From IMG/VR virus record IMGVR_UViG_3300024518_005299, positions 32,001 to 96,000 of that record: 64,000 nucleotides of DNA; one strand, 5' to 3'. Source of the DNA: a virus. How positions within the stretch are numbered: position 1 is the first letter of the stretch; the number at the start of each line of letters is the position of its first letter. Made by a program: the position numbers and the translations under genes. This document shows, piece by piece, positions 1 to 64,000 of this stretch. The notes beneath the pieces are model-generated. The model saw nothing but the letters and a program-made list of their open reading frames with translations. It was not told the DNA's origin and did no database searches.

Positions 1-3000
1 AGCGCATTCAAAGGCGCTCGTGGCTCATTTGATGTTTCTGCCGTTGGTTCAGAATTTGGTGATCAACTCAATACCACCATTAATAAATTATTAGCAGCTC
101 AAGGCGCTACAGGCTTAGATATTGGAGGGCCTGGCTTTAATAAAGCGGATTCTCCTACTCTTAAAAAAGCTAGTGAGAAAACAATTAGAGAAATTGAAAA
201 GGCATTAGTTTCTGCAGCGCTAGAATTTGAACTTGATCCCGCAGTCATAAAATCAATTGTTGCCGAAAATCTTAAAAAAATAGCTGCTGTTACTGTTCAA
301 AGTCCATTAGCAAAAAGAAATACCGGCGCGGCGATTCCGCCTATCTTAAAGGAAGCAAAGGCGGCTATTGCGAAAGCAGCGGCGCGTCAGATTACAGACG
401 TTAGGGTCCGAAGGGTTGTTGGTAAACGTGAAGAGACTGCTTCGGCTATTGGATCGATTGGTGGTCAAGCTCCCTTAGGCAATATTGAAAAATTTCTTGA
501 TGTTCCAGTAAATAGATTAGAAGTTGCATTGCGTACTTTTATTGCTGATTTGGGACGAGAGGTGCTAAAATTAAATGAAGCACAGCTGAAGGCAAGCACC
601 CCACAAAAACAACTAGCTGATGCAATGGCGGAAAATGCTCAATCAAATCTTAAATTTATTCAAGAGCGCATTGCTTTAGAAAAAACAGATGCTTCCACGC
701 GTGCAAGGGAGGCGTTCTCTAAAGCTCCTAACGCGAAGAATAAACTTTTTGAAACTCTACCTCAACTTATTGGATCGTTCGCAGCTGAAGGAAAAGAGCT
801 GGATAATAATGCAGTAACTAAGCTAAGAGAACAACAAAAGACACTTGCGGAATTTATGAATACGGCTGGCAATTTAGATATTGCTGATCTATTCAGTACA
901 GATGAGGCTACGGCGAAAGAGATTAAGGAAAGATTTTCGCGCACTACGGGTGATGCGGCGAAGGCTGTGTTTGAGGCTCTAGTTGGTGCTCAAAAGCAAA
1001 TTGCAGCAAAAGGTATTGTCGATCCCAATCAGCAGCGTCAAATCACAGCATCAGCGCTGTCCGACGCGTCGAGTGATGTTGATGCGCTTGGTAGTAAACG
1101 ATTTGATGCTGTTGCCGAGAACGCAGCAAAATTTAGCAAAGCGCTACTTAAATTAGATGAAGAAGGCTTTAGGGCTATCATCAAAACAAATGCCTTATTA
1201 GTCACCGCACTTAAAAAGCGCATCAGTGAGGAGGCGCGTCTATTGTCATTGGATAAGCGTCGTCGCGAGGCTACCGCTTTGAATGCTCGCGCTGCGGTGG
1301 AGGAACTCACTGGTATTCGTCGTCTAGTTGCTGAACGAGAGATCGAAACACAACTCATCAATGCAAATATTGCAGCGTCACAAACCAGATTAACTTCTCT
1401 TAGTCAAGAAGAAGCGAAGATCAGGGCTATTAAAGAGACAGAATCAAATCGTGCTAGTATCCTTACTCGACTTAAAGTCATTGAAGAGACTCGGGCGAAT
1501 GAGGAAGTTAAGCTATCTAGTCTAGTGGGTAAGAAACGCGTGAGTGATATGCGTAATGTCTTGCAAGTTGCTAAATTAGCTACGGCTGCATCTAAGAAAG
1601 TCGTTAGTGAAGAGCGTAGTCGTATCGGCGCGTTGGCTGATATTAGCACCATACTATCTGTAGATCAATCTCAGTTAACAAAGTTCAATGCAGAATTAGC
1701 TACTCTAGGTGCTCAGTTTAAGAATTCACAGGCGCAACTAGCAGCGGAAGCAGCTGTCGTCAATGCCACTATCACCGATCAAGCTGAAAAGGAAAAGCAA
1801 CTAGGTGATATAAAGAAGCGCGGCGCAGCAATCGCCCTCGCGCAAGCCAAAGCCGAAGCGGACATTATTGCTAAGCGTCGTGAGGCGATTAAGCAGGTGT
1901 CACAGCAGCTACTAAGTAATCAGCAGGAACAAGTGACTGCGCAGAAAGCTATTATTGACGCCACTAAAGGCGTGTCCGATGCTTTTGAAAATTACCTACA
2001 GGCTGTAGATGGCGCTATCATGGCGACCACTCGTTACAACTTAGGACTAGAAATAGCTTCAATTGCGGCTGAAAAAGTTACCGGCGGGTTTACTGGTATA
2101 CGTGATGAGCTAGGCGCAGTGCAAGACGCCTTCCGTGATGCTGAACAATTAGCGCGTGATCTAGGAGCCAGTGAATCAACTCTAGTAGATATTAGACGAG
2201 AGTCTATCAATCAACAGTTAACTCTATTCAATAACTTGTTGCAACAGCAGTCACAACTAGCTCGTAGTTTCTTCACTAGCTCCGCGCAAGATCAAGCAGA
2301 TCTCTTTCAAGGCCTTCAAGAAGCCCAGGGGGTCGCAGACGTACTTGGTGGAAGCTTTGAAGCCTTTAAGAAGAAGGGCGAGGGTGCTATTAATGATCTA
2401 GGTGCTCGGCTTCTAGCCTTACCCCAAGAAGCACGACAACGGGTCGTTTCCTCTCTAGAGACGTTATCTGGAGTCGGTGGCTCAGTTGGTGGTTTTACTG
2501 CTGATGAATTACTTACAGCTATTGAAACAGCATCTCTAGGTGTTAGTGGAGAAGGATTACAAGTAGATCCTCTCTTCGAGGTGCAAAATCGTATTGCTCA
2601 GCTTACTGAAGAACAGGCTCGTTTGGCGACAGAAGAGCTTATCACAGCTAATGAAGGAGTGCAGACAGCTAAAACACAACTAGAGATTGCTGAGGCGGCG
2701 AAGGATCTCGCGGAGATTCAGCTTGATCGTATTAAAGAGGAGGGCGAGAAGCTTCGTGGTAAACTTAATGATCTCCAGGGTAGTTTAAATACTATCCTAT
2801 TACAGCAAGATCAAACAGCGAAATTGGGATTTAGTGCTGTGACTAGCGCCGTGGCAAGAGCGGCAAATGATGTTGTAACAAAATTGCCTGACGCTTTTAG
2901 TGTTAAAGTGGCTGAAGCTTTCCGGGAAGTCCTTCAGGCAGGCGGGCAGTCCATCCCTACTGTGCGTGAATTTAGTGGGAATAAGTTAAGTCAAAGTACC

Positions 3001-3531
3001 CCCAAGGGACGTGGAAGGGAGCAGGTGGACGCTAGGCGTGCTCAGGGGGCTAATCTGGCTGAACAGGCGCGGGTGGCATCGCAAGGCGCGAACGGCACCG
3101 TGGTCCCTGCTAGCGCCGCTCAGGGGGCTCCTACTGGGAGAGGCTCGAACAATCCTAATGATCCAGGCTCTGAGCAGACAAATCGTAACTTATCGTCTAT
3201 TCTAGATGAATTAAAGAGCATTAAAACTAATAGTGATGCCAATCTAGTAGCCACTCAAGAAATCCGTGATACCAATGGTAATCAAATTGGCACAGCTGCT
3301 GCCACAGTAGGTGGTACCGGACAGCCAGAGATCACTATTAATGTTGAGGGGACTTCGACCGTGACAGTGACTGGATTTGAAGCAGCGGTTACCCGTATAG
3401 GCGCAGCTCTTGCTGAGACATTTGGTGGCTTTGCTACCGAGGAAGAGGCAAGGCGAATTGCTAACGAAGTTTTGGATAACATAAGAAAAGAATTATTACG
3501 TCGTAATATTATTACTCCAACAACATTATGA
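1..3531 (+). CDS. Tail tape-measure-like long coiled-coil protein (5' truncated)
   Basis: Frame is open from base 1 (SAFKGARGSFDV...) into the 529-3531 ORF, so >1170 aa. Ala/Glu/Gln/Leu-rich helical composition, directly upstream of structural genes. Confidence 0.65.
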   Translation, partial: SAFKGARGSFDVSAVGSEFGDQLNTTINKLLAAQGATGLDIGGPGFNKADSPTLKKASEKTIREIEKALVSAALEFELDPAVIKSIVAENLKKIAAVTVQSPLAKRNTGAAIPPILKEAKAAIAKAAARQITDVRVRRVVGKREETASAIGSIGGQAPLGNIEKFLDVPVNRLEVALRTFIADLGREVLKLNEAQLKASTPQKQLADAMAENAQSNLKFIQERIALEKTDASTRAREAFSKAPNAKNKLFETLPQLIGSFAAEGKELDNNAVTKLREQQKTLAEFMNTAGNLDIADLFSTDEATAKEIKERFSRTTGDAAKAVFEALVGAQKQIAAKGIVDPNQQRQITASALSDASSDVDALGSKRFDAVAENAAKFSKALLKLDEEGFRAIIKTNALLVTALKKRISEEARLLSLDKRRREATALNARAAVEELTGIRRLVAEREIETQLINANIAASQTRLTSLSQEEAKIRAIKETESNRASILTRLKVIEETRANEEVKLSSLVGKKRVSDMRNVLQVAKLATAASKKVVSEERSRIGALADISTILSVDQSQLTKFNAELATLGAQFKNSQAQLAAEAAVVNATITDQAEKEKQLGDIKKRGAAIALAQAKAEADIIAKRREAIKQVSQQLLSNQQEQVTAQKAIIDATKGVSDAFENYLQAVDGAIMATTRYNLGLEIASIAAEKVTGGFTGIRDELGAVQDAFRDAEQLARDLGASESTLVDIRRESINQQLTLFNNLLQQQSQLARSFFTSSAQDQADLFQGLQEAQGVADVLGGSFEAFKKKGEGAINDLGARLLALPQEARQRVVSSLETLSGVGGSVGGFTADELLTAIETASLGVSGEGLQVDPLFEVQNRIAQLTEEQARLATEELITANEGVQTAKTQLEIAEAAKDLAEIQLDRIKEEGEKLRGKLNDLQGSLNTILLQQDQTAKLGFSAVTSAVARAANDVVTKLPDAFSVKVAEAFREVLQAGGQSIPTVREFSGNKLSQSTPKGRGREQVDARRAQGANLAEQARVASQGANGTVVPASAAQGAPTGRGSNNPNDPGSEQTNRNLSSILDELKSIKTNSDANLVATQEIRDTNGNQIGTAAATVGGTGQPEITINVEGTSTVTVTGFEAAVTRIGAALAETFGGFATEEEARRIANEVLDNIRKELLRRNIITPTTL

Positions 3532-4274
3532 TGCATGGAATTTATCAAATACAAAATCTTGTGAATAGCAAGCTTTATCTTGGAAGCACTACTGTCTATG
3601 GATTTAATCGTCGTTGGCGTTCTCACTCAACTGCTTTGAAACGAAATAAGCACTCCAATAGACACTTGCAGTTTGCTTGGAACAAGCATGGGGAAGAAGT
3701 CTTTATATTTGAAGTTATTGAGTATGTCATTAGATTAGATGAGATGACTGATAAAGAATGGAAAACCTTGGTTCTTCAGAGGGAGCAATATTATCTAGAT
3801 ACAATTTTATTTGCTAGTTGTAAAGATCAAAGATTTCATAAATTAGGGTATAATATTTGTCGTAGGGCTGGTAATACATTGGGTTGTAAAATGTCTGAAA
3901 AAACTAAAGCAGCGATGAGTAAAGCTCATAGCGGTGAGAATAATCCTATGCATGGTAGAAATCATTCAGCTTCTACTAAAAAGAAGATAGCGATGAAAGC
4001 CACAGGAAGAGAGCATTCGATAGAATCTCGTAGGAAGATGAGCGAATCACGTAAGGGTAAGCAAGTAGGATCAGACAATCCTATGTATGGCTCGATTCGT
4101 TCTCGTGGAGAGTTGAACGCGCAGGCAAGACTTACTATAAATAATATAAAAGATATTAAAAAATTATTGACTGAAGGCATATCCCAATATATTATCGCTC
4201 AATTATTCAATGTGCGACAATCAACTATTAGTAGAATTAATACTGGTAAAAGATGGGGGCATATAAGTGGCTGA
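3528..4274 (+). mobile_element. Free-standing GIY-YIG homing endonuclease (NUMOD3-like repeats, C-terminal HTH)
   Basis: GIYQIQNLVNSKLYLGS, REQYYLD..GYN, MSKAHSGENNPMHG repeats, TISRINTGKRWGHI end. ATGA overlap with upstream stop. Confidence 0.9.
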
Positions 4275-5754
4275 TCCTCAATCGACTATTCCCGGTTTAA
4301 GCGCGTCTTTTATACAGGTAAGTTATGGAGGTAGTATATTACGCCCGTCACCATTGATTGCGCACTCTGTGCAAATCGAGCGTGATGATGCTGACAATCG
4401 AGAAGTTATCCGTACGACTAGGACGTTAACGGGCACGATCCTTACTTCGGGGATCAGCTACCATTTTGTTAGGCAGAAACAGCGTGAATTAGAAGACGCA
4501 TTTTCGATAGATAATCTTGAGTTTAAGATTCTTGCTACAGCGGGCCATCCATGTTTGGTCGCTGGCACGCCAATTGAGTCTGGTGTTTATCCTCTCGTGC
4601 AGTCTATTGATATTCGAGAAGACCAACAATTTAATCGTTTATCGTACAGTATTGTCTTGGAGGACGCAACCGCTCCGAGCGGGATCTCTGGCTTAGTCAC
4701 CAACCTAGCAGACACTTGGTCTTACACGGAGAATGACACAGAATGTCTAGTTGATATCACTCACAATATTAGTGCTCAAGGTGTAAATACTGCAATCTCT
4801 GGATTGCCATCTAATGCCTTAAGCAATGCGCAGGCTAGGGTCAATCAGCTACTTGGTCTCGCGTCAGCGCCTCAAGGGTTCCCTTCTCATGTAGAGCCGG
4901 GTAGTGGCAGTAATGTAAGGTTCTATGAAATAACTACATCTCGTGAAGAAACCGTCAGCGCTGAAGATGGGTCTTATGCTGTTTCAGAAAACTTCAAGTT
5001 GGTCTCGGGACTATTGCCTTTTAATGATGAAAGGACTGCTCAATTTCAACTAGACGATGCTAGTATCACGACCATTACGCTTCAAGGCACCGTTCGTGGC
5101 ATGGGGCGCACTAATGATGGGGCTCCTGCTGGATCTAGTCGCTCTAGTGGAGGAACTGGATTCGTCAATGCTCTAAGTGGTTTTGAGAACTTAGTACGTC
5201 CAGAGTGGACTAGCGATGCATTGAATGTTTATGATCGATATGGTGGGTCTGGCGCATTAGTTATTGGTAGGCCTCAATCAACTTCGATCTCGCAGAATCC
5301 TTGTAATGGCACGATTGGCTATAGCGTCACCTATACAGACAATCCAACGGAAAACCTACCTAGTGGTATTCAAGAAAGAGCCTGTTCGGTTCAGCGCAAT
5401 GATCCTGTTGTTTCTAATGCAATTATTCCTGTTCCATTTAGCGCCCTGGGTCCTGTATTTCAGAGACTATGCTCGACCTCAGCGGGCACCTATGAGGTCA
5501 CTTGTAATGTAATTGCAACCAATACTGGTCAAGAAGTGATAGATACAAATAGAGCGATTGAAGTTGCGGAACAAGAAATCATTAAATTACAGCCTAATCC
5601 CGCAAATTTCATTAAGCTTAAGTTGACTGGTCGCCCTCAAAATGTGGATAGAATTAATAGAAGCATAAGTACGACTTGGACTTGGACGTTCAGTCAAGAT
5701 ATCGCCACCGTCCCCTCAGACACAGGTCCAATCACATTAGGGAGGATAAGCTAA
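4267..5754 (+). CDS. Putative tail/baseplate structural protein, 495 aa
   Basis: GTG start overlapping the HEG end. Beta-strand-rich S/T/G composition. First non-HEG gene after the tape measure. No recognisable catalytic motif. Confidence 0.45.
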   Translation: MADPQSTIPGLSASFIQVSYGGSILRPSPLIAHSVQIERDDADNREVIRTTRTLTGTILTSGISYHFVRQKQRELEDAFSIDNLEFKILATAGHPCLVAGTPIESGVYPLVQSIDIREDQQFNRLSYSIVLEDATAPSGISGLVTNLADTWSYTENDTECLVDITHNISAQGVNTAISGLPSNALSNAQARVNQLLGLASAPQGFPSHVEPGSGSNVRFYEITTSREETVSAEDGSYAVSENFKLVSGLLPFNDERTAQFQLDDASITTITLQGTVRGMGRTNDGAPAGSSRSSGGTGFVNALSGFENLVRPEWTSDALNVYDRYGGSGALVIGRPQSTSISQNPCNGTIGYSVTYTDNPTENLPSGIQERACSVQRNDPVVSNAIIPVPFSALGPVFQRLCSTSAGTYEVTCNVIATNTGQEVIDTNRAIEVAEQEIIKLQPNPANFIKLKLTGRPQNVDRINRSISTTWTWTFSQDIATVPSDTGPITLGRIS

Positions 5755-6287
5755 TGGCTACATTCCCAACCGTTTCATTCTTACAATTTGATGTTGACAC
5801 AGACCCTAGTGGTGTTCGTGACTTAGAAGCGAGTGCAGTTAAGGTATTAGATACGACCATTACTGGATGTTTGGATCTTGGTAATACTAATACTTCTACC
5901 TCTGGTGCGATTAGTGATACTACGATGTTTGTTTTTCGTGTGTCTGATCTAGGTGATGCTTCTGGTGTCTATAATTTACGATTTTACTTAGAGAATGCCT
6001 CAGCATTTAGTGTTGGCAATTATCGCTTCTTGTATAAAGTTGCAACTCACTATCAAGGTGCGGGTTTCACTCTTGGTCTAGGTGACTTAGATATTCCAGT
6101 TGTTCAGCCAACGACACAGAATGTCTTAAGTACAAGCGGTCAGCCTACTTTGAGTGGGACCTTTGACGGGCATGTCTCACAGTATATTTATCTAGCTGTT
6201 TTTACTGATACTGACGTCCCATTCGGAAGTTACGGAGGTTGTGGAGCTGGAAGCTTTAGATATAAAATGGTGTATGACTTCTCATGA
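5754..6287 (+). CDS. Putative virion protein, paralog A (177 aa; true start ATG 5754)
   Basis: GGAGG SD then TAATG overlap. Shares motifs with the next ORF (DPxGxRxL, VSxxIY, PxGxxGxCGxGSxR..DF). Confidence 0.5.
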   Translation: MATFPTVSFLQFDVDTDPSGVRDLEASAVKVLDTTITGCLDLGNTNTSTSGAISDTTMFVFRVSDLGDASGVYNLRFYLENASAFSVGNYRFLYKVATHYQGAGFTLGLGDLDIPVVQPTTQNVLSTSGQPTLSGTFDGHVSQYIYLAVFTDTDVPFGSYGGCGAGSFRYKMVYDFS

Positions 6288-6874
6288 GTTCAGGTGTTCC
6301 ATTTCCAGTTTTACAGTTTTCCTCATGGGATAATTCTGAATTTGCAGACCCTGTAGGAACGCGCCACTTAGTATCTGGTGCTTTTGCCTATGATAAGTTA
6401 GTGGGGATAGGCTGCGATTTTGCCATGGCGTTTAATAACCTTCAACTTAATGCTGGGGAAAATCAGCCTTTCGTAGGGTCGAACGTGGCGGTTATTAACT
6501 TCAGCGTGCCCAATATGGGCGAGCTGCAAGCCTCTGGATTGACGGCGGTTTCTAACTTTAGATTATGGATTCCGGCAGGCTCCGGCTCTATCATAGACAC
6601 CCCAGGAGCCCACTTAGAGTTTTTCACAAGCGGTGTTTGGTCACCTAATGTTGACTTTCCTAGTGGCCATGGGCAGCCCTTTTTACGAACTTTACCTACT
6701 CAATTTAATGTTCGCCAAATAGACGGCAGGGCTGAATTGACTAGTTATACAGATGTTGAAGTGTCAGAATGGATATATATTAAAATGTTTCTAGACGAAC
6801 GATTCCCTTTAGGAACTTTTGGAGTATGTGGCAGTGGTAGCTTAAGACCAAGGCTCACATTTGATTTTTATTGA
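6284..6874 (+). CDS. Putative virion protein, paralog B (196 aa)
   Basis: ATGA overlap. C-terminus FPLGTFGVCGSGSLRPRLTFDFY aligns with VPFGSYGGCGAGSFRYKMVYDFS of the previous ORF. Confidence 0.5.
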   Translation: MSSGVPFPVLQFSSWDNSEFADPVGTRHLVSGAFAYDKLVGIGCDFAMAFNNLQLNAGENQPFVGSNVAVINFSVPNMGELQASGLTAVSNFRLWIPAGSGSIIDTPGAHLEFFTSGVWSPNVDFPSGHGQPFLRTLPTQFNVRQIDGRAELTSYTDVEVSEWIYIKMFLDERFPLGTFGVCGSGSLRPRLTFDFY

Positions 6875-6948
6875 TATTCAAGTACTTTTAGTGTATTAGA
6901 ATCATAGGGGAATATCCCCTAGAACTAGTTCTTTTAACGTTTAGGAGG
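6871..6948 (+). promoter_or_regulatory. Putative promoter, two adjacent inverted repeats and strong SD upstream of the 61-aa ORF
   Basis: TTGATA-17nt-TATTAG (6871-6899). TAGGGG-aatat-CCCCTA (6905-6921). Perfect 12-bp palindrome AGAACTAGTTCT (6921-6932). AGGAGG at 6943-6948. Confidence 0.45.
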
Positions 6949-6953
6949 TCATC

Positions 6954-7139
6954 ATGGCAACTATCAATGGAGCTTCCAGTACCAACAATGTCAATCGTAT
7001 GCGCATGAGTAAGTCGCGTCGGCTATTACTCTATAGCGATCGTAACCCAACCACGGATGCGTTTGTCGGTGTTGCTCAGTTTGTGAGCCGTTTGTCTGTG
7101 ACTGAGGTCACACTGACTAACCCGTTCACCATCGCCTAA
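6954..7139 (+). CDS. Small 61-aa protein in its own apparent transcription unit
   Basis: Strong AGGAGG SD 5 nt before ATG. Flanked by a promoter-like region and a terminator. Confidence 0.65.
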   Translation: MATINGASSTNNVNRMRMSKSRRLLLYSDRNPTTDAFVGVAQFVSRLSVTEVTLTNPFTIA

Positions 7140-7165
7140 TTGGGCGAGCTGACTGGTTTGATATG

Positions 7166-7198
7166 AGCGGCTACCTGAGATATGGTAGCCGCTTTATT
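7166..7198 (+). terminator. Rho-independent terminator
   Basis: Perfect 10-bp stem AGCGGCTACC / GGTAGCCGCT with 8-nt loop, followed by TTATT, 27 nt after a stop codon. Confidence 0.7.
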
Positions 7199-7224
7199 AG
7201 AATGGGGATAGGATAGGGTAAGAT

Positions 7225-7752
7225 ATGGCGCTTTTTGATTTTGAAATCGTTTATTCAGGCATAGCGTCAATTCCGACAGCTCCAGATATTGAAGTTGGTA
7301 TTACAGTATATTCTCGATTTGTTAATTTATATAATGAGTTACATGAAATCTCAATGTATTTGAATCCCGACATTATGAGTAGTGGGTTTAACGCTATTCA
7401 AGTAGGCGGTACGGCAATTGGTGGATCATTAGAGCAATATATAGGCTTGGTAGTTAATCAAAGGAATCAAAGAAGAATAATTGTATATGCTAATAGTAGA
7501 GAATTTATTTGTCATACACGACCAGATGAAAGATTTGAAATAGATGATACGGTGCTTGTATATGCACATATTAGTCATAGATCAGGACGTTTTGGTAGTC
7601 CGGTTTGGAATGCAACTAAGAAAATGTTAACACGACCAGGTATATTATCTATGATTGTGGATTTACAGGGCGCGGGCGGATCAGGTATTGGTAGAATAAA
7701 CGTAGACCCATATTCAGGAGAGATACATTATGGCTCGGGCTTGGAATCCTAA
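7225..7752 (+). CDS. Hypothetical protein in the structural module, 175 aa
   Basis: Clean ORF with G-rich upstream SD. Overlaps the start of the fibre gene. Confidence 0.5.
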   Translation: MALFDFEIVYSGIASIPTAPDIEVGITVYSRFVNLYNELHEISMYLNPDIMSSGFNAIQVGGTAIGGSLEQYIGLVVNQRNQRRIIVYANSREFICHTRPDERFEIDDTVLVYAHISHRSGRFGSPVWNATKKMLTRPGILSMIVDLQGAGGSGIGRINVDPYSGEIHYGSGLES

Positions 7753-10700
7753 TCCTGGTTCAGTAAATTATTGGAGGAGTGACAATCCATGTTTGGTATT
7801 ACTCCATCTTATGGGTGATGACGAACCCCCTCCACCAACAGCAGCGTCCTTAGGCCCATGGTCCACATTTCGTAAAGATAGCGGTCCAATGAAGCTTCAT
7901 GTTACTGATGGGACAAATCCTGACGCGGCTAGTTTTGAAACTAATATTGGAGTAGCCACTACTGGACTTGCACCTTCACAAAACTTTGGTGATGGAACAG
8001 GACATCCAACTACGAGTGATAGCGGTTTAATATTCAATGGCTCTAGTTGGGTTGCTGGAGCACATGCTGAGGGGTTTGGCGTTAATTTTGGTGATTACTT
8101 AATGGAGCGTGAAAACGCTACCAGTAATGGTGGTATGGGCACCTGGAGTTTTTCTAACCCAAGTGGCTTGACGATATGTGGCTGGTGTAATTTTGCAAAA
8201 ACTTCAACAAACACTTCTACTTATCGTCGTATTGTTGGGGTTCGTAGTATTGAAGGATCAACCAACGGTGGTTGGAGTGTGTCTATACGTCCTAATGATA
8301 TGTCGTTACGTTGGGAATTTGTAATTGCTGGAGGCACACGGTTACGAGCCGTTACCACGATTGGAAATGCCAATAACCCTGTGCCTGATGAACCGTTTTT
8401 CTTTGCGTGTCAAATTAGTCGTGATAGAGAAAATGAACAGGGTACAGGATATACTAGTTGTAATGCTAGTGGAGTAATGTCTATTTGGATTGGGACTCCT
8501 CAAAGTGGTTTAATTCATACTACACGAGGATCATTTGCTCACTCTAATGTTTGTGGATGGGGACCACTTCGTGCAGATTATATCTCTTATGGAGGAACTG
8601 GTAATGGAGTAAACGGGATTTCTAGTAGTGAGCATTTGTCTCCAAATAGCGTTATTGACTCTATTGCGGTGATAAACGACGCGCCCAGCACTTCTGGCTT
8701 GGAAGTCTTACGTTTGAATGGTTGGAATCATGTTCCGGCAACTTCAGATGTAGAGCATTCTAGTTTTGTACCAGTATTACCTGGTACAGAGGATCTAGTG
8801 GGATATTGGGATTGGATTGATGAGTTTACTTCACAGGGTGAAGATAGTTTTGTACTATTAAATAAAGCCCCCACAACATCAGGCATTTTACCGATTGATT
8901 TTATCGCCCCCGGTGGTGCGTCTTTTGGTGCAACTTTTTCCACTGCTGATAATACGGCTGATCCGGTTGTACCATTTACTAATAAGTCTATGATTCCAAA
9001 CGAGACTACGACGGTTGGTGGGCAAATTAGCAATGTTAATGATACAGGGATTGGAGTATTAATTCCTGCCGGTAGTGGGATTAATCATCTTTTTCCATCC
9101 ACTAATCCAGGCAAAGAGGGATGGACGTGGATTTATTGGGCTCAAAATGCAGTGGAGATAGGATGGCAGCATAAGACATTAACACAAAATAATACTAAGT
9201 TTGTTGAAAACTATGGAGATGCCTCTAACTTTGAGAATCCAGGATCATACAATGTAAACTTTAGAGGTAGTGGTATTATCAAAGAAGGCATTATGTATAC
9301 CCCAGCAGCCACTACTAATAATCGTAATTTACGAAAAGTAGCTACAGATGAATGGCACCTTAGAGCTATCGTGTGGCAAACAGATGCCACGATGGTGTAT
9401 AGTTATTGGGATGGTAATTCATTAGAGTTTGCTAGTCAACGCGCCCATCCTTCATCTGGCTTTTCTAAAGAAGGACATGTTGAAGATCCGGACGCCAGCG
9501 TTTTTCGTATTCGGAATGCTACGCCAGGTAGTGTGACGACTTCACAATGGGGTCCTGTTGCAGTATATAATCGTATTCTAAGTGTGGCTGAAATGTCTGG
9601 CTGGGCTTTAAGCGGTGTGAGTACGGTTCCGTTCGTATCACCTATTGGTACGAATTTTAAACAAACCTTAGGTTATTGGCCACTAGACGAATTTACAGTA
9701 TATCATCCAACAATTGTGTCTGGGGTGCGTCTGAATGATGAGAGTTGGTATCGTCATCATTTGACAAATGTTAGTGGGCAATTTAGCTTTGATGCCGATC
9801 CGCTTAATTCGCGTATTGCTAATAATGCCTTGCAGGTTGATACTAGTGGAGCTATGGTTTCCTTAGAAAGAATTTTCACTGGAAGCAACTTAGATATGTC
9901 AAATACACGCGTTGTAGGATCCAGCGGGTTCTCGATGGGTTGTTGGATGCACTTACCATCCGGAGATTTAGAAACCCAAGGTAATGGCTCTAGTGGATTA
10001 TTTGGCGACCATATGTTTATGGGTTGTTGGGACCAAGAGGTTGATAGTCGATCCTGGTTTTTGGGCATGGTTGATAATAAGATACGTGGTCGTGTTGTTT
10101 TAGATGACGGAACCGTGCGTAATTTTAGCACCAATCTCACGCCTCGTTTTAATGATAAGTTTTTCGTGGGCATGGACGTGCAACCATCAGGTAGTGTGTT
10201 GAATGGTCGTATGTTTTATGCTGAAGAATTTGCAGATGATGAGTTTTTAGCTATTCATGATTCAACATTTGGTAATTCAACCGACGTCTTACAGAGTGTT
10301 GGCGCCAGTGGTTTTAGTATTCTAAATGCTCCTAATTTACAATTTGGTTTTCCATCAGGAACTAGGATGAATAATCCATTTGTTTATGCTGGCGCCCCTA
10401 TTGTATCGGATTGGATTGGTATTAAACAGGCTGGAATTAATGAGGTAACTTTAGGTTCAGGGGCTGTTTCTGTTACGGATCCTGAAAACATTAGTCATTG
10501 GAAATTTGATGATCAAGCTTCGCGTTTTGTTGACTTTGGTAAGGAGCAAAACTTTTTATTCCCCATCAATCAAGATGGCAATAAAATTGGTGTCATAGGC
10601 GCTATCCATAGTAGTGGCGTTGTCATTAGACGACCAGAATATTATGATACTTTAGCTAATAATCCTCAATCACGTCGCCTAGATTTAGGATCGGGCAACC

Positions 10701-12241
10701 AGTCGTGGACATTCTTAAGTTGGGTATTCCCGCCTACTATTTCAAATTCTGATCGCCATTACATCATGGCCAAGAGTGATGGTATGTCTGGTATTCAGGT
10801 TTACACACCGCCTGATAGTTTGAACCCAACTACGAATGCCTCGGGCATAATATCAGCTAGTGAAAATGGAAGCTTAGCTCCAGGACAATGGAATCATCTA
10901 GCCGTAGTATTTGATCGTAACAATAACGAATTCACAACGATTGTCAATGGTCGTTATGCCGGTACTACCTTTGACACTTTAGTAGAAGTGCCTGTAAATA
11001 ATTCTGGCATGGCATTCGGTGGTCGTGGAGATCAACAACTTGTGGCTTTGCCTGGAGGTAGTGCGTTTTCTGGTTATCTAGATGACCCAATGTTATTCTC
11101 CAGGGCTCTTACCCTACCGGAAGTCTCAGGGTTAGCAGCTAATAGTTATAGCTATAATGATGGGTATACTGAATTTACAGGAGGCCCAGTTGGTGGTTAT
11201 ATAAGTGGTCTTCCACAATTTATTATCTCAGGCTTAATTGGTTCGTTCTTACATGGTTCGGCTCAAGACGTTGAATTGATTGGTGGTTATGTCAGTGGTG
11301 TCGAGGGATTGTGTATTCCATATGGTGGTTTTATACATGGTAAAGCATTCACCAGTGGGCATATAGGCGCATTCCTACATGGATCTAAAGAAGCCAGTGG
11401 AGTCTTTGGGCACTTCATTCATGGTATTGATAGCGTTAGTGGATTCATTGGTCATTATGCGTTCGGTGCATGTGAGTCTAATGGCGAGTTTGATGTGATC
11501 CTTAATTTTTCTGTTATTACCAATAAAAGTTTTGATGCGCGGCTAGGTGTTGAGAAGACACAATTTATTGACTTTGATGCTAAGCTAGGTGTTATTCGAA
11601 TTACACAACCACCAAGCTGCACGTTTGAAGCGCCTCTAACTGGAGAGCTTGGATCGGGCACACCATTTGTACTAACCGTTAGTGGTAGTGGTATTGCGCA
11701 AGATAATAAAGATATCATTGGAACTCGTTTTACATTTGCTGATTTTAAAGACGCTGAAAAGGGTACGTTAGTTGGTGGTGTTGCTAATAGTGGGTTATAT
11801 CAAGCACAGCGCGAGTTTGATACGGCAGGTTGGTTCACGCTGAAAATCGAAGTTATCGACAGCTTTGGTTATCGTGCTAGTTGCTGTCGTCCATTTTTAC
11901 TCGTGCCATCCGGCTCTACATCAGGCGCATTCATCAATAGCCTACCAGGAGTTTCAATTGAAAGTTCAACAAATACTGGTAGTGCCATTAATACGGTATC
12001 CTTTACGCACTCATTATCGGGTTTAGATACAACCAGCGGGTTGTTATCGTACACGGATTACAGTGATCAACAAGAGAGTTTAGTTGACAGCTTAGAGATG
12101 CCAGTGGGCACTCAGTTTGTTGACTTTGTTAGGAGGCATGACTACACCATGCCAGGTTTTTACTGCCCTATCTTTGTTGTCTCGGGCGAGTTCGGCATTG
12201 TGTCGGATACCGTTGCGAATGGAATTGACTACATTGTTTAA
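7730..12241 (+). CDS. Large tail fibre/adhesin with LamG (concanavalin A-like) and C-terminal PKD/Ig-like domains, 1503 aa
   Basis: LamG-type motifs LAPGQWNHLAVVFD..TIVNG..AFGG..FSGYLDDPMLFSRALT, LVGYWDW, LGYWPLDE, ISHWKFDD. PKD-like REFDTAGWFTLKIEVID and RHDYTMPGFYCPIFVV. Confidence 0.7.
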   Translation: MARAWNPNPGSVNYWRSDNPCLVLLHLMGDDEPPPPTAASLGPWSTFRKDSGPMKLHVTDGTNPDAASFETNIGVATTGLAPSQNFGDGTGHPTTSDSGLIFNGSSWVAGAHAEGFGVNFGDYLMERENATSNGGMGTWSFSNPSGLTICGWCNFAKTSTNTSTYRRIVGVRSIEGSTNGGWSVSIRPNDMSLRWEFVIAGGTRLRAVTTIGNANNPVPDEPFFFACQISRDRENEQGTGYTSCNASGVMSIWIGTPQSGLIHTTRGSFAHSNVCGWGPLRADYISYGGTGNGVNGISSSEHLSPNSVIDSIAVINDAPSTSGLEVLRLNGWNHVPATSDVEHSSFVPVLPGTEDLVGYWDWIDEFTSQGEDSFVLLNKAPTTSGILPIDFIAPGGASFGATFSTADNTADPVVPFTNKSMIPNETTTVGGQISNVNDTGIGVLIPAGSGINHLFPSTNPGKEGWTWIYWAQNAVEIGWQHKTLTQNNTKFVENYGDASNFENPGSYNVNFRGSGIIKEGIMYTPAATTNNRNLRKVATDEWHLRAIVWQTDATMVYSYWDGNSLEFASQRAHPSSGFSKEGHVEDPDASVFRIRNATPGSVTTSQWGPVAVYNRILSVAEMSGWALSGVSTVPFVSPIGTNFKQTLGYWPLDEFTVYHPTIVSGVRLNDESWYRHHLTNVSGQFSFDADPLNSRIANNALQVDTSGAMVSLERIFTGSNLDMSNTRVVGSSGFSMGCWMHLPSGDLETQGNGSSGLFGDHMFMGCWDQEVDSRSWFLGMVDNKIRGRVVLDDGTVRNFSTNLTPRFNDKFFVGMDVQPSGSVLNGRMFYAEEFADDEFLAIHDSTFGNSTDVLQSVGASGFSILNAPNLQFGFPSGTRMNNPFVYAGAPIVSDWIGIKQAGINEVTLGSGAVSVTDPENISHWKFDDQASRFVDFGKEQNFLFPINQDGNKIGVIGAIHSSGVVIRRPEYYDTLANNPQSRRLDLGSGNQSWTFLSWVFPPTISNSDRHYIMAKSDGMSGIQVYTPPDSLNPTTNASGIISASENGSLAPGQWNHLAVVFDRNNNEFTTIVNGRYAGTTFDTLVEVPVNNSGMAFGGRGDQQLVALPGGSAFSGYLDDPMLFSRALTLPEVSGLAANSYSYNDGYTEFTGGPVGGYISGLPQFIISGLIGSFLHGSAQDVELIGGYVSGVEGLCIPYGGFIHGKAFTSGHIGAFLHGSKEASGVFGHFIHGIDSVSGFIGHYAFGACESNGEFDVILNFSVITNKSFDARLGVEKTQFIDFDAKLGVIRITQPPSCTFEAPLTGELGSGTPFVLTVSGSGIAQDNKDIIGTRFTFADFKDAEKGTLVGGVANSGLYQAQREFDTAGWFTLKIEVIDSFGYRASCCRPFLLVPSGSTSGAFINSLPGVSIESSTNTGSAINTVSFTHSLSGLDTTSGLLSYTDYSDQQESLVDSLEMPVGTQFVDFVRRHDYTMPGFYCPIFVVSGEFGIVSDTVANGIDYIV
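11192..11467 (+). repeat. Degenerate ~14-aa His/Gly tandem repeat within the fibre protein
   Basis: SGLIGSFLHGSAQD / YGGFIHGKAFT / SGHIGAFLHGSKEA / SGVFGHFIHGIDSV / SGFIGHYAFG. Confidence 0.7.
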
Positions 12242-12877
12242 ATGAGAAAAACACTTCATCAAAAGGATTTAGATTTTTTTCAAACACCTAATGAACTTAA
12301 TTGTTATTGGGCGGGTTTCATAGCGGCTGATGGAAATATCCAGCCTTCTAAAAATACTGTATGCGTTGTGCTTGCAGCAAAAGACAAATGTCATTTGGAA
12401 AAATTAGCAAAAGATATTCAGTATACTGGATCTGTTAAAGACACTATTACTAAACTAAATAATAAATCTTATCCGGGTGCCCGTTTGAGTATTTGTGGCG
12501 CATCTAATATCATCCACGATCTAGAATTGAATTTCAACATCATAGCCAATAAGTCTTTGACCTTACAATCACCCCAACATCTATCTAGAAGATTATCGTT
12601 GGCATTTATTATTGGATATTTTGATGGTGATGGCTCTACTGGAGTATACAAAAGTACAGGTCGTAGAATGGTGTTTTTAGGCACTTACGATATGCTTAGC
12701 TGGATTAAAGTAATATTTGATGAAGAGTTTCCACAACATGTTTATAAAAATCTGCCCACTGTACGTAAACATAAGGGCATATATGAATATGGCGTTTGTG
12801 GTAAAAGGGCAGAGTATATCATGTCCAAATTGCGAGAAATTGATGTGCCTCGTCTGGGAAGAAAGTGGGCTAGATGA
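12242..12877 (+). mobile_element. Free-standing LAGLIDADG homing endonuclease
   Basis: YWAGFIAADGNI and FIIGYFDGDGS motifs. Starts immediately after the upstream TAA and ends in an ATGA overlap. Confidence 0.88.
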
Positions 12878-15120
12878 CATGTTCAGACGATCCATCAGGA
12901 GTATTTGAATTTATAACTCGTCCTATTACTTATCCTAGACTACCGTTTCAGTTGACGTCAGGTGAGTTGGTGACGTTTGAATCAAGATTCTTTTCATTAC
13001 CGGCATATAGTCTATTAGCTGCCAAACGCCTATTTACAGAATCGGCTTCTCATCCTATCGCCAGTGGTGACGTTAAGCTTTACATCAATAAAGATGCGGG
13101 GATCGCTCCTAATATTGAGCCCACTCTAAGCGGCGTTGAGTATCTAGACGGGACGCCACACTATGTGGATTATATAACAGACATGCGTTCGCTCCTTAGT
13201 GAGGTAGTTAACTTACAAGCAGCAGATTCTGATTGGCTTGCATCTCATTTTCTAGAAGCTCATTTAAGTAACGCTCGTGCAACCTATGCTACAGACGTGG
13301 GGGATGGTCAATTTGTACATCCCGAACCAACTAGCACGGTCCCTTCTGGAGCAACTCCTCCTGGATCTTCAGGTTCTATCCAGCCTCCTGGTGATGGATT
13401 TGAATTAGGCGCACAACAAATGATGGATATTGATATGGATGAGATTATGTATCTTCCAATCATCCGTCCTAAAAATCAAAGTTCAACATCGATTGATACT
13501 GCTTCTATTCCTACTGAGCCAATATTTCCTGCCGTGATTACTACAGCAGGTGCAGCGCCAATATTAAATTCTTTTGATGAAAATAATTATAATCAGCTTG
13601 CTTTAGGGGTTCATGCCTCTGGCGGTGGGTTGTTAGTGACTGGAGATGTATTAATCAATGGAGCGCAGGCTCCTGATCTTACATCACCTTCCGTTAAGTT
13701 TTTGACTGGGTCTGGTCAAACCGGAGTAGCAGAAGGAGCATTTAGAGAAGAAATTCCATGGGCTTTATATCCTGCGCAAAGGGAACTTTGTTCTTACTAC
13801 ACGCCAGAAGTTGCGATTAACACAATCAACGCATCGGGGCGGCAGGCGCTCTTCGATGTTCCCGGCGTGTCTTTAACAAACAATACAGTATTGCTTCTAA
13901 ATGTATCCGAGGCGGGTACTAGTGGACAAGTAGTTGCTAATTATCCTGCAAATTACCATGCCACAAGTGGTATTGATGCCAATGGACATGCACATAACGG
14001 TGTTCATGTTTGTAATAAGTTGATCTATGATGTAGGTAGTAACCCGGCAGTTGGTTTTAGTCCTGTTAATGGTCAGAAAGTATTTGCTCATTATCTCGAT
14101 TCGTCTTCTACCAGTTCGAAAGGTCGTCCGTGGTCGTCTGCAGCAGCAAAATATCAAAATGGTGATAACCTATTTGGAAAGGGTCAAATCGTTACCGCGT
14201 TTGATGGAAGCACTGGTTCGGTTATTAACTGGGCTAGTACTAATAATACATTTTCGCCAGTGTCTTGGGCAGAGCTTAAAACAGAGGCGTTACAACCCAT
14301 TGTCTTCTTTGGTCATGCGAGTGTTAATTTTCAGACAGCAGACATACAGGCGGGGTCTGATCGTGGAGTTATATCGCTTAAACAATATGCACAATGGGGA
14401 TTTATTGATACTATCGTCTTTCCTGATTTAGATCGCGCGCAGGGTGGACAACGTAAGACGAGTACTATCACTACAACAACTAGTAGTTATAAAGAAGGTA
14501 AGAATTCTATTGGGGAATTTGCTTGGATTGAGTTAGATGATTCTCCGGTGACTACGACATCCGACATTATATTTTACGAGAATACATTTGGTGTTAACAA
14601 TATCTTTTCATTCTTTTTTGATCAAAGGCCCGGTAATGGATTTGTGCATGTCAATGGAGATATTTATGTGCAGTGGACCCTTCTCTCATTTGCGGCTGGT
14701 GATGCCACTTTGCGCAATAATCTATTTGCTCCTATCGGTGATAGGTCATTTATATTAACGCCACCGGAGAGTCGATCTGATGTGATCGTCACTATTGGAT
14801 TTTTCCCATCATGGGCGCGACGTCGTTATATTACTGTTAATAACCAAGTTTCAGTTCCAAGGAACATTGAGTTGTCGCCAGCTAATTCATCCACTATTTC
14901 ATTTGATCCGGATATTGGATTTGATGATACTTTTGTCACAGAATATAGCGCTCCAGTTTGGGATCCAGACAATGGGGTAAATTATCTTTATTTTCGATGG
15001 AGCGATGGTGGTTCGACCAGGATCTTTTTTGCTCATATGAATACAGATTTTGTCATTTTTCGAATTAACCAAGTGTCTGAGGGCGTCTTATTTGGTAGGC
15101 CAGTCCTATTGTCAATTTAA
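12874..15120 (+). CDS. Putative tail/fibre structural protein, 748 aa
   Basis: S/T/G/P-rich, beta-type composition, structural module context. Confidence 0.45.
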   Translation: MTCSDDPSGVFEFITRPITYPRLPFQLTSGELVTFESRFFSLPAYSLLAAKRLFTESASHPIASGDVKLYINKDAGIAPNIEPTLSGVEYLDGTPHYVDYITDMRSLLSEVVNLQAADSDWLASHFLEAHLSNARATYATDVGDGQFVHPEPTSTVPSGATPPGSSGSIQPPGDGFELGAQQMMDIDMDEIMYLPIIRPKNQSSTSIDTASIPTEPIFPAVITTAGAAPILNSFDENNYNQLALGVHASGGGLLVTGDVLINGAQAPDLTSPSVKFLTGSGQTGVAEGAFREEIPWALYPAQRELCSYYTPEVAINTINASGRQALFDVPGVSLTNNTVLLLNVSEAGTSGQVVANYPANYHATSGIDANGHAHNGVHVCNKLIYDVGSNPAVGFSPVNGQKVFAHYLDSSSTSSKGRPWSSAAAKYQNGDNLFGKGQIVTAFDGSTGSVINWASTNNTFSPVSWAELKTEALQPIVFFGHASVNFQTADIQAGSDRGVISLKQYAQWGFIDTIVFPDLDRAQGGQRKTSTITTTTSSYKEGKNSIGEFAWIELDDSPVTTTSDIIFYENTFGVNNIFSFFFDQRPGNGFVHVNGDIYVQWTLLSFAAGDATLRNNLFAPIGDRSFILTPPESRSDVIVTIGFFPSWARRRYITVNNQVSVPRNIELSPANSSTISFDPDIGFDDTFVTEYSAPVWDPDNGVNYLYFRWSDGGSTRIFFAHMNTDFVIFRINQVSEGVLFGRPVLLSI

Positions 15121-15131
15121 GATTTATTCTA

Positions 15132-15154
15132 TTTAGTGTATAATTAAAAGGAGG
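15132..15154 (+). promoter_or_regulatory. Putative promoter -10 and SD upstream of a GIY-YIG gene
   Basis: TTTAGTG-TATAAT (TATAAT at 15139-15144), then AGGAGG at 15149-15154. TTTAGTGTAT also occurs at 6887-6896. Confidence 0.45.
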
Positions 15155-15160
15155 ATAGGA

Positions 15161-15874
15161 ATGCAAACAGGTGTGTATCAGATTAGAAATCTTAAAAATG
15201 ACAAGCTCTATATTGGCAGCGCCGCCGGTCAACGCGGTTTTGAGCACCGCTGGGGTAATCATTTGAGTGATTTGAATCTTGGTCGACACGACAATTCTTA
15301 CTTACAAAGAGCTTGGGATAAGTATGGTGCTGAAGCTTTTATTTTTGAGATTCTAGAGATGTGTCTTTCCGAGCAATGTATTGAGCGAGAGCAGCACTAT
15401 ATGGATTCTTTACTTTTTGCTAGCTGTAATGATCAGAGATTTAAACAATTAGGATATAATATTCTGAGGGTGGCTAGTAGTTCGTTAGGGTATAGACATT
15501 CTGATGAAACAAAGATTAAGATGAGCCAATCAGCTAGTGGCAAGAACCATCCTATGTTTGGTAAAAATCTTACACAAGAGCGCAGAATGAAGATTAGTAA
15601 AGCATTACAAGGTAATAAGAACTCTCAAGGCGTTGTGCGTTCTGAAGAGGAGAGGCGACGAATCTCACAATTGCATAAAGGAAAGATAGTGTCTTTAGAA
15701 ACGAGAAATAAGTTATGTTTAGCAAATGCCAAGCTAACAATAGAACAAGTGCGTCAAATTAGACATATGTTAGCATTAGGGTGTGCTCAACAAAAGATTG
15801 CGGAAGTTTTCAATATGTCGAAAAAGGCTATTTCTAAGATTAAATTAGGACAAACATGGGGTGACATCAAATGA
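15161..15874 (+). mobile_element. Free-standing GIY-YIG homing endonuclease
   Basis: GVYQIRNLKNDKLYIGS, LFASCNDQRFKQLGYN, NUMOD3-like repeats, KIKLGQTWGDIK end. Confidence 0.9.
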
Positions 15875-16527
15875 ACTCGCTAACTTTTTTTGCTCCATCG
15901 GGGGCTCCTGCGTCAGGGACTGTGATTGAAGCTTTAGATCCGCCCGGTAACACCTCAGGTGCTAATAGCGTAGGATTTTTTGGAGCAGGCGGTCCTCAAG
16001 GGGTGCCATTTGCAATTATCGTTAATAAGTACCAGGATTCCACCTATATTACAGGCGTAAGCGGTTATAATATGGGCGTTGCTCCATTTGGAGTGAAGGC
16101 TAGTGGAGAACTTCTTAATACCAAATTTGAAGATACAACCTTGGCTAACGTTGCTGGTGTCGCTGGGGTAACATTAGCTGACATCCCCCAACTTTCTGGG
16201 ACCGTGCTCGTGCGCTTTGTACCATCAGGAGTTACTCCGGTGAGGACGCAAAATGTCCTATGTCGTACTGTAGTTCTTAATGCATCTAGCGGTGTAGACG
16301 ATGTGGCTGGCGTACCTGTAGGTTTAAAAATCCAAGGCTTTGAGCCTGGTGCTGATAGTTCTTGGACTCAAACGGCTGGCATTGGCGCTCTAGATAATCG
16401 CGTCTTCCTAGTTGATCACAATGCTACAGATCTAGTGCATGATTTCTTCGTATCACTTTCAGCTTCACCAGAGGCAGTTGGTGAACGTAATGATTTTGGT
16501 TTCCTATTCATAGTTGAGTTCCTTTAA
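15871..16527 (+). CDS. Putative virion structural protein, 218 aa
   Basis: Gly/Ser/Val-rich, ATGA overlap, 8 Ser-Gly dipeptides like the other structural ORFs. Confidence 0.45.
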   Translation: MNSLTFFAPSGAPASGTVIEALDPPGNTSGANSVGFFGAGGPQGVPFAIIVNKYQDSTYITGVSGYNMGVAPFGVKASGELLNTKFEDTTLANVAGVAGVTLADIPQLSGTVLVRFVPSGVTPVRTQNVLCRTVVLNASSGVDDVAGVPVGLKIQGFEPGADSSWTQTAGIGALDNRVFLVDHNATDLVHDFFVSLSASPEAVGERNDFGFLFIVEFL

Positions 16528-16611
16528 GATGTCAAAAGACATCAAGATAGGTGTCTACACTATTACTAATATTGGAAACATGTGATAGTTTTAAAATGGA
16601 GAGGTTAAACG

Positions 16612-17085
16612 ATGAATTTAAAAACGATAGCAGAAAGTGCGCCATATCATTTGGCGACTAGTATCAATCAAACTCCTTTCCACAGATTTTGGGTAGTGTT
16701 GTTAGAAAATGGTTTAGAGGTTTATCAATCTTGTGATGATCCTAAGTTAAAAGAACCAAATTCGTGGATGCGCCTTAAACAATTTTGTCAAGACAACAAT
16801 GTGAAGCCTGCGAGTATGGCGGTTGCAAGCGCAGACTTAAATCCACATACGCAGATTAATCTAGATCCTCTTGCGGAGGGTTATTTCTACACCAAGCGGA
16901 TACGTAAGTTAATAGCGGCTAATCCTAATTTTTCGGGTCGTGAAGACCACGCCCAGGGTGTCGGACAGCTATATAAGGATACGCTAAAAATTATCTGGGA
17001 GCTTGATGATGGTAGGATTGAAATGGAAGAACGGAATATCAAAGATAATCCAAAATCCAACTTGGTATCACTTATAAGAAAATAG
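16612..17085 (+). CDS. Hypothetical protein, 157 aa
   Basis: GGAGAGG SD upstream and a clean ORF. Confidence 0.55.
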   Translation: MNLKTIAESAPYHLATSINQTPFHRFWVVLLENGLEVYQSCDDPKLKEPNSWMRLKQFCQDNNVKPASMAVASADLNPHTQINLDPLAEGYFYTKRIRKLIAANPNFSGREDHAQGVGQLYKDTLKIIWELDDGRIEMEERNIKDNPKSNLVSLIRK

Positions 17086-17086
17086 G

Positions 17087-20000
17087 ATGACTTATAGTCT
17101 AGCGGGAGAAAGCATTAGCGTTGAGGGCTTGGGGCTTGGTGACTGCAGCCCAATTATTACCTTCCCGTCTGGGCAAGTTCCCCTTAGTCAACCAGGCCAT
17201 GACTTAGAAGCGGCATTGCTGCAAATCAATGCTAGTTTTGGTTTTAATACCACCCCTCATAATTTCAACACATCATGGGTGCCTACCCGCGATGACCCGC
17301 AGGGATTTCATGGCGCTAGTGGACAGGCGCCTCTTCCCGGGGAAATCATCGGCTTTACTGTTGGTCAATTTTTAGTCAGTGGTGAGATTGTTCACTCAGA
17401 ATACCGAGTGAATTCAGGTGGCACTATCCTACAGATTAATCTTCGTGATACTCGTCGCTGTCTAGATGCCATTAAGTTGATGACAGAAGACCTTAAGGAT
17501 AATCCTGGGTCTGGCGTGATTTCTGTCGCGCGCGGTGTTCGTATCACCAAAGGTTTTACAGATATTGAAGGGAATATTTCCGAGGCACTCTTTCGGGAGT
17601 ACCGCAAGGTTTTAGAGCAAGGCTGCACATATCCTCAGATTCTAGATGCTATTCAGCTTGCTATTGATACAGGTGAAATTCAATTTGATATCAGCAAGAT
17701 TCCATCTAGAGAAGATCTTGAAGCAAATCTGGGTGGTGATGCGGCTGCGATTCGATTTAACTTTACAGGAGAGCCCCTCTCAGAAGCCATCACTCGTATT
17801 TTAGAAGCCACAGCGTATGATTGGTATTGGAGTATGTCCGAACAAAAGATACGCCTTATCAATCGGAAGATAGCTTTTGAGCTACGCGAAGATGAGCTGC
17901 TTAATATCGTCGCATCTCTAGGTGCAGCTAGTGGACTTGAGCAAACAACAAGCTTACAGTTCGGTGATGACTTAGTGACCCAACCACGTCGTGTTCGCCT
18001 ACTTGGCGCGCACCAAGAGGGCTGGTTGAACTCTGCGCTCCTAGCTGATATTGATGGTGTTGACGCGCCAGCATCCGGTATAGTTTTTACTCCAGCATGG
18101 CCTAACTTTTCCGTTCAATTCACAGATGCAGTAGGCATCTTGCGTGATTATATACCTGGTGATACAGAACTTCGTGCTGCTCTTAAAAGCATTGAGCATT
18201 GGACTTATTTTAAGAAGTATCAGACTACGGCACCTAACCTGGGCTTGACGTCTCCTGGATTTGGCTTGCCTATTGATGCGGGTAGTATTGCTGCACAACA
18301 TCCAGATTTTGCGAGTCGCGCTGATCCAGCCCAGCCTATTGCTACTCTAGGTGGTAATGAGTCAGGACAACTTCGTTTGATTAATAATCGTCGTGACGCT
18401 AATCAGAACTGGGTGCTCAATTTTTATAATCGTGTTCGTGATCATGCTACGAGATTCTTTGGTCGCGCCTATCTAGCGTCTGGCATTTTGGCTAATGAAG
18501 CTTCTGGTGCCTTCAAGCTTGCGACTGCAGCCTGGGGGAATGTTGAGAACCAGGTAGAGGGGCAGAGCATTAGTGCTACGGGCTCTAGTGGCCTCTTTGT
18601 CAATAACTATGAGATAAATCGTGATCTTGGTCCTCTCGCGCCTTTCAAAGGGACAGACGACAAGATTGCTTCATATGCTGTTTTGCCGTCTGGTACGGTT
18701 TATGGCACTGAGGGCGAAGAGCCACCCGCAGCCTTCGGTCAGTGGACGGAAGACTATAACATAGGTAACGTCCCAGCAACTTCAGGTCGCCGTGCACGTA
18801 CTGGAGAGCATTACATTCCTGTTACTCTTCTAGAGGTGGGCGATTTAGTCATCGATCCTCGTGATCCTTTAGCTGCATTTGAAGCGTATCCAGAGGGGAC
18901 TGTATTATGCGAGCTTCCAATTATCGCAGGCACAGGTTTATCTGAAAACTTTACTTTTCGTAATCTTGTTACTTTAACGGAAGACGCGCTAGACTCTGCT
19001 GGGTCTGGCATATTTGATTTACCTGATCCAGGTTTGTTGGTAGAGCCATATCAAACGTTAGTAGGAGTAGCTCTTCCGGTTACATTCACTGAACGTTATG
19101 GTATGTCATTTCCACAAGAATGGACGAGTGGAACTTTAAGTACAGATTGTGATAGTGAAATGGTAGTTGTAGATGATACATTTGCTCCATGGAACTTTCC
19201 ACCACAGGGACGAACGACCTCTCTCCAATTAATGGAGGATCGTGCTTTCCGTCGCTTGCAAGGCTTGATCGCGCCCGCAGCCAATTCTCAATTTGCTCAG
19301 ATTGAACTCGTTGGATTGCCAACAATCTCTTTTGACTCATTCTCTAATGCAGCACCCAACGCTAGTGGATTTATAGGCATTAGGAATCATGGTATCACTG
19401 ATGTTAACTTTAGTCTTGGCGTTGGTGGCATCCTCACAAATTATCGCATTGGAAGTTTCTTTGCAGAGTTTGGAAAAGAAGCACCTCTCGGTGAACGTCA
19501 ACGTGCAATTCTAAATGGTATTATTAATCCCATAGATGTTGATTTAGCCAGTCCACTTACGCCAACAGAAAGGACTCGTCCCCGTCGACCCAATGGTCCG
19601 ACAGTGATTAGCAACATCCCAGGGCGGGGCGAGACAATTCGTCGTGCTACTATTGATGAGGTGAATTTCGCCTTGACATTCAACAACACCCCTGATGCTG
19701 GTACGCAAGAACGCTATCGTGGCGTGACTAAACAAGAATACACAGTACCTGCTAAAATTGCTGGTAGCACTGATCCAGATTTTGATGATACGGTTGGAAA
19801 GGGCGGCGCATTTTGTATAGATGGATTTTTGAATATTGGTGATGAAGCACTTTACCACGTAAATGAATCTAAACTCCCAGGGCAACTTAGGGTTATCCAA
19901 CGTTACTGGGCTGGCGGTCGTCCATTCTCGAATGGTACTGTGGTTTTTGTCAGCGGCATTGGCAGTACGTCTTCCTTGTTTGATGTGGCAATTCAAGGCA

Positions 20001-20449
20001 CGAGCCCTCTTCGCCGTCTAGCTGACGTGCCTCTTTTAAATGGAGCAGTGAGCGTTGGAGAGTTTTCAACTTTAGCTGCTCAAGCATCTCAAGGTACTCC
20101 TCGTGTTTTAGAACGTCCAGGTTCGGCATTGGCTGTTCCGGGTGTATTTCTTAATCCAGGTGGTAACTCTTCACTACCAGTGGAGATTGTGTCGATCACA
20201 GATGTAGGAACCTCGGGGGCTATTGTGTCAGTGAGGAAGCTGACAGACAATGGCGATATAGATAAAAATGCAAGTTTAGAAACGAACGTTGTTCCTATTC
20301 CACATGCAGAGTTTGTGATCGTAGGTGACAAAGGGGTGTTCTTGAGTGCTGCAGTTTTAAATACAAACTCAAGTAGTCCCGGGACGGGTGAGGAAGAGGT
20401 AGGCAAATTCTTTATGTCAAATAGACAGAATTTTATCAAGTTTGGATAA
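17087..20449 (+). CDS. Large putative tail-tip/baseplate protein, 1120 aa
   Basis: Last gene before the replication module. Composition resembles structural proteins. No enzyme motif recognised. Confidence 0.45.
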   Translation: MTYSLAGESISVEGLGLGDCSPIITFPSGQVPLSQPGHDLEAALLQINASFGFNTTPHNFNTSWVPTRDDPQGFHGASGQAPLPGEIIGFTVGQFLVSGEIVHSEYRVNSGGTILQINLRDTRRCLDAIKLMTEDLKDNPGSGVISVARGVRITKGFTDIEGNISEALFREYRKVLEQGCTYPQILDAIQLAIDTGEIQFDISKIPSREDLEANLGGDAAAIRFNFTGEPLSEAITRILEATAYDWYWSMSEQKIRLINRKIAFELREDELLNIVASLGAASGLEQTTSLQFGDDLVTQPRRVRLLGAHQEGWLNSALLADIDGVDAPASGIVFTPAWPNFSVQFTDAVGILRDYIPGDTELRAALKSIEHWTYFKKYQTTAPNLGLTSPGFGLPIDAGSIAAQHPDFASRADPAQPIATLGGNESGQLRLINNRRDANQNWVLNFYNRVRDHATRFFGRAYLASGILANEASGAFKLATAAWGNVENQVEGQSISATGSSGLFVNNYEINRDLGPLAPFKGTDDKIASYAVLPSGTVYGTEGEEPPAAFGQWTEDYNIGNVPATSGRRARTGEHYIPVTLLEVGDLVIDPRDPLAAFEAYPEGTVLCELPIIAGTGLSENFTFRNLVTLTEDALDSAGSGIFDLPDPGLLVEPYQTLVGVALPVTFTERYGMSFPQEWTSGTLSTDCDSEMVVVDDTFAPWNFPPQGRTTSLQLMEDRAFRRLQGLIAPAANSQFAQIELVGLPTISFDSFSNAAPNASGFIGIRNHGITDVNFSLGVGGILTNYRIGSFFAEFGKEAPLGERQRAILNGIINPIDVDLASPLTPTERTRPRRPNGPTVISNIPGRGETIRRATIDEVNFALTFNNTPDAGTQERYRGVTKQEYTVPAKIAGSTDPDFDDTVGKGGAFCIDGFLNIGDEALYHVNESKLPGQLRVIQRYWAGGRPFSNGTVVFVSGIGSTSSLFDVAIQGTSPLRRLADVPLLNGAVSVGEFSTLAAQASQGTPRVLERPGSALAVPGVFLNPGGNSSLPVEIVSITDVGTSGAIVSVRKLTDNGDIDKNASLETNVVPIPHAEFVIVGDKGVFLSAAVLNTNSSSPGTGEEEVGKFFMSNRQNFIKFG

Positions 20450-20462
20450 ATTTTTAAAAGCA

Positions 20463-20493
20463 CGCACGAAAACGTCTACTTGACACATAATAG
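20463..20493 (+). promoter_or_regulatory. Phage promoter motif copy 1 (CGCACGA-N14-CACATAATAG)
   Basis: Intergenic, at the boundary of the structural and replication modules. Exact match of both boxes to copies at 33615 and 57957. Confidence 0.75.
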
Positions 20494-20505
20494 TCTAGAG
20501 GAACT

Positions 20506-20976
20506 ATGACAATCATGATCAAGAAGTATGCTAGCCCTTCTACACCAACAGTTTCCCATAACATTTATAACTTCGTCGTTGAAGCTATTTTAATAAATAG
20601 ACACGGCGCCCTTGTTGAGGGAGGGTGGAGGAAGAACGGACCGTTCGCAAAGGAGTGGGGTCAGCTGCTGACCAAGGTGATGCGTGTCGGCAAACTCGGC
20701 ATTAGCACACAACAACTTGCGTGGTTCGTGCAATTCTACAAGATAACAGACTTAGACTATAAAGAGTTTGGACTTCTACGTTGGAAGATCAAACATTATT
20801 TTAAATGGTGTAATATTGATAAGTTTGTTGCGTATTATATCTCTCTGCATAAGACACTAGTTGGTCAGAGGAGTAGTTATGTTGAAGATACAACAGGATA
20901 TAAGGTCAAGGCAGCTAGTAGTAAAAAGAGAACACTTAGTGATATATTGAGGGAGTTAGAGAGTGAAGATAATTGA
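20506..20976 (+). CDS. Hypothetical protein, 156 aa
   Basis: GAGGA SD. First gene after the promoter motif. Confidence 0.6.
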   Translation: MTIMIKKYASPSTPTVSHNIYNFVVEAILINRHGALVEGGWRKNGPFAKEWGQLLTKVMRVGKLGISTQQLAWFVQFYKITDLDYKEFGLLRWKIKHYFKWCNIDKFVAYYISLHKTLVGQRSSYVEDTTGYKVKAASSKKRTLSDILRELESEDN

Positions 20977-22012
20977 GGAATTAAAAATGGTAGAGAATGA
21001 TAAGGATGCCAAGCGCGAGCATAAGATATTTATAAAAACTTTACAAAAAGAATATACCGACATGGAAGTTTGTGGTGCTCACGAACTCAAGCTACCCAAA
21101 AGTAATTCTACTGGTTCGCTAACTCTAGATATTAATCTTCATATCCCTTGTTATGACGGTGCGATAGTTGAGATCATTAGCAATGAAGGCGCCGGCAAGA
21201 CTACCTTAGCTTTGTCGATTATGGCAGAGGGCGCTAAGCGTGGTAAGCAACTACTATACATTGATCAAGAGCGCGCCCTTCAACGCACTCTCGTGGATTC
21301 ATTTCCTGAGTTGCGCGAGCCGGGTGTGTTAGAGATTGTTAGCTCTGAGACGGGTGAGGGGGCTTTAGGCATAGCAGAGGCTTGGGCGTTACAATATCCT
21401 GGCTCAATTACTGTGGTAGATTCTGTAGATGCCCTGATCCCTTCTCAGGTTGAACAGAAAGCGTTGGGTGAAACCGATGTAGGCTCGCTACCCATGTTGA
21501 TGAGCAGAGGTTGCCGTAAGCTTTCTCAGGCTGTTGGTAAGTCTGGCAGTGTTATCATTTTTATTAATCAGTGGCGCACAGCAATTGGAACTTATGGCGA
21601 TCCTAATAAAGCTAGTGGCGGAAAGGCCCTGCCGTTCTATGCACGTCAACGTATTGAGCTATTAAACATCACGTCTAAAAGGCGGATCATGGATGATGAT
21701 GGTGTGCAGATTGGGCATATTGTAAAATTCAAAGTTTTAAAGAATAAGGTCGCGCCACCATTTGTGAGTGGTGAATTTCCTTTGATTTATTCTAAAGGTA
21801 TTGATATTTATACAGAATTAGCTACACTGGCTGGGGATTTTGGCATTATTGAAATGGATAAAAAGTATTACTTAATCCCAAATGACAAAGGCGAGATAAA
21901 AAAACGCCCCAAAGCAACGGTTGTCAATATGCTAAGGGCAGACCCTGAGTTTTATCAATCTACTCTAGATGATTTAAAGGAGTTATATCCGGAGACCTTC
22001 TCTAGTGAGTGA
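20963..22012 (+). CDS. recA: RecA-family recombinase
   Basis: STGSLTLD, VEIISNEGAGKTTLAL (Walker A), YIDQERAL, VVDSVDAL, IFINQWR, GGKALPFYA, KVLKNKVAPPF. Confidence 0.92.
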   Translation: MKIIEELKMVENDKDAKREHKIFIKTLQKEYTDMEVCGAHELKLPKSNSTGSLTLDINLHIPCYDGAIVEIISNEGAGKTTLALSIMAEGAKRGKQLLYIDQERALQRTLVDSFPELREPGVLEIVSSETGEGALGIAEAWALQYPGSITVVDSVDALIPSQVEQKALGETDVGSLPMLMSRGCRKLSQAVGKSGSVIIFINQWRTAIGTYGDPNKASGGKALPFYARQRIELLNITSKRRIMDDDGVQIGHIVKFKVLKNKVAPPFVSGEFPLIYSKGIDIYTELATLAGDFGIIEMDKKYYLIPNDKGEIKKRPKATVVNMLRADPEFYQSTLDDLKELYPETFSSE

Positions 22013-22790
22013 TAAAAAACATAAGAATGTCCGACATGGACATGCTACAAGAAAGGATGGTACCTCTAAGGAATATAATGCATGGAGAGGTATGATTCAA
22101 CGTTGTACAAATCCCAATGCTACGAAGTATCCGCGCTATGGAGGGCGTGGGATCAAAGTATGTGATCATTGGTTGGGTTCATTTGAGAATTTTTTTGACG
22201 ATCTAGGATTTGCGCCGTCATCAAGTTATTCATTAGACCGTATTGATAATGACGATGATTATAAGCCTGAGAATTGTCGATGGGCGACTGCTAAAGAACA
22301 AGCGCGGAATAGACACAATACAGTAACTTTTAATGGACAGAGTCTTGCTGAATATTGCGAAGAACATGAGTTGAATTATCATACCGTGATGACTCGTATA
22401 CAGAGAGGCTATTCTGTCGAACGTGCTATTTCAATGCCAGTTTATAACAGGATTAGTAAAGGCGCTCAGCATCTTGCTGATATTATCAGAGAAATCTTCC
22501 CACATCAAAAAGTTGTTTGTGAATATAATGTTGCAGATAGGGGATATTTACCATTAGATTTTTTTATTCCAAGCTTAAATATTGCCATGGAATATGACGG
22601 AGAGATGCATACCATTTTTTCACCTCTATATCATGTTGACCGTGCTGGTTTCTTAGCAATGAAAAAGCGAGACTTAGAGAAGGACGAGTTGTGCGAGCAA
22701 AAGGGGATTACTCTAGTGCGTGTGGCATATAGTGAAAATATGAGTAGAGGCTTGGTGTTAGATAAGATAGAGGAAGCGCAAAATGGCTAG
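22005..22790 (+). mobile_element. HNH homing endonuclease fused in frame to a Vsr/DUF559-like PD-(D/E)XK nuclease domain
   Basis: N-terminal YGGRGIKVCDHW..SLDRIDNDDDYKPENCRWAT..QARNR. C-terminal PLDFFIPSLNIAMEYDGEMH..RDLEKDELCEQKGITLVRV. Confidence 0.8.
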
Positions 22791-24273
22791 AAATGTTGCC
22801 GCCGAATTTAACTTACTGGCTGGTTTGTGCCGGAACCCAGAGATATTTTTTAATGTCCAACAGCACCTTTCTGCAGATGACTTTACGGAGAAGGTCAATC
22901 AAAAATTCTTCATAGTTTTACAACGGTTACTAATGAACTCCACGGGTGAGTTGGTAGTGACCCAACCTGGATTGTTAGCAGAGGCGGCGTCTTTAGGGTT
23001 TAAGGATTTCTATAAGATTTGCAGAGACGGTGAATTGATCGAGGCATGCCTAGATCATCAATCAACTCCAGCCATCACAGGGCGCGCCTTCTTACACGTT
23101 AAGCGCGAGTCTGTTAAAAGAGGCTATCAATCATATTTCAAACAAAAGCTTAAATATATTGAGGATACGACTGATGATACCAACAGCATCATCGACACTG
23201 TAGACTCTGGGCTAATTGATCTATCTAATAAATTACAAGGCGTAGTAGATGACGAGATCATCCATTTGCCTTCACGCGCTATTGAGATCATTGACGACCT
23301 AGCGGATCATCCGGGCGAGCTTGGTGTTGATATCGGCTTTCCGATTTGGCAACGCGCCACTGGTGGATTGCGCAATGGTACTATTACTTTTCTAGCTGCC
23401 AACGCTAAATCTGGTAAGAGCCAGATTGGGGTTCGTGCCGCAGTTGAGTTATCGCGCTATATGCCGGTGCTTTATTGTGACAGTGAATTGAACGAGATCG
23501 CGCAGGGTGTGCGAGCGTTTGGTATGCATGCTGAAGTGAATTATGAGGTCTTAGAGACTGGCTATTGGAAAGCGGATCATGATAAGATTATCCGCGATGG
23601 CTATAATAAAACCTTTGCTTTACAATGTGGTATCGATCGTCAGACGATCGAGGATGTAGACATTCGAGCAGAGTTTGCTACACGTAAATTGTATTATAAG
23701 CAAATGACTGGCATGACCGCGCGTGAGATACTACCCTTTTTACGTCGTTGGGTCATGCAGCATGTTGGATTGGATAATGATACACGACAAGCTCGTTGTC
23801 TAATTGTTTGGGATTATATTAAGTTGGCTCGAATTGATGAAGTCAAAGCGATGGGGGTAGGTGCTCATGATGTGTTGGGCGACACCTGTATGGCTTTACA
23901 TGATTTTGCTGAAGAGTTTAATCTACCCATCTTGGCGTTTGGACAAACCAATCGTGCTATTGACAAAGACTTTGCGATGATTGCCGGCGCGAAGAAGATT
24001 GTGGAGCTAGTAGATTCTATTAGTTTGTTTCATAAGAAAGACGCTCATGACTTAGTCACATCACCACAAGGAACACACGAGATACACATCTTAGGATCTC
24101 GATACGGTAAGGGCGTGAGCACCCATATTAATGTAGAGGCCGATCTAGGGATCGGGAAGTTCCAAGAGCTGGGCGTGGCTACGCTTGTACAATCAACACC
24201 CGTAACCCCGGCTGTTCCTGTAGGAGGGGCGGTAAAAAATCCGACCACTAGTAAATCTAAAACGAAACCATGA
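22783..24273 (+). CDS. dnaB: DnaB-like replicative helicase
   Basis: GVDIGFPIWQRATGGLRNGTITFLAANAKSGKS (Walker A), IVWDYIKL (Walker B), ILAFGQTNR, SRYG. Confidence 0.88.
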   Translation: MARNVAAEFNLLAGLCRNPEIFFNVQQHLSADDFTEKVNQKFFIVLQRLLMNSTGELVVTQPGLLAEAASLGFKDFYKICRDGELIEACLDHQSTPAITGRAFLHVKRESVKRGYQSYFKQKLKYIEDTTDDTNSIIDTVDSGLIDLSNKLQGVVDDEIIHLPSRAIEIIDDLADHPGELGVDIGFPIWQRATGGLRNGTITFLAANAKSGKSQIGVRAAVELSRYMPVLYCDSELNEIAQGVRAFGMHAEVNYEVLETGYWKADHDKIIRDGYNKTFALQCGIDRQTIEDVDIRAEFATRKLYYKQMTGMTAREILPFLRRWVMQHVGLDNDTRQARCLIVWDYIKLARIDEVKAMGVGAHDVLGDTCMALHDFAEEFNLPILAFGQTNRAIDKDFAMIAGAKKIVELVDSISLFHKKDAHDLVTSPQGTHEIHILGSRYGKGVSTHINVEADLGIGKFQELGVATLVQSTPVTPAVPVGGAVKNPTTSKSKTKP

Positions 24274-25370
24274 CAATGACAAGAGAGCCATCAAAAGATA
24301 GGTTGACTAAAGAAAAGATTGAGGGCGTGCGTAAATTGGCACATAAAAATATGCGCCTGATTATGAAAAAGCTAAACTTTAGTGGGGATGATTTTGGTAG
24401 TCGTCTTGTAGGATGCTGTCCTATTCCTCACAATAATGGTCAAACGCCTAATGATAATCGCCAAGCATTTAGTTGGGATTTTGACCGACAGATGTGGCAG
24501 TGCTTTACCAATCAGTGCCATCAGATTCACGGGGCGGATATTTTTGCGCTTATTCAATGCGCGAAAGACTGCGGGTTCATTCAGGCCCTGCAGTGGATTC
24601 TAGATGCTATAGAAAAAGACATTGGTGATATTAAAGAACTTGATAATGAAGAGTCTCAACGATTAGAGCAGGTCATTCGTAAACGATCAGAACTTGTTAA
24701 ACATAAGCGTATGGAAGAGGCGTTGATGACTCATCTACAGCCTAGTGCTTATTTTGCTGATCGAGGATTTTCAAAAGAAGTTATTGCGGAATTTAAATGT
24801 GGAGGCGAATGGCACAAATATCAAACCTATGGTGAAGATAGAGTAGTCGTTCCAATTTATGATCCGCTTGATGGATATCTTGTCGCTTTTACATGTCGTA
24901 TATTGGACGACAATAAGATTAATAAATGGCGACCTAAATGGTGTCATACTCTTAATTTCGCAGAGATACGCAAGAGGTCTCAAGATCGCGCTGACGAAGA
25001 AAAATTTCATGCCTCGTCTGTGCTCTATAATCTTTATCGTGCTTCTCAGCATATGGGGGCGTCTAAAACTATCTTTGTAGCTGAAGGCCCCGGGGACGTT
25101 ATGAAGATGTGGGATGCTGGAATTAAGAATGCCGTAGCTGTTCTAGGCACCGGGTTTTCCAAACATCATAGAACACTCTTACATAAGATTGGTTGTCAGC
25201 AAGTAGTCTGCGTTTTTGATAATGACTTAGCTGGACAAAAAGCTAGCAATGTAGTGAAAAAAATGTGTGATAATTATTTTGAATTTAAAAACGTAACTTT
25301 ACGAGAAGGAACAGACCCTGGAAGTCTTCTTCCGATGCAGTTACGTATGGTTTTGAGGGAATATTTATAA
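24270..25370 (+). CDS. dnaG: DnaG-type primase
   Basis: Zn-binding region CCPIPH..WQCFTNQC. TOPRIM FVAEGPGDV..AVAVLGT..VFDNDLAGQKA..TDPG. Confidence 0.88.
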   Translation: MTMTREPSKDRLTKEKIEGVRKLAHKNMRLIMKKLNFSGDDFGSRLVGCCPIPHNNGQTPNDNRQAFSWDFDRQMWQCFTNQCHQIHGADIFALIQCAKDCGFIQALQWILDAIEKDIGDIKELDNEESQRLEQVIRKRSELVKHKRMEEALMTHLQPSAYFADRGFSKEVIAEFKCGGEWHKYQTYGEDRVVVPIYDPLDGYLVAFTCRILDDNKINKWRPKWCHTLNFAEIRKRSQDRADEEKFHASSVLYNLYRASQHMGASKTIFVAEGPGDVMKMWDAGIKNAVAVLGTGFSKHHRTLLHKIGCQQVVCVFDNDLAGQKASNVVKKMCDNYFEFKNVTLREGTDPGSLLPMQLRMVLREYL

Positions 25371-25903
25371 TGAGCGTTTATGAGAAGATGAGGGTGTATT
25401 TTTCCTCACCCTATGAGCATGATCGTGCTGAAACGTCGTGGAAGTCAACAATAGAAAACTTTATGATAAGGAAGTTAGATTGGCGTATTCAAACTATCGA
25501 CCCTTGTTCAGACTTATGTGATGAAGCTAATCTTATTGATGAGATGAAGGCTAACGAAGACTGGTTAGGAGTATATTCGTTTTGTGCAAATATTGTGGAG
25601 AGCGATCTTGCAATGTTGAATCGTTGTGAGGGTATGATCGCATACCTACCCTGTAACGCAAGAACTTTTGGCACTACCCATGAGATTATTTATGCTTTAG
25701 CAAATAATATTCCAGTAGTGATGGTTATGCCAGAAGGGATTGACAAAGTGCCGCATTGGTTATGGGGAATTTTAGGTCCGAATCGCATCTTTGACAATCT
25801 AGAAGAAGCGGCAACGACTTTAGTAAAGAGAATGCAAGTAGCAAGAGGAGAACAAGCAAATGACACAGTTCATTACCCTAAGCGGTCGAGAATTGACTTA
25901 TGA
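25370..25903 (+). CDS. Nucleoside 2-deoxyribosyltransferase / nucleotide N-hydrolase-like protein
   Basis: VYFSSP, IVESDLAMLNRCEGMIAYL, FGTTHEIIYALANNIPVV match the NDT-fold pattern (D..D..GT.xE..A...PV). Confidence 0.65.
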   Translation: MSVYEKMRVYFSSPYEHDRAETSWKSTIENFMIRKLDWRIQTIDPCSDLCDEANLIDEMKANEDWLGVYSFCANIVESDLAMLNRCEGMIAYLPCNARTFGTTHEIIYALANNIPVVMVMPEGIDKVPHWLWGILGPNRIFDNLEEAATTLVKRMQVARGEQANDTVHYPKRSRIDL

Positions 25904-26547
25904 TAGATGTCAGTAAACAAAGATTCAAATATCAACATACCATCCCTATACCGGATCTTGATAGTGAAGCATTTTGTTACTGGTTAGGGTTTATCTTAGC
26001 TGATGGATGTATTACTGATACTGACAGTGGTTCTGATCGTTTTATTATAGGCCTTAAGCAAGATGATAAAGATCATTTAGAAAAGTTACGCAAGTGGTTA
26101 AGATCTAATCATCCAATACGTTATATAAGAAAAACCAAGGCTTATGATTTTAGGATACGATCTCAAGGATTGTGCAATATGCTAGGTGAGTTTGGCGTCA
26201 CCCCTAGAAAGTCACTTACTGCTTGTGTGGACCCTAGATTAAAAAATAATCGCCATTTTTGGCGTGGAATGATTGATGGAGATGGCACTATATTTATTGA
26301 TACTCGTGATAAATTATTTTGTTTTGGCTTGCTCGGTACTGAAAATGTATGTATAGATTTTTGGAATTTTTGTTATGACATTGATTCTACTTTTAATAAG
26401 GTTTCAATTTGCAAACCCCCATGGAATGGATATTCTGTAAGATGTTCTGGAAGAAAAGCTAAAAATATTGCTAGAAAGCTTTACGGAGATTGTAATATTT
26501 ATCTGGATAGAAAGAAAAAATTAGTAGAGGAAAATATTGATGGCTAA
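25900..26547 (+). mobile_element. Free-standing LAGLIDADG homing endonuclease
   Basis: YWLGFILADGCI and HFWRGMIDGDGTI. Overlaps both neighbours. Confidence 0.88.
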
Positions 26548-27289
26548 ATTTATTACATTAAGTGGAAAAAAACAGACTGGCAAGGATAGCGCCGCAAAGA
26601 TTATTCGTCAGTACTTAGTAAGTGAGAGCTTTAGTTTTTGTTTAGATAATGAAGGCGTAGTGCGCCTACAAAGCTCCGTAGGTATTGGTCCTTTAGGTGT
26701 GGAGGGGATTAATCGTGTGCACGTTGTGCATTTTGCAGACGCTCTCAAAAAGGCATGCAATATCATTTTTGGTATTCCATTAGAAGACATGGAGACTGAA
26801 GAGGGAAAACAGAAGGTAACACATGTAAAATGGCCATGCAATATGGCATCATATGATATTGATCAGGAGCCGACATGGGTCCCCTCTAGTCGGTATATTG
26901 ATTATTGTCATAAGAATAATCGTGAAATTAATGGTGGCGCTAGCCACATGACCGTTCGCGAGATTCTTCAATTTGTAGGAACTGATCTTCTGAGGAATCA
27001 ACTAGATCCAGATATCTGGGTAGAGTCAGTATTTCGTCAACCATGGAAAGAAGACGATGTTGTGATCATTGCAGATGCACGCTTCCCCAATGAAGCAGAT
27101 ATCGCCCTTCAACATGGGTTGTTGATCAATATTGAACGTGAAACTAATTTGGCGAGTGATGGACATAGGTCCGAAACAGCCTTGAATGATTATGCTGATT
27201 ATCATTATAGTGTGGATAATAATAGCTCTGTGGATGATTTCGTTATGCATTTAAATAATGTGATGTCAGAACAGAATATCTTAACATGA
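26540..27289 (+). CDS. Deoxynucleoside monophosphate kinase (phage dNMP kinase family)
   Basis: ITLSGKKQTGKDS P-loop, HFADALK, TVREILQFVGTDLLR..DIWV, IIADARFPNEA. Confidence 0.85.
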   Translation: MAKFITLSGKKQTGKDSAAKIIRQYLVSESFSFCLDNEGVVRLQSSVGIGPLGVEGINRVHVVHFADALKKACNIIFGIPLEDMETEEGKQKVTHVKWPCNMASYDIDQEPTWVPSSRYIDYCHKNNREINGGASHMTVREILQFVGTDLLRNQLDPDIWVESVFRQPWKEDDVVIIADARFPNEADIALQHGLLINIERETNLASDGHRSETALNDYADYHYSVDNNSSVDDFVMHLNNVMSEQNILT

Positions 27290-28296
27290 AAATACCATAC
27301 GTTTCACCTTCACGCTTAAAGACTGCTGATGCTTGTGAATTTAAATACTTTCTTCATTATATATGGGGGTGGAGCGATGAGCTATTTACTTATACGTTCT
27401 GCAGCGAGTTTGGTAGTGCAGTCCATTACACGCTTGAGGAGTATGCGGAGTCTAAAGGTACGGCTGATTACAAAGCTATCTATCATAAGCATGTAATGGA
27501 CCTAAAGCCTTTTATGAAAGATATGAATAACGCGCCGTCGAAAGCCCGTGGTTCGTTTTTTGTTGAAAAAGATTGTGAGTTTTGTCCATTTTTTGGTGTA
27601 GAAGACGGGACTTGTGGCGTAATGCCTTTTGTTGTTGAGGACATCGTCACCCTATATAATGTTGATGAGTTTGAGGGCTGTCCCAAGAAACTATATAACG
27701 AGGGGCTAGGCATGGTTGAAGATGCCATCGTTCGTTATGGTGAATATTTTGACACAGGTGTTAAAAGCAAGGATAATCCTAACGGTAAGGTAATCGGTAT
27801 TGAGGCTCCTACTAGAAAAGAGGCTGATCCAGAAGGTCCACATATCACGTGGGGTGTTGATAAGGATGATGAGCCCATCAATATGAATGGGTTTATTGAT
27901 CTAGTTGTTGAGTATGATAAGGAAACACTATTAATTATTGATTACAAAACAGGATATTCTGTTCCTGAGTATGAGAAGTTTCTTCAAGACCTTCAGCCTA
28001 GAATGTATTCCTATGCGGCAAAGCGCATGTATCCTCAATATAAATATCACTGGGTGCAGTTTGATTACTTTAGAAGCCTAGTACCTTTAGAGCATGCATT
28101 TACAGATGAAGATGATGAGCTGACGCGGCAATACGTGGTTGAGCTTTATCATAAAATTAAAGATGCGCGCTCAATCAAGCGTCGTGGAGAAGACTGGTAT
28201 TGTAAACATCTATGTAATCGTCCATTCTGTGATCAAAAATGGAAAGAATTATTAAACGGCTTAGACGGCTCTAATCCCAACCCTCCCAAAAGATGA
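27286..28296 (+). CDS. PD-(D/E)XK RecB/Cas4-like exonuclease
   Basis: SPSRLK..CEFKY, FGSAVHYTLE, GFIDLV..LIIDYKTG, LQPRMYSYA, C-terminal CKHLCNRPFC. Confidence 0.8.
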   Translation: MKIPYVSPSRLKTADACEFKYFLHYIWGWSDELFTYTFCSEFGSAVHYTLEEYAESKGTADYKAIYHKHVMDLKPFMKDMNNAPSKARGSFFVEKDCEFCPFFGVEDGTCGVMPFVVEDIVTLYNVDEFEGCPKKLYNEGLGMVEDAIVRYGEYFDTGVKSKDNPNGKVIGIEAPTRKEADPEGPHITWGVDKDDEPINMNGFIDLVVEYDKETLLIIDYKTGYSVPEYEKFLQDLQPRMYSYAAKRMYPQYKYHWVQFDYFRSLVPLEHAFTDEDDELTRQYVVELYHKIKDARSIKRRGEDWYCKHLCNRPFCDQKWKELLNGLDGSNPNPPKR

Positions 28297-28670
28297 TGGA
28301 AGATCCACGCTGTAAATATTTATGGGGTCAGCCTAAAGATATGACAGTTGATCAAAAATTTAGGTTGTTGTTACGTTTATTGCGTAAATACTTCCCACCA
28401 GATTTCCCTGTGCGTGTTCGTCGTGTGACAAAAGACCTTTTGGGTCCTGACGCTCCTCATGGTATAGTTTGGATGGTAAACGAGGGTAAACCCAATTCGT
28501 ATTATAAAATCCTTATTAATAAAAATTATCCATGGAATTCACAATTTGATACAGTCATGCATGAATGGGCGCATACGCTCACCTGGCATATAGTAGGTAA
28601 TGGTAAAGATCATGGCGACCCCTTTCATCGTTGTTTCGGTAGTTTGTATCGAGCTTTTGTAGAAGATTAA
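28293..28670 (+). CDS. Small HExxH (SprT/zincin-like) metalloprotein
   Basis: DTVMHEWAHTLT..DHGDPF motif. Confidence 0.55.
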   Translation: MMEDPRCKYLWGQPKDMTVDQKFRLLLRLLRKYFPPDFPVRVRRVTKDLLGPDAPHGIVWMVNEGKPNSYYKILINKNYPWNSQFDTVMHEWAHTLTWHIVGNGKDHGDPFHRCFGSLYRAFVED

Positions 28671-28673
28671 AAA

Positions 28674-29060
28674 ATGATTTATAACTTTCAATGTAGGACT
28701 TGCCAAGCAGATCTAGAAGTGATATTTGCCGCTAGTGAATATGATAATAAGGTAACTGCGGATAACAGGCTCAAGCGTAAAAAATGTGAGAAATGCAACT
28801 CGATTTCGTTTTATCGACACATAATAGAGGCACCAAGCGTCTTGGGTGGAAATAAAGGTTACGTGAGTATGGAGCGCTGGCAACAGAATAATCCAGACCA
28901 CGCCAAAAAACACGAAGAAGAACTTAAAAACAAAATGGAAGACCGTCATCGTAAGCGCGTGCTTAATAAGATCAACAAGCAGATAGGCGGCGACCGGAGC
29001 GAGGATAGGCATAAGGATTATGGTAGCGGCAAGGAAGAAAAGTTAGACTCTAATGATTAG
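28674..29060 (+). CDS. FmdB-like zinc-ribbon protein
   Basis: MIYNFQCRTC...CEKC N-terminal pattern followed by a charged helical tail. Confidence 0.6.
   Translation: MIYNFQCRTCQADLEVIFAASEYDNKVTADNRLKRKKCEKCNSISFYRHIIEAPSVLGGNKGYVSMERWQQNNPDHAKKHEEELKNKMEDRHRKRVLNKINKQIGGDRSEDRHKDYGSGKEEKLDSND
28797..28827 (+). promoter_or_regulatory. Phage promoter motif copy 2 (intragenic): aactCGA-tttcgttttatcga-CACATAATAG
   Basis: Exact CACATAATAG and CGA at the same 14-nt spacing. Spacer is nearly identical to that of the 42384 copy. Lies upstream of the HEG and dnaE. Confidence 0.55.
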
Positions 29061-29340
29061 GACTCAAGAATCTCTTGATGAGCTACTGCAGTCGTGTGAA
29101 TATGCCGCTTACGTTGACCACGCGATAGGCTCACACAACCCTCATATGCTTTGGACTATTCTTGGTGATCTGCGCTACAATCTATTATGGATTATCATGC
29201 GTGATGATACTAATGAATTATTCATTGAATGTATTATGCCTACGGTCTCTCCATTAAACGTAGACGGAATTCATATGGATGACGCACAACTCGTGCAAGA
29301 ACATAGCGATTATATGTTTGATAAATATAAGAATAAGTGA
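29053..29340 (+). CDS. Hypothetical protein, 95 aa
   Basis: Overlap-coupled ORF. Confidence 0.55.
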   Translation: MIRTQESLDELLQSCEYAAYVDHAIGSHNPHMLWTILGDLRYNLLWIIMRDDTNELFIECIMPTVSPLNVDGIHMDDAQLVQEHSDYMFDKYKNK

Positions 29341-29384
29341 ATAATATGGCGAAGGCAAGGAAGAAAAATTGAGCGACCAAAGTG

Positions 29385-29999
29385 ATGGTATATAATTATA
29401 ATAAACATTACTTTGATAATATTGATTCGGCTGAAAAGGCTTATTGGTTGGGCTTTCTTTGGGCTGACGGATGTCTTTTTAATAGCAAGACTCATCCTAA
29501 ACATGTTATTTTTTCACTTCATAAAAAAGATAGATTGTCTATTAAGACGCTTTTAAATGCGCTCGAATCTAATCATCCAATTCGTACTCAGAAAAATAAA
29601 TATGATCGTGTAGAATTTTACGGTGCAGATTTTTATGATTCTCTTTTTCAAAAAGGATTTGAACCCCGTAAGTCTAAGTTAAATAGGATACCAAAATTTC
29701 CCTCAAGATATGATTTTGATTTTATAAGAGGCGTTTTTGATGGTGATGGATGTGTTTATTATCATCAAGCTCGCAATCAAACCTGTGTTGAAATAGCTGG
29801 TAATTTTAAAATAGTTGATTATATTTTAAACGTTATGCAGTTCGGCACATGTTCTCGTATGTCTTTGAAAGGTACTTGGCGTTGGAGGGCTTCTGGTAAT
29901 CAGGTAGCTAAAAGATTCGCACAAAACATTTATTATGATAATAATATAATATGTATGAAAAGAAAACGTGAAAAATTTAAGAGGTTTATTAATGTCTGA
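29385..29999 (+). mobile_element. Free-standing LAGLIDADG homing endonuclease
   Basis: YWLGFLWADGCL and DFIRGVFDGDGCV. Shares SNHPIR with the 25900 copy. 3' end overlaps the dnaE start. Confidence 0.88.
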
Positions 30000-32900
30000 C
30001 AAAAAAATGGCGCATTTACATTGTCATACCCGTCATTCTTTTTTAGATGGTCAATCTTCTATAAAAAAATTGGTTGCTAGAGTAAAAGAATTAGGGATGG
30101 AGTCTTTGGCGGTTACCAACCATGGTAATATATTTTGCTGTGTTGAGTTTTATCAAGAGTGTAAAAAGGTAGGCATCAAACCCATCATGGGTATGGAAGC
30201 CTATCTTACTGATGATCACGCGAATAAAACTAGGCATGCTCATCACCTTATTCTACTAGCTGAGAATGAGATTGGTTGGAATAATATTGTACGATTGACA
30301 ACTAGAGCTAATGAAAACACTTATTACAAGCCCCGAATTGACTTTAAGGATCTAGCTGAACATAAAGAAGGATTGATTGTTCTCACAGCTTGTATGGCTG
30401 GCCCTGTATCATATTGGTTATTTGATAAGATGACGTGGGCAAAACCAGGTGAGGAGTCTGTACTAAAAGAGGCAGCCAATATACCAAAAGCCTACGAATA
30501 CTTGAGAGAGCTAGTAAAGATAATTGATTCAGACAACCTCTTCTTAGAAGTGCAAGATGGAGGTATTCCAGAGCAGCTTATTATTAATGACCGACTGCGT
30601 AAAATGGCAGCAGAATTTAATCTACCAGTAGTAGCAACCCAAGACTCCCATTACGTATATAAAGAAGATGCTGCGGCGCACGGTTTTTTAAAGGCAATAG
30701 CGTGGGGTAAGGCTGGAGTTCCAGCAGGAGAGAGTGGATTCTCGACCGAAGAATTCTACATTAAGTCTAGAGAGGAATGGCTGGAGGGCTCGGATCTTAC
30801 CGAAGCAGAAGTGGATAAGACGCATGAGATTGCTTCTAGATGCAATGTTACACTACCACTTCATCAGATGCGACTACCCAAATATCCCACTACAGACCCA
30901 CGCCCTTCTATTGAAATACTAAAAGAGAGGGCGCGCAAGGGTTGGACGCGTCGTAAAATTGAGGATAAGAATGAAGTATATGCCAAACGAGCTAAGCATG
31001 AGCTGGCTGATATTGAGCAAGCCGGTCTGGCTGATTATTTTCTTATTGTTTCTGATATTACGGACTATTGTCGTGATAATGACATTCTGCTTAGCCCCAG
31101 TCGTGGCAGTGCTGGGGGCAGTCTTATCAGTTTTCTCCTCGGGATCACACAGCTAGACCCTATTCAGTATGATTTGATTTGGGAGCGATTCTATAACGCT
31201 GGGCGTATTGGCTCGATGCCAGATATTGATACTGACGTGGAGAAGAGCCGCCGTGACGAAGTCATTGAATATATCCGCAAACGCTTTGGAGAAAAGAGAG
31301 TGGCGCAAATCGTTACCCTCTCTTCTCTAGGTGCTAAACAAGTAGTACGTGATGTTTTTAAAGTCGCGGGTGTTGATGAAAATACCAAGAATATCATAGC
31401 TGGATTGATACCAGCTAAGAATGATGACCATACTTCCATTAGCTTGGCAGAAGCCATTAAGGCAGTTCCCAAGCTTAAAGAGTATGCGGAGGATGATGAC
31501 AAGTTTGACATTAAAAGGTATGGAAGGGTTATTCGAACAACGTCCTGGAGGGAGCTGTTTGACATCGCCCAACGTTTAGAGGGGTGCTATAAGACTTCTG
31601 GGGTGCATGCCGCTGCAGTTGTTATTGCCGATGATGATTTTGATAATGCTGGTATACCTTTGGTAAGAGCGAAGGGTGAAGATAATAAGCCAAAAATGAT
31701 CTGTGGATGGGACATGGATACCATTGATACTTTTGGGTTGTTGAAGGTGGATATGTTAGGGCTCGCTACTCTAGATGTTCTTAGGTCTGCCCTTGCAATG
31801 ATCAAGGCTCGTCACGTAGAGCATGCGGATATGCCTAAACCTCAAGAGTTTTTGAATAATTTAAAGCTAGATGATAAGAAAGTTTTTGAGGTACTACTAC
31901 ATGGTCATACTCAAGGGGTTTTTCAACTAGAATCGAACTTAGGTAAGTCATGGTCTAAGAAATGTAAACCAACTAATATTGAAGAGATTGCAGAATTGAC
32001 AGCGATTATTCGTCCTGCGTGTTTGGATACGGGGATGGCGGAGACTTATGCTAAAATTAAGAAGGGAGAGGAAAATCCAAGCTATATCCATCCTATCCTT
32101 AAGCCAATTTTGGAACCTACTCTAGGTATCTTGCTTTATCAAGAACAAGTTATGGCTATTTGCCAGGTTGTTGCTGGTATGGATCTTAAAGAAGCTGATA
32201 TAGTTCGTAAGGTTGTGGCTAAAAAGAAGCCTGAAGAGCTGAAGGAGAAGAAGGCGCGCTTCTTACAGGGTGCTAAAAAGACTGTACCAGTTGAGGTAGC
32301 TGATGAGATTTGGGGTTGGATTGAGAAACAGGCTGGGTATGGATTTAACAAATCGCATGCTGTAGGATATGCTGTTGTGGCTTATTGGACAGCTTGGGTT
32401 AAAGCTAATTATTTCTTAGAATTCATATGCGCGAATCTTAGGCATGCCAAAAATAAGGCTAACCAGCAGAGAACTCCGCAAGATGTTATAGCGTTGTTCA
32501 TTAATGACGGTAAGTTAAAAGATATTGATGTTACCCCGCCATCTTTAGTGAAGAGCGACACAGATTTTACTATTATAGATGATACTACGATTTCTTATGG
32601 TTTCTCACATATTAAGAATGTTGGCAACTCAGCGCTCAAGTCTATAAAAGCCTGCCGTAAAGCACAATCCTTTGCTGATTTTTTAAGATTAGCCATGGCT
32701 AATAAGATGAACAAGCAGGTTATTGAGGCGTTGATTTGTGCCGGGGCATTGGATAGCTTTGGCGTCTCTAGAAGGAGCATGAAGGCTCAGTATACCCTCT
32801 GGGCTGCCACGACAGACAAAGAGCGTGAGCAACTGGCTGGTCTCTCAGGGGCGTTCCTGGAGCGATTGGAGGCCCTGGTGGACGAGAGCACGATAGAGTC

Positions 32901-33384
32901 GCGGAAGGCAAATAAAATCAAGGTTCCTAATGTAAATCGACGTCTTAAATTAAGAGAATTAATTAAAGACTTCCAGAAAGAACCACGTAGGGATACCATC
33001 GCTCAGATTCTAATGTGGGAAAAGCATTACTTAGGAGCCACTTTGTCTGGCAGTATGGCTGATCTCAATGTAGCTATGAGCGGCGCGCGTAACACTTGTA
33101 TAGAGCTGGGCGCTGGTAAGATTCCCGTTGGGGGATATGTTGATCTTTGTGTTGTTGTAGAGGATATGAGGGAAGTGACGGTCAAGCGCGGTAAAACGCA
33201 AGGTCGTCAGATGGCATTTATTACGCTAAGTGACTCCACTTATAGTCTAGATGGCTCTTGTGCTTTCCCTGATTTGTATGATGACATAAAAACTGCTGGC
33301 ATTGACGCAGGTGATGTAGTGTTAGCGAGAGGAAAGGTTTCTGATTGCGGTGGATTAATCATTAATAAGATGAGGTTATTGTAA
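29992..33384 (+). CDS. dnaE: DNA polymerase III alpha subunit (family C, DnaE)
   Basis: PHP HLHCHTRHSFLDG, SPSRGSAGGSL, MPDIDTD, LLKVDMLGL, GVFQLES, LYQEQVM, YGFNKSHA, C-terminal OB fold MAFITLSD. True start ATG 29992 after a GAGG SD. Confidence 0.95.
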   Translation: MSDKKMAHLHCHTRHSFLDGQSSIKKLVARVKELGMESLAVTNHGNIFCCVEFYQECKKVGIKPIMGMEAYLTDDHANKTRHAHHLILLAENEIGWNNIVRLTTRANENTYYKPRIDFKDLAEHKEGLIVLTACMAGPVSYWLFDKMTWAKPGEESVLKEAANIPKAYEYLRELVKIIDSDNLFLEVQDGGIPEQLIINDRLRKMAAEFNLPVVATQDSHYVYKEDAAAHGFLKAIAWGKAGVPAGESGFSTEEFYIKSREEWLEGSDLTEAEVDKTHEIASRCNVTLPLHQMRLPKYPTTDPRPSIEILKERARKGWTRRKIEDKNEVYAKRAKHELADIEQAGLADYFLIVSDITDYCRDNDILLSPSRGSAGGSLISFLLGITQLDPIQYDLIWERFYNAGRIGSMPDIDTDVEKSRRDEVIEYIRKRFGEKRVAQIVTLSSLGAKQVVRDVFKVAGVDENTKNIIAGLIPAKNDDHTSISLAEAIKAVPKLKEYAEDDDKFDIKRYGRVIRTTSWRELFDIAQRLEGCYKTSGVHAAAVVIADDDFDNAGIPLVRAKGEDNKPKMICGWDMDTIDTFGLLKVDMLGLATLDVLRSALAMIKARHVEHADMPKPQEFLNNLKLDDKKVFEVLLHGHTQGVFQLESNLGKSWSKKCKPTNIEEIAELTAIIRPACLDTGMAETYAKIKKGEENPSYIHPILKPILEPTLGILLYQEQVMAICQVVAGMDLKEADIVRKVVAKKKPEELKEKKARFLQGAKKTVPVEVADEIWGWIEKQAGYGFNKSHAVGYAVVAYWTAWVKANYFLEFICANLRHAKNKANQQRTPQDVIALFINDGKLKDIDVTPPSLVKSDTDFTIIDDTTISYGFSHIKNVGNSALKSIKACRKAQSFADFLRLAMANKMNKQVIEALICAGALDSFGVSRRSMKAQYTLWAATTDKEREQLAGLSGAFLERLEALVDESTIESRKANKIKVPNVNRRLKLRELIKDFQKEPRRDTIAQILMWEKHYLGATLSGSMADLNVAMSGARNTCIELGAGKIPVGGYVDLCVVVEDMREVTVKRGKTQGRQMAFITLSDSTYSLDGSCAFPDLYDDIKTAGIDAGDVVLARGKVSDCGGLIINKMRLL

Positions 33385-33614
33385 TGAAGTATATGGAATA
33401 TAAAGAAGTTAGGGCGCCAGATCAAGTTTTAGTGCATCTAGAAAAGAAGGCAATGGAGGTAGGACAGGATCCGAGCTTGTTCTGGCAAGAGGCTGGCTAT
33501 TATGATTTTCTGACTGAGCTTTCCAAAGACGGGTGGCGTCCTGTTTGGGTTAGCTTGCGCTTCCCGCTTATTGTGGTAGAGCGTGAAGTAATTAAAGAAG
33601 AAATCGAGAAATAG
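33384..33614 (+). CDS. Hypothetical protein, 76 aa
   Basis: TAATG overlap with the dnaE stop. Confidence 0.55.
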   Translation: MKYMEYKEVRAPDQVLVHLEKKAMEVGQDPSLFWQEAGYYDFLTELSKDGWRPVWVSLRFPLIVVEREVIKEEIEK

Positions 33615-33645
33615 CGCACGATTTTATTTTTTTGACACATAATAG
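33615..33645 (+). promoter_or_regulatory. Phage promoter motif copy 3 (CGCACGA-N14-CACATAATAG)
   Basis: Intergenic exact match. ATG 33650 lies 6 nt after CATAAT. Confidence 0.75.
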
Positions 33646-33649
33646 GGAT

Positions 33650-34156
33650 ATGGCTGAAATTGTCACAACTATTGATGGTATCCACGGTGATATCAAAATT
33701 GCCATTTATGATGGCGAAGAAAAACAAACCATGGAATTTAAGTGGTGTGTTTTTGATGAAGATGGGTCAACAGGATTTATGACATCTTTTGCCCAGCATC
33801 CTATCGTAGTTACTGAGGTTGCTGCAGAACAATTTGTGCGGATCATCCTTAATAGTTTGATACGAACCTTTGAACTTTCGAAAGAAGATTTAAAGATTAT
33901 TAATCATTTCGGGGAGTTGATCCCTGATGTACAATTTTTGCCTCCAACCTTTCAAGGGAACGAGTCTGACATTATGGCGCTAGTAGCTCAACAAGATAGC
34001 TTATTAAAACTTTATGCTATGTATGAAGAGATCAACGTCTTAAATGAAGACCTCGTAGACCTAGCAAGGGAGGAAGGTATTTTAGATGATTTCTTAAGCC
34101 TTATTCAAATACGAGCTTCGGGAGTCTTTTTAGCGGTGAAAAAACCAAGTCAATAG
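33650..34156 (+). CDS. Hypothetical protein, probably leaderless (start ATG 33650)
   Basis: In-frame ATG at the predicted +1 of the promoter motif. Confidence 0.55.
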   Translation: MAEIVTTIDGIHGDIKIAIYDGEEKQTMEFKWCVFDEDGSTGFMTSFAQHPIVVTEVAAEQFVRIILNSLIRTFELSKEDLKIINHFGELIPDVQFLPPTFQGNESDIMALVAQQDSLLKLYAMYEEINVLNEDLVDLAREEGILDDFLSLIQIRASGVFLAVKKPSQ

Positions 34157-34166
34157 GGAGTTAACA

Positions 34167-34574
34167 ATGGATCAAGGTTTCGGACTAGTTGTGGGTCGTC
34201 TAACGGGCGACCCTGTAATCAAAGGAGAGGAGAACCCAGAGAAGCAACGGGCTCTCTTCACAGTAGCCTTTAATCGTGGGCGTGCTGATAATCGGAAGTC
34301 GAATTTTTTCGACTGTATTGCTTGGGGTAAGCGTGCAGATATTATGCGCGATTTTCGTAAGGGGTTTGGGATTTCTGTAACTGGTGATCTTGAGCAGGAC
34401 ACCTTTACTAACGCGGATGGCGACAAGCGTAGCCGTTGGCAGCTAAATGTAAGTACTATTACTGCTACTCAAAATCTTCGTCGTAGCGAAGCCTCTGGTG
34501 ATAATAATAGTGAGAGTGGTGGTGAAGTGCGCGTAGGCGGTTCGGCTGAACAAACTGCTGATATTCCTTACTAA
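34167..34574 (+). CDS. ssb: Single-stranded DNA-binding protein
   Basis: VGRLTGDP, FTVAFNR, FFDCIAWGKRAD, SVTGDLEQDTF, acidic tail ending DIPY. Confidence 0.9.
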   Translation: MDQGFGLVVGRLTGDPVIKGEENPEKQRALFTVAFNRGRADNRKSNFFDCIAWGKRADIMRDFRKGFGISVTGDLEQDTFTNADGDKRSRWQLNVSTITATQNLRRSEASGDNNSESGGEVRVGGSAEQTADIPY

Positions 34575-34604
34575 GTAAGGTTGGTTGTGATAACATTGTA
34601 TAAG

Positions 34605-35228
34605 ATGGAAGAATCTGTTGATAAGGTTTGTGCACAGCATCGTGGATTGATTAGATCATTGATCAATTCTGTTGTGGTGAATAATCCATCAGTTGTTGAC
34701 GTTCAAGATTTACAACAAACTGGTGCTTTGGCATTGATAGTTGCACTCCAATCATATGATCCATCAGTTGGTTCTTTACCATCTTACATTCGTCAGTGTG
34801 TCCGTCGCGCTCTTTTAGAGCAAGCTAATTCATTCTCTAGTGTTTTCACTGTGGATGAGAAGGTGCGTCGTCAAGCTAATGCCATTATTAGAATGCGCGG
34901 CGAGGGGTTGAAGGACGAAGTTATCATGACTCGGCTCGGGATTAAAACCCGGGCCACATTTTTATCTCTATTGGGACTAGTTGAAAGTCATACTGTAGAC
35001 ATTAATCAAATCGATGTAGAAGCTGAGGCTTCGGTTGAAGAAAAGAGTATCTTTAAGGTACTTGAAGAGATTGGTCTAGTTGAATCAGAAATGCAATTTA
35101 TCAATTTAGTCGTCAATAATTATTCAATGGATGAAATTATAAAAGAAATGGAGATGAGCCGTTCTCATCTTTATACAATTAAAGCATCCATTCGTGACAA
35201 GATTTTGGCATGGGGTCAGGATTACTAA
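34605..35228 (+). CDS. RNA polymerase sigma-70 family factor (regions 2 and 4)
   Basis: Region 2 VQDLQQTGALALIVALQSYDPSVGSLPSYIRQCVRRAL. C-terminal HTH YSMDEIIKEMEMSRSHLYTIKASI. Confidence 0.75.
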   Translation: MEESVDKVCAQHRGLIRSLINSVVVNNPSVVDVQDLQQTGALALIVALQSYDPSVGSLPSYIRQCVRRALLEQANSFSSVFTVDEKVRRQANAIIRMRGEGLKDEVIMTRLGIKTRATFLSLLGLVESHTVDINQIDVEAEASVEEKSIFKVLEEIGLVESEMQFINLVVNNYSMDEIIKEMEMSRSHLYTIKASIRDKILAWGQDY

Positions 35229-35249
35229 GTAGGATCGGCGAGGAATCGT

Positions 35250-38200
35250 ATGGGTATCGAGAGTAAAGAAGGTTACAAGAAACGTATTTTATTTGTTGGA
35301 GAGGCGTCGTTCCTCAACACAGGATTTTCTAACATTTATGATCAGCTATTGCCTCGACTAGCTGCAACTAATAAGTATGAGCTTGCCGAGCTTGGTTCGT
35401 ACGCTGGTGATGATGACCCAAGGATCGCAAGCCACATTAAAGGTCAGTGGAAATTCTACGGTAATAACCCTCTCACACCCGAGGAGCAGGCGGCATTCAA
35501 TCAGGAAGACCCCGCTCAACCTGGGCAGAATACTAATCAATTTGGACGTTGGAAGTTTGATGCTGTTCTAGCTGATTTTCGTCCCGACATCGTTATTGAT
35601 ATTCGAGACTGGTGGATGGTGGCGTTCCAAGAGCGAAGTCCATTTAGGAAATACTTTGGTTGGTTGGTTATGCCAACAGTGGATTCTATCCCTCAGAGAG
35701 AAGAATGGATTCGAACGTATATTGATGCTACTTATGTAATGGCATATTCCGATTTTGGTATTGATTCCTTGCGTAAGTCTTCTCCTAGGTTGGAGTTTAA
35801 ATTTGATCCCCCAGAGAAACCTGGGTTTGTTGGTCTTAATAGACCGCATGGTAAATTACACCCCAAGCCTCTGCGTCCTGGCGTAGACCTTAAGACGTTT
35901 TATCCACGGACTAACGAAGAGAAGGGGAAGTTAAAGCAAAAATGGGGTGTTAAACCTGATATTCCAATCATCGTTTTAGTGCAAAGGAATCAAGCGCGCA
36001 AGCGGATCGCGGAAGTAATCTCTTCTTTTGCCATGATGAAGAATAAATATCCAGATAATGACATGATACAAAAGTCTATCTTGTTAATGCATTCTGCATG
36101 GCCAGATAATACTTTGTCGATTGACTTTCCTAGAGAGATCAAGCGTATTCAAACAGGATATCATGGCGCTCCCGTTAGTCGTAAAGGCATTATGCAGGAG
36201 ATCCATTCGACATTCATGTGTCAAAATCAAGCATGTGGAGATGTATTTATTGCGCCATCTATCACGCTAATAAATGGCCCTGTCATTATGTGTCCTAGTT
36301 GCGGACAACAAAGCGCTCGCACTCCCACTACGGGCTTTGGCATTACTCGCGAACAGCTATCAGAAGTGTTTGGCATGGCTGATATGATGGTGCAGATGAG
36401 CATTGCAGAAGGATGTTTTGCTAAAGGAACTTTAATAACAACTAGCGAAGGATTAAAGCCAATTGAGGAGATGAAAATTGGCGATTCGATTTTGAATCAT
36501 AAAGGTGATTGGGCTCCAGTGCATGACGTTTGGGAAAATGATAATCCTGGATGTATAGAAATCAACGTTGCGGGTGATCCTAATTCTGTTATTGTTACAA
36601 AGAATCATAAGATTTATATTTCACCTACAGAAAAGAAACGAGCTGATGAGTTAACATTAGATGACTATGTAATACGTCCAATTGATATGACAGAACTTCG
36701 TCGTGATGAATTGATCGTTGAATTAGAGGACGAGGATAATGTTATGATTAATGGTAAAATGCATCATAAATCAGAACGTTATTTTAATGGATATCCTACA
36801 AAAACAACTATTAATTCTGTTGATCTTGCAAAACATGGATATTTTCTTGGTGTATATATCGCAGAAGGATCAATCACTAATCACTACGTTAGCATAGCCT
36901 TATCTAAAGATGACAATCCAGAGATGGCGCAATCAGTATATGACCTCGCTGCTGATCTAGGTGTTAAAGTTTATGATCGACCTAAAGAGAATAATGGAAG
37001 AGAGTTAACTTTTAGCTCTCACGCTTTTAGTGCGAAATTAGGATCATTATTTGGTTACAATACCAAAGATAAAAAGATTCCATTAGAGTTTATGCAAGCT
37101 CCAAAGGATGTTCAGCGAGAATTTATTGGTGGTTGGTTTGATGGAGATGGAACTCTAGAGAAGCCATTAGTTTCAACGGGTAAAATGAGTCATCGATCAC
37201 TTACTACCCACACTCAAACATTGGCATATCAATGGCGAGACTTACTTGCTCGTTTTGGTATTGTAACATATCTTTATAAAACTAAACGAAATAATTTAGA
37301 ATATGTCGTAAAGGTTTATGGTCATCAGGCTTACTTGTTTGATGTTTTGATCGAGTCTTCAAAAGCACAAAACAGTGGGTATAAACCTACCAAACATACA
37401 AGAGAGTCTTTTAAAATTAAGATAAAAAATGGTTACATTTATTACAAAATTAAAAACATAAAAGATTCTGATTATGATGATTTTACATACAATCTTACTA
37501 TTGATAAATCAAGTGAGGATAGTGACATGGTTTCTAGTTACTCGCTTGGAACATTTAGTGTTAAAAATTGTGGAATGCCAGTTCAGGAAGGCAAGGCGTG
37601 TGGCGTGCCAGCACTAGTAACAGATTACGCCGCTCTTTCTGAAAAGGGCGGCATCCCTAATTATGAACATATCAATAAAGACACCTACAATGTTCATCTA
37701 GGTGGTAAAGCTATGAAGGTTTCGCAATTATATTATGAACCAGAGACCACTACTTGGCGCGCAGCAACTTCTATGGAAGACTGTATGAATAAGATCGCTG
37801 GCATGCTTAGCTCTCCTGAGGAATTAGCACAAATGAGTTTAGACGCTCGGAAATGTGCCGAGGAACATTATGATTGGGATAAGAATTGGAAGGAGTGGGA
37901 GTTTATTTTTGATCATATCACTCCCTTAGATCGTGATACTACATGGGATAAAGAGCTGTCATTGATTGATATTGATACCACCCAGCCATCTCTAGATCTT
38001 AATGATTCTGACTTTGTTGTTTGGTGTTATACGAGACTATTAGGTTATAGCATGAATGATATCGACGAAGAGGGGCATCGTAACTGGATGCAAAAACTTG
38101 CAGTCGAGTTGCAGAGGGGTGTACCAGCCGGGAAGACCCGCAATGAAATCGCAGAATATTTCCGCCAACAGGCAGAAGCACAAAATCAGGTTGAGACACT

Positions 38201-38273
38201 ACGGGCTGGCCAAAAGGCTATCCCGGCTAGTACTACAAAATCTGACGACGCGTTTGAGGCAATTATAATATGA
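35250..38273 (+). CDS. GT-B (GT4-like) glycosyltransferase interrupted by an intein, with zinc-ribbon insert and DUF4214-like C-terminus
   Basis: DFRPDIVIDIRD, RPGVDLKTFYP, VQRNQARKR. After splicing the motif reads SIAEGCGMPVQEGKACGVPALVTD (EX7E). C-terminal FVVWCYTRLLG..DEEGHRNW. Confidence 0.85.
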   Translation: MGIESKEGYKKRILFVGEASFLNTGFSNIYDQLLPRLAATNKYELAELGSYAGDDDPRIASHIKGQWKFYGNNPLTPEEQAAFNQEDPAQPGQNTNQFGRWKFDAVLADFRPDIVIDIRDWWMVAFQERSPFRKYFGWLVMPTVDSIPQREEWIRTYIDATYVMAYSDFGIDSLRKSSPRLEFKFDPPEKPGFVGLNRPHGKLHPKPLRPGVDLKTFYPRTNEEKGKLKQKWGVKPDIPIIVLVQRNQARKRIAEVISSFAMMKNKYPDNDMIQKSILLMHSAWPDNTLSIDFPREIKRIQTGYHGAPVSRKGIMQEIHSTFMCQNQACGDVFIAPSITLINGPVIMCPSCGQQSARTPTTGFGITREQLSEVFGMADMMVQMSIAEGCFAKGTLITTSEGLKPIEEMKIGDSILNHKGDWAPVHDVWENDNPGCIEINVAGDPNSVIVTKNHKIYISPTEKKRADELTLDDYVIRPIDMTELRRDELIVELEDEDNVMINGKMHHKSERYFNGYPTKTTINSVDLAKHGYFLGVYIAEGSITNHYVSIALSKDDNPEMAQSVYDLAADLGVKVYDRPKENNGRELTFSSHAFSAKLGSLFGYNTKDKKIPLEFMQAPKDVQREFIGGWFDGDGTLEKPLVSTGKMSHRSLTTHTQTLAYQWRDLLARFGIVTYLYKTKRNNLEYVVKVYGHQAYLFDVLIESSKAQNSGYKPTKHTRESFKIKIKNGYIYYKIKNIKDSDYDDFTYNLTIDKSSEDSDMVSSYSLGTFSVKNCGMPVQEGKACGVPALVTDYAALSEKGGIPNYEHINKDTYNVHLGGKAMKVSQLYYEPETTTWRAATSMEDCMNKIAGMLSSPEELAQMSLDARKCAEEHYDWDKNWKEWEFIFDHITPLDRDTTWDKELSLIDIDTTQPSLDLNDSDFVVWCYTRLLGYSMNDIDEEGHRNWMQKLAVELQRGVPAGKTRNEIAEYFRQQAEAQNQVETLRAGQKAIPASTTKSDDAFEAIII
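36414..37568 (+). mobile_element. Intein (385 aa) with LAGLIDADG endonuclease
   Basis: Block A CFAKGTLITTSEGLKPIEEMKIGD, block B VTKNHKI, endonuclease YFLGVYIAEGS and FIGGWFDGDG, block F TYNLTI, ends VKN followed by Cys+1. Confidence 0.92.
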
Positions 38274-39472
38274 AAATTCTTTATATCGCTCCCGTAAGAG
38301 ATTTTAGTGGCTACGCTGTAGCCGCTAGGGGTTACATCCGAGCCTTGCACGAGGCGGGTGCTGATCTAGTTGTACGACCAGTACGCTACGACCAGGCAGA
38401 TACGGGTACTGGCTACCAAGTGACTGATCTTGAAAGGGAACTTCTCAAGCGTGATCTCAATAATGTAGATGTTGTGATTCAACATTTAACACCAAATGAA
38501 ATGCGCCCTATAGAGGGCAAGGTTAATATCGCCATTGTGGCATGGGAAACAACTAGAATCCCACAGTATTGGGTAGATAAACTCAATCAATTTGATTCTG
38601 TTATTACTTTCTGTCAGGCAAGTGTCGATGCTTTTAATGACTGCGGAGTCAAGGTGCCGATTTATAAAGTGCCGCACACGTTTGATATTCCTAGCTATAG
38701 TTTGGAGGGCGTGGAGCCTATTTCTGCTCCTAGTAGCCCTAATATCCTTAAGGATCGTTTTATCTTTTATAACATTAGCCAATTCTCTAGCAAGAAGGGT
38801 ATTGATGTTTTATTACGATCATACTTTGGAGCTTTTCATGGTCGTCGCGACGACGTGATGTTGATTCTAAAGACATACATCAATATGAGAGATCGTGATA
38901 AAGAACGTCAGCAGCTACTACAATATATTGATAATGTCAGAGCAGGAATGAGATTGCCCCCGGAGGGCTATCCACAAGTCATGTTGATTACTAATACATT
39001 GACTGATGAACAAATGAAAAAGATCCATGCGACGGGTGATGCATATGTATGTAGCAGTCGAGGAGAAGGCTGGAACATTCCAGCATTTGACGCACTGGCT
39101 TATGGAAACGAATTAATAACCACGTTATGGGGCGGGATGGGAGAGTTCTCTTTAGTTGATGAAGTCAGCCGTAGAGAATCTGCTGGTAGTGGGGGTGCCT
39201 GCGTGCGTGCCAATGTTCATCCAGTAGACTATTCACTAGAGCCACTAGTGGGTCAGACGCATGGTGATCCTGATCTTTACACAAGCTTTGACTTGATTGC
39301 CGAGCCTTCAATTAGCTCAATGATGTATAAAATGAAACTAGTGGTTAATAATCGTGAAGTTCAACCCGCCCCAAACTTAATGGAGTTTGATCATTCGGTA
39401 GTTGGGCCAAGAATGCTGGATGTAATTAAAAATATAGCACCTGCTAAAATATTGGAGGCAACTGATGTCTAA
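38270..39472 (+). CDS. GT4-like glycosyltransferase
   Basis: SGYAVAARGY, AWETTRIP, FYNISQFSSKKGIDVLL, GDAYVCSSRGEGWNIPAFDALAYG. Confidence 0.85.
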   Translation: MKILYIAPVRDFSGYAVAARGYIRALHEAGADLVVRPVRYDQADTGTGYQVTDLERELLKRDLNNVDVVIQHLTPNEMRPIEGKVNIAIVAWETTRIPQYWVDKLNQFDSVITFCQASVDAFNDCGVKVPIYKVPHTFDIPSYSLEGVEPISAPSSPNILKDRFIFYNISQFSSKKGIDVLLRSYFGAFHGRRDDVMLILKTYINMRDRDKERQQLLQYIDNVRAGMRLPPEGYPQVMLITNTLTDEQMKKIHATGDAYVCSSRGEGWNIPAFDALAYGNELITTLWGGMGEFSLVDEVSRRESAGSGGACVRANVHPVDYSLEPLVGQTHGDPDLYTSFDLIAEPSISSMMYKMKLVVNNREVQPAPNLMEFDHSVVGPRMLDVIKNIAPAKILEATDV

Positions 39473-39686
39473 AATATTACAGATAGAATATTTCTCAGAT
39501 CGTTTAATCGTTCATGGTGCCGCATTTGAAGACGTGCTAGTAGCACTTGGCGGCACGTGTGATAACGTTATGCGTATTATTAATGATGATAATTCGTTAT
39601 CATATGAAATTAAGAAAGATAATTATGATAAGGATATTATTTATCATAATGGCAAATTAAATAAGTCTATGCCGATATCTGAATGA
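39465..39686 (+). CDS. Hypothetical protein, 73 aa
   Basis: Overlap-coupled ORF. Confidence 0.5.
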
Positions 39687-40312
39687 CAAAAGCGATTAAT
39701 CTTATTGGACAGAGGTTTGGTAGACTAGTTGTGTTAACTAGATCATCAAATACTAAGACCGGTAGGACGAGATGGCAATGTCAGTGTGATTGTGATAATA
39801 CTACAGTTGTTGTGTCTGATAAGCTAAGATCTGGTAAAACCAAATCTTGTGGTTGTCTACAGCAGGAAAATCGTTTACGGGGTAGACGAACTCATGGAAT
39901 GACAAAGTCTAGAGAGTATCATATTTGGCATGGTATAAAAGCCAGATGTTATAATGCAAATAACCCCGCATACTCTCATTATGGTGGTCGGGGTATTAAT
40001 GTTTGTGATCAATGGTTACAATCATTTGAAAACTTTCTAAAAGACATGGGTCTGGCGCCATCTGATAAACATTCGATTGACCGCATTGATAATAATGGTA
40101 ATTATAAGCCCAGTAATTGTAGATGGGCGACGTTTAAAGAACAAAATAATAACAGAAGAGATAATATATTTGTAGACAGTATTACAACTTTAAAACAATA
40201 TTGTGATAAAAATCATTTACCGTATCAAACAATTCATGCGAGAATTAATAGGCATGGATGGTCAATTGAACGCGCTATAAGAAAGCCAATAAAAAAATGG
40301 AACAAAAGATAG
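39683..40312 (+). mobile_element. Free-standing HNH homing endonuclease
   Basis: [64 protein letters not shown]. Confidence 0.88.
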
Positions 40313-41361
40313 ATAATCCCTTTTCACGTAATTTACCCAACCAAATTTCCGCTATTTGTGATGCTATTGATTCTAAACCTAGGATCACTCAGGTGATCCA
40401 GTGTGTGAACGAGGAACATTTGATTGAACCCTGCGTAATGCAGCTTTATGATAAGGTCGATAGAATTGTCATCGTGGAAGGCGCCGTTCAAAACAAAGTA
40501 GACGCGGGGCAAGCTACTGCTGACGGTCATTCTATAGATGATACTGTTAGTATCATCAAGCGGATTAAGGCTGATAAAGATCCAGACAAGAAGATCACGT
40601 TTGTACAAATCGATCGTCCTTGGGCTGACTTGGAAGAATTAAAGAATACGTTCTTTCAGTACATGCAAGATGGTGACTGGATGCTGATCACTGATGCTGA
40701 TGAATTCATTATGCCTGAAGTAGTTGATAAGTTGCGCGAAGCTATTACAGTAGAGCCTTGGGCTACCGAGTTTGTGCCTGCGGGTTTTTATCACTTCTGG
40801 CGTGACGCTAGTCATATACGCAAACCAAGCGGCGACTGGGGTCAGCAACATCAAAGATTTATCAAATTCCATCCGGGGATGCATTACCAAAATCACCCAG
40901 TTGCCAGAGACAAGGATGGAATTTGCACTTACTTTAGTCAAGAGTATAAGAATCGTCGATTTGTCTTGAAGGATTTTGTGGTGTATCATTATTCGTATTG
41001 TCGAAATGACGAAGCAGATATCCAAGCGAAGAAAGACTTTTATGACAAAGAGCTAGGTCAGGATAAGCATGGAGACGTGGGGGCTTATGCGCGTGGTGGA
41101 CAAACAGATGAGTATCTTGATAAAACAGAAGATCTAAATACAGTGCTTCTCTTTAGTGGAGATCATCCACCTATCATAGCAAAGCATTTAGCCTGGCAGG
41201 GGCAGGGCGTGGTGTTGTCAGATGCGCATTTACAAGATAAAACATTCGAGGATTATAAGAGCGCTGAGCCCTACAACTTAGAAAACGTCCCAGTGTGTTG
41301 GATTTATGATCTAGAAGGCAAGCAGGGATATGTTAACTTTTTCAATACCGTGGATGTATAA
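40297..41361 (+). CDS. GT-A (GT2-like) glycosyltransferase
   Basis: [33 protein letters not shown] (DxD), VVYHYSY. Confidence 0.7.
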
Positions 41362-41597
41362 TGACTGTTAAACTTCCAGAGAAACCAAGGCGTCATCGTT
41401 GGGTGACTGAAGCCATCAATGCGGGCGATCCTACTTTATCAGTCTGGCCATCTCCAGACGACCTCAAGAACGAAAAGAGGCGCGGTCGCTTCTTAGAGAT
41501 TATTGCCAAGGTTGGTAGCGATCCACGTGTGATGCGGGTCGAGAAATTCCCACATGATATTCATAGCGTGGTGTTTTTGTTTCATCTACAAGACTGA
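41361..41597 (+). CDS. Hypothetical protein, 78 aa
   Basis: TAATG overlap. Confidence 0.5.
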   Translation: MTVKLPEKPRRHRWVTEAINAGDPTLSVWPSPDDLKNEKRRGRFLEIIAKVGSDPRVMRVEKFPHDIHSVVFLFHLQD

Positions 41598-42400
41598 TGG
41601 TTAATATCTCTCATATCACTAGTTGTTTTAATAGTGAGCAGTTTCTAGATGGATTAATTGGTAATCTCCTACAACAGAGTGATGAAGACTTTGAGCATAT
41701 CATTGTAGATAGTGCATCCACTGATAGTAGTGTTGAGATCATCAAACGCTGGCAGCAACTAGATCCGCGAATTAAGCTTATAGAACAGCCCACGCGCACA
41801 AATTATGGCACCTCGTGGATGATAGGATGGCAGCAGGCTCAGGGTAAAATTGTTTGCAACTCTAACTCTGACGATAGGTCGTATCCTTGGCGCGGCACTC
41901 AAGTTATTAAAGCTGCACTAGATGCAAGTATTCAATCAGATACTAATAAGCGTTTTTATTACGGTGGTTATGAAACACGGGTTGATGGCGTAACCACAGC
42001 CAAGGGTTATCCGCCGCCGTATACAGAGCACGACCTACAGCAATTCTTTCGCTGTGGCGTGCATGTACATTGGGATAATGCGCTGCGCAATGTTGTGGAT
42101 TGGCCAACTGTGTTTCGCGCAGGCGCTGAGTATAGATCGGCCTTTGATTACTGGCTCGTACTATACTTTACTTCTCTAGGTGCAATAGGTGTCTCTATCC
42201 CCAACTGTTTTAGTATATACAACCAGAGAAAGGACTCGTTAGAACAGTCAGATAAGGAGAGAAGCAGCTTTGAAGCATTGCGCGCTATCTCTACTTTCTA
42301 TCCTAGTGGCCTCTCAATGCGTGACTTTGAGACTAAAACCAAAGTGGAGTCTCCTGAGTATTATAAAAAATATCAGGATTTTCTATCCGAATTCGTTTAA
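41597..42400 (+). CDS. GT2 glycosyltransferase
   Basis: ISHITSCFNSEQFLDGLIGNLLQQSDEDFEHIIVDSASTDSS, NSNSDD, FDYWL. Confidence 0.85.
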   Translation: MVNISHITSCFNSEQFLDGLIGNLLQQSDEDFEHIIVDSASTDSSVEIIKRWQQLDPRIKLIEQPTRTNYGTSWMIGWQQAQGKIVCNSNSDDRSYPWRGTQVIKAALDASIQSDTNKRFYYGGYETRVDGVTTAKGYPPPYTEHDLQQFFRCGVHVHWDNALRNVVDWPTVFRAGAEYRSAFDYWLVLYFTSLGAIGVSIPNCFSIYNQRKDSLEQSDKERSSFEALRAISTFYPSGLSMRDFETKTKVESPEYYKKYQDFLSEFV

Positions 42401-42414
42401 TCGACGCATAATAG
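42384..42414 (+). promoter_or_regulatory. Phage promoter motif copy 4 (tatcCGA-attcgtttaatcga-CGCATAATAG)
   Basis: Same spacing as the other copies. Spacer begins ATTCGTT as in copy 5. ATG 42419 lies 6 nt after CATAAT. Confidence 0.65.
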
Positions 42415-42418
42415 AGGT

Positions 42419-42640
42419 ATGACGAGACTTATCAGTGTCTGCATAGTCCTATTTGAGGTTTTGCTCTTAGCACTAGGTGTTGTCGCGCTTTGCTATCCGT
42501 TTACGTTATTACCACATCCAAGCAACGGACCACGGACACCTGAGCAATTGGAAGCTTTTAAGGAGCACGTAGTCCTATTACCTGCGGGGGTTATTTTAAT
42601 AGCCTTGGCAATTCAAAGGTATTTTAGATCTCATGAATGA
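42419..42640 (+). CDS. Small membrane protein with two hydrophobic segments
   Basis: LISVCIVLFEVLLLALGVVALCYPF and VVLLPAGVILIALAI. Confidence 0.6.
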   Translation: MTRLISVCIVLFEVLLLALGVVALCYPFTLLPHPSNGPRTPEQLEAFKEHVVLLPAGVILIALAIQRYFRSHE

Positions 42641-43472
42641 TATAACAACTAAAGACAAAACGATTGTCGTCAGCAACATTCCTTTAATGAAATGTATCGA
42701 CGGTTTTCAAAAATGGGAATGGGTAAATGATAAGCAGAAAGAGTTTCTACTAGAGTATGCTAGGAAGCGCCATCTGCTATCTGACTTTTCTGATGAAGAA
42801 CTATTCGGACTCACTGCGTACTCAGCAGCCGAAGTTAATGCTTTCCTTGCCGAGCATGGTTTTGATATCGTCCTTCAGGATCATTCACACGTTCTTGCGA
42901 ATGAGCCCCCTGGTTCGATAGTGATATACATAGCATCTATTCTAAAGCTTGTCTTTGAATGGGACGGCATAGAAATCACCATTAAAGACAAATACCAAGG
43001 AACCTATCTATCAAAAAACCTTAGCTTTTTCGTTTCCTCAAAACATGATCAGCCTATCGTGCAGATTAAGTCTGGAGGAGATGACATCTATATAACCAAG
43101 GCCGAGCCCTCACTACTCTCTGAGCTAGATGATCTCCCATTACATGTTTGTGATGTATTCGATCGTGTAGAGTTTCCGTCCATTGAGTATGATAAAGTTA
43201 TAGATGTTTCGTGGATGGTTGATATGAATTCACCTCATGATATGGTGAGAGTTCTTGAGGCTGTGCAACAAGATAAATTCAGCATGAATCATAAAGGTGT
43301 GAAGATAGAGTCAGCCGCTGCTGTAGCCATACTTGCTAGTGGATGCGCCACCCCCTTTTTCAAACCTGTTGTTCTCACTATTGATGAACCGTTTGTATTT
43401 TGGGCGCGGCGTAATGGAGAGACATATTTTAAAGCTTATTTTGCGCAGGACTCATGGGTAAAAATAGCATGA
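42633..43472 (+). CDS. Serpin-like protein (N-terminally shortened)
   Basis: Ordered serpin-like segments: AEVNAFL (hF), IYIASILKLVFEW (s3A), EAVQQDKFSMNHKG (s5A), VKIESAAAVAIL (hinge/RCL), LTIDEPFVFW (s1C/s4B), TYFKAYF (s5B). Confidence 0.6.
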   Translation: MNDITTKDKTIVVSNIPLMKCIDGFQKWEWVNDKQKEFLLEYARKRHLLSDFSDEELFGLTAYSAAEVNAFLAEHGFDIVLQDHSHVLANEPPGSIVIYIASILKLVFEWDGIEITIKDKYQGTYLSKNLSFFVSSKHDQPIVQIKSGGDDIYITKAEPSLLSELDDLPLHVCDVFDRVEFPSIEYDKVIDVSWMVDMNSPHDMVRVLEAVQQDKFSMNHKGVKIESAAAVAILASGCATPFFKPVVLTIDEPFVFWARRNGETYFKAYFAQDSWVKIA

Positions 43473-44293
43473 AGCATGGTGTTTATCAAATACGGAATAC
43501 TCAAAATGGCAAGATTTATATAGGTAGCTCTATAGACATTGTTGCCAGGTGGCGAGGACATAAAGGTGATATAAAATATCATAGGCATCATTCTAGTAGA
43601 TTGCAATATGCATGGTATAAAGATGGAGCTAATGTGTTTGTTTTTGAAATTTTAGAAGAATGTAATTTAAATGAATTAGAACAACGTGAACAGTATTATT
43701 TGGACACTATGCTATTTGCTAGTTGTAATGATAACAGATTTTATCGTTTGGGATATAACAATTCTAGAGATGCTAGTCAAAAAACAGTAACAAATAAAAC
43801 TAGGATGAAGATGTCACGGGCGGCTAAGTTAAAAGCAAAACCATCACACATCACTCGACAACGAATGTCCGAAGCACAACAAGGCAAGCGATTGGGGGAA
43901 TTATCACCAGGAGCCAAGTCATCTACTCAAGATGTTAAGCAAATGTTGCTTATGGCTATCAATGGATGTTCTGATAGTGAGATTGCTCAAAAATTTGGTA
44001 GAACTATTAAGTCTGTAAATAACATTATTAATGGTAGGACCTGGCCTCATATTAAATTAGACGGTAAAGATCAAGGGAAACTAAAAATCATGAGATCTTT
44101 AAATAGAAATAAATTGAACGCTCGTAAAAGCGGAGAACTAAATGGTAGGAGTAAATTGACGCGACATATAGTTTGGGATATTAAAGATCAAATTGCATTA
44201 GGGTTTTCAAATGTTGAGATTGCCAAACGTTATGATGTTTCTCCAAGTACTATTAGCGGTATTAAAAGGGGCAAGACATGGAAAGACGTGTAA
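43469..44293 (+). mobile_element. Free-standing GIY-YIG homing endonuclease with two C-terminal HTH units
   Basis: GVYQIRNTQNGKIYIGS, LFASCNDNRFYRLGYN, NIINGRTWPHI and GIKRGKTWKDV. ATGA overlap. Confidence 0.9.
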
Positions 44294-44970
44294 TTTCTTT
44301 TTCTCTTTGGGGAGATAATCCCAAGTATGTCATAGGTGCAATTCGTAATGCTGAATTAGCTAAACAAATTTATCCAGGATGGATTTGTGTATTTTATATA
44401 GATTATAACACTGTACCAACTATTGAGCTTCAATTTCTTAATGCTAAAACTAATACTGAGATATTAACGATGCCTAAAGAAATGAATGGCTGGAAGGGCA
44501 TGTTCGCGAGATTTTTACAAATTAATAATGAAAAAAATCAATGTACGATTATTCGCGACTGCGACTCACGCCTAAGTGAAAGAGAGGCTGCCGCTGTCAA
44601 AGAGTGGCTAGATGGACCTTCTTTGGTCCACTCAATGGGTGATCACCCATATCATTTTAATCCTTCTCAAGCTCTAATGGGAGGCATGTTTGGTATGAAA
44701 AAACATGCTTGTCCTGAGATGAAAACTTTAATTGATCAGTTTGTAAATCAATATCCAGATGCCTGGCAGTGTGATCAAGACTTTCTTAAAGATAATATCT
44801 GGCCTTTAGTGAATCATAAAGTATTAGCCTGTAGTGACATTCATCCTAATTGCAAACCATTTCCTACACCACGTATCAATGACGATTTTGTAGGTGCGAT
44901 TATTGGTCCAAACGAAGAGAGGCTGCATCCAGAACATCATATTGCGTTTCAAAGAATTGTGGAAAATTAA
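44278..44970 (+). CDS. Putative glycosyltransferase-like protein
   Basis: VISFSLWGDNPKY, MFARFL, IIRDCDSRL (DxD), LMGGMFG, DQDFL (GT-A-like signatures). Glycan-cluster context. Confidence 0.5.
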   Translation: MERRVISFSLWGDNPKYVIGAIRNAELAKQIYPGWICVFYIDYNTVPTIELQFLNAKTNTEILTMPKEMNGWKGMFARFLQINNEKNQCTIIRDCDSRLSEREAAAVKEWLDGPSLVHSMGDHPYHFNPSQALMGGMFGMKKHACPEMKTLIDQFVNQYPDAWQCDQDFLKDNIWPLVNHKVLACSDIHPNCKPFPTPRINDDFVGAIIGPNEERLHPEHHIAFQRIVEN

Positions 44971-45443
44971 TGCCAAATAATACAATCAAAATTAATCAAC
45001 AGATAATTCCAGTACCCTGGTCTGATATTGAAGTTTATTCTCTAAAGATTGCTAGATGGATTGAAAGAACATTTGGTGATGCTGACGATAAGGATTGTCC
45101 GCTACGTAATTTGGATGTTAAAATTTATGGCATTCCTCGTGGTGGGATGATTCCAGCCATTCTGGTTTCCCACATATTAGAAACAAAGTATAAATTTAAT
45201 GTAAGATTTATACCATCATTAGATCATCTAACTCCAAAAGACATGCATCGTCTAGTTGTTATTGATGACATATGTGATTCGGGAGAAACCTTTAAAATAG
45301 TCAAGCAATTATTTCCCATGGCGAAAACAGCAGTTCTCTTCCGCCGCGAAGGCGCGGGGTTTCAAACCGATTTTCATTGTCACACGATTGTAGATGACCG
45401 ATGGTTAGTGTTTCCTTGGGAGGTTAATGATGGCGAGGTTTAG
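44970..45443 (+). CDS. Purine phosphoribosyltransferase (Gpt/Hpt-like type I PRTase)
   Basis: YGIPRGGMIPA, PRPP loop VVIDDICDSGETF, C-terminal WLVFPWE. Confidence 0.85.
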   Translation: MPNNTIKINQQIIPVPWSDIEVYSLKIARWIERTFGDADDKDCPLRNLDVKIYGIPRGGMIPAILVSHILETKYKFNVRFIPSLDHLTPKDMHRLVVIDDICDSGETFKIVKQLFPMAKTAVLFRREGAGFQTDFHCHTIVDDRWLVFPWEVNDGEV

Positions 45444-46455
45444 AGACAAACCAGCTTATAGTTTTGATGATGTCCTTCTCGTGCCTCAGTATTCACAAAT
45501 TACATCTAGAAGTGATGTAGATATCAGCACTAAGCTTGGTAAGTTGGAGTTGAAATTACCGTTGCTTTCCTCAAATATGGACACCGTTACTGAAGGAAAA
45601 ATGGCCATTGCTATGGCGCTGGCTGGTGGTGCTGGGGTGTTGCATAGATTTGCTGATCTAGAAGACCAAATGCAGTGGGCTAATGATTGTAGTCACACTA
45701 TGCATAGCGTCCCAATCATTATATCAGTAGGTATTACTGGCGAGCATCACAGCTTTATAAAAGAGATCGCGCCTGATATGATTTGTGTAGACGTGGCGCA
45801 CGGTGATCATCTACGAGTCATGAATCTTATCACAGGGCTTCGTGAAGATTATCCCGATATGGATATTATTGCTGGTAACGTAGCTACGGGTCAAGGCGCG
45901 AGGCGCTTAGTGGAAGCTGGTGCAAATATTATTAAAGTTGGAATTGGTCCAGGTTCTGTTTGTTCAACTAGAGTTGTAAGCGGACATGGATTTCCACAAC
46001 TTAGCGCCATCATTGAGATCAGAAAAGCGTTAGGACCCGCGCCGTGGTCTATTATTGCCGACGGCGGTATTCGTTATCCAGGTGATATTGTTAAAGCCCT
46101 GGCGGCTGGAGCAGATGCAGTAATGCTGGGCTCTCTTCTAGCTGGAACTGATGAAGCAGCAGGGGAGAGAATTGTTGAACATGGGCAAGCCTATAAAACC
46201 TTCCGGGGGATGGCGTCACGGGAAGCGCAAAAACAAAGAGGCGGCAAAACGCCACGCGTCGAAGGAGTATCTGCAAAAGTCCCTTACCGTGGTCCTGTCA
46301 GTGACACTCTTGCTAATCTTGAGGCTGGCATTAGGAGCGGCCTTTCTTATTCTGGTTGTCGCACTATTGTGGAATTGCGTGGAAAAGCTGAGTTCGTAGT
46401 TGTTACTGGTAATACTTTGAGGGAATCACACCCTTATCATCCTTACAGGCTTTAG
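45427..46455 (+). CDS. IMPDH/GMP reductase family protein without CBS domains (GMP reductase more likely)
   Basis: SFDDVLLVPQ, PLLSSNMDTVT, VDVAHG, KVGIGPGSVCSTR, IIADGGI, AVMLGSLLAG, FRGMAS..EG. Flap lacks the IMPDH Arg-Tyr dyad. Confidence 0.85.
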   Translation: MMARFRDKPAYSFDDVLLVPQYSQITSRSDVDISTKLGKLELKLPLLSSNMDTVTEGKMAIAMALAGGAGVLHRFADLEDQMQWANDCSHTMHSVPIIISVGITGEHHSFIKEIAPDMICVDVAHGDHLRVMNLITGLREDYPDMDIIAGNVATGQGARRLVEAGANIIKVGIGPGSVCSTRVVSGHGFPQLSAIIEIRKALGPAPWSIIADGGIRYPGDIVKALAAGADAVMLGSLLAGTDEAAGERIVEHGQAYKTFRGMASREAQKQRGGKTPRVEGVSAKVPYRGPVSDTLANLEAGIRSGLSYSGCRTIVELRGKAEFVVVTGNTLRESHPYHPYRL

Positions 46456-46458
46456 ATT

Positions 46459-47043
46459 ATGATACAAAATTATAGAGTAAATTTCGGCGGCGAAGATATT
46501 GATTATCAAAGTAATTTCAAAGATTGCCGACGGTATTTTCCAGTTCTAGAGAAGTTGTATGATCGTATGAATCATTGGGCAATCCCAGATTGTTGGCATT
46601 TCTTTGAGCCCTATGTAGAATTTACGTGGGTTCTTCGTGATAATGACCCATCGGGCGAGGACATTCTATATGATGTTCTAGACATATTGACTAAAGAGAA
46701 TATCGAACCAACTTTGATTCATAAACCTAAAGATGGCGTGATAGTTGATTGGTACTGTAAGAGTCCAGAGGAACAAGAGTTCGGTTATAAAACTTATGCC
46801 CTAAGTGCCAAAATGGCAATGTTATTTTGGAAACATCAAGAGGCGATTGCTAAGGGATGTGGCGAGAAGAACCAATATATGAGGCGACCACACGTGCTCG
46901 CCAACCAGATTGGGATGAATTATGATGAGGAGTGCGCGGCGCTTTACCTCCGTAGCAAGCTGGCTGGTTTATTCTGGGAGCTAGGTGATCACGCCCAGGC
47001 TGTCGAACAATATGAAACATTAACTGGAGAGACATACTTATGA
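46459..47043 (+). CDS. Hypothetical protein, 194 aa
   Basis: Clean coupled ORF. Confidence 0.55.
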   Translation: MIQNYRVNFGGEDIDYQSNFKDCRRYFPVLEKLYDRMNHWAIPDCWHFFEPYVEFTWVLRDNDPSGEDILYDVLDILTKENIEPTLIHKPKDGVIVDWYCKSPEEQEFGYKTYALSAKMAMLFWKHQEAIAKGCGEKNQYMRRPHVLANQIGMNYDEECAALYLRSKLAGLFWELGDHAQAVEQYETLTGETYL

Positions 47044-47570
47044 GTGATATGATAAAAGTTGGAGATAAAGCAATTTATACACGTACTGGTGAAGTAGTAG
47101 AAATCACTAAAGTGGGCGCGGTTACTTATGGCGTCCTTGGTAAGGATAAGCACTTTGGATCTACAGTGCCGTGTGAGGATATCCAACCCCTTGGTCGAAT
47201 TAAGCAAAAACTATTTGAATATGTTGAGGAATCTGATATGGACTGTCTGAGTTTTAGTGAGTTAAGGGCAGCCAGTGAAGCTCGTAATAACGAGAATGCT
47301 GGTGGTGAAAGTGATTGGACTTTGGCTGACTGGGGTAATGCTCTAGCTGGTGAAACTGGTGAGCTATGTAACTTCATCAAAAAGTCTAGGCGTAATCTTC
47401 CAGGCGATCCTTCGTTAGATGACTTAAGACAGGATATGGCCAATGAATTGGCAGATATTGTGACCTATGCTGATCTAATTGCAAATAAGCTTGGTGTTGA
47501 TTTAGGAAAAGCAATCAGAGATAAGTTTAACGTCGTGTCAGCCAGACGAAATAGTCCAATCACATTATGA
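47040..47570 (+). CDS. MazG-like NTP pyrophosphohydrolase with N-terminal SH3-like extension
   Basis: NALAGETGELCNFIKK..MANELADIVTYADLIANKLGVDL..AIRDKF. Confidence 0.8.
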   Translation: MSDMIKVGDKAIYTRTGEVVEITKVGAVTYGVLGKDKHFGSTVPCEDIQPLGRIKQKLFEYVEESDMDCLSFSELRAASEARNNENAGGESDWTLADWGNALAGETGELCNFIKKSRRNLPGDPSLDDLRQDMANELADIVTYADLIANKLGVDLGKAIRDKFNVVSARRNSPITL

Positions 47571-48091
47571 TTATTACCGGAATAGGATCTAGACAATGCC
47601 CCCAAGAGTTCTGTGAGCTATTTACAGAATTAGGAAAAGAAGCGAGAGAGCGTAAGTGGTGGCTAAGATCGGGACATGCTTCAGGGGCTGATTATGCCTT
47701 TGAAATTGGCGCTGGACATCGTTGTATTGTTTATCTTCCATGGAGTGGTTTCAACAAAGAAAAATCAATGCTTGGCAACGCTATAGCACATCCACTCAGA
47801 GATGAAGTGTTAGAGGTGGTTTATAAATATGAACCATATGCCAAAAATCTTAAAGATTCTATCAAATTTATTAAGTCGCGCAATGTCTATCAGGTTCTAG
47901 GTGCAGATTTAAAAAGCCCCTCAGATGTAGTTGTATGCTGGACAGAAGAAGGTAAGATTGAGGGTGGTACAGGACTAGCTATAAAGATTGCCATGGATCA
48001 TAATATTCCGATTGTAAATGTTGGCGACCATGAAACTAAAAAGAATTTCAATAGTATTATACAAAGGATAGCAGGAGAAATAGAGGTATGA
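47567..48091 (+). CDS. DprA/SLOG-superfamily protein
   Basis: ITGIGSR, LRSGHASGADYAFE, YLPW, RNVYQVLG, VVCWT..GGTGLAIKIA..IPIVN. Confidence 0.7.
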   Translation: MIITGIGSRQCPQEFCELFTELGKEARERKWWLRSGHASGADYAFEIGAGHRCIVYLPWSGFNKEKSMLGNAIAHPLRDEVLEVVYKYEPYAKNLKDSIKFIKSRNVYQVLGADLKSPSDVVVCWTEEGKIEGGTGLAIKIAMDHNIPIVNVGDHETKKNFNSIIQRIAGEIEV

Positions 48092-48360
48092 CAACCAGAG
48101 AAGAAGTATATGCGGCGATTGATGGTGAGCGTGAATACCAGTGTAAGTGGGAAACTAGTGACTCTAAGGGGTTGCATGAGGTAGGTGCGTTTATTCTTTT
48201 TATGGAGGATTATCTACATGAAGCTCGACACCAATTGTCTCGTGCTGCTGACCCCGAGGCGTCTCAAGCGGCATTGAGCACACCCCGCAAGGTGATTGCT
48301 TTAGACGTGGCATGTATGGAACAACACGGAGCGCCAGAACGCGAGGGGTTTGAGTCATAA
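48088..48360 (+). CDS. Hypothetical all-alpha protein, 90 aa
   Basis: Coupled ORF containing AIDGEREYQ..W and RKVIALDVACMEQHG. Resembles small NTP-pyrophosphatase-like phage proteins (weak). Confidence 0.5.
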   Translation: MTTREEVYAAIDGEREYQCKWETSDSKGLHEVGAFILFMEDYLHEARHQLSRAADPEASQAALSTPRKVIALDVACMEQHGAPEREGFES

Positions 48361-49295
48361 TGAAAGTTTTAGTGACTGGTCGCGCTATTCTTACACAACC
48401 TGATCGTTGTACTGGACAGCAACTTTGTGAAGGATTTCGTCAGGCTGGTCATGACTGTACTTTTTACGGAAATTTTTATAGCGAGCCTTATCGTTGGTTA
48501 GGCGCGGAAGAAGCAACTACTAGTCAATTTGATCTAATTGTTATTACTGAGATGAACGATGGATACCCTCAGTATGAATTAAACTCATTGAATCTAAAAG
48601 GAACGCCTCGGCTATTCTGGGATTTTGATGTTAGCTATCATCCTGATCTTTCTTATGGTCGCGCCAAGTCTTACAATGCTGATGCTTATCTAGTAGGTAA
48701 TAGATATTTCTGTGGACCTGATGGGTTCGGACGATTTGGTAAGCCGGTTTTACATTTACCTTATGCATGTTCTCCGCAGATTCACAGGCAGCTAGAAGGC
48801 GAGAAGAAGGCGTACTATCTTGGATTTATTGGATCGATGACCGAGGAGCGCAAGCGACTCATTACATTAGCAAAGTCTGTTGCGGCAAGGCCAGGCTTTA
48901 TTCATAGTGCCGACGGCGTATTTGGTGATGACTTGATTCGTCAAACTAATCAATACCACGTTATGTTTCATAATAATCAAGACGCTTGTAAGGGTTTAGT
49001 GCCTGGGCGTCCTTGGGAAACAACAGGGTGCGGCACTACCCTACTTATGGATTATACCAGCTATATGGACTTTGTTGAATTTTTACCAATCGAGCTTCAT
49101 GATAGTATTTTTATGTATAAGGATGACTATGACATTCGTAAATGGCTAAGCCTTTTTGCTACTTGGAATAATAAAGAAGAGGAGTTGTTAGCTGCTGGCA
49201 AGCGACTAATGCATTACGTGCACGCAAATCATACTTATAAACATAGGGCAGAGAGTATTATTCAGTGGACTAAAGAACAGGGAATAACGACATGA
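48360..49295 (+). CDS. GT-B glycosyltransferase (CgeB/Glyco_trans_1_2-like)
   Basis: LFWDFD, LHLPYACSP, LGFIGS..ERKRL, VFGDDL, RPWETTGCGTTLL, HTYKHRAE. Confidence 0.7.
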   Translation: MKVLVTGRAILTQPDRCTGQQLCEGFRQAGHDCTFYGNFYSEPYRWLGAEEATTSQFDLIVITEMNDGYPQYELNSLNLKGTPRLFWDFDVSYHPDLSYGRAKSYNADAYLVGNRYFCGPDGFGRFGKPVLHLPYACSPQIHRQLEGEKKAYYLGFIGSMTEERKRLITLAKSVAARPGFIHSADGVFGDDLIRQTNQYHVMFHNNQDACKGLVPGRPWETTGCGTTLLMDYTSYMDFVEFLPIELHDSIFMYKDDYDIRKWLSLFATWNNKEEELLAAGKRLMHYVHANHTYKHRAESIIQWTKEQGITT

Positions 49296-49546
49296 TAGAC
49301 AAATACGAACAAGCACTACAAGAAATGGAAGAGGACGACCCTCCTATCGATCCGCTTTATGGTATTCTATTTCTAGATGATTTGGGGGAGGTTCGCAAGA
49401 TAGTGATGCATGATCGTCGAGACTTCCTTAATGTCTTTCGTTTGTTTGATAGTTGGGAGCCTTGCGATGGTGCAGTGATGTGCTATTGGGAAAGAGAGTC
49501 TTTGCAGGATTGGGAAGAAGGCTTGGCAATAATGGAGGGGCGATGA
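49292..49546 (+). CDS. Hypothetical protein, 84 aa
   Basis: ATGA-coupled ORF. Confidence 0.5.
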   Translation: MIDKYEQALQEMEEDDPPIDPLYGILFLDDLGEVRKIVMHDRRDFLNVFRLFDSWEPCDGAVMCYWERESLQDWEEGLAIMEGR

Positions 49547-50685
49547 TTCCTCTTTTTAAAGTCCGTATGTCTGATCGTGCCCCTAGTGATGTTGCTAAGG
49601 TATTACGTAGTGGTTATATAGGTGAAGGTCCTAAGGTTAAAGAGTTTGAGGCGCAACTAGAGAAGCTTCTTGCGCCAAAGAACAAACTGTTCAGCCGTCC
49701 TGTAGTCGTAACTAATAGTGCGACATCAGCAGAGCATTTAGCTTATAGATTATTAAAAGACAGTAAGGATATTTCTGCAGGCGATGAAGTGCTAGCGACA
49801 CCATTGACCTGTATAGCTACTAACTTTCCCATCTTGGCAAATGGCTTGCATATCAAATGGGTAGATATTGATCCAACTACTATGAATATGGATCTAGATG
49901 ATCTCGCGCGTAAGATCACTCCTAGAACTAAAGCAATCTCTATTGTTCATTGGGGTGGCTATCCATTAGATTTGAATCGCATCGATGATATTAGGCAACT
50001 AGCACAAGAAAAGATAGGCGTGTTTCCTGCATTGATCCAGGACTGCGCGCATGCATTAGGTAGTACGTTCCACAAAGAGCCTTTATGCAGATGGGGTGAC
50101 TTCTCTACCTATAGCTTCCAAGCCATTAAACATCTGACATGTGGGGATGGAGGAGCTTTAGTTTCGTCCTACACGGCATGGAATAGAGAAGCCAAGCTGC
50201 TGCGCTGGTATGGCATTAACCGTGACGGTCCGCGCACAGATTTTAGGTGTGAGAACGATATTCCTAAATGGGGGTATAAGTTCAACATGAACGACATCGC
50301 GGCTACGATCGGTCTTGCTAATCTTCCTCTTCTAGATGATACTTTAAGAACACATAGGAGCAATGCTTGGTTTTATAATAATGAGCTACTCGACATCCCC
50401 GGTGTGACATTGCTTAAGTACAAAGAAGGGTTTGATTCGGCTTATTGGCTTTATACTATTCGTGTCGAGGATCGCGCAGGGTTTATGAAGATGATGAAGA
50501 AAAAGGAAGTAGAGGTCAGTAGAGTCCACGACCGTAATGACAAACACTCTTGTGTGGACCAATATCGCACTCTGCTCCCGAATCTAGATGCCGTATGTCA
50601 GGATATGATTTGTATCCCCGTGGGTTGGTGGGTGACGCCAAAACACAGGCAATATATTGTTAATTGCATCAAGGGTGGTTGGTGA
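49543..50685 (+). CDS. DegT/DnrJ/EryC1/StrS PLP-dependent NDP-sugar aminotransferase (catalytic Lys present)
   Basis: GEGPKVKEFE, TNSATSA, GDEVLATPLT, IVHWGG, IQDCAHALG, YSFQAIKHLTCGDGG (Lys codon 50128-50130), GYKFNMNDI. True start ATG 49543. Confidence 0.92.
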   Translation: MIPLFKVRMSDRAPSDVAKVLRSGYIGEGPKVKEFEAQLEKLLAPKNKLFSRPVVVTNSATSAEHLAYRLLKDSKDISAGDEVLATPLTCIATNFPILANGLHIKWVDIDPTTMNMDLDDLARKITPRTKAISIVHWGGYPLDLNRIDDIRQLAQEKIGVFPALIQDCAHALGSTFHKEPLCRWGDFSTYSFQAIKHLTCGDGGALVSSYTAWNREAKLLRWYGINRDGPRTDFRCENDIPKWGYKFNMNDIAATIGLANLPLLDDTLRTHRSNAWFYNNELLDIPGVTLLKYKEGFDSAYWLYTIRVEDRAGFMKMMKKKEVEVSRVHDRNDKHSCVDQYRTLLPNLDAVCQDMICIPVGWWVTPKHRQYIVNCIKGGW

Positions 50686-51242
50686 TGAAGTCATCATATG
50701 AAAAGAATAATTTAGGTGACGTATTATATAAATTAGTCGTATGGTGGGAGCCTCAAAAAATAGTGGAGTTCGGTGTGTTCGAGGGGTATTCAACGATACA
50801 CATGGCTAAAGGTTTGCGCGATAGAGGTCGTGGTCACATTATAGCTTGTGATCTTTGGGATAAATATGATTATAATCATACTACAATGGATATAGCTCAG
50901 AAGAATATTGATGATGCTGAATTGACCGACTATGTTACTCTTTGGGAAGCTAATTACTATCAGTGGTTAGAAAATCCCTGTAGGTTTGATATGTTGCATG
51001 TGGATATTTCTAATGATGGTGATATCATTGAGAAGACTCTTACAAAGTTAGCACCCCAAATAGATGACGGTGCTATTGTGTTATTTGAAGGAGGTTCGGC
51101 TGAACGAGATCAGGTCGATTGGATGAAAAAGTTTAACAAACGTCCCATCAACCCCCTGCGGAAGAAGCTTAAGCTTCAGATTCTAGATGAACGATTCCCA
51201 TCTATCTCTATAGCGACAAGATCATGCAGCGACCAACAGTAA
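50685..51242 (+). CDS. Class I SAM-dependent methyltransferase
   Basis: IVEFGVFEGYST, IIACDLW, FDMLHVDI. Confidence 0.75.
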   Translation: MKSSYEKNNLGDVLYKLVVWWEPQKIVEFGVFEGYSTIHMAKGLRDRGRGHIIACDLWDKYDYNHTTMDIAQKNIDDAELTDYVTLWEANYYQWLENPCRFDMLHVDISNDGDIIEKTLTKLAPQIDDGAIVLFEGGSAERDQVDWMKKFNKRPINPLRKKLKLQILDERFPSISIATRSCSDQQ

Positions 51243-52006
51243 GCATATGTACTCCCACATTTGAGATGGGAGGTCGTGGTGTCTCTATGCTGACGAAATT
51301 ATTTGAGAGTGTGGAGATACAAACCTATAAAGATTACGAGGTTGTGGTATCAGATCATTCTCTTAATGACGATATCTTCAAGTTGTGTCGAGACTGGCGA
51401 TTTAGGATACCTATTGTTTATGTTCGCAACGAGAGGGGAAGGGGTAGTTGCGAGGCTAATTTAAATAATGCCATTGAGGAGTCTGCTGGTAAGTTAATCA
51501 AGCCTCTTTTGCAAGACGACTTTTTCTTTACGTCTGAGGGTCTTGATAAATTAGTCGGCGTGTTAAAAACTGATACTGACTGGTCTGCTGGTGGATGTTG
51601 GCATTGTGAGGAGGATGATGTTGATGATTTGCTTAACCCGCATTCGCCATCGTGGATCACGGATAGATCATTAGCGCTAGGGTATAACAGGATTGGCAGT
51701 CCAAGCGTTGTGCTTTATCCTAAGAATGTGAACAACCTTTACTTTGATGAAAATCTACTCTACTATATGGACTGTGAGCTTTACTATAGACTAGGCTTAG
51801 AGATTGGCCCTCCAATCTGTCTACCTTATCATCTTTATGTAATCCGTATGCGACATGATAGCATTAGCGATTCGGAAGTTACTGATGACGGCAAAGGGGA
51901 GGAGTACAATTACATTATAGCTAAGATGGATGAGTCTGGAAGAACTCTAGACGAGTTTCCAATCCTCTATGCTAGGGCGCAAAAATTAGGACTAAGACAA
52001 CCATGA
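51224..52006 (+). CDS. GT2 glycosyltransferase (paralog of 53165)
   Basis: VSICTPTFE, EVVVSDHS, NLNNAI, IKPLLQDD, GSPSVV, DCELYYRL. Confidence 0.8.
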   Translation: MQRPTVSICTPTFEMGGRGVSMLTKLFESVEIQTYKDYEVVVSDHSLNDDIFKLCRDWRFRIPIVYVRNERGRGSCEANLNNAIEESAGKLIKPLLQDDFFFTSEGLDKLVGVLKTDTDWSAGGCWHCEEDDVDDLLNPHSPSWITDRSLALGYNRIGSPSVVLYPKNVNNLYFDENLLYYMDCELYYRLGLEIGPPICLPYHLYVIRMRHDSISDSEVTDDGKGEEYNYIIAKMDESGRTLDEFPILYARAQKLGLRQP

Positions 52007-52398
52007 AGGGTTACTTTAAGTATGTCCTCAATATGTTAGGTGACATAAGGCGCTATAAGGGAGTAGAAGAAATCCATTTGATTAAGATTGCTGATTTAAA
52101 AGTACGCATGCCAGGAGAGGGCATAGTTGCTATTGACGCCACTCCTCATTATCAGTACACCCTAGGTAAGACCAAGCCTTATAAAGATTGGCTAGTTGCC
52201 AACAATCATCTTTACGATTCTTCACTAGCTAGCTTTAAGCATTTAATGAATGACGACTCTCGGTATCTAGGCAAACCATATGATCAGGATTTTATCTTAC
52301 ATGATGATGACTTGGTGATTATAGACGGAGTGCATAGAGCCACGCGGTTGTATCAACTAGGGGTAATATATGCCCCGGTACTCAGGAAGATTACATGA
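52003..52398 (+). CDS. ParB/sulfiredoxin N-terminal-like domain protein
   Basis: LVIIDGVHRATRLYQLGVIYAPV motif. Confidence 0.45.
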   Translation: MKGYFKYVLNMLGDIRRYKGVEEIHLIKIADLKVRMPGEGIVAIDATPHYQYTLGKTKPYKDWLVANNHLYDSSLASFKHLMNDDSRYLGKPYDQDFILHDDDLVIIDGVHRATRLYQLGVIYAPVLRKIT

Positions 52399-53165
52399 CG
52401 TATGATCATAAAAACTTTGGGCTGTCTATCAAAGGGAGTTTAAAAGAACGCGATGCGGCTATCGCTCTATACATCGAGACTCATAAAGATAACTTCCCCG
52501 AGTGGTATATGCCTCTTCAAATTGGAGAGCACACTATTCAAGCAAGAACATATCCACATTTTAATAATCGGCCAGAGTCGCTAGAGGATGACACGTCTGG
52601 TATACGTAAATGGCATCTGACATTGCGAAGAGTGATGCCAGATCTTAAGGATAAAATCGTCTTTGATCTTGGTTGTAATATTGGTATCTTCTCATTAGAA
52701 ATGGCAAACCTCGGTGCGCTACATGTGCATGGTTTTGACCGTGGTTTTGGCATCGTACAGCCTAACAATCATGACCTAGGCGCTCAAAGCGTTGTACAAC
52801 AAGCCTATATGGTGCGCAATATCTACGAAGCGTATCACGGCAGGAAGTGGAAGAATGTCACGTTCCACGAGCAAGACCTTATGACGCTAGACCTAAAGAC
52901 GGCGCAGTGCAATGTCTTGGTTGCGCCTTGTGTTCTTTATCATCTAGGTGCTGAACGTATGGAAGAAATCATTAGAGATGCAAGTGAGCATATCCCAGAG
53001 ATTATCCTACAAGCTAATAATGGTCATGGTGGTGAGTTGGGCGCGCTGTCTTGCCTATCTAATCACGTAAGGTTACTAAATAAGTATGGTTACACGATCG
53101 AACAGACAGTAATGGGTCCAGTTGGGTATCCGCATCCATGCGTTTATGCCACGAAGGAGATCTGA
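52395..53165 (+). CDS. Class I SAM-dependent methyltransferase
   Basis: KIVFDLGCNIGIFS..VHGFD, CVLYHL. Confidence 0.8.
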   Translation: MTYDHKNFGLSIKGSLKERDAAIALYIETHKDNFPEWYMPLQIGEHTIQARTYPHFNNRPESLEDDTSGIRKWHLTLRRVMPDLKDKIVFDLGCNIGIFSLEMANLGALHVHGFDRGFGIVQPNNHDLGAQSVVQQAYMVRNIYEAYHGRKWKNVTFHEQDLMTLDLKTAQCNVLVAPCVLYHLGAERMEEIIRDASEHIPEIILQANNGHGGELGALSCLSNHVRLLNKYGYTIEQTVMGPVGYPHPCVYATKEI

Positions 53166-53893
53166 TGAACAGTTTACCCGAAGTAAATATCTGTATTCCG
53201 ACCGCTAATTTAGGCGAGCGAAGCCTGGAGTACTTAGAATGCTGTTTGTCCTCAATTGAAGATCAAGACTATCCAAATATTACAGTGATTATTTCTGATC
53301 ATTCAAAAGACGATGATGTTTCATGGCACCTTGTGGATAACTGGCTAGACGAGGAGGGTAAACGTCCTTTTAAATTACGTTATACGCGCTATTATGAAAA
53401 CTACGGTAACGCAGTGGCTAATCTTAATAATGCTATTGATCAAGCTTCAAAAGGGTCATTGATTAAGATGTTGTTTCAGGATGATATACTGAAAACAAAA
53501 AAAGCAATTAGCACGATGGTGACTTGCTTAAGAGAAACTGGTCGCCGCTGGTTGGGCGCTGGATGTGATCATATTGATGATAATGATGATGATATGAATC
53601 ATTCCCATCTGCCTTGTTGGGTTGGTGACCTTAGCCTTGCGTATGGAGAGAATTTAATAGGATCTCCTAGCGTTGTAATGTTTCAAAACTGTGATTTGAG
53701 AATGGATTCTAATCTTTGTTATTTAAATGATTGTGAATTTTATTATCGGATGGGAAAAATATATGGCTCTCCTGCATTACTGCACGAAGAGCTAATCACT
53801 ATTCGTATGAGATCTCAAGGCTTAAGCTCAACTTTAGATTTGGATAAAGTAAAAATGGACGAAATTGCTTATTTGGATAAAAAATATGATTGA
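53165..53893 (+). CDS. GT2 glycosyltransferase (paralog of 51224)
   Basis: VNICIPT, TVIISDHS, NLNNAI, IKMLFQDD, GSPSVV, DCEFYYRM. Start ATG 53165. Confidence 0.8.
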   Translation: MNSLPEVNICIPTANLGERSLEYLECCLSSIEDQDYPNITVIISDHSKDDDVSWHLVDNWLDEEGKRPFKLRYTRYYENYGNAVANLNNAIDQASKGSLIKMLFQDDILKTKKAISTMVTCLRETGRRWLGAGCDHIDDNDDDMNHSHLPCWVGDLSLAYGENLIGSPSVVMFQNCDLRMDSNLCYLNDCEFYYRMGKIYGSPALLHEELITIRMRSQGLSSTLDLDKVKMDEIAYLDKKYD

Positions 53894-54434
53894 ACTAGAT
53901 GCACTCAATATAGATGATCTTCCTATATTCCTAGAAATTAGGAATGAATGCGCAGATCAACTTCATGATAATAGCCGTTTTCAATTGTCGCAAGCATTAA
54001 TGTGGTGGAAGAAGCACTGGGGTGATGACTTCATCTCTAGTGGCAGCCCACGGTATTATAGCATAAATAAAATTAAAGATGATGAATCGGTAATGGTTGG
54101 CTATGCTCGTGCACGACAAGATTTTGACAACAGGATAGCAACAATTGGCGTGGATATTCATAAGGATCATCGACGCAAAAGGTATGCTTGTGAGGCATAT
54201 AAGTGGTTGTTGAATTATTTTTTTATAGACTCTAAGTGCAATAGAGTGCAGCTAGAGGTGCTATCAACTAATAAAGCAGCGCTAACACTTTATAAAAAGA
54301 TAGGCTTTCGCCAGGAAGGGATAAGGCGCCAAGCTGTATATCGTCAAGATCAAAACCTTTTCATTGATAGCATCATGATGTCAATTACGGCGGATGAGTG
54401 GGAGAGGGATAATGAAAGTAGTCAACCTTCGTAA
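53886..54434 (+). CDS. GNAT (RimJ/RimL/PseH-like) N-acetyltransferase
   Basis: IGVDIHKDHRRKRYA, LEVLSTNKAALTLYKKIGFRQEG. Confidence 0.85.
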   Translation: MIELDALNIDDLPIFLEIRNECADQLHDNSRFQLSQALMWWKKHWGDDFISSGSPRYYSINKIKDDESVMVGYARARQDFDNRIATIGVDIHKDHRRKRYACEAYKWLLNYFFIDSKCNRVQLEVLSTNKAALTLYKKIGFRQEGIRRQAVYRQDQNLFIDSIMMSITADEWERDNESSQPS

Positions 54435-54720
54435 GGAATCATACACGGTTTATATTGGTCGCGGTGGACACGGGAAATGCGGCTACTGGGGCAATCCTAT
54501 TAAACTTAACTCTAGATGCATTTTGTGTTCTGAAACTCATGAGACTAGAGGTGATACGCTACCCTGTTATGAAAAATATCTACGGCAAAAACTAGCAACA
54601 AGTACGGCTTTTAAAGAGAGATTCTATAGTCTAAATGAAGATGATGTGTTGGGGTGTTTTTGTAAACCTGATGCTTGTCATGGCGAGGTGATGATAAAGG
54701 TATGGAATGAAGAAATATAA
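54412..54720 (+). CDS. DUF4326-like protein
   Basis: VVNLRK..VYIGR..WGNP..YEKYL..LGCFCKPDACHGEV pattern. Confidence 0.75.
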   Translation: MKVVNLRKESYTVYIGRGGHGKCGYWGNPIKLNSRCILCSETHETRGDTLPCYEKYLRQKLATSTAFKERFYSLNEDDVLGCFCKPDACHGEVMIKVWNEEI

Positions 54721-55723
54721 AGTTCTACTGGCATGTCTTCAAAGCGATTTTGGTCAAGACGGCATTCAAAAGTTTGATGATCAGGGTAAGTTTATTAATC
54801 CCTCCTGGGAATTCGAAAACGTTTATAAAGAATGGAAGCAATTAGAAGACGAAGGGTTGGTAGAACTGGAGACCTTTTGGCTAGATAAACAATCTGACGC
54901 TGACCGTGATCGATTAGTCAGTCTTGCTAAAGAGGTAGATTTTATCTATCAGGCGCCAGTTACCCACGCCCTAGGCATCCATCTTCCTCAAGCTCAAAAA
55001 ATTATTGAGGGTGGGACGCCCATTGTGAGTTTTCACCCAGACCTTCACTTGCGTTATAAACATCCTTCCGGGGATCGATTCGTGCATTCTAGGGTAACAG
55101 AAGGATACGACACCCATACGATCACTCCCGCTAAACACATGATGCAGCAACTAGAAGATGATGGAGTAAAGGCATGCTGCATACCATTCGGGATTCCATC
55201 GTCGTGCGACAGGGCGCTAGATGTAGAGCAAATATACGACGTCTCCTTCGTGGGGCAGAAGCATGGTCTACGTGAGCAGGTTGTCTCCCAGTTGCGCGGA
55301 GCTGGCATTCAAGTGCATACCTGGGGTCACTTCTGGCCAGATCACAAGGACCACCATGGGCGTCCTGAGACGTCTGAGATGGTGCGCATCTTTAACCAGT
55401 CGAAGATCAATCTCAATCTCCGCTGGTGCTCCCGAGACGCTAATTATGGTCAAATTAAGGGGAGGGATATGGAATTAATGGGGTGCGGTGCTTTTATGTT
55501 GGCGTCTCAACATGCTGAGTGTGATGACTTTCACGAGCTATATACACCAGATAAGGAATTCGCTGAGTATCATTTTGTAGATGAAATGGTCGAGGGAATC
55601 AAATATTGGTTAGATAATGACGTTTCGCGCAATGCTGTAGCTATGAATGCTTATCATAAGCGCAAGGATAATCTTTGGCAAACTAGACTACGGGGCTTCC
55701 TTGCCGATTGGGGTACTTGGTAA
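54707..55723 (+). CDS. GT-B glycosyltransferase (CgeB/Glyco_trans_1_2-like)
   Basis: YDVSFVGQKHGLRE, VHTWG, IFNQSKINLN, IKGRDMELMGCGAFML. Confidence 0.8.
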   Translation: MKKYKVLLACLQSDFGQDGIQKFDDQGKFINPSWEFENVYKEWKQLEDEGLVELETFWLDKQSDADRDRLVSLAKEVDFIYQAPVTHALGIHLPQAQKIIEGGTPIVSFHPDLHLRYKHPSGDRFVHSRVTEGYDTHTITPAKHMMQQLEDDGVKACCIPFGIPSSCDRALDVEQIYDVSFVGQKHGLREQVVSQLRGAGIQVHTWGHFWPDHKDHHGRPETSEMVRIFNQSKINLNLRWCSRDANYGQIKGRDMELMGCGAFMLASQHAECDDFHELYTPDKEFAEYHFVDEMVEGIKYWLDNDVSRNAVAMNAYHKRKDNLWQTRLRGFLADWGTW

Positions 55724-56436
55724 TGCAAGCTGGTGTTTATAAAATAAAAAATCAAATAAATAATAAGTGCTATATTGGTAGCGCTATTGATGTTCAAATA
55801 CGTTGGACTATTCATAAATCTCAACTAGTTAATCAGTGTCATCACTCAATTCATTTACAACGTGCTTGGAATAAGTATGGAGTAGATACTTTTATATTTG
55901 AGATCCTTGAAGAATGTGATCCGAAACAGTGTTTGGTGCGTGAACAGTACTATTTAAATACTTTATTATTTGCTAGTCATGATGATAAAAGATTCTATGA
56001 ATTAGGTTATAATATTTGTCGTCAGGCGGATAACGTTATGGGTGGTCGTAAACATTCTCAAATATCTAAGATGAAAATGTCTAAGGCTCACAAGGGTAAG
56101 AAATTGTCAGAGCAAACAAAGCAAAAAATGAAAAGACGGTTTCAAAATTCTGAGGATCATCCAATGTATGGCAAAACTCATACTGATGAAGCCAAGCAAA
56201 AAATTAGTGAGGCTGGTCGAGGAAGGATTACCTCCATTAAATGTAGGAAGGCGCTCTCTAATGCTAATCGTGGAGAAGGAAGCTTTCATAGTAAATTAAC
56301 GGAGAGATCAGTGAAAGAGATTAAAAAGATGATTGCAGATGGCAAAGGGACCTCTATGATTGCGCGCAAGTATAAGATTTCACCATCTAGCATTTGCGAT
56401 ATCAAAGCGGGCAGGACGTGGACTTATATAGAATGA
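55723..56436 (+). mobile_element. Free-standing GIY-YIG homing endonuclease
   Basis: GVYKIKNQINNKCYIGS, LFASHDDKRFYELGYN, NUMOD3-like repeats, DIKAGRTWTYI. TAATG overlap. Confidence 0.9.
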
Positions 56437-56455
56437 ATGATTTAAGGAGAAAAAC

Positions 56456-56686
56456 ATGGTAGAACATGCTATAGCGACAGCTAAGATTCGTGTTGGTGAA
56501 CTTACAGAGAATGAACTTTATATTGTGATTGATATGCTCACAAAGATATGTGAGCCTTTAGGCATTACGGTCAGCGAGCCAACTAAGCCGCGCCCAATGT
56601 ATCGAGACGTAGAAATTATTGGACCTTGGGAGAGGGTTGATCAAATAACAGCCTTGTGTCAAGATTGTGAGGTGATTTATGACTGA
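56456..56686 (+). CDS. Hypothetical protein, 76 aa
   Basis: AAGGAG SD upstream. Confidence 0.55.
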   Translation: MVEHAIATAKIRVGELTENELYIVIDMLTKICEPLGITVSEPTKPRPMYRDVEIIGPWERVDQITALCQDCEVIYD

Positions 56687-56921
56687 AAGAACATTTTTTG
56701 GAAAACCCCTTCGCGCTATTAGCTTGGAATATAATCGAGAGACGCTTTCTCTTAAGGAATTCATCGGAGAAATGAAGGATGGCTTGGATGGCTTTGAGGA
56801 GAATATGGAGCACCTAAGGTGTGACAACCCTGCTTATTTCGCTAATACTTCTCACTATATAGAGCGGTGGATGGAGACATTTTTAGCATGGTCCGAAGTA
56901 GAGTTTGAGGAGGAAGAATGA
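56679..56921 (+). CDS. Hypothetical acidic protein, 80 aa
   Basis: Overlap-coupled ORF. Confidence 0.5.
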   Translation: MTERTFFGKPLRAISLEYNRETLSLKEFIGEMKDGLDGFEENMEHLRCDNPAYFANTSHYIERWMETFLAWSEVEFEEEE

Positions 56922-57178
56922 GGAAAATTAAAACAACCGAAGAGTATACCTTAGACGGGCATACTCTAGTTGAACTTATAGCTAATGCCTTAAAACTTCC
57001 TAATGGAACACATGGACAATTTACCATTAATTTTCCTTTATCTTATATTATTGACATTGATGAAGAAGGTTGCATTTCGTTGTTTCATATCCCTGAATGT
57101 AGAGAGGACACGCCTGAACAAGTGGACTTAAGCAAGATGCGAGTTTTTGTCTCGACAGAGAAGGTGGAGTATGAATAA
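56918..57178 (+). CDS. Hypothetical protein, 86 aa
   Basis: ATGA-coupled ORF with GAGGAGG upstream. Confidence 0.5.
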   Translation: MRKIKTTEEYTLDGHTLVELIANALKLPNGTHGQFTINFPLSYIIDIDEEGCISLFHIPECREDTPEQVDLSKMRVFVSTEKVEYE

Positions 57179-57207
57179 AATAAAAATAACATGTAGGGTG
57201 ATTTACA

Positions 57208-57936
57208 ATGACTAAAATTACGGTTGTAACGTATGTGCATGAAGCGCACAAAAAATGGATCCCATTTTGGGCTGAGCAAATTGGTCAACAAGAGTTTCAA
57301 GATTTTGAAATTCTATTTATTGCTCATAATTGGGGCCAAGAATCAAAAGATCAGGCTATGAGTAATCTTGAATACTTTACCGAAGTAGTTAATGGTTGTG
57401 CTATTTTCGATCTACCTCACTTAGTTCGATTCGAATCTTATTGGAGCGCGCCAGTTATTGGTGAAGTAATCGATGAGGGTTGTAGATTGGTTGAGACGGA
57501 ATACTTCGCTCATTGGGACATCGATGACATTATTCATCCTAAGCGTCTCCTACTACAATCTCAATTTCTAGATGCTAATCCTAATGTCGACTTCTTAGGC
57601 ACCAGAATGGTTGGATTCACTGGCGAACCTGTTCCTGAAATGTTCGAGCTAGACTATATTGAGCCTAATGAACCTAATCTAGATGCGACAGAGCACGATC
57701 AAATAAGGCATTGTCTTTTAAATAAGAATCAGAATTGTTTGGGTCATACGACTCTTGTGTATCGTCCTAGAGACTTGCAAGCCCTCGGGGGCTTCTCGCG
57801 ATCAGACGTTAAGCTAGACGGTAAGTCGCCAGACTTCGAAACCTGGAAAAAGGCTATTATGGCAGGCTTCACGTTTCATAGGTTACCAGAGCTTTGTGCG
57901 CTCTGGAGGCTGGACAGCTCCTCGATCAGGTTGTAA
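57208..57936 (+). CDS. GT2 glycosyltransferase
   Basis: ITVVTYVH, QEFQDFEILFI, YFAHWDIDDIIHPKRL..Q..FL, DFETW. Confidence 0.8.
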   Translation: MTKITVVTYVHEAHKKWIPFWAEQIGQQEFQDFEILFIAHNWGQESKDQAMSNLEYFTEVVNGCAIFDLPHLVRFESYWSAPVIGEVIDEGCRLVETEYFAHWDIDDIIHPKRLLLQSQFLDANPNVDFLGTRMVGFTGEPVPEMFELDYIEPNEPNLDATEHDQIRHCLLNKNQNCLGHTTLVYRPRDLQALGGFSRSDVKLDGKSPDFETWKKAIMAGFTFHRLPELCALWRLDSSSIRL

Positions 57937-57956
57937 GCTAATATTTACAAAAACCA

Positions 57957-57987
57957 CGCACGAATTCGTTATATCACCACATAATAG
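57957..57987 (+). promoter_or_regulatory. Phage promoter motif copy 5 (CGCACGA-N14-CACATAATAG)
   Basis: Intergenic exact match, followed by AGGAGG SD and ATG 58003. Confidence 0.75.
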
Positions 57988-58002
57988 GGTAGGAGGTGCC
58001 TG

Positions 58003-58359
58003 ATGTTTGGATCAAAGAAGACAGAAGAACTGCATGGATTATTTGCTAGCATGATCAAACGGATTGATCGTTTGGACAACAATGGCAACGCGATAAGGGA
58101 TCGAATTAGAGACCTTGAGACTCAAAATGACGTGCTACGCGTCAGAATTGAGCAATTAGAAAAGAAGCAGGAGCAGTTACGTGGCGGTCTTAAGGGGTTG
58201 GTTTACGACGAGCCTTTTACCCTACCTATAGAATTTGTCTCCACAGCAGTTGATGTGCCAATAGTTGACCATGTCCACGTTAATAATGACCTCGCTGGGT
58301 GCCATCCGGAAGAATGCATCTATTGTCATCGGGAGTTGAATACGCATAATAATGACTAA
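58003..58359 (+). CDS. Coiled-coil hypothetical protein with C-terminal Cys/His motif
   Basis: Heptad-like IRDLETQNDVLRVRIEQLEKKQEQL. CHPEECIYCH near the end. Confidence 0.55.
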   Translation: MFGSKKTEELHGLFASMIKRIDRLDNNGNAIRDRIRDLETQNDVLRVRIEQLEKKQEQLRGGLKGLVYDEPFTLPIEFVSTAVDVPIVDHVHVNNDLAGCHPEECIYCHRELNTHNND

Positions 58360-59221
58360 AACCATAGGAATTATAGCCTGGGGCGCGCAAGCTGATGTGT
58401 TATATGCCACGCCTATTGTGCGGCATATCAGGGATAAGTTCCCAGATGCACACATTACTTGGCTAGTGCGTGATAAGTTCGCCGAGGTGATTGAAACCAA
58501 TCCATATATTGATAAGGTAAAAACTTTTACCTTACCGAAGGGGCATGCTAATAGGCAGGATGCAGAGTATGTGATGGATAAAACCATTCGAGAATTTGCA
58601 TCTAGAACATATAGCAGGGTATTTGACCTCCAATATTGGCCCACATTTAGTAATTTTTATGAACGCCCAACAGAAGATTTTATATCTTTAAGGGCACGAA
58701 ATGCAGGGTTGGATCCGGCAGAGATTAATGATCGTAGCGTTGTACTTGAACACACTTGTGAGGATGTGGCGCGGACGACTAGATTTTATCTAGATCATTT
58801 AGATGGAACTGAAGGATTTATTACTGTGAATCATATTAGCTATGCAGCAAGTCCTGTATGGTCATTTCAAAACTATAGTGATCTAGTTGATATGCTGGAT
58901 CATGAGTATAATGTAATGTCAGTATTCACAGGTGCTCCGAATGAGCCGATCCCCGAAGGTTGTATTGATGCGCGCGGCATGCCATATCGTCAGTGGGCGT
59001 CACTCATCTCAATGAGTGACCTGTGGTTGGGGTTGGATTCCGGCGCGGTCGCTTTAGCTTGTGCTAGCGATGTGCCTATTATTAAGTTACACAGTAAAGA
59101 TTTTCCATTAGCCAAGACAGGGATCAAAGCTATGGGGTTACGTCAAGAGAATGTATTAGAGCTTTATCCTGCACCTAGTGTAGAAAGAATGGCTGAGTTA
59201 ATTATAGAGAACATGCAATGA
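58352..59221 (+). CDS. GT9 (heptosyltransferase-like) glycosyltransferase
   Basis: GAQADVLYATPIVRHIRDKFPDAHITWLV..VIETNPYIDKV, DLWLGLDSGAVALACASDVPII. Confidence 0.85.
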   Translation: MTKTIGIIAWGAQADVLYATPIVRHIRDKFPDAHITWLVRDKFAEVIETNPYIDKVKTFTLPKGHANRQDAEYVMDKTIREFASRTYSRVFDLQYWPTFSNFYERPTEDFISLRARNAGLDPAEINDRSVVLEHTCEDVARTTRFYLDHLDGTEGFITVNHISYAASPVWSFQNYSDLVDMLDHEYNVMSVFTGAPNEPIPEGCIDARGMPYRQWASLISMSDLWLGLDSGAVALACASDVPIIKLHSKDFPLAKTGIKAMGLRQENVLELYPAPSVERMAELIIENMQ

Positions 59222-59475
59222 AACAATATCTTTTATTTCTAGGTGAAAATTATTATCCATATGGTGGTTGGAAAGATTTTCATGGAGAGTTTGATTCCGT
59301 AAAAGAAGCCAAACAATTTGTGGCTGATAATCCTACGTTTGAGGACAATGGTCATCGGGCTAAGATGAGCTGGGCTCAGATTGTTGATACTACTATCAAT
59401 AAAATAGTTTCAGTATATAAATGGCGATGGAATGAATCCAAACTACATAATGAACCTGGGTGGAAAGAAGAATAA
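59218..59475 (+). CDS. Hypothetical protein, 85 aa
   Basis: YLLFLGENYYPYGGWKDF N-terminus. ATGA-coupled. Confidence 0.55.
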   Translation: MKQYLLFLGENYYPYGGWKDFHGEFDSVKEAKQFVADNPTFEDNGHRAKMSWAQIVDTTINKIVSVYKWRWNESKLHNEPGWKEE

Positions 59476-60644
59476 TGAAGAGTGCTAGCAATTTACGTGA
59501 ATTAAATCAAAATGCTATATATCAAATAATCAATACAACAAATAATAAATGTTATATAGGCAGCACTGAGAGATTAGCTTTAAGATTTAATGAACATATT
59601 TCCTTATTAAGGCGCGGCCAACATCATTCAGTGAAATTGCAAAGAACCTGGGACAAGCATAATGCTGATGTTTTTCAATTCTTAGTATTAGAGCATCCTG
59701 CAGCTCATTGTCTAGTAGATCGAGAACAATATTATCTTGATACAGTTTTATTTGCTAGTTGTAATGATCAAAGATTTCAAGATTTGGGATATAATTGTCG
59801 TCGTAGAGCAGAAAGCAATCGAGGTTTTAAATGGAGTGAAGAATCAAAGAAAAAACTTTCAGAGGCTCTAAAGGGCAAGATTGTTGGCGTAAATCATCCA
59901 ATGGCTAGATTAAATGATAATATTATAAAAGATATTTTATTGACATATTTAAAATCAGATTTAACTAATGTGCAAATTGCTCAAGATTTTGGTGTTTCAA
60001 AAACTAATATTAATGACATCATAAGGGGTAAGATCTGGTCCCATATCCAATTAGACAATGTATATGATCAAGATAAATTAATTGAACTTCGATCTGAGTT
60101 ACAAAGATTAAGTGATACTAAAATGATTGGTAGAGGTATTCATCATGGCATGTCAAAATGGACAGAAAATGATATTATGGAAATACGTCGATTAGTTAAA
60201 AGTGGCGTCACACAAACTGCGGTTGCTGAAAAATATGGCATTAAGCAAGGTTGTGTTTCAAATATAGTTAATCATAAAATTTGGAAACATTTAGATTGGT
60301 TGCAACAAGGTTTATATGAATGGATCCGTTCTGATGAATTTCAAGCTAAGGCTAAACAGGGTGTGGATGTTGAATTTGGCGTATCAACAGTTTATTTGAT
60401 GGAACGTTTATTAATATCTCATGTTCGTGTCTGGCATTTAGAAGATAAAATCAGATTGACTGATGATGATGGAGAGCGTAGTGAGCTTAAACGTCAAATA
60501 GATTATATAAATTCTAAGGTTCGTCCTAGGTTAATATGCGCCATAGAAGATAGCTTAATCAAAGCATATGCTGAACAGGATATGACTATTATCAGTGATG
60601 GCAATCTTAAACATTATGGTAAAGAGTTTGAAGAAGGACTATAA
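59475..60644 (+). mobile_element. GIY-YIG homing endonuclease fused in frame to a DUF4254-like helical domain
   Basis: AIYQIINTTNNKCYIGS, LFASCNDQRFQDLGYN, two HTH units ending NHKIWKHL. No stop follows, and ~117 aa continue with VWHLEDKIR..ELKRQIDYIN. Confidence 0.75.
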
Positions 60645-60650
60645 AGCACG

Positions 60651-60974
60651 ATGAAAAATTTTGAAGATAAAATGAATGTTTTGGCCGGTCAATATAGTGG
60701 ACCAGTAGAATTGGAAATTGATGACAAAATTTTTGATTATACAATCAACATATTCTATGATTATACAGTACCCGAAGATGCCTTTGGTTTTATTGGATGG
60801 GCAGAAGGTTTACAAAAATATCAATTACCTAAATTTGGCAGCGCAGTAGATTCAATGAATAATAATGCTAATGCTGTTGGCGCTGGCGTATCTAAGGAAC
60901 ATATTGCCGAGCATATGATCCAAAAAATAAGAGATTCAATTCAACAAAAAGTCAGGGAGAGCGTGAAAGTTTAA
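60651..60974 (+). CDS. Hypothetical protein, 107 aa
   Basis: Clean ORF. Confidence 0.5.
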   Translation: MKNFEDKMNVLAGQYSGPVELEIDDKIFDYTINIFYDYTVPEDAFGFIGWAEGLQKYQLPKFGSAVDSMNNNANAVGAGVSKEHIAEHMIQKIRDSIQQKVRESVKV

Positions 60975-60977
60975 GGA

Positions 60978-61688
60978 TTGTCAGACAAGATGAATATGCC
61001 ACTTCCCAAATATAAACATGGTGTTTATTTAATACGCAATATTATTAGCAACGATCCTCATGCTTGCTATATTGGTAGCGCCTCTGGTCATGGCTTCAAA
61101 AGTCGTTGGGGCGACCATGTGCGAGACGCTAAGAATCAAAAACATCATTCAATAATATTTCAACGAGCATGGAATAAGTATGGTAGAGATGCGTTTATGT
61201 TTGAAGTTTTGCTTTATTGTGATCCAGAGCATTGTATAATGTATGAACAATTAAGTATGGATCATTATCAACCCAAGTATAATATTTGCAAGATTGCCGG
61301 TAGTAGTCTTGGCGTAAAAAGATCTGAAGAATGTAAAAGAAAAATCAGTGAATCAAAAAAGGGTAATAAAAATTCTTTAGGTATAAAACCATCAGAAGAT
61401 ACAAAAAGAAAAATTAGCTCGTCTTTAAAAGGCAGATTTGGTAAAGAGAAACATCCTATGTGGGGCAAATCTCATTCAGAAGAATCTCGAAGGAAAATAG
61501 CTATAGCTAAAACTGGTTTGAAGGGTGAAAGCGCTGGCAATAGCAAGCTTACCATTAAGCAAGTTAGAGAAATTAGACAAATGATAAATGATGGCATGAG
61601 ACGTATTGATATAGCATCAAAATTTGGCGTATCTCCTGTAACTATTGGAGATATTAAATCTGGAAAAAGTTGGAATGGTGTCATATGA
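60978..61688 (+). mobile_element. Free-standing GIY-YIG homing endonuclease (start uncertain: 60978, 60990 or 60996)
   Basis: GVYLIRNII..CYIGS, YEQ..PKYNI, SEETKRKIS-like repeats, DIKSGKSW end. Lacks the LFASxxDxRF insert of the other five. Confidence 0.88.
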
Positions 61689-62860
61689 GTAAGCGATATT
61701 CGTTAGGGTCAACTAGTATTGGTGAACTAGAAAAGAAATACGTCAATGAAGTTCTAGATGAAAACTACGTAAGCCCAGGCCCTGTAGTTAAACATGTAGA
61801 AGAAGAATGCGCAAGGCTCCATGGTATGAAGCATGGATTGGCGCTAAACTCTGGTCAGGCAGCTATTCATGTGGCTATTCAGGCTATCGTAGAGACCAAA
61901 CTTAAGTCTGGTAAGGAAAAACCATTGGTGGCTGTGCCCGCCTGTACCTATATCTCTACTCTAGCTGCCGCTGTTCTTGCTGGCTGTGATCTTATTCTAG
62001 TTGATGTAGAAGAAGACACTGGCAATATGTGTCCTAATCAATTAAAGGAAACCTTAGAGCGTCATAAAAAACAAGGTGATCCTATCGATATTGTGATCCC
62101 GGTGCATCTTTATGGTCGGGCGTGTAACCCACGGATTTTTACCATTTGTGAAGAGTTTGGCGTATGGGTAGTGGAGGATGCTTGTGAGTCGACTTTCGCA
62201 CTAGGTATTGGCAAAGGTCATATTCTTACAACCTCCTTCTTTTCGAATCACTTGATTTCTGCTGGTGGCGGAGGGGTTATAATGACCAACGATTCGCAAC
62301 TAGATGAGTATTGTTGGAAGTTAATCAATCACGGGCGTAGTGCTCGCTTTGGCAATAATGATATCCATCAGATTGCGGATAAGTTTTGCTTCGATATATT
62401 TGGTCATTCGATGAAGTGGTCTGACCTACCCGCCGCGCTTGCTAAGGCGCAAATAGAAAGAAAAAATGAGTTATATGGGATTCGTCGTAGAAATGCTAAA
62501 GAATTAATTGCTATTCTGGAAGATTGGAAAGATTATATTATACTTCCATTATTAGATGATCATACTTTTATGATGTTTATGATCACTCTTCAAGAACCAT
62601 TAGATGTAAATAATGTTATTCGATATCTCAATGACAATAGTATTGAGGTTAGAAGAGCTATGCCAATTACAAATCAAAAAGTGGTTAGAGAATATTTTGG
62701 CAATAATGATCTAGTAAAGGAATTCCCAGTTGCAGATTTTCTTAATCGACAATCGTTTTATATTGGTGTTCATCCGGAGTTATCGTTGGACGATATACAA
62801 GATATGGGTAGTACTGTTTCTGAAGCTCTCAGGGGAGAAATTAATAGAGTAGAAGCGTAA
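61685..62860 (+). CDS. DegT-fold enzyme with His in place of the catalytic Lys (ColD-like GDP-4-keto-6-deoxymannose 3-dehydratase candidate)
   Basis: [54 protein letters not shown] (His codon 62249-62251 where DegT has Lys). No GRDCxC Fe-S motif. Confidence 0.75.
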
Positions 62861-63507
62861 TGGGAAAATTCATAGATCTGACAGGAGAGATATTTAGCAG
62901 GTTAACTGTTTTGCGTTATGTCAGTAATAATACATGGGGTAATGCTCAATTTTTATGTGAATGTAGCTGTCTCGCTAAAACACAAGTAGTAGTTACTGGA
63001 TGCAACTTGCGTTCTGGCAATACCAAATCTTGTGGATGTTTACAAAAAGAAGCAAGAGTGAAATTTACATACATGCATACAACACATGGTGCTAGTAAAA
63101 ATGGATATCATACTAAAGAATATAGATGTTGGCGACGTATTAAAGAAAGGTGTTATAATCCAAATCATGAACATTACGAGCATTATGGAGATAGGGGTAT
63201 TACTATGTGCTCAGAATGGCTTAATTCTTACTCCACCTTTTTAAAAGACGTAGGCGAGGCGCCAACTCCTAAGCATTCCATTGACCGCATTAATACCAAT
63301 GGTAATTATGAACCTGGTAATTGTAGATGGGCCACTCCAACGGAACAGGCTAATAATAAAAGAAATAATTTAGTGATAGAGGATAAGACTTTGGCTCAAA
63401 TTTGTAAAGAAAAAGACTTACCATATGCTTCTATTCATGCTAGAATTAAAAAACTCAATTGGTCAATTGAAGAGGCAATCAATACACCCATAGGACAAAA
63501 ACGATGA
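62860..63507 (+). mobile_element. Free-standing HNH homing endonuclease
   Basis: [65 protein letters not shown]. Confidence 0.88.
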
Positions 63508-64000
63508 TTTATGATAATTCAACTATTCTGATCACTGGAGCTGGGGGGTTCCTCGGTCATCATACAGTTAAAGCGTTTAAAGAGTATAAAAACGGTGGGA
63601 CTAATGGTGCTCGTAAGGGTATAAAAATTTTGATGCCAACACATAATGAATTAGATCTTTTAGAAGAAGATGACATTTCTTGTTATATGACAGAACATCA
63701 ACCTGATATCGTTATTCATCTAGCTGCTATATGTGGTGGGATCGGAGCTAATAGGGAAAGACCAGGAGAGTTTTTGTATAATAACCTTATAATGACTACG
63801 AACTTGATTGAATGGTGTGCCCGTCTAACTCGTAATCAGGATGGTCCTACTATTCATAAGTTTGTTGGTGTTGGTACTGTGTGCTTTACATCTGATGCAT
63901 TTATCAAAACTGGGAATAGTTATACTACTATTGATAACATTTCTTTAGATCATAAAGTTAGTAGTAGAAATTTTGCCGATTGTTCTGTAGTCGACATTTT
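63504..64000 (+). CDS. GDP-L-fucose/GDP-L-colitose synthase-like (Fcl/WcaG/ColC) SDR, 3' truncated, interrupted by an intein
   Basis: My translation from ATG 63504 (not in the ORF track): [53 protein letters not shown], then intein-like sequence. Confidence 0.85.
63882..64000 (+). mobile_element. Intein N-terminal splicing region (truncated by window end)
   Basis: [28 protein letters not shown] replaces the expected C(S/A)YP continuation and resembles intein block A (CFxxdtxIxt..g...IxdIxxgdxVxs). Confidence 0.75.

Follow-up and report, generated by a model that had tools for sequence, protein, structure and literature searches.

A Ser-Gly-hydrophobic motif in the outer tail proteins of an uncultured phage lineage: a possible sequon for phage-encoded glycosylation

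The outer tail proteins of an uncultured phage carry a large excess of the dipeptide Ser-Gly (SG) followed by a hydrophobic residue. The bias is real, directional, specific to serine, strongly conserved and limited to these proteins. It was analysed in the window, a stretch of 64,000 nucleotides (positions 32,001 to 96,000 of IMG/VR record IMGVR_UViG_3300024518_005299) that belongs to a 131.7-kb contig. The reading that fits this tag best is glycosylation of the serine, which we hold tentatively, at somewhat short of an even call. The phage belongs to a lineage of uncultured phages of 130–180 kb. Its closest cultured relatives share only 22–32% identity in TerL; tblastn for cultured relatives with the fibre, the 1120-aa protein and the GT9-like ORF gave 0 matches among 50,697 phage records, and megablast with the tail region gave no match. 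No account of an SG motif in phage tail proteins turned up in literature searches.

Table 1. Window coordinates of the tagged tail proteins and of the sugar genes (SG, Ser-Gly dipeptides observed against expected)
Feature	Coordinates	Strand	SG count or basis
495-aa protein	4267..5754	+	11 SG against 4.3 expected, 8 of them followed by a hydrophobic residue
Small tail protein, 203 aa	5676..6287	+	5 SG against 1.8 expected
Small tail protein, 196 aa	6284..6874	+	7 SG against 1.9 expected, z 3.9
175-aa ORF	7225..7752	+	6 SG against 1.7 expected
Fibre, 1503 aa	7730..12241	+	44 SG against 18.4 expected (shuffle z 6.3)
Tail/fibre protein, 748 aa	12874..15120	+	11 SG against 6.1 expected, z 2.1 (moderate)
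Tail protein, 218 aa	15871..16527	+	8 SG against 2.1 expected, z 4.6; 0 Gly-Ser
Conserved tail-tip protein, 1120 aa	17087..20449	+	18 SG against 8.2 expected
Glycan island	35250..63998	+	Pfam, NCBIfam; at least 10 glycosyltransferase-like genes
GT9-fold (heptosyltransferase-like) enzyme, 289 aa	58352..59221	+	AF2 model, pLDDT 95

The Ser-Gly excess and its extent

The 13 tail-tip and fibre proteins, 5967 aa in all, contain 158 SG where 60.8 are expected (z 14; all z scores for dipeptides come from composition-preserving shuffles), and the runner-up dipeptide reaches a z of 4.75. For SG followed by a hydrophobic residue the count is 85, about four times the 19.3 expected by chance (z 16), and for the narrower pattern [APTG]SG[LIVFMWYA] it is 56 against 7.2. 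An earlier note on this DNA had raised the motif from hand counts in the 1503-aa fibre, and we reproduced these exactly (44 SG, 23 GS and 9 TG, with 30 of the 44 SG followed by L, I, V, F, M, W or Y), together with its counts for the three small ORFs starting at 5676 (at 5754 in that note), 6284 and 15871 (Table 1). The tag is narrowly defined: none of TG, NG, DG, AG and GG exceeds expectation when followed by a hydrophobic residue, and neither do the dipeptides GS, SS and GG; the reverse order, hydrophobic-GS, is not enriched. Charged residues are depleted around it, with 12 observed at position +1 and 7 or 13 at -2 and -1, against 25 expected.

S and G are more abundant in the tagged proteins than in the remaining proteome, and the fibre contains a true 14-residue repeat with SG at aa 1159–1245, so an artefact of S and G richness, low complexity, tandem repeats or a nucleotide motif had to be weighed. 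We regard it as exceedingly improbable. The shuffles contradict an origin in composition or low complexity, the repeat accounts for no more than about 6 of the 44 fibre sites, and SG sites are scattered along the entire length of the 13 proteins, with no C-terminal clusters. The serine is encoded by both AGY and TCN codons and the glycine by all four of its codons, which contradicts a DNA-level motif and places the signal at the protein level. A replacement of deamidation-prone Asn-Gly by Ser-Gly was also considered and found unsupported, with NG at 36 against 36.3 expected and DG mildly low.

A scan of the whole contig located the excess in two places only. The first comprises the ORFs 3' of the tape measure gene, at 4267–20449 of the window, except three homing-endonuclease ORFs; the second is another fibre cluster on the minus strand at genome positions 113447–117548, past the end of the window. 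In the rest of the proteome the observed/expected ratio (O/E) of SG is 1.01, and in the head, portal, terminase and tape measure ORFs it is 0.98. DnaE, with 5 SG in 1138 aa, and the tape measure, with 3 in the 1176 aa that lie within the window, are as poor in SG as had been reported. The tag marks at least 13 proteins, mostly without detectable mutual similarity and all of the distal tail, and the earlier statement that it saturates the virion was too broad: capsid, portal and tape measure lack it, so "virion proteins" has to read "tail-tip, baseplate and fibre proteins". Non-virion proteins show no avoidance of the SG-hydrophobic motif.

Conservation and structural setting of the sites

The 1503-aa fibre consists of tandem LamG/ConA-like beta-sandwich domains, followed by the 14-residue SG..HG repeat region and a C-terminal part. 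Pfam places a Laminin_G_3 domain at aa 990–1133, and an AF2 model of aa 1–1000 (pLDDT 73) matched laminin LG and neurexin LNS domains in Foldseek. Across 43 fibre homologues (about 35% identity) the mean SG O/E is 2.66, 31 SG pairs are kept in at least 90% of the sequences, and 31 of 42 conserved serine columns precede a conserved glycine. The entire excess of the family lies at 46 positionally conserved sites; elsewhere SG O/E is 0.64, and no turnover was seen. At the SG serine sites Ser was counted 481 times and Thr 27 times, Thr being no commoner than A, G, N, D or E. In a five-way alignment of the fibre, SG serines are invariant in 52% of cases and other serines in 9%. Of 34 invariant SG serines, 7 are encoded by AGY codons in some of the five relatives and by TCN codons in others.

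Two other tagged proteins show similar constancy. Invariant across five relatives are 5 of the 7 SG serines of the 196-aa protein and 7 of the 8 of the 218-aa protein, the latter with homologues in the distant relatives L014 and L020. The 196-aa protein and its 203-aa neighbour are paralogues (BLASTP 28% identity, E 8e-14). The 495-aa protein, encoded directly 3' of the tape measure and a homing endonuclease, has no Pfam or PHROG match, and its homologues adjoin the tape measure in L014 and L020. The counterpart of the 175-aa ORF in relatives is poorly conserved and holds 0–1 SG.

The fibre model suggests a recurrent setting for the tag. Among 19 confidently modelled SG glycines, assessed by secondary structure only, 9 (47%) are predicted to lie 0–2 residues before a beta-strand, against 11 of 62 other glycines (18%), and 1 lies mid-strand. 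About half of the SG glycines would precede a strand and be followed by two presumably buried hydrophobic residues, and in the model SG recurs where the LamG-like repeats begin and again in their C-terminal helix. Tight turns that end in glycine are of type II, or of type I with a G1 bulge, and the predicted placement of Gly right before a strand, with a small polar residue ahead, resembles them at about half of the sites.

Such a setting would also fit a structural turn code. Ser-Gly would then be this lineage's preferred way of ending a loop and starting a strand in beta-sandwich modules, with the glycine at positive phi and the hydroxyl of an unmodified serine capping the backbone; the pair would have spread by domain duplication and module exchange and been kept for folding. 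The confinement of the fibre-family excess to fixed positions, the recurrence of SG at equivalent spots of repeated LamG-like domains and the presence of several paralogues among the tagged proteins all fit this explanation, which we nevertheless judge unlikely. In generic turns, which all beta-proteins have, D, N, T and S can stand in for one another, whereas the phage tag is enriched for Ser only, with Thr seldom in its place, in one lineage and in distal tail proteins only. Two SG pairs are predicted to lie inside the C-terminal helix of LamG-like domains, outside turns. The baseplate and fibres of T4 (SG O/E 1.03, SG-hydrophobic 0.71) and the tail proteins of Bacillus phage Slash (SG O/E about 1.0–1.4, not significant) have no SG excess, which rules out a generic property of tail fibres. 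A grammar shared by proteins without detectable similarity would itself need a lineage-specific cause.

The family of the 1120-aa tail-tip protein, possibly Tal or baseplate-hub-like, bears on the same question. Among the 53 representatives found, 32 exceed 300 aa and were scored: SG O/E is 2.1–2.9 at 39% identity or more and about 1 in most of the distant members. At positions that are SG in the SG-rich clade, distant members have K, D, N, T or A before Gly, or other residues. The fold by itself does not bring the SG excess with it, because distant homologues have the same fold and lack the excess. The tree contains one SG-rich clade and one separate SG-rich row and needs two changes, and from sequence comparison the tag was gained inside the lineage while the fold stayed unchanged, apparently on two occasions. 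This gain in a burst counts against the turn code; together with the spread of the tag over dissimilar proteins it calls for a trans-acting reader, although it does not say which. A profile search of the PDB with this family gave no match, and atlas look-alikes of the protein fall in Prophage_tail and Sipho_Gp37 clusters, which serve as a lead only.

The glycan island and candidate readers of the tag

The glycan island downstream encodes two GT1/GT4-like enzymes (the first gene of this type with an intein), five GT2/GT-A-like, two CgeB-like (PF13524) and one GT9-like. It also encodes two DegT-family enzymes, two or three methyltransferases, a GNAT and an epimerase/dehydratase; genes of nucleotide metabolism (PRTase-like, GMP reductase/IMPDH, MazG) and for GIY-YIG endonucleases lie scattered among these. 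The complete relative G002 has a syntenic island, 43–75% identical, with a variable middle. Polytopic membrane proteins (Wzx, Wzy, ABC, priming transferase) were found neither in the phage itself nor in G002, where a hydropathy scan predicted no ORF with more than 2 and more than 3 transmembrane segments, respectively. No thymidylate-synthase-like hydroxymethylase, which would point to sugar on DNA, was found.

The 289-aa GT9-fold enzyme is one candidate for a protein-directed transferase. It has more than 100 homologues at 44–81% identity, those in the relatives G001 and G002 at 60–61%, and its gene, judged by sequence, belongs to the conserved core of the clade. Some of these homologues are on contigs equal in length to contigs that encode fibre homologues. 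Foldseek ranked the GT9 structure 3tov first (E 1e-15, TM 0.75), followed by WaaC, WaaF and TibC (4rap, E 1.6e-8). In a phmmer search of PDB sequences 3tov was found and TibC was not, and the NCBIfam model for heptosyltransferase I matched the N-terminal part only, far below its curated cut-off.

We suggest that [P/A/T]-Ser-Gly-[I/V/L]-[hydrophobic] may be a recognition tag for a trans-acting phage enzyme, most likely a cytoplasmic glycosyltransferase from the conserved island. This enzyme would O-glycosylate the serine in proteins of the tail tip, baseplate and fibres, either ahead of assembly or in its course; other transferases of the island would extend the sugar, and the outcome would be a sugar-decorated host-recognition apparatus. 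Three points are inference: the existence of any modification on the SG serine, its nature as a sugar, and the identity of the transferase that starts it. In its widest form the proposal is that a widespread lineage of uncultured large phages possesses its own cytoplasmic O-glycosylation, with a short sequon (small-Ser-Gly-aliphatic-hydrophobic) used on adhesins only, at dozens of fixed sites per protein; this is possible, and we lean towards doubt. The earlier note had likewise proposed a sequon read by the glycan locus. Its real and specific motif and the large downstream island stood; its virion-wide scope and its proteoglycan analogy did not.

The serine specificity of the tag, the rarity of Thr at its sites and the two SG pairs predicted in helices rather than turns count for a sequon, as does the apparent combination of a conserved island of at least 10 glycosyltransferase-like genes with neither an exporter nor a DNA hydroxymethylase. 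The conservation of the SG serines, the lack of the excess in T4, Slash and distant homologues of the 1120-aa protein, the sharing of the tag by mostly dissimilar distal-tail proteins and the precedent of TibC/AAH also speak for it. Several observations count against it. The fibre excess sits at fixed sites, as expected for a structural element and unlike a drifting glycan shield; the predicted placement at loop-to-strand junctions also fits a structural role; and non-virion proteins do not avoid the motif. The glycosyltransferases that adjoin the tail genes of L014 have no sequence similarity to those of the phage studied here, no conserved initiating pair common to both was found, and no conserved initiating enzyme emerged. 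The tag and the sugar genes occur together in 5 of 5 assessable relatives, which leaves no contrast for testing the link between them; their association is confounded by common descent.

The reader could instead be a fibre-assembly chaperone that binds small-Ser-Gly-hydrophobic-hydrophobic stretches, or an enzyme that modifies serine with something other than sugar (phospho-, acyl- or similar), and the island would in that case act elsewhere, for example on phage DNA or on the envelope of the host during infection. The burst-like gain and the dissimilarity of the tagged proteins suit any reader, and the nucleotide-metabolism genes inside the island are consistent with a different target. This explanation seems improbable to us: no chaperone, kinase or acyltransferase candidate specific to the tail module was found, and the machinery for exporting or priming host-envelope glycans (in the phage and G002) and the hydroxymethylase for DNA glycosylation were not found either.

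As a sequon, the tag would give phage-encoded protein glycosylation its first acceptor motif defined by sequence. Some phages would then build glycoprotein adhesins with an enzyme set of O-antigen size, sugars would be an integral and conserved part of these adhesins, and metagenomic sequence alone would suffice to predict which tail proteins are exposed and where they are modified. It would also help to explain the many glycosyltransferases of large marine phages, with a bearing on host recognition, protease resistance and particle stickiness. If the tag is structural only, it would be a striking lineage-specific folding grammar and a cheap marker of outer tail proteins in unannotated phage genomes.

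Comparison with known glycosylation systems

Eukaryotic xylosyltransferases start proteoglycan O-xylosylation at Ser-Gly; they are specific for serine and favour acidic flanks. The analogy drawn in the earlier note fails at these flanks, since charged residues are depleted around the phage SG and the next residues are aliphatic, and Pfam revealed no xylosyltransferase-type enzyme among the island ORFs. The island also differs from clusters of the O-antigen or capsule type in having no visible priming transferase and no visible Wzx/Wzy or ABC exporter, although host machinery may be used.

Mycobacteriophage glycosyltransferases decorate the phages' own capsid and tail-tube subunits at their C-termini (Freeman et al. 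2023, as summarised in PMC12619734). As far as that summary goes, the two systems would share phage-encoded glycosyltransferases acting on the phage's own structural proteins in the cytoplasm, the glycan being hypothetical here. They differ in that capsid and portal are untagged here, the sites are dispersed over tail-tip and fibre proteins, and the island is much larger; the untagged capsid and tail-tube candidates also count against a sequon.

Cytoplasmic hyper-glycosylation of a bacterial adhesin is known from HMW1C acting on HMW1. Another parallel is offered by TibC/AAH, the BAHT enzymes, cytoplasmic GT-B proteins related to LPS heptosyltransferases that heptosylate many Ser, and not Thr, of TibA/AIDA-I (PMC4358343). 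The phage enzyme differs from them in length (289 residues against 381–384 for the TibC chains of 4rap/4rb4), and is closer to LPS-type GT9 structures than to TibC. The BAHT extras are a four-cysteine iron finger, a beta-hairpin thumb and a dodecamer of far longer protomers; the phage protein, with only three cysteines, probably lacks the first two. The putative substrates differ as well, being LamG-like sandwiches in the phage and beta-helices in BAHT systems. The likenesses are that the modelled product of ORF 58352–59221 has the GT-B, heptosyltransferase-like fold of BAHT enzymes, and that the clade pairs a GT9-fold enzyme with tagged proteins that are the phage's adhesins (fibres and tail tip). 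BAHT acceptors are serines in short loops next to strands of an adhesin; the sequence pattern of the phage tag, Ser-specific, predicted ahead of strands and carried by fibres, would fit such acceptors, with the phage glycan hypothetical. One mapped acceptor, Ser-313, lies within N-S-G-G-A-V-I (PMC4358343), where, as in the phage tag, the serine is followed by glycine and then by a hydrophobic strand.

Ser-Gly excess in the distal tail

The contig, of which bases 32001-96000 form the window, is 131,680 bp long (estimated completeness 83%) and carries nearly all of its genes on the plus strand, with terminase, portal and tape measure upstream of a tail block that follows the tape measure on its 3' side. 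No large ORF of this block matched PHROG and only one of them, the 1503-aa fibre, had a Pfam match (Laminin_G_3); the clearly annotated ORFs are three homing endonucleases, and cultured phages gave no DNA or protein match to the region. Homing-endonuclease ORFs sit between the tail genes and across the glycan island; they are used here as internal negative controls when judging the Ser-Gly (SG) excess.

The earlier note had proposed that an S-G-hydrophobic motif saturates the virion proteins, and its counts were all reproduced exactly. Against composition-preserving shuffles, from which expected SG numbers were obtained, the fibre reached z 6.3, whereas the excess was absent from the three block endonucleases, DnaE, the tape measure and the glycan-island proteins. 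Pooling 13 proteins (5967 aa) gave 158 SG against 60.8 expected (z 14); the second-ranked dipeptide had only z 4.75, and GS, SS and GG were at or below expectation. In the same pool, SG followed by L/I/V/F/M/W/Y occurred 85 times against 19.3 expected (z 16) and the wider pattern [APTG]-S-G-[LIVFMWYA] 56 times against 7.2, with charged residues depleted at positions -2, -1 and +1; no enrichment was observed for TG, NG, DG, AG or GG followed by a hydrophobic residue, nor for hydrophobic-G-S. The serines of SG are encoded by AGY and TCN codons alike. The observation is real and strong in the distal tail but does not extend to the whole virion, as the observed/expected ratio (O/E) is 0.98 in the head-to-tape-measure block; it is 1.01 over the other 124 ORFs of the phage.

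The excess is not generic to tail proteins. T4 baseplate, short and long fibres and fibritin (7828 aa) have an SG O/E of 1.03 and an SG-hydrophobic O/E of 0.71, and the excess was not significant in tail proteins of Bacillus phage Slash, whose terminase (24% identity) places it with the closest cultured phages. Literature searches turned up no account of such a motif in tail proteins of phages.

A scan of the full contig brought out another enriched cluster, of five ORFs, about 17 kb past the window end. It includes weak PHROG matches to "minor tail protein" and "virion structural protein"; a collagen-like G-x-y stretch occurs in one ORF. These are probably additional fibres; the ORFs have modules in common. 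A 460-aa ORF that lies before the window, after the head genes and ahead of the tape measure, has six of its seven SG in the complete [APTG]SG[hydrophobic] pattern. Its orthologue in G002, a complete relative, is enriched too, and the ORF may encode one more tagged component of the tail. The SG-rich 175-aa ORF has barely alignable positional counterparts with 0–1 SG in four relatives.

Coordinates of the features, with observed and expected SG numbers (window positions unless marked as genome)
Feature	Position	SG observed	SG expected	Remark
460-aa ORF	genome 25333-26715	7		
Tape measure, 2052 aa	ends 3531			
Tail block	4267-20449			
Tail ORF	start 4267	11	4.3	
Tail ORF	start 5676	5	1.8	
Tail ORF	start 6284	7	1.9	
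Tail ORF, 175 aa	7225-7752	6	1.7	
Fibre, 1503 aa	7730-12241	44	18.4	
Fibre 14-residue repeats	~11204-11464			aa 1159-1245
Tail ORF	start 12874	11	6.1	
Tail ORF	start 15871	8	2.1	
Tail-tip ORF, 1120 aa	17087-20449	18	8.2	
Homing endonucleases of block	3528-4274, 12242-12877, 15161-15874			GIY-YIG/HNH
Other homing endonucleases	43454-44293, 55708-56436, 59460-60644, 60978-61688			GIY-YIG/HNH; C-terminus of 59460-60644 with weak DUF4254 match
Glycan island	35250-64000			
First GT1/GT4-like gene, 1007 aa	35250-38273			Hint_2 aa 389-427, LAGLIDADG_3 aa 620-697, intein splicing domain
73-aa ORF	42419-42640			two predicted transmembrane segments
PRTase-like, GMP reductase/IMPDH-family and MazG-like genes	44970-47570			
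GT9-like ORF, 289 aa	58352-59221			
Second cluster, five ORFs	genome 113447-117548, minus	5, 8, 15, 4, 16	1.3, 2.1, 6.4, 0.9, 5.2	

Conservation and gain of the motif

The excess is kept in the same genes of 11 IMG/VR relatives (68–79% identity in the 1120-aa protein). In five-way alignments, invariance is far commoner for SG serines than for other serines: in the fibre, 52% of SG serines are invariant versus 9% of other serines and 14% of residues other than Ser and Gly. A change of codon family among five relatives is seen at 7 of 34 invariant SG serines. Every one of 43 full-length fibre homologues (~35% identity) has 39–53 SG (mean O/E 2.66, z 5.6–11), and 31 of the 42 Ser columns shared by 90% or more of the set precede a conserved Gly. 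Thr is not commoner in SG columns than Ala, Gly, Asn, Asp or Glu. The entire excess of the fibre family falls at 46 positionally conserved sites, SG elsewhere having an O/E of 0.64.

With the 1120-aa protein as query, exhaustive HMMER searching yielded 53 representatives, and the 32 with more than 300 aa were scored. SG O/E is 2.1–2.9 in homologues of at least 39% identity and 0.5–1.7 in most of those at 28–38%, where SG-poor proteins often retain the Gly after K, D, N, T or A, or have different residues, at the aligned positions. A quick maximum-likelihood tree recovered one clade of SG-rich rows (SH-aLRT 95); a further SG-rich row of unusual composition (P0015) is nested among SG-poor rows, so that two changes are needed on this tree. 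The SG-poor homologues adjoin LamG- or PKD-bearing fibre proteins that are themselves SG-rich, for example with 21 observed versus 5.0 expected and 29 versus 11.5 at locus L018, and 42 versus 18.8 at L013. It follows that the tag is old in the wider clade and spread to the 1120-aa protein later.

Site placement in the fibre model

The AF2 model of fibre residues 1–1000 (44-sequence alignment, pLDDT 73) consists of beta-sandwiches in series, whose Foldseek matches were LG1-3 of laminin, LNS domains of neurexin and lectin-like domains, in agreement with Pfam Laminin_G_3 at aa 990–1133. Within confidently modelled blocks, 9 of 19 SG glycines lie 0–2 residues before a strand start, against 11 of 62 other glycines; one is mid-strand and two are inside the C-terminal helix of a LamG-like domain. 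In the model the sites are thus loop-to-strand junctions, which accounts for the hydrophobic residues after SG. Such placement would suit an exposed acceptor and a structural cap alike. That all sites are at fixed positions, and at strand starts, counts against a sequon and for a purely structural code, which we nevertheless consider somewhat less likely than glycosylation. The motif is strictly Ser-specific, directional and extremely conserved, it is confined to the adhesive end of the virion, and it was gained in a burst while the fold stayed the same; taken together, these five features point to a reader peculiar to the lineage and not to a general preference in folding.

The fibre also contains a tandem array of about six 14-residue repeats (S-G-x-[I/F]-G-x-[F/Y]-x-H-G), which the 43 homologues conserve; their regularly spaced His may be reminiscent of metal-binding fibre shafts.

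The glycan island and candidate readers

The most economical candidate reader would be a phage glycosyltransferase active in the cytoplasm. Pfam and NCBIfam called two GT1/GT4-like genes in the glycan island (the first split by a Hint/LAGLIDADG intein), five GT2/GT-A-like, two CgeB-like (PF13524) and one GT9-like gene, two DegT-family enzymes, two or three methyltransferases, a GNAT, an epimerase/dehydratase, nucleotide-metabolism genes and four GIY-YIG endonucleases. Synteny with G002 (176 kb) showed conserved flanks (43–75% identity) and a variable tailoring middle. The intein is absent from the G002 orthologue (627 aa), and the PRTase-like, GMP reductase/IMPDH-family and MazG-like genes, which lie mid-island, are kept in G002. 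Neither this contig nor G002 encodes a polytopic membrane protein or shows a flippase, polymerase, ABC exporter or priming transferase of its own; a thymidylate-synthase-like hydroxymethylase, which would hint at sugar-modified DNA, was not found. The sole membrane-type ORF of the island (73 aa) is too small for a flippase.

The GT9-like ORF was modelled at pLDDT 95 and best matched GT9 structures (3tov, WaaC, WaaF), with TibC next; it has more than 100 homologues at 44–81% identity, some of them on contigs equal in length to contigs with fibre homologues, and no match in cultured phages. The closest precedent for a sequon is the TibC/AAH family, whose enzymes attach heptose to many serines of beta-rich adhesins and leave the threonines free; Ser-313 in N-S-G-G-A-V-I is a mapped site (PMC4358343). 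We tentatively give glycosylation at the SG motif somewhat less than an even chance; a different reader or a different modification seems improbable, and what probability remains belongs to causes we have not thought of.

The link between tag and island is the weak point of the glycosylation reading. Sugar genes and SG richness are both present in all five assessable relatives. These five are mutually related, however, and no member devoid of glycosyltransferases was found; GT2 genes occur in G000, G001 and G002. Among distant relatives, locus L014 has GT9 and GT2 genes 6–8 kb from tail genes, with no sequence similarity to the transferases of this phage, and at L020 epimerases, a GHMP kinase and a CgeB-like transferase adjoin tail genes.

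Follow-up and report, generated by a model that had tools for sequence, protein, structure and literature searches.

A predicted soluble glycan-assembly island in the core genome of large DnaE-type tailed phages and its possible virion acceptor

An uncultured large phage, one of a clade of 130-180-kb DnaE-type tailed phages, carries in its core genome a glycan island that encodes 11 glycosyltransferases (GTs) with conserved catalytic motifs. The gene products would form a soluble, cytoplasmic, carrier-independent assembly line, with the phage's own virion as the most likely acceptor. We give this reading about an even chance.

Genome context of the island

The window (the whole stretch analysed, 64,000 nucleotides) represents bases 32001-96000 of a 131,680-bp (~131.7 kb) IMG/VR virus record. 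It was compared with the relatives G001, G002, G006 and G007. Coordinates are in window numbering, and all features given with positions inside the window are on the plus strand. The island extends from 35250 to ~67190 (~31.9 kb), which is 3.2 kb beyond the window end. The original prediction that the locus runs on was thus confirmed: the rest of the Fcl-like gene, an HNH gene and Gmd are found there. TerL, portal, DnaB and DnaE are encoded upstream. An ECF-type sigma-70 family factor (34581..35228; NCBIfam TIGR02937 53.3 bits, cut-off 42.9; Pfam Sigma70_r2) adjoins the 5' side and is kept at the same position in G001, G006, G007 and G002. Because the G001 genome is complete (176 kb, with terminal repeats) and a tyrosine integrase (PF00589) profile search found no match in the contig or G001, a phage locus is supported, and neither a bacterial chromosome nor a prophage junction, an origin considered earlier. 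The island sits in the replication/nucleotide module, and ~15 kb separate it from the last tail gene. Structural genes are preceded by a late-promoter-like motif, TTAGTGTAT[AT]A, that is absent from the island, which appears to be transcribed together with early- or middle-class replication genes.

Glycosyltransferases

Profile and structure searches matched the predicted number of GTs and their family split (2 GT4-like, 5 GT2-like, 2 CgeB-like, 1 GT9 and 1 putative DxD enzyme). Catalytic motifs are retained across them, counter to the earlier reservation that they might be catalytically dead. GT4A (35250..38273) is a GT4 enzyme with a Zn-ribbon insertion and a C-terminal helical domain. It is interrupted by an intein and shows LAGLIDADG_3/Hint/Intein matches and a weak Glycos_transf_1 match in Pfam. 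PF00534 gives 52.7 bits with the G001 ortholog, which has no intein, and matches 61/66 family members; Pfam 'GT4-conflict' is also matched by 18/66. The best PDB match of the GT4A AF2 model (pLDDT 92) is 3OY2, chlorovirus B736L (E 1.9e-18), at only ~13% sequence identity, followed by MshA, BshA, PimB' and GlgM (small-molecule or lipid acceptors). T4-type DNA glucosyltransferases are at rank 49 among the structural matches. GT4B (38270..39472; weak Pfam Glycos_transf_1 / Glyco_trans_1_4) is a second divergent GT4 with 60-68% identity to orthologs in relatives, and 3OY2 is its sole PDB sequence match (E 0.008). GDP-mannose is the best ligand of B736L, whose virus encodes GMD/GMER for capsid glycosylation (PMC4691112).

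The GT2 enzymes were matched by PF00535: GT2a (40297..41361; 23.6 bits, cut-off 23.3) has a D-A-D motif invariant in 5 orthologs, and GT2b (41597..42400; 74 bits) has invariant VDSxSTD and SDDRS motifs. GT2c (51224..52006; 37 bits) and GT2d (53138..53893; 33 bits) belong to a variable cassette. GT2e (57208..57936) is divergent at 16 bits (G001 ortholog 34 bits) with an invariant DxDD. Two CgeB-type GTs (PF13524) are encoded at 48360..49295 (37 bits; 50-59% identity in four relatives) and 54707..55723 (85.8 bits; 51-67% identity in relatives). CgeB itself is a putative protein O-glycosyltransferase for a spore-crust protein (PMC13577073). The GT9-like enzyme (58352..59221) carries a GLDSGAxxLA motif; its ortholog profile matched PDB 3TOV (GT9) at E 6.7e-7, and its Atlas score to GT9 clusters is 0.96. 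A putative GT of GT-A fold (GT8-like, 44278..44970) gave no match in the Pfam search. Its Atlas structure matches (TM 0.90) are a viral GT2-bearing cluster and 'hexosyltransferase' clusters, and it has an invariant RDCDS (DxD).

Sugar-nucleotide, tailoring and nucleotide genes

All of the predicted donor and tailoring enzymes (aminotransferase, N-acetyltransferase, two methyltransferases, ColD-like and Fcl-like proteins) were recovered by profile searches. The variable cassette, type A in this phage, begins with a CalS13-like NDP-4-keto-6-deoxyhexose 4-aminotransferase of the DegT family (49453..50685; PF01041 235 bits). It matches 4XAU/4ZWV/CalS13 in PDB at E 1e-94 to 1e-107 and retains the Schiff-base Lys (SFQAIKHL). 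The cassette also holds two SAM methyltransferases (50664..51242, PF13578 60 bits, ortholog in G002 only; 52395..53165, PF13649 27.6 bits) and a GNAT N-acetyltransferase (53865..54434; PF13302 / PF00583, 46-48 bits; weak PseH-like match). A candidate ColD-like PMP-dependent dehydratase of DegT fold (61670..62860; PF01041 193 bits) carries His at the position of the Schiff-base Lys. Its FSNH lines up with the aminotransferase FxxxK, and the His is also present in the G001 ortholog. The N-terminal part of an Fcl/ColC-like GDP-4-keto-6-deoxymannose epimerase/reductase is encoded at 63504..64000; the complete gene (708 aa) ends at window-equivalent 65630. The best family is NCBIfam GDPFucSynFcl (254 bits here, 281 bits in the intein-free G001 protein; cut-off 500). 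Gmd, sought downstream on the original suggestion, was found at window-equivalent 66125-67192 (PF16363 365 bits). No ManB/ManC was found, and a profile search of the phage for a ManC-type nucleotidyltransferase (PF00483) gave no match.

Two guanine-nucleotide genes in the island were missed by the original prediction. One encodes a xanthine/guanine phosphoribosyltransferase-like (XGPRT-like) protein (44970..45443; NCBIfam PRK09177 53.5 bits, below cut-off; weak Pfam Pribosyltran). The other, common to all relatives, encodes an IMPDH-like enzyme without the CBS subdomain (45427..46455; PF00478 355 bits), which in PDB matches bacterial IMPDH cores at 1e-83 and GMP reductases at 1e-58. A weakly matched MazG-like NTP pyrophosphohydrolase (47040..47570; PF03819 21.5 bits, cut-off 22) is also encoded.

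Inteins, homing endonucleases and conservation

Glycan enzymology accounts for only ~54% of the island stretch. Selfish DNA, also missed at first, takes up ~7.6 kb (~24% of 31.9 kb) as two inteins, four GIY-YIG and three HNH genes. The GT4A intein (36414..37568, residues 389-773) has a LAGLIDADG endonuclease and lies inside the EX7E motif (IAEG/C...KN/CGMPVQE). Its bounds were set by alignment to intein-free orthologs, and Cys1, TxxH, the terminal Asn and the +1 Cys are present. An allelic intein occupies the identical GT4A site in L037. The Fcl-like intein begins at 63882 (residues 127-506; junction GTV/C...VHN/CSYP), before the catalytic Cys. Inteins interrupt catalytic motifs of Fcl and DegT and, at two sites, of GT4A; they occur in 40 of the 150 best GT4A family representatives. 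Such placement is a pattern typical of genes a phage cannot lose. The GIY-YIG genes are at 43454..44293 (PF01541 45 bits, with HTH domains), 55708..56436 (with NUMOD3), 59460..60644 and 60978..61688 (with NUMOD3). The HNH genes are at 39683..40312 (phrog_374 E 5e-75; absent here from relatives, with no G001 ortholog), 62860..63507 (phrog_374 E 1e-65) and, outside the window, window-equivalent 65603-66121.

The island is syntenic in G001, G006, G007 and G002 with a swappable tailoring cassette mid-island, of N-acetyl type in this phage and N-formyl type in relatives. GT4A directly follows DnaE (and SSB) in 80/80 IMG/VR loci, among which DnaE identity drops as low as 31%, and GT4B comes next in 62/80. 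The same block is found on contigs of ~155 kb assigned by binning to Hydrogenophaga (GC 52%) and Omnitrophota (GC 35%), MAG binning being weak host evidence. That the block is kept in such dissimilar backgrounds speaks for an acceptor encoded by the phage. No DNA match or GT4A match was found among 50,697 GenBank phage records. The original description of the locus as much larger than typical phage GT sets was overstated: about a quarter of the 29 kb is homing endonucleases and inteins, the same island takes 20-23 kb in relatives, and P-SSM2, with 24 'LPS' genes (PMC1079782), and S-SCSM2R, with 13 GTs among 22 genes (PMC12801897), are precedents.

Proposed pathway and acceptor

We infer the sugar identities, the order of steps and the acceptor as follows. 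Phage Gmd would convert host GDP-mannose into GDP-4-keto-6-deoxymannose, from which the Fcl-like enzyme would make GDP-L-fucose. In an alternative route, the His-bearing ColD-like enzyme may precede the Fcl/ColC-like enzyme, and the product would be a colitose-type 3,6-dideoxyhexose. In sequence the ColD-like protein resembles perosamine synthase and 7B0M more than it does ColD, and the Gmd and Fcl-like proteins score under NCBIfam equivalog cut-offs; both points count against the proposed pathway. The cassette aminotransferase, GNAT and two methyltransferases could make an N-acetylated, methylated 4-amino-4,6-dideoxyhexose, with an N-formyl version in relatives instead, and the IMPDH-like and XGPRT-like enzymes may raise the guanine-nucleotide pool spent on GDP-sugars. 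The eleven soluble GTs would then assemble an oligosaccharide in the cytoplasm with no need for a lipid carrier, flippase, polymerase or exporter. The GT4A/GT4B pair, which is deeply conserved, would be likely to catalyse an initiating or core step.

The original observation that the window has no flippase, polymerase or multi-TM exporter extends to the entire contig and to G001. Neither encodes a protein with more than three predicted TM segments, nor a Wzx, Wzy, ABC-permease or WecA-like membrane protein, so wzx/wzy, proposed as genes to look for downstream, are absent from the contig. The TM-free GTs are not decisive because peripheral LPS glycosyltransferases likewise have no TM helices. 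Of the cytoplasmic targets first proposed, virion proteins or DNA, the former are favoured: they fit the clade-wide conservation and a Ser-Gly-hydrophobic excess in tail proteins. SG[hydrophobic] occurs 69 times in the tail module (18.7 expected) and 37 times in a 1539-aa tail protein of G001 (7.6 expected), and the reversed motif shows no enrichment in tail proteins. Tail-tip and fibre proteins rich in this motif would be the most likely acceptors within the virion. The motif could also be a structural trait of fibre folds, and a search of the phage for Ser/Thr-rich C-terminal tails like the acceptors of mycobacteriophages found none.

It is possible, at clearly less than an even chance, that the phage remodels the host envelope. 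The oligosaccharide would be built on host undecaprenyl-phosphate-linked or lipid A-core intermediates and displayed via host Wzx, Wzy, WaaL or ABC exporters, which would block superinfection, grazers or progeny re-adsorption during a long latent period. The content is O-antigen-like (Gmd, Fcl, ColD-like, DegT, acyltransferase, GT2, GT4, GT9), and GT9 members are classically LPS heptosyltransferases. Several points count against the virion at the same time: GT4, GT2 and GT9 enzymes mostly use lipid-linked or soluble acceptors; the polymorphic cassette between conserved flanks resembles serotype loci and is an outcome that O-antigen diversification would also give; and the island lies in the replication/nucleotide module without the late-type motif, apparently co-transcribed with early/middle genes. 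Envelope remodelling is also the standard reading of cyanophage 'LPS' clusters, including those of P-SSM2 and jumbo cyanophages (PMC1079782, PMC7824862). However, neither the contig nor the complete relative encodes an initiating phosphoglycosyltransferase, flippase, polymerase, ligase or exporter, and, no integrase having been found, classical lysogenic conversion does not apply. Despite the DnaE divergence and a GC range of 35-52%, the core GT module stays invariant, which is not expected of a host-specific surface pathway; cyanophage clusters differ in occurring sporadically among close relatives (PMC7824862).

Some other soluble or intracellular acceptor is improbable: a free oligosaccharide, glycolipid, glycosylated small molecule or host protein, whose purpose might be, for instance, to tie up sugar nucleotides or to alter a host factor. 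The acceptors of MshA, BshA, PimB' and GlgM would suit it, but a set of eleven GTs and tailoring enzymes kept throughout the clade is better suited to a defined surface glycan than to a metabolite, and we know of no precedent in phages.

Very improbable is DNA hypermodification, in which the GT4 pair and perhaps further GTs would glycosylate bases against restriction. The position of GT4A 3' of DnaE and SSB, its Zn-ribbon and 'GT4-conflict' matches, and the MazG-like and purine-nucleotide genes point towards it. DNA glycosylation is nevertheless unlikely because no known hypermodification enzymes were found (no ThyA-type hydroxymethylase, C5 DNA methylase, PurZ or TGT/DpdA in G000, G001 and G006; a Tet/JBP search gave zero matches, with an uninformative control) and the presence of ThyX, dUTPase and RNR suggests that the dNTP pools are ordinary. 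The low rank of T4-type enzymes also argues against it, and a combination of GDP-6-deoxy/dideoxy/amino sugars, 11 GTs, an acetyltransferase and methyltransferases is, to our knowledge, far beyond any known DNA glycan.

Relation to known glycosylation systems

T4-like cyanomyovirus 'LPS / cell-wall' clusters, putative in function, likewise combine many GT families with NDP-sugar dehydratases/epimerases in lytic large marine phages (PMC1079782, PMC12801897, PMC7824862). The backbone here is unrelated, with a DnaE-type polymerase, and the island is core and syntenic clade-wide instead of sporadic, with a candidate colitose branch and inteins. According to a secondary account, virion O-glycosylation in mycobacteriophages Che8 and Corndog (Freeman et al. 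2023, PMC10527164, cited via PMC12619734) resembles the proposed system in that phage GTs, in some cases along with a methyltransferase, act on virion proteins in the cytoplasm. There, 1-4 GTs are encoded beside capsid and tail-tube genes and the glycans are on C-terminal tails. The island differs in its 11 GTs, sugar-nucleotide synthesis, location in the replication/nucleotide module and lack of Ser/Thr-rich C-terminal tails. With the GDP-colitose O-antigen clusters (Gmd-ColD-ColC, E. coli O55/O111) it shares Gmd, a His-for-Lys DegT-fold enzyme, an Fcl-type epimerase/reductase and GTs; it differs in having no ManB/ManC, Wzx, Wzy or initiating transferase and a ColD-like protein closer to perosamine synthase-like enzymes. 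The Bacillus subtilis spore crust (CgeB, Sps) shares two CgeB-type GTs, GT2s, a DegT aminotransferase and a GNAT, with orthology at family level only and different donor sugars. Its glycan is placed on a protein shell within the cytoplasm without export (PMC13577073).

Chloroviruses (PBCV-1/NY2A) differ from this phage, which has a prokaryotic host and a tailed virion. The chlorovirus acceptor is the major capsid protein; the island adds a ColD-like step, amino-sugar tailoring and many inteins and homing endonucleases. Like the island, chloroviruses and giant viruses encode GMD and GMER/Fcl for GDP-6-deoxyhexoses and several soluble GTs and methyltransferases, without the cell's membrane glycosylation machinery. 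Their glycan genes also differ between related viruses, and the GDP-mannose-binding GT-B enzyme B736L links them to both GT4A and GT4B. Virion decoration by this phage would parallel chlorovirus/mimivirus self-glycosylation and CgeB-type spore-crust glycosylation.

Genomic setting and extent of the island

The source record is a linear contig of 131,680 bp (CheckV completeness 83%) in which TerL and the portal gene lie 5' of the window and all large genes of the window are on the plus strand. DnaB is found at window 22783-24273 and a DnaE-type polymerase at 29968-33384; the tail genes end at 20449, and DnaE, SSB and a sigma factor precede the glycan-assembly island. A near-DNA search of 50,697 GenBank phage records gave no match to the contig, and its DnaE shares no more than 33% identity with any protein in those records, so that, as judged from sequence, the DNA comes from an uncultured phage and from neither a bacterial chromosome nor a prophage edge. 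The concern attached to the original prediction, that the window might be a chromosome or prophage junction, was not borne out: it holds phage genes, lacks a GenBank DNA match, and no tyrosine integrase was found.

Since Gmd (GDP-mannose 4,6-dehydratase) was found at window-equivalent 66125-67192 (window numbering extended past its end), the island runs from 35250 to ~67190, a span of 31.9 kb. It had been predicted to continue past the window, and the remainder of the Fcl-like gene, an HNH gene and then Gmd were indeed read downstream. Gmd is followed by a conserved 231-aa gene (window-equivalent 67205-67900), which was considered as an enzyme and set aside as a charged, helical-looking protein. 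The next gene is DUF559/REase-like (window-equivalent 67904-68668; L002:4904-5668). It is 68-69% identical and in the same position in two related phages (G006 and G007), and is possibly fixed in place, not a mobile endonuclease. On the 3' side of the island there is a recombination and nucleotide block of annealase/Whirly, dUTPase, DAO-type oxidoreductase, RNR and ThyX. A tRNA scan for host clues, run on four loci outside the window, found none.

About 54% of the island is glycan enzymology and ~7.6 kb (24%) is selfish DNA. The glycan genes listed originally stand, while the listing had overlooked the selfish DNA (~24%) together with three genes: adjacent XGPRT-like phosphoribosyltransferase and IMPDH-like genes (44970-46455) and a MazG-like gene (47040-47570, a weak match). 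All three are conserved. The IMPDH-like enzyme has no CBS subdomain and matches bacterial IMPDH (1e-83) better than GMP reductase (1e-58). Two ORFs at window 42419-43472, of 73 aa (two predicted TM segments) and 279 aa (no matches), occur only in this phage and adjoin a GIY-YIG gene; they look like cargo of a mobile insertion.

Glycosyltransferases and the GT4A family

Every ORF from 35250 to the island end was searched against Pfam, NCBIfam, PHROGs, PDB and Atlas. The searches identified 11 glycosyltransferases (GTs) and closely matched the inventory made from sequence, including that number. All are on the plus strand. Two GT4 genes, GT4A (35250) and GT4B (38270), head the island and are followed by GT2a (40297) and GT2b (41597), a GT-A/GT8-like protein (44278; no Pfam match, Atlas structure with TM 0.90 to viral GT clusters), two CgeB-type (PF13524) proteins (CgeB1 at 48360 and CgeB2 at 54707), GT2c (51224) and GT2d (53138). 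GT2e (57208) is divergent, its ortholog in the related genome G001 scoring 34 bits on PF00535. The GT9-like gene (58352) was assigned by an ortholog profile against PDB 3TOV (E 6.7e-7) and carries a GLDSGAxxLA motif. In G001, an RfaE-domain-II-like (heptose-1-phosphate adenylyltransferase-like) gene at L017:13766-14185 lies just 5' of GT2e and the GT9-like gene. Its position is a hint that the G001 GT9-like enzyme may use an ADP-activated sugar; the gene has no ortholog in this phage. It had been allowed that the GTs might be catalytically dead. They do not look dead, because the acidic and nucleotide-sugar motifs of catalytic type (DAD, SDD, RDCDS, DxDD and EX7E) are invariant in alignments of orthologs from five related phages.

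GT4A has the features of CAZy family GT4 (retaining GT-B, EX7E-type motif), and the AEGCGMPVQEAKACG motif is present; an intein-free ortholog scores 52.7 bits on PF00534. The intein-free G001 GT4A was modelled with AlphaFold2 from a 66-sequence alignment (pLDDT 92, pTM 0.91). In the model a four-Cys Zn-ribbon is inserted into a GT-B fold, and the C-terminal domain is helical. Among solved structures the best match is 3OY2, the chlorovirus NY2A glycosyltransferase B736L (E 1.9e-18, target TM 0.81), followed by the retaining GT4 enzymes MshA, BshA, PimB' and PglA. B736L is also the sole PDB sequence match of GT4B, and GDP-mannose is its best-bound ligand (PMC4691112). A PC4-like PDB match to GT4A residues 93-135 (E 0.007) was discarded, as the segment falls within the N-terminal Rossmann domain of the model. 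GtfA/GtfB, the O-GlcNAc transferase pair for serine-rich-repeat proteins, was dropped as a model for the GT4 pair, being absent among the top structural matches.

In a 1.84-billion-protein library the GT4A family comprises 456 cluster representatives at E <= 1e-30, and the gene is present in at least 361 IMG/VR loci; tblastn against the 50,697 GenBank phages found no match.

Sugar-nucleotide enzymes and proposed pathway

The DegT aminotransferase at 49453 retains the Schiff-base Lys and matches the TDP-4-keto-6-deoxyhexose 4-aminotransferases CalS13, AtmS13 and 4ZWV (E 1e-94 to 1e-107). Two methyltransferases (50664 and 52395) and a GNAT (53865) are encoded near it. At 61670 there is a ColD-like DegT-fold protein with His in place of the Schiff-base Lys (FSNH aligns with SFxxxK), and the His is kept in the 43%-identical G001 ortholog. 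Its PDB matches are 7B0M (1e-33), perosamine synthase (1e-24) and ColD (1e-18). The Fcl-like SDR gene (from 63504) encodes 708 aa because a 380-aa intein is inside it. The best family of the intein-free G001 protein is GDP-L-fucose synthase at 281 bits, under the cut-off of 500, and Fcl and ColC are indistinguishable here. Gmd scores 364.7 bits on PF16363 and 358.6 bits on its best NCBIfam model, TIGR01472, under the 415 equivalog cut-off.

Two marks of the GDP-L-colitose pathway, Gmd and a DegT-fold enzyme with His for Lys, are both present, as are NDP-sugar synthesis genes with several GTs, the content of an O-antigen/capsule cluster. A downstream search for gmd, manC and wzx/wzy had been suggested; of these Gmd was found, and both PF00483 (ManC/RmlA type) and proteins with more than three predicted TM segments are absent. 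Without PF00483, GDP-mannose must be supplied by the host. Host GDP-mannose would be converted by Gmd to GDP-4-keto-6-deoxymannose, from which Fcl would make GDP-fucose, or the ColD-like enzyme and then Fcl/ColC a 3,6-dideoxyhexose. A 4-amino-4,6-dideoxyhexose, N-acylated and methylated, would come from the enzymes of the variable cassette. The guanine pool for GDP-sugars may be fed by the IMPDH-like and XGPRT-like genes, and the eleven GTs would build the chain in the cytoplasm.

Synteny and the swappable cassette

Related loci were searched with 10 GT4A sequences, and IMG/VR and GTDB loci gave the genomic context of distant homologs. Synteny of the island extends to G001 (23.2 kb; a complete 176,061-bp genome with direct terminal repeats), G006 (21.4 kb, in a 175-kb contig), G007 (20.0 kb) and G002, whose island is partial. 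Kept in all or most relatives are the sigma factor, GT4A, GT4B, GT2a, a 78-aa ORF, GT2b, the GT-A protein, the IMPDH-like gene, CgeB1, CgeB2, GT2e, GT9, ColD-like, Fcl and Gmd. The variable site lies between CgeB1 and CgeB2 and holds one of two cassette types. Type A (this phage and G002) consists of the CalS13-like aminotransferase, a methyltransferase, a GT2, a 131-aa ORF and a second methyltransferase. A further GT2 and the GNAT come next in this phage; the G002 contig stops short of that point. Type B, seen in G001, has a different DegT, a methyltransferase and a sugar N-formyltransferase, and G006 and G007 share its DegT, which is distinct from that of type A.

Among the best 80 of the at least 361 IMG/VR loci, DnaE is directly 5' of GT4A in all 80, with DnaE identity dropping to 31%; GT4A is followed by GT4B in 62/80, GT2a in 43/80 and GT2b in 36/80. 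The DnaE-GT4A block is also found in two bacterial MAGs: a 158-kb contig of Hydrogenophaga (NZ_JAILWB010000012.1, GC 52%), with a sigma-like gene, GT4B, GT2a and GT2b, and a 155-kb contig of Omnitrophota (JAJDCA010000037.1, GC 35%). Both are probably phage genomes mis-binned or co-binned with those bacteria, or infecting them.

Inteins and homing endonucleases

The LAGLIDADG intein of GT4A (residues 389-773, DNA 36414-37568) interrupts the catalytic EX7E motif (IAEG|C...KN|CGMPVQE), and the 380-aa intein of Fcl directly precedes the conserved Cys in CSYP (GTV|C...VHN|CSYP). Both have Cys1, TxxH, a terminal Asn and a +1 Cys; in GT4A the penultimate His is replaced by Lys. With the embedded LAGLIDADG domain and precise absence in orthologs, these are features of class 1 inteins with homing endonucleases. 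Free-standing genes are four of GIY-YIG type (43454, 55708, 59460 and 60978) and three of HNH type (39683, 62860 and 65603). A third intein (319 aa; RFIH|C...SGN|CEVMTHR) is located in ThyX of the same contig (genome 108099-109910, window-equivalent 76099-77910), which is 603 aa long here and 278 aa in G001.

An allelic intein occupies the GT4A EX7E site at L037:7779-10856 (the Omnitrophota contig). In G002 the GT4A intein (contig positions 30768-33809, in L034) is at another site, PDIV|C, and DegT also contains an intein. Of the 150 top GT4A representatives, 40 (in the range P0004-P0149) carry inteins, which use at least two insertion sites; some representatives of 1300-1560 aa may hold two. 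By these alignments the GT4A family is an intein hot-spot.

Acceptor of the glycan

The phage encodes a soluble set of sugar-nucleotide enzymes and transferases that has intact motifs, is clade-wide and has no membrane partners. In a hydropathy scan of all ORFs, neither the 131.7-kb contig nor the complete 176-kb relative G001 had a protein with more than three predicted TM segments, and neither had a candidate for an initiating polyprenyl-phosphate glycosyl-phosphate transferase (WecA/WbaP type, multi-TM), a flippase and polymerase, or an ABC transporter. The only TM protein within the island is the 73-aa ORF (two segments, 42419-42640). The absence of flippase, polymerase and multi-TM exporter, originally noted in the window, holds over both genomes.

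We favour a phage-encoded acceptor, the virion, and rate its chance as even. The GT core stays the same in widely differing genomic backgrounds, carrier/export machinery and lysogeny are lacking, and the inteins mark the glycan genes as indispensable. CgeB-type enzymes are putative protein O-glycosyltransferases whose target is a protein shell assembled in the cytoplasm (PMC13577073). The virion is favoured also by an excess of SG[hydrophobic] in the tail module, 69 observed against a composition-shuffled expectation of 18.7 (3.7-fold); elsewhere in the genome the figures are 87 against 57. The enrichment is 3-4.5-fold in tail-module proteins (window 4267-20449) and replicates in G001, and the reversed motif is flat. 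Four minus-strand proteins (genome 113447-117548, window-equivalent 81447-85548) are enriched as well. Against the virion, SG may be a structural feature, a search for Ser/Thr-rich acceptor tails found none, and the island sits beside replication genes without the late-type motif of the structural genes. That motif, TTAGTGTAT[A/T]A, occurs 18-80 nt 5' of portal, head and tail genes (window 6888 and 15133; genome 11614, 15177, 18503, 19366, 25261 and 102615; minus strand, genome 116463, 119110 and 129443) and looks like a late promoter. The stretch from window 20450 to 70600 has no copy; the island therefore seems to share its transcription with the replication genes.

Large phage sugar-gene clusters are usually read as host-surface 'LPS' modules; to our knowledge none has been tested. 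The main rival to the virion is remodelling of the host envelope, in which host carriers and exporters would stand in for the missing membrane proteins. It is the usual view of cyanophage 'LPS' clusters (PMC1079782, PMC7824862), and we consider it rather unlikely here. Glycosylation of DNA, the other cytoplasmic option put forward originally, is highly improbable, with ThyX present and ThyA-like hydroxymethylase (PF00303), C5 DNA methylase (PF00145), and PurZ and TGT/DpdA (looked for because of the purine genes in the island) absent from the contig, G001 and G006, where Tet/JBP (PF12851) also had no match in a search with an uninformative control.

In a bolder reading, which we rate as somewhat less likely than not, a widespread clade of large aquatic tailed phages (at least 361 IMG/VR GT4A contigs) would have autonomous, carrier-free virion glycosylation of giant-virus complexity. 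It would combine a conserved GT4A/GT4B core, a swappable, serotype-like N-acetyl/N-formyl cassette, phage-made colitose or fucose and an SG-hydrophobic tail-fibre sequon, its indispensable genes serving as a major intein reservoir.

Comparison with known systems

Mycobacteriophages and chloroviruses are proven cases of virion glycosylation. In the former the GT genes adjoin capsid and tail-tube genes, whereas here they come after DnaE, SSB and the sigma factor. With chlorovirus autonomous glycosylation the island shares a virus-encoded GMD and GMER-type enzyme, soluble GTs and the lack of membrane machinery, and B736L is the top structural match; chlorovirus GMD and GMER supply the fucose and rhamnose of the capsid glycans (PMC4691112). 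On gene content and synteny, the island belongs to the core of a very large clade of uncultured phages, and chlorovirus self-glycosylation is its nearest likeness.

Should the glycan go onto the virion, tailed phages would join giant viruses in making complex, strain-variable particle glycans, with consequences for adsorption, for escape from host defences and grazers, and for the annotation of 'auxiliary' sugar genes in environmental phages. The locus is also a compact candidate GDP-colitose/fucose pathway and includes a GT family unusually rich in inteins, inserted exactly at catalytic motifs.

Large glycan clusters are found in the lytic marine phages P-SSM2 (24 genes; PMC1079782) and S-SCSM2R (13 GTs among 22 genes; PMC12801897), and those of jumbo cyanophages have been reviewed (PMC7824862). 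Compared with known phage and viral glycan systems, this locus differs in its unrelated DnaE-type phage backbone, its core and syntenic status across a very large clade, its candidate colitose branch, its serotype-like cassette and its saturation with inteins and homing endonucleases.
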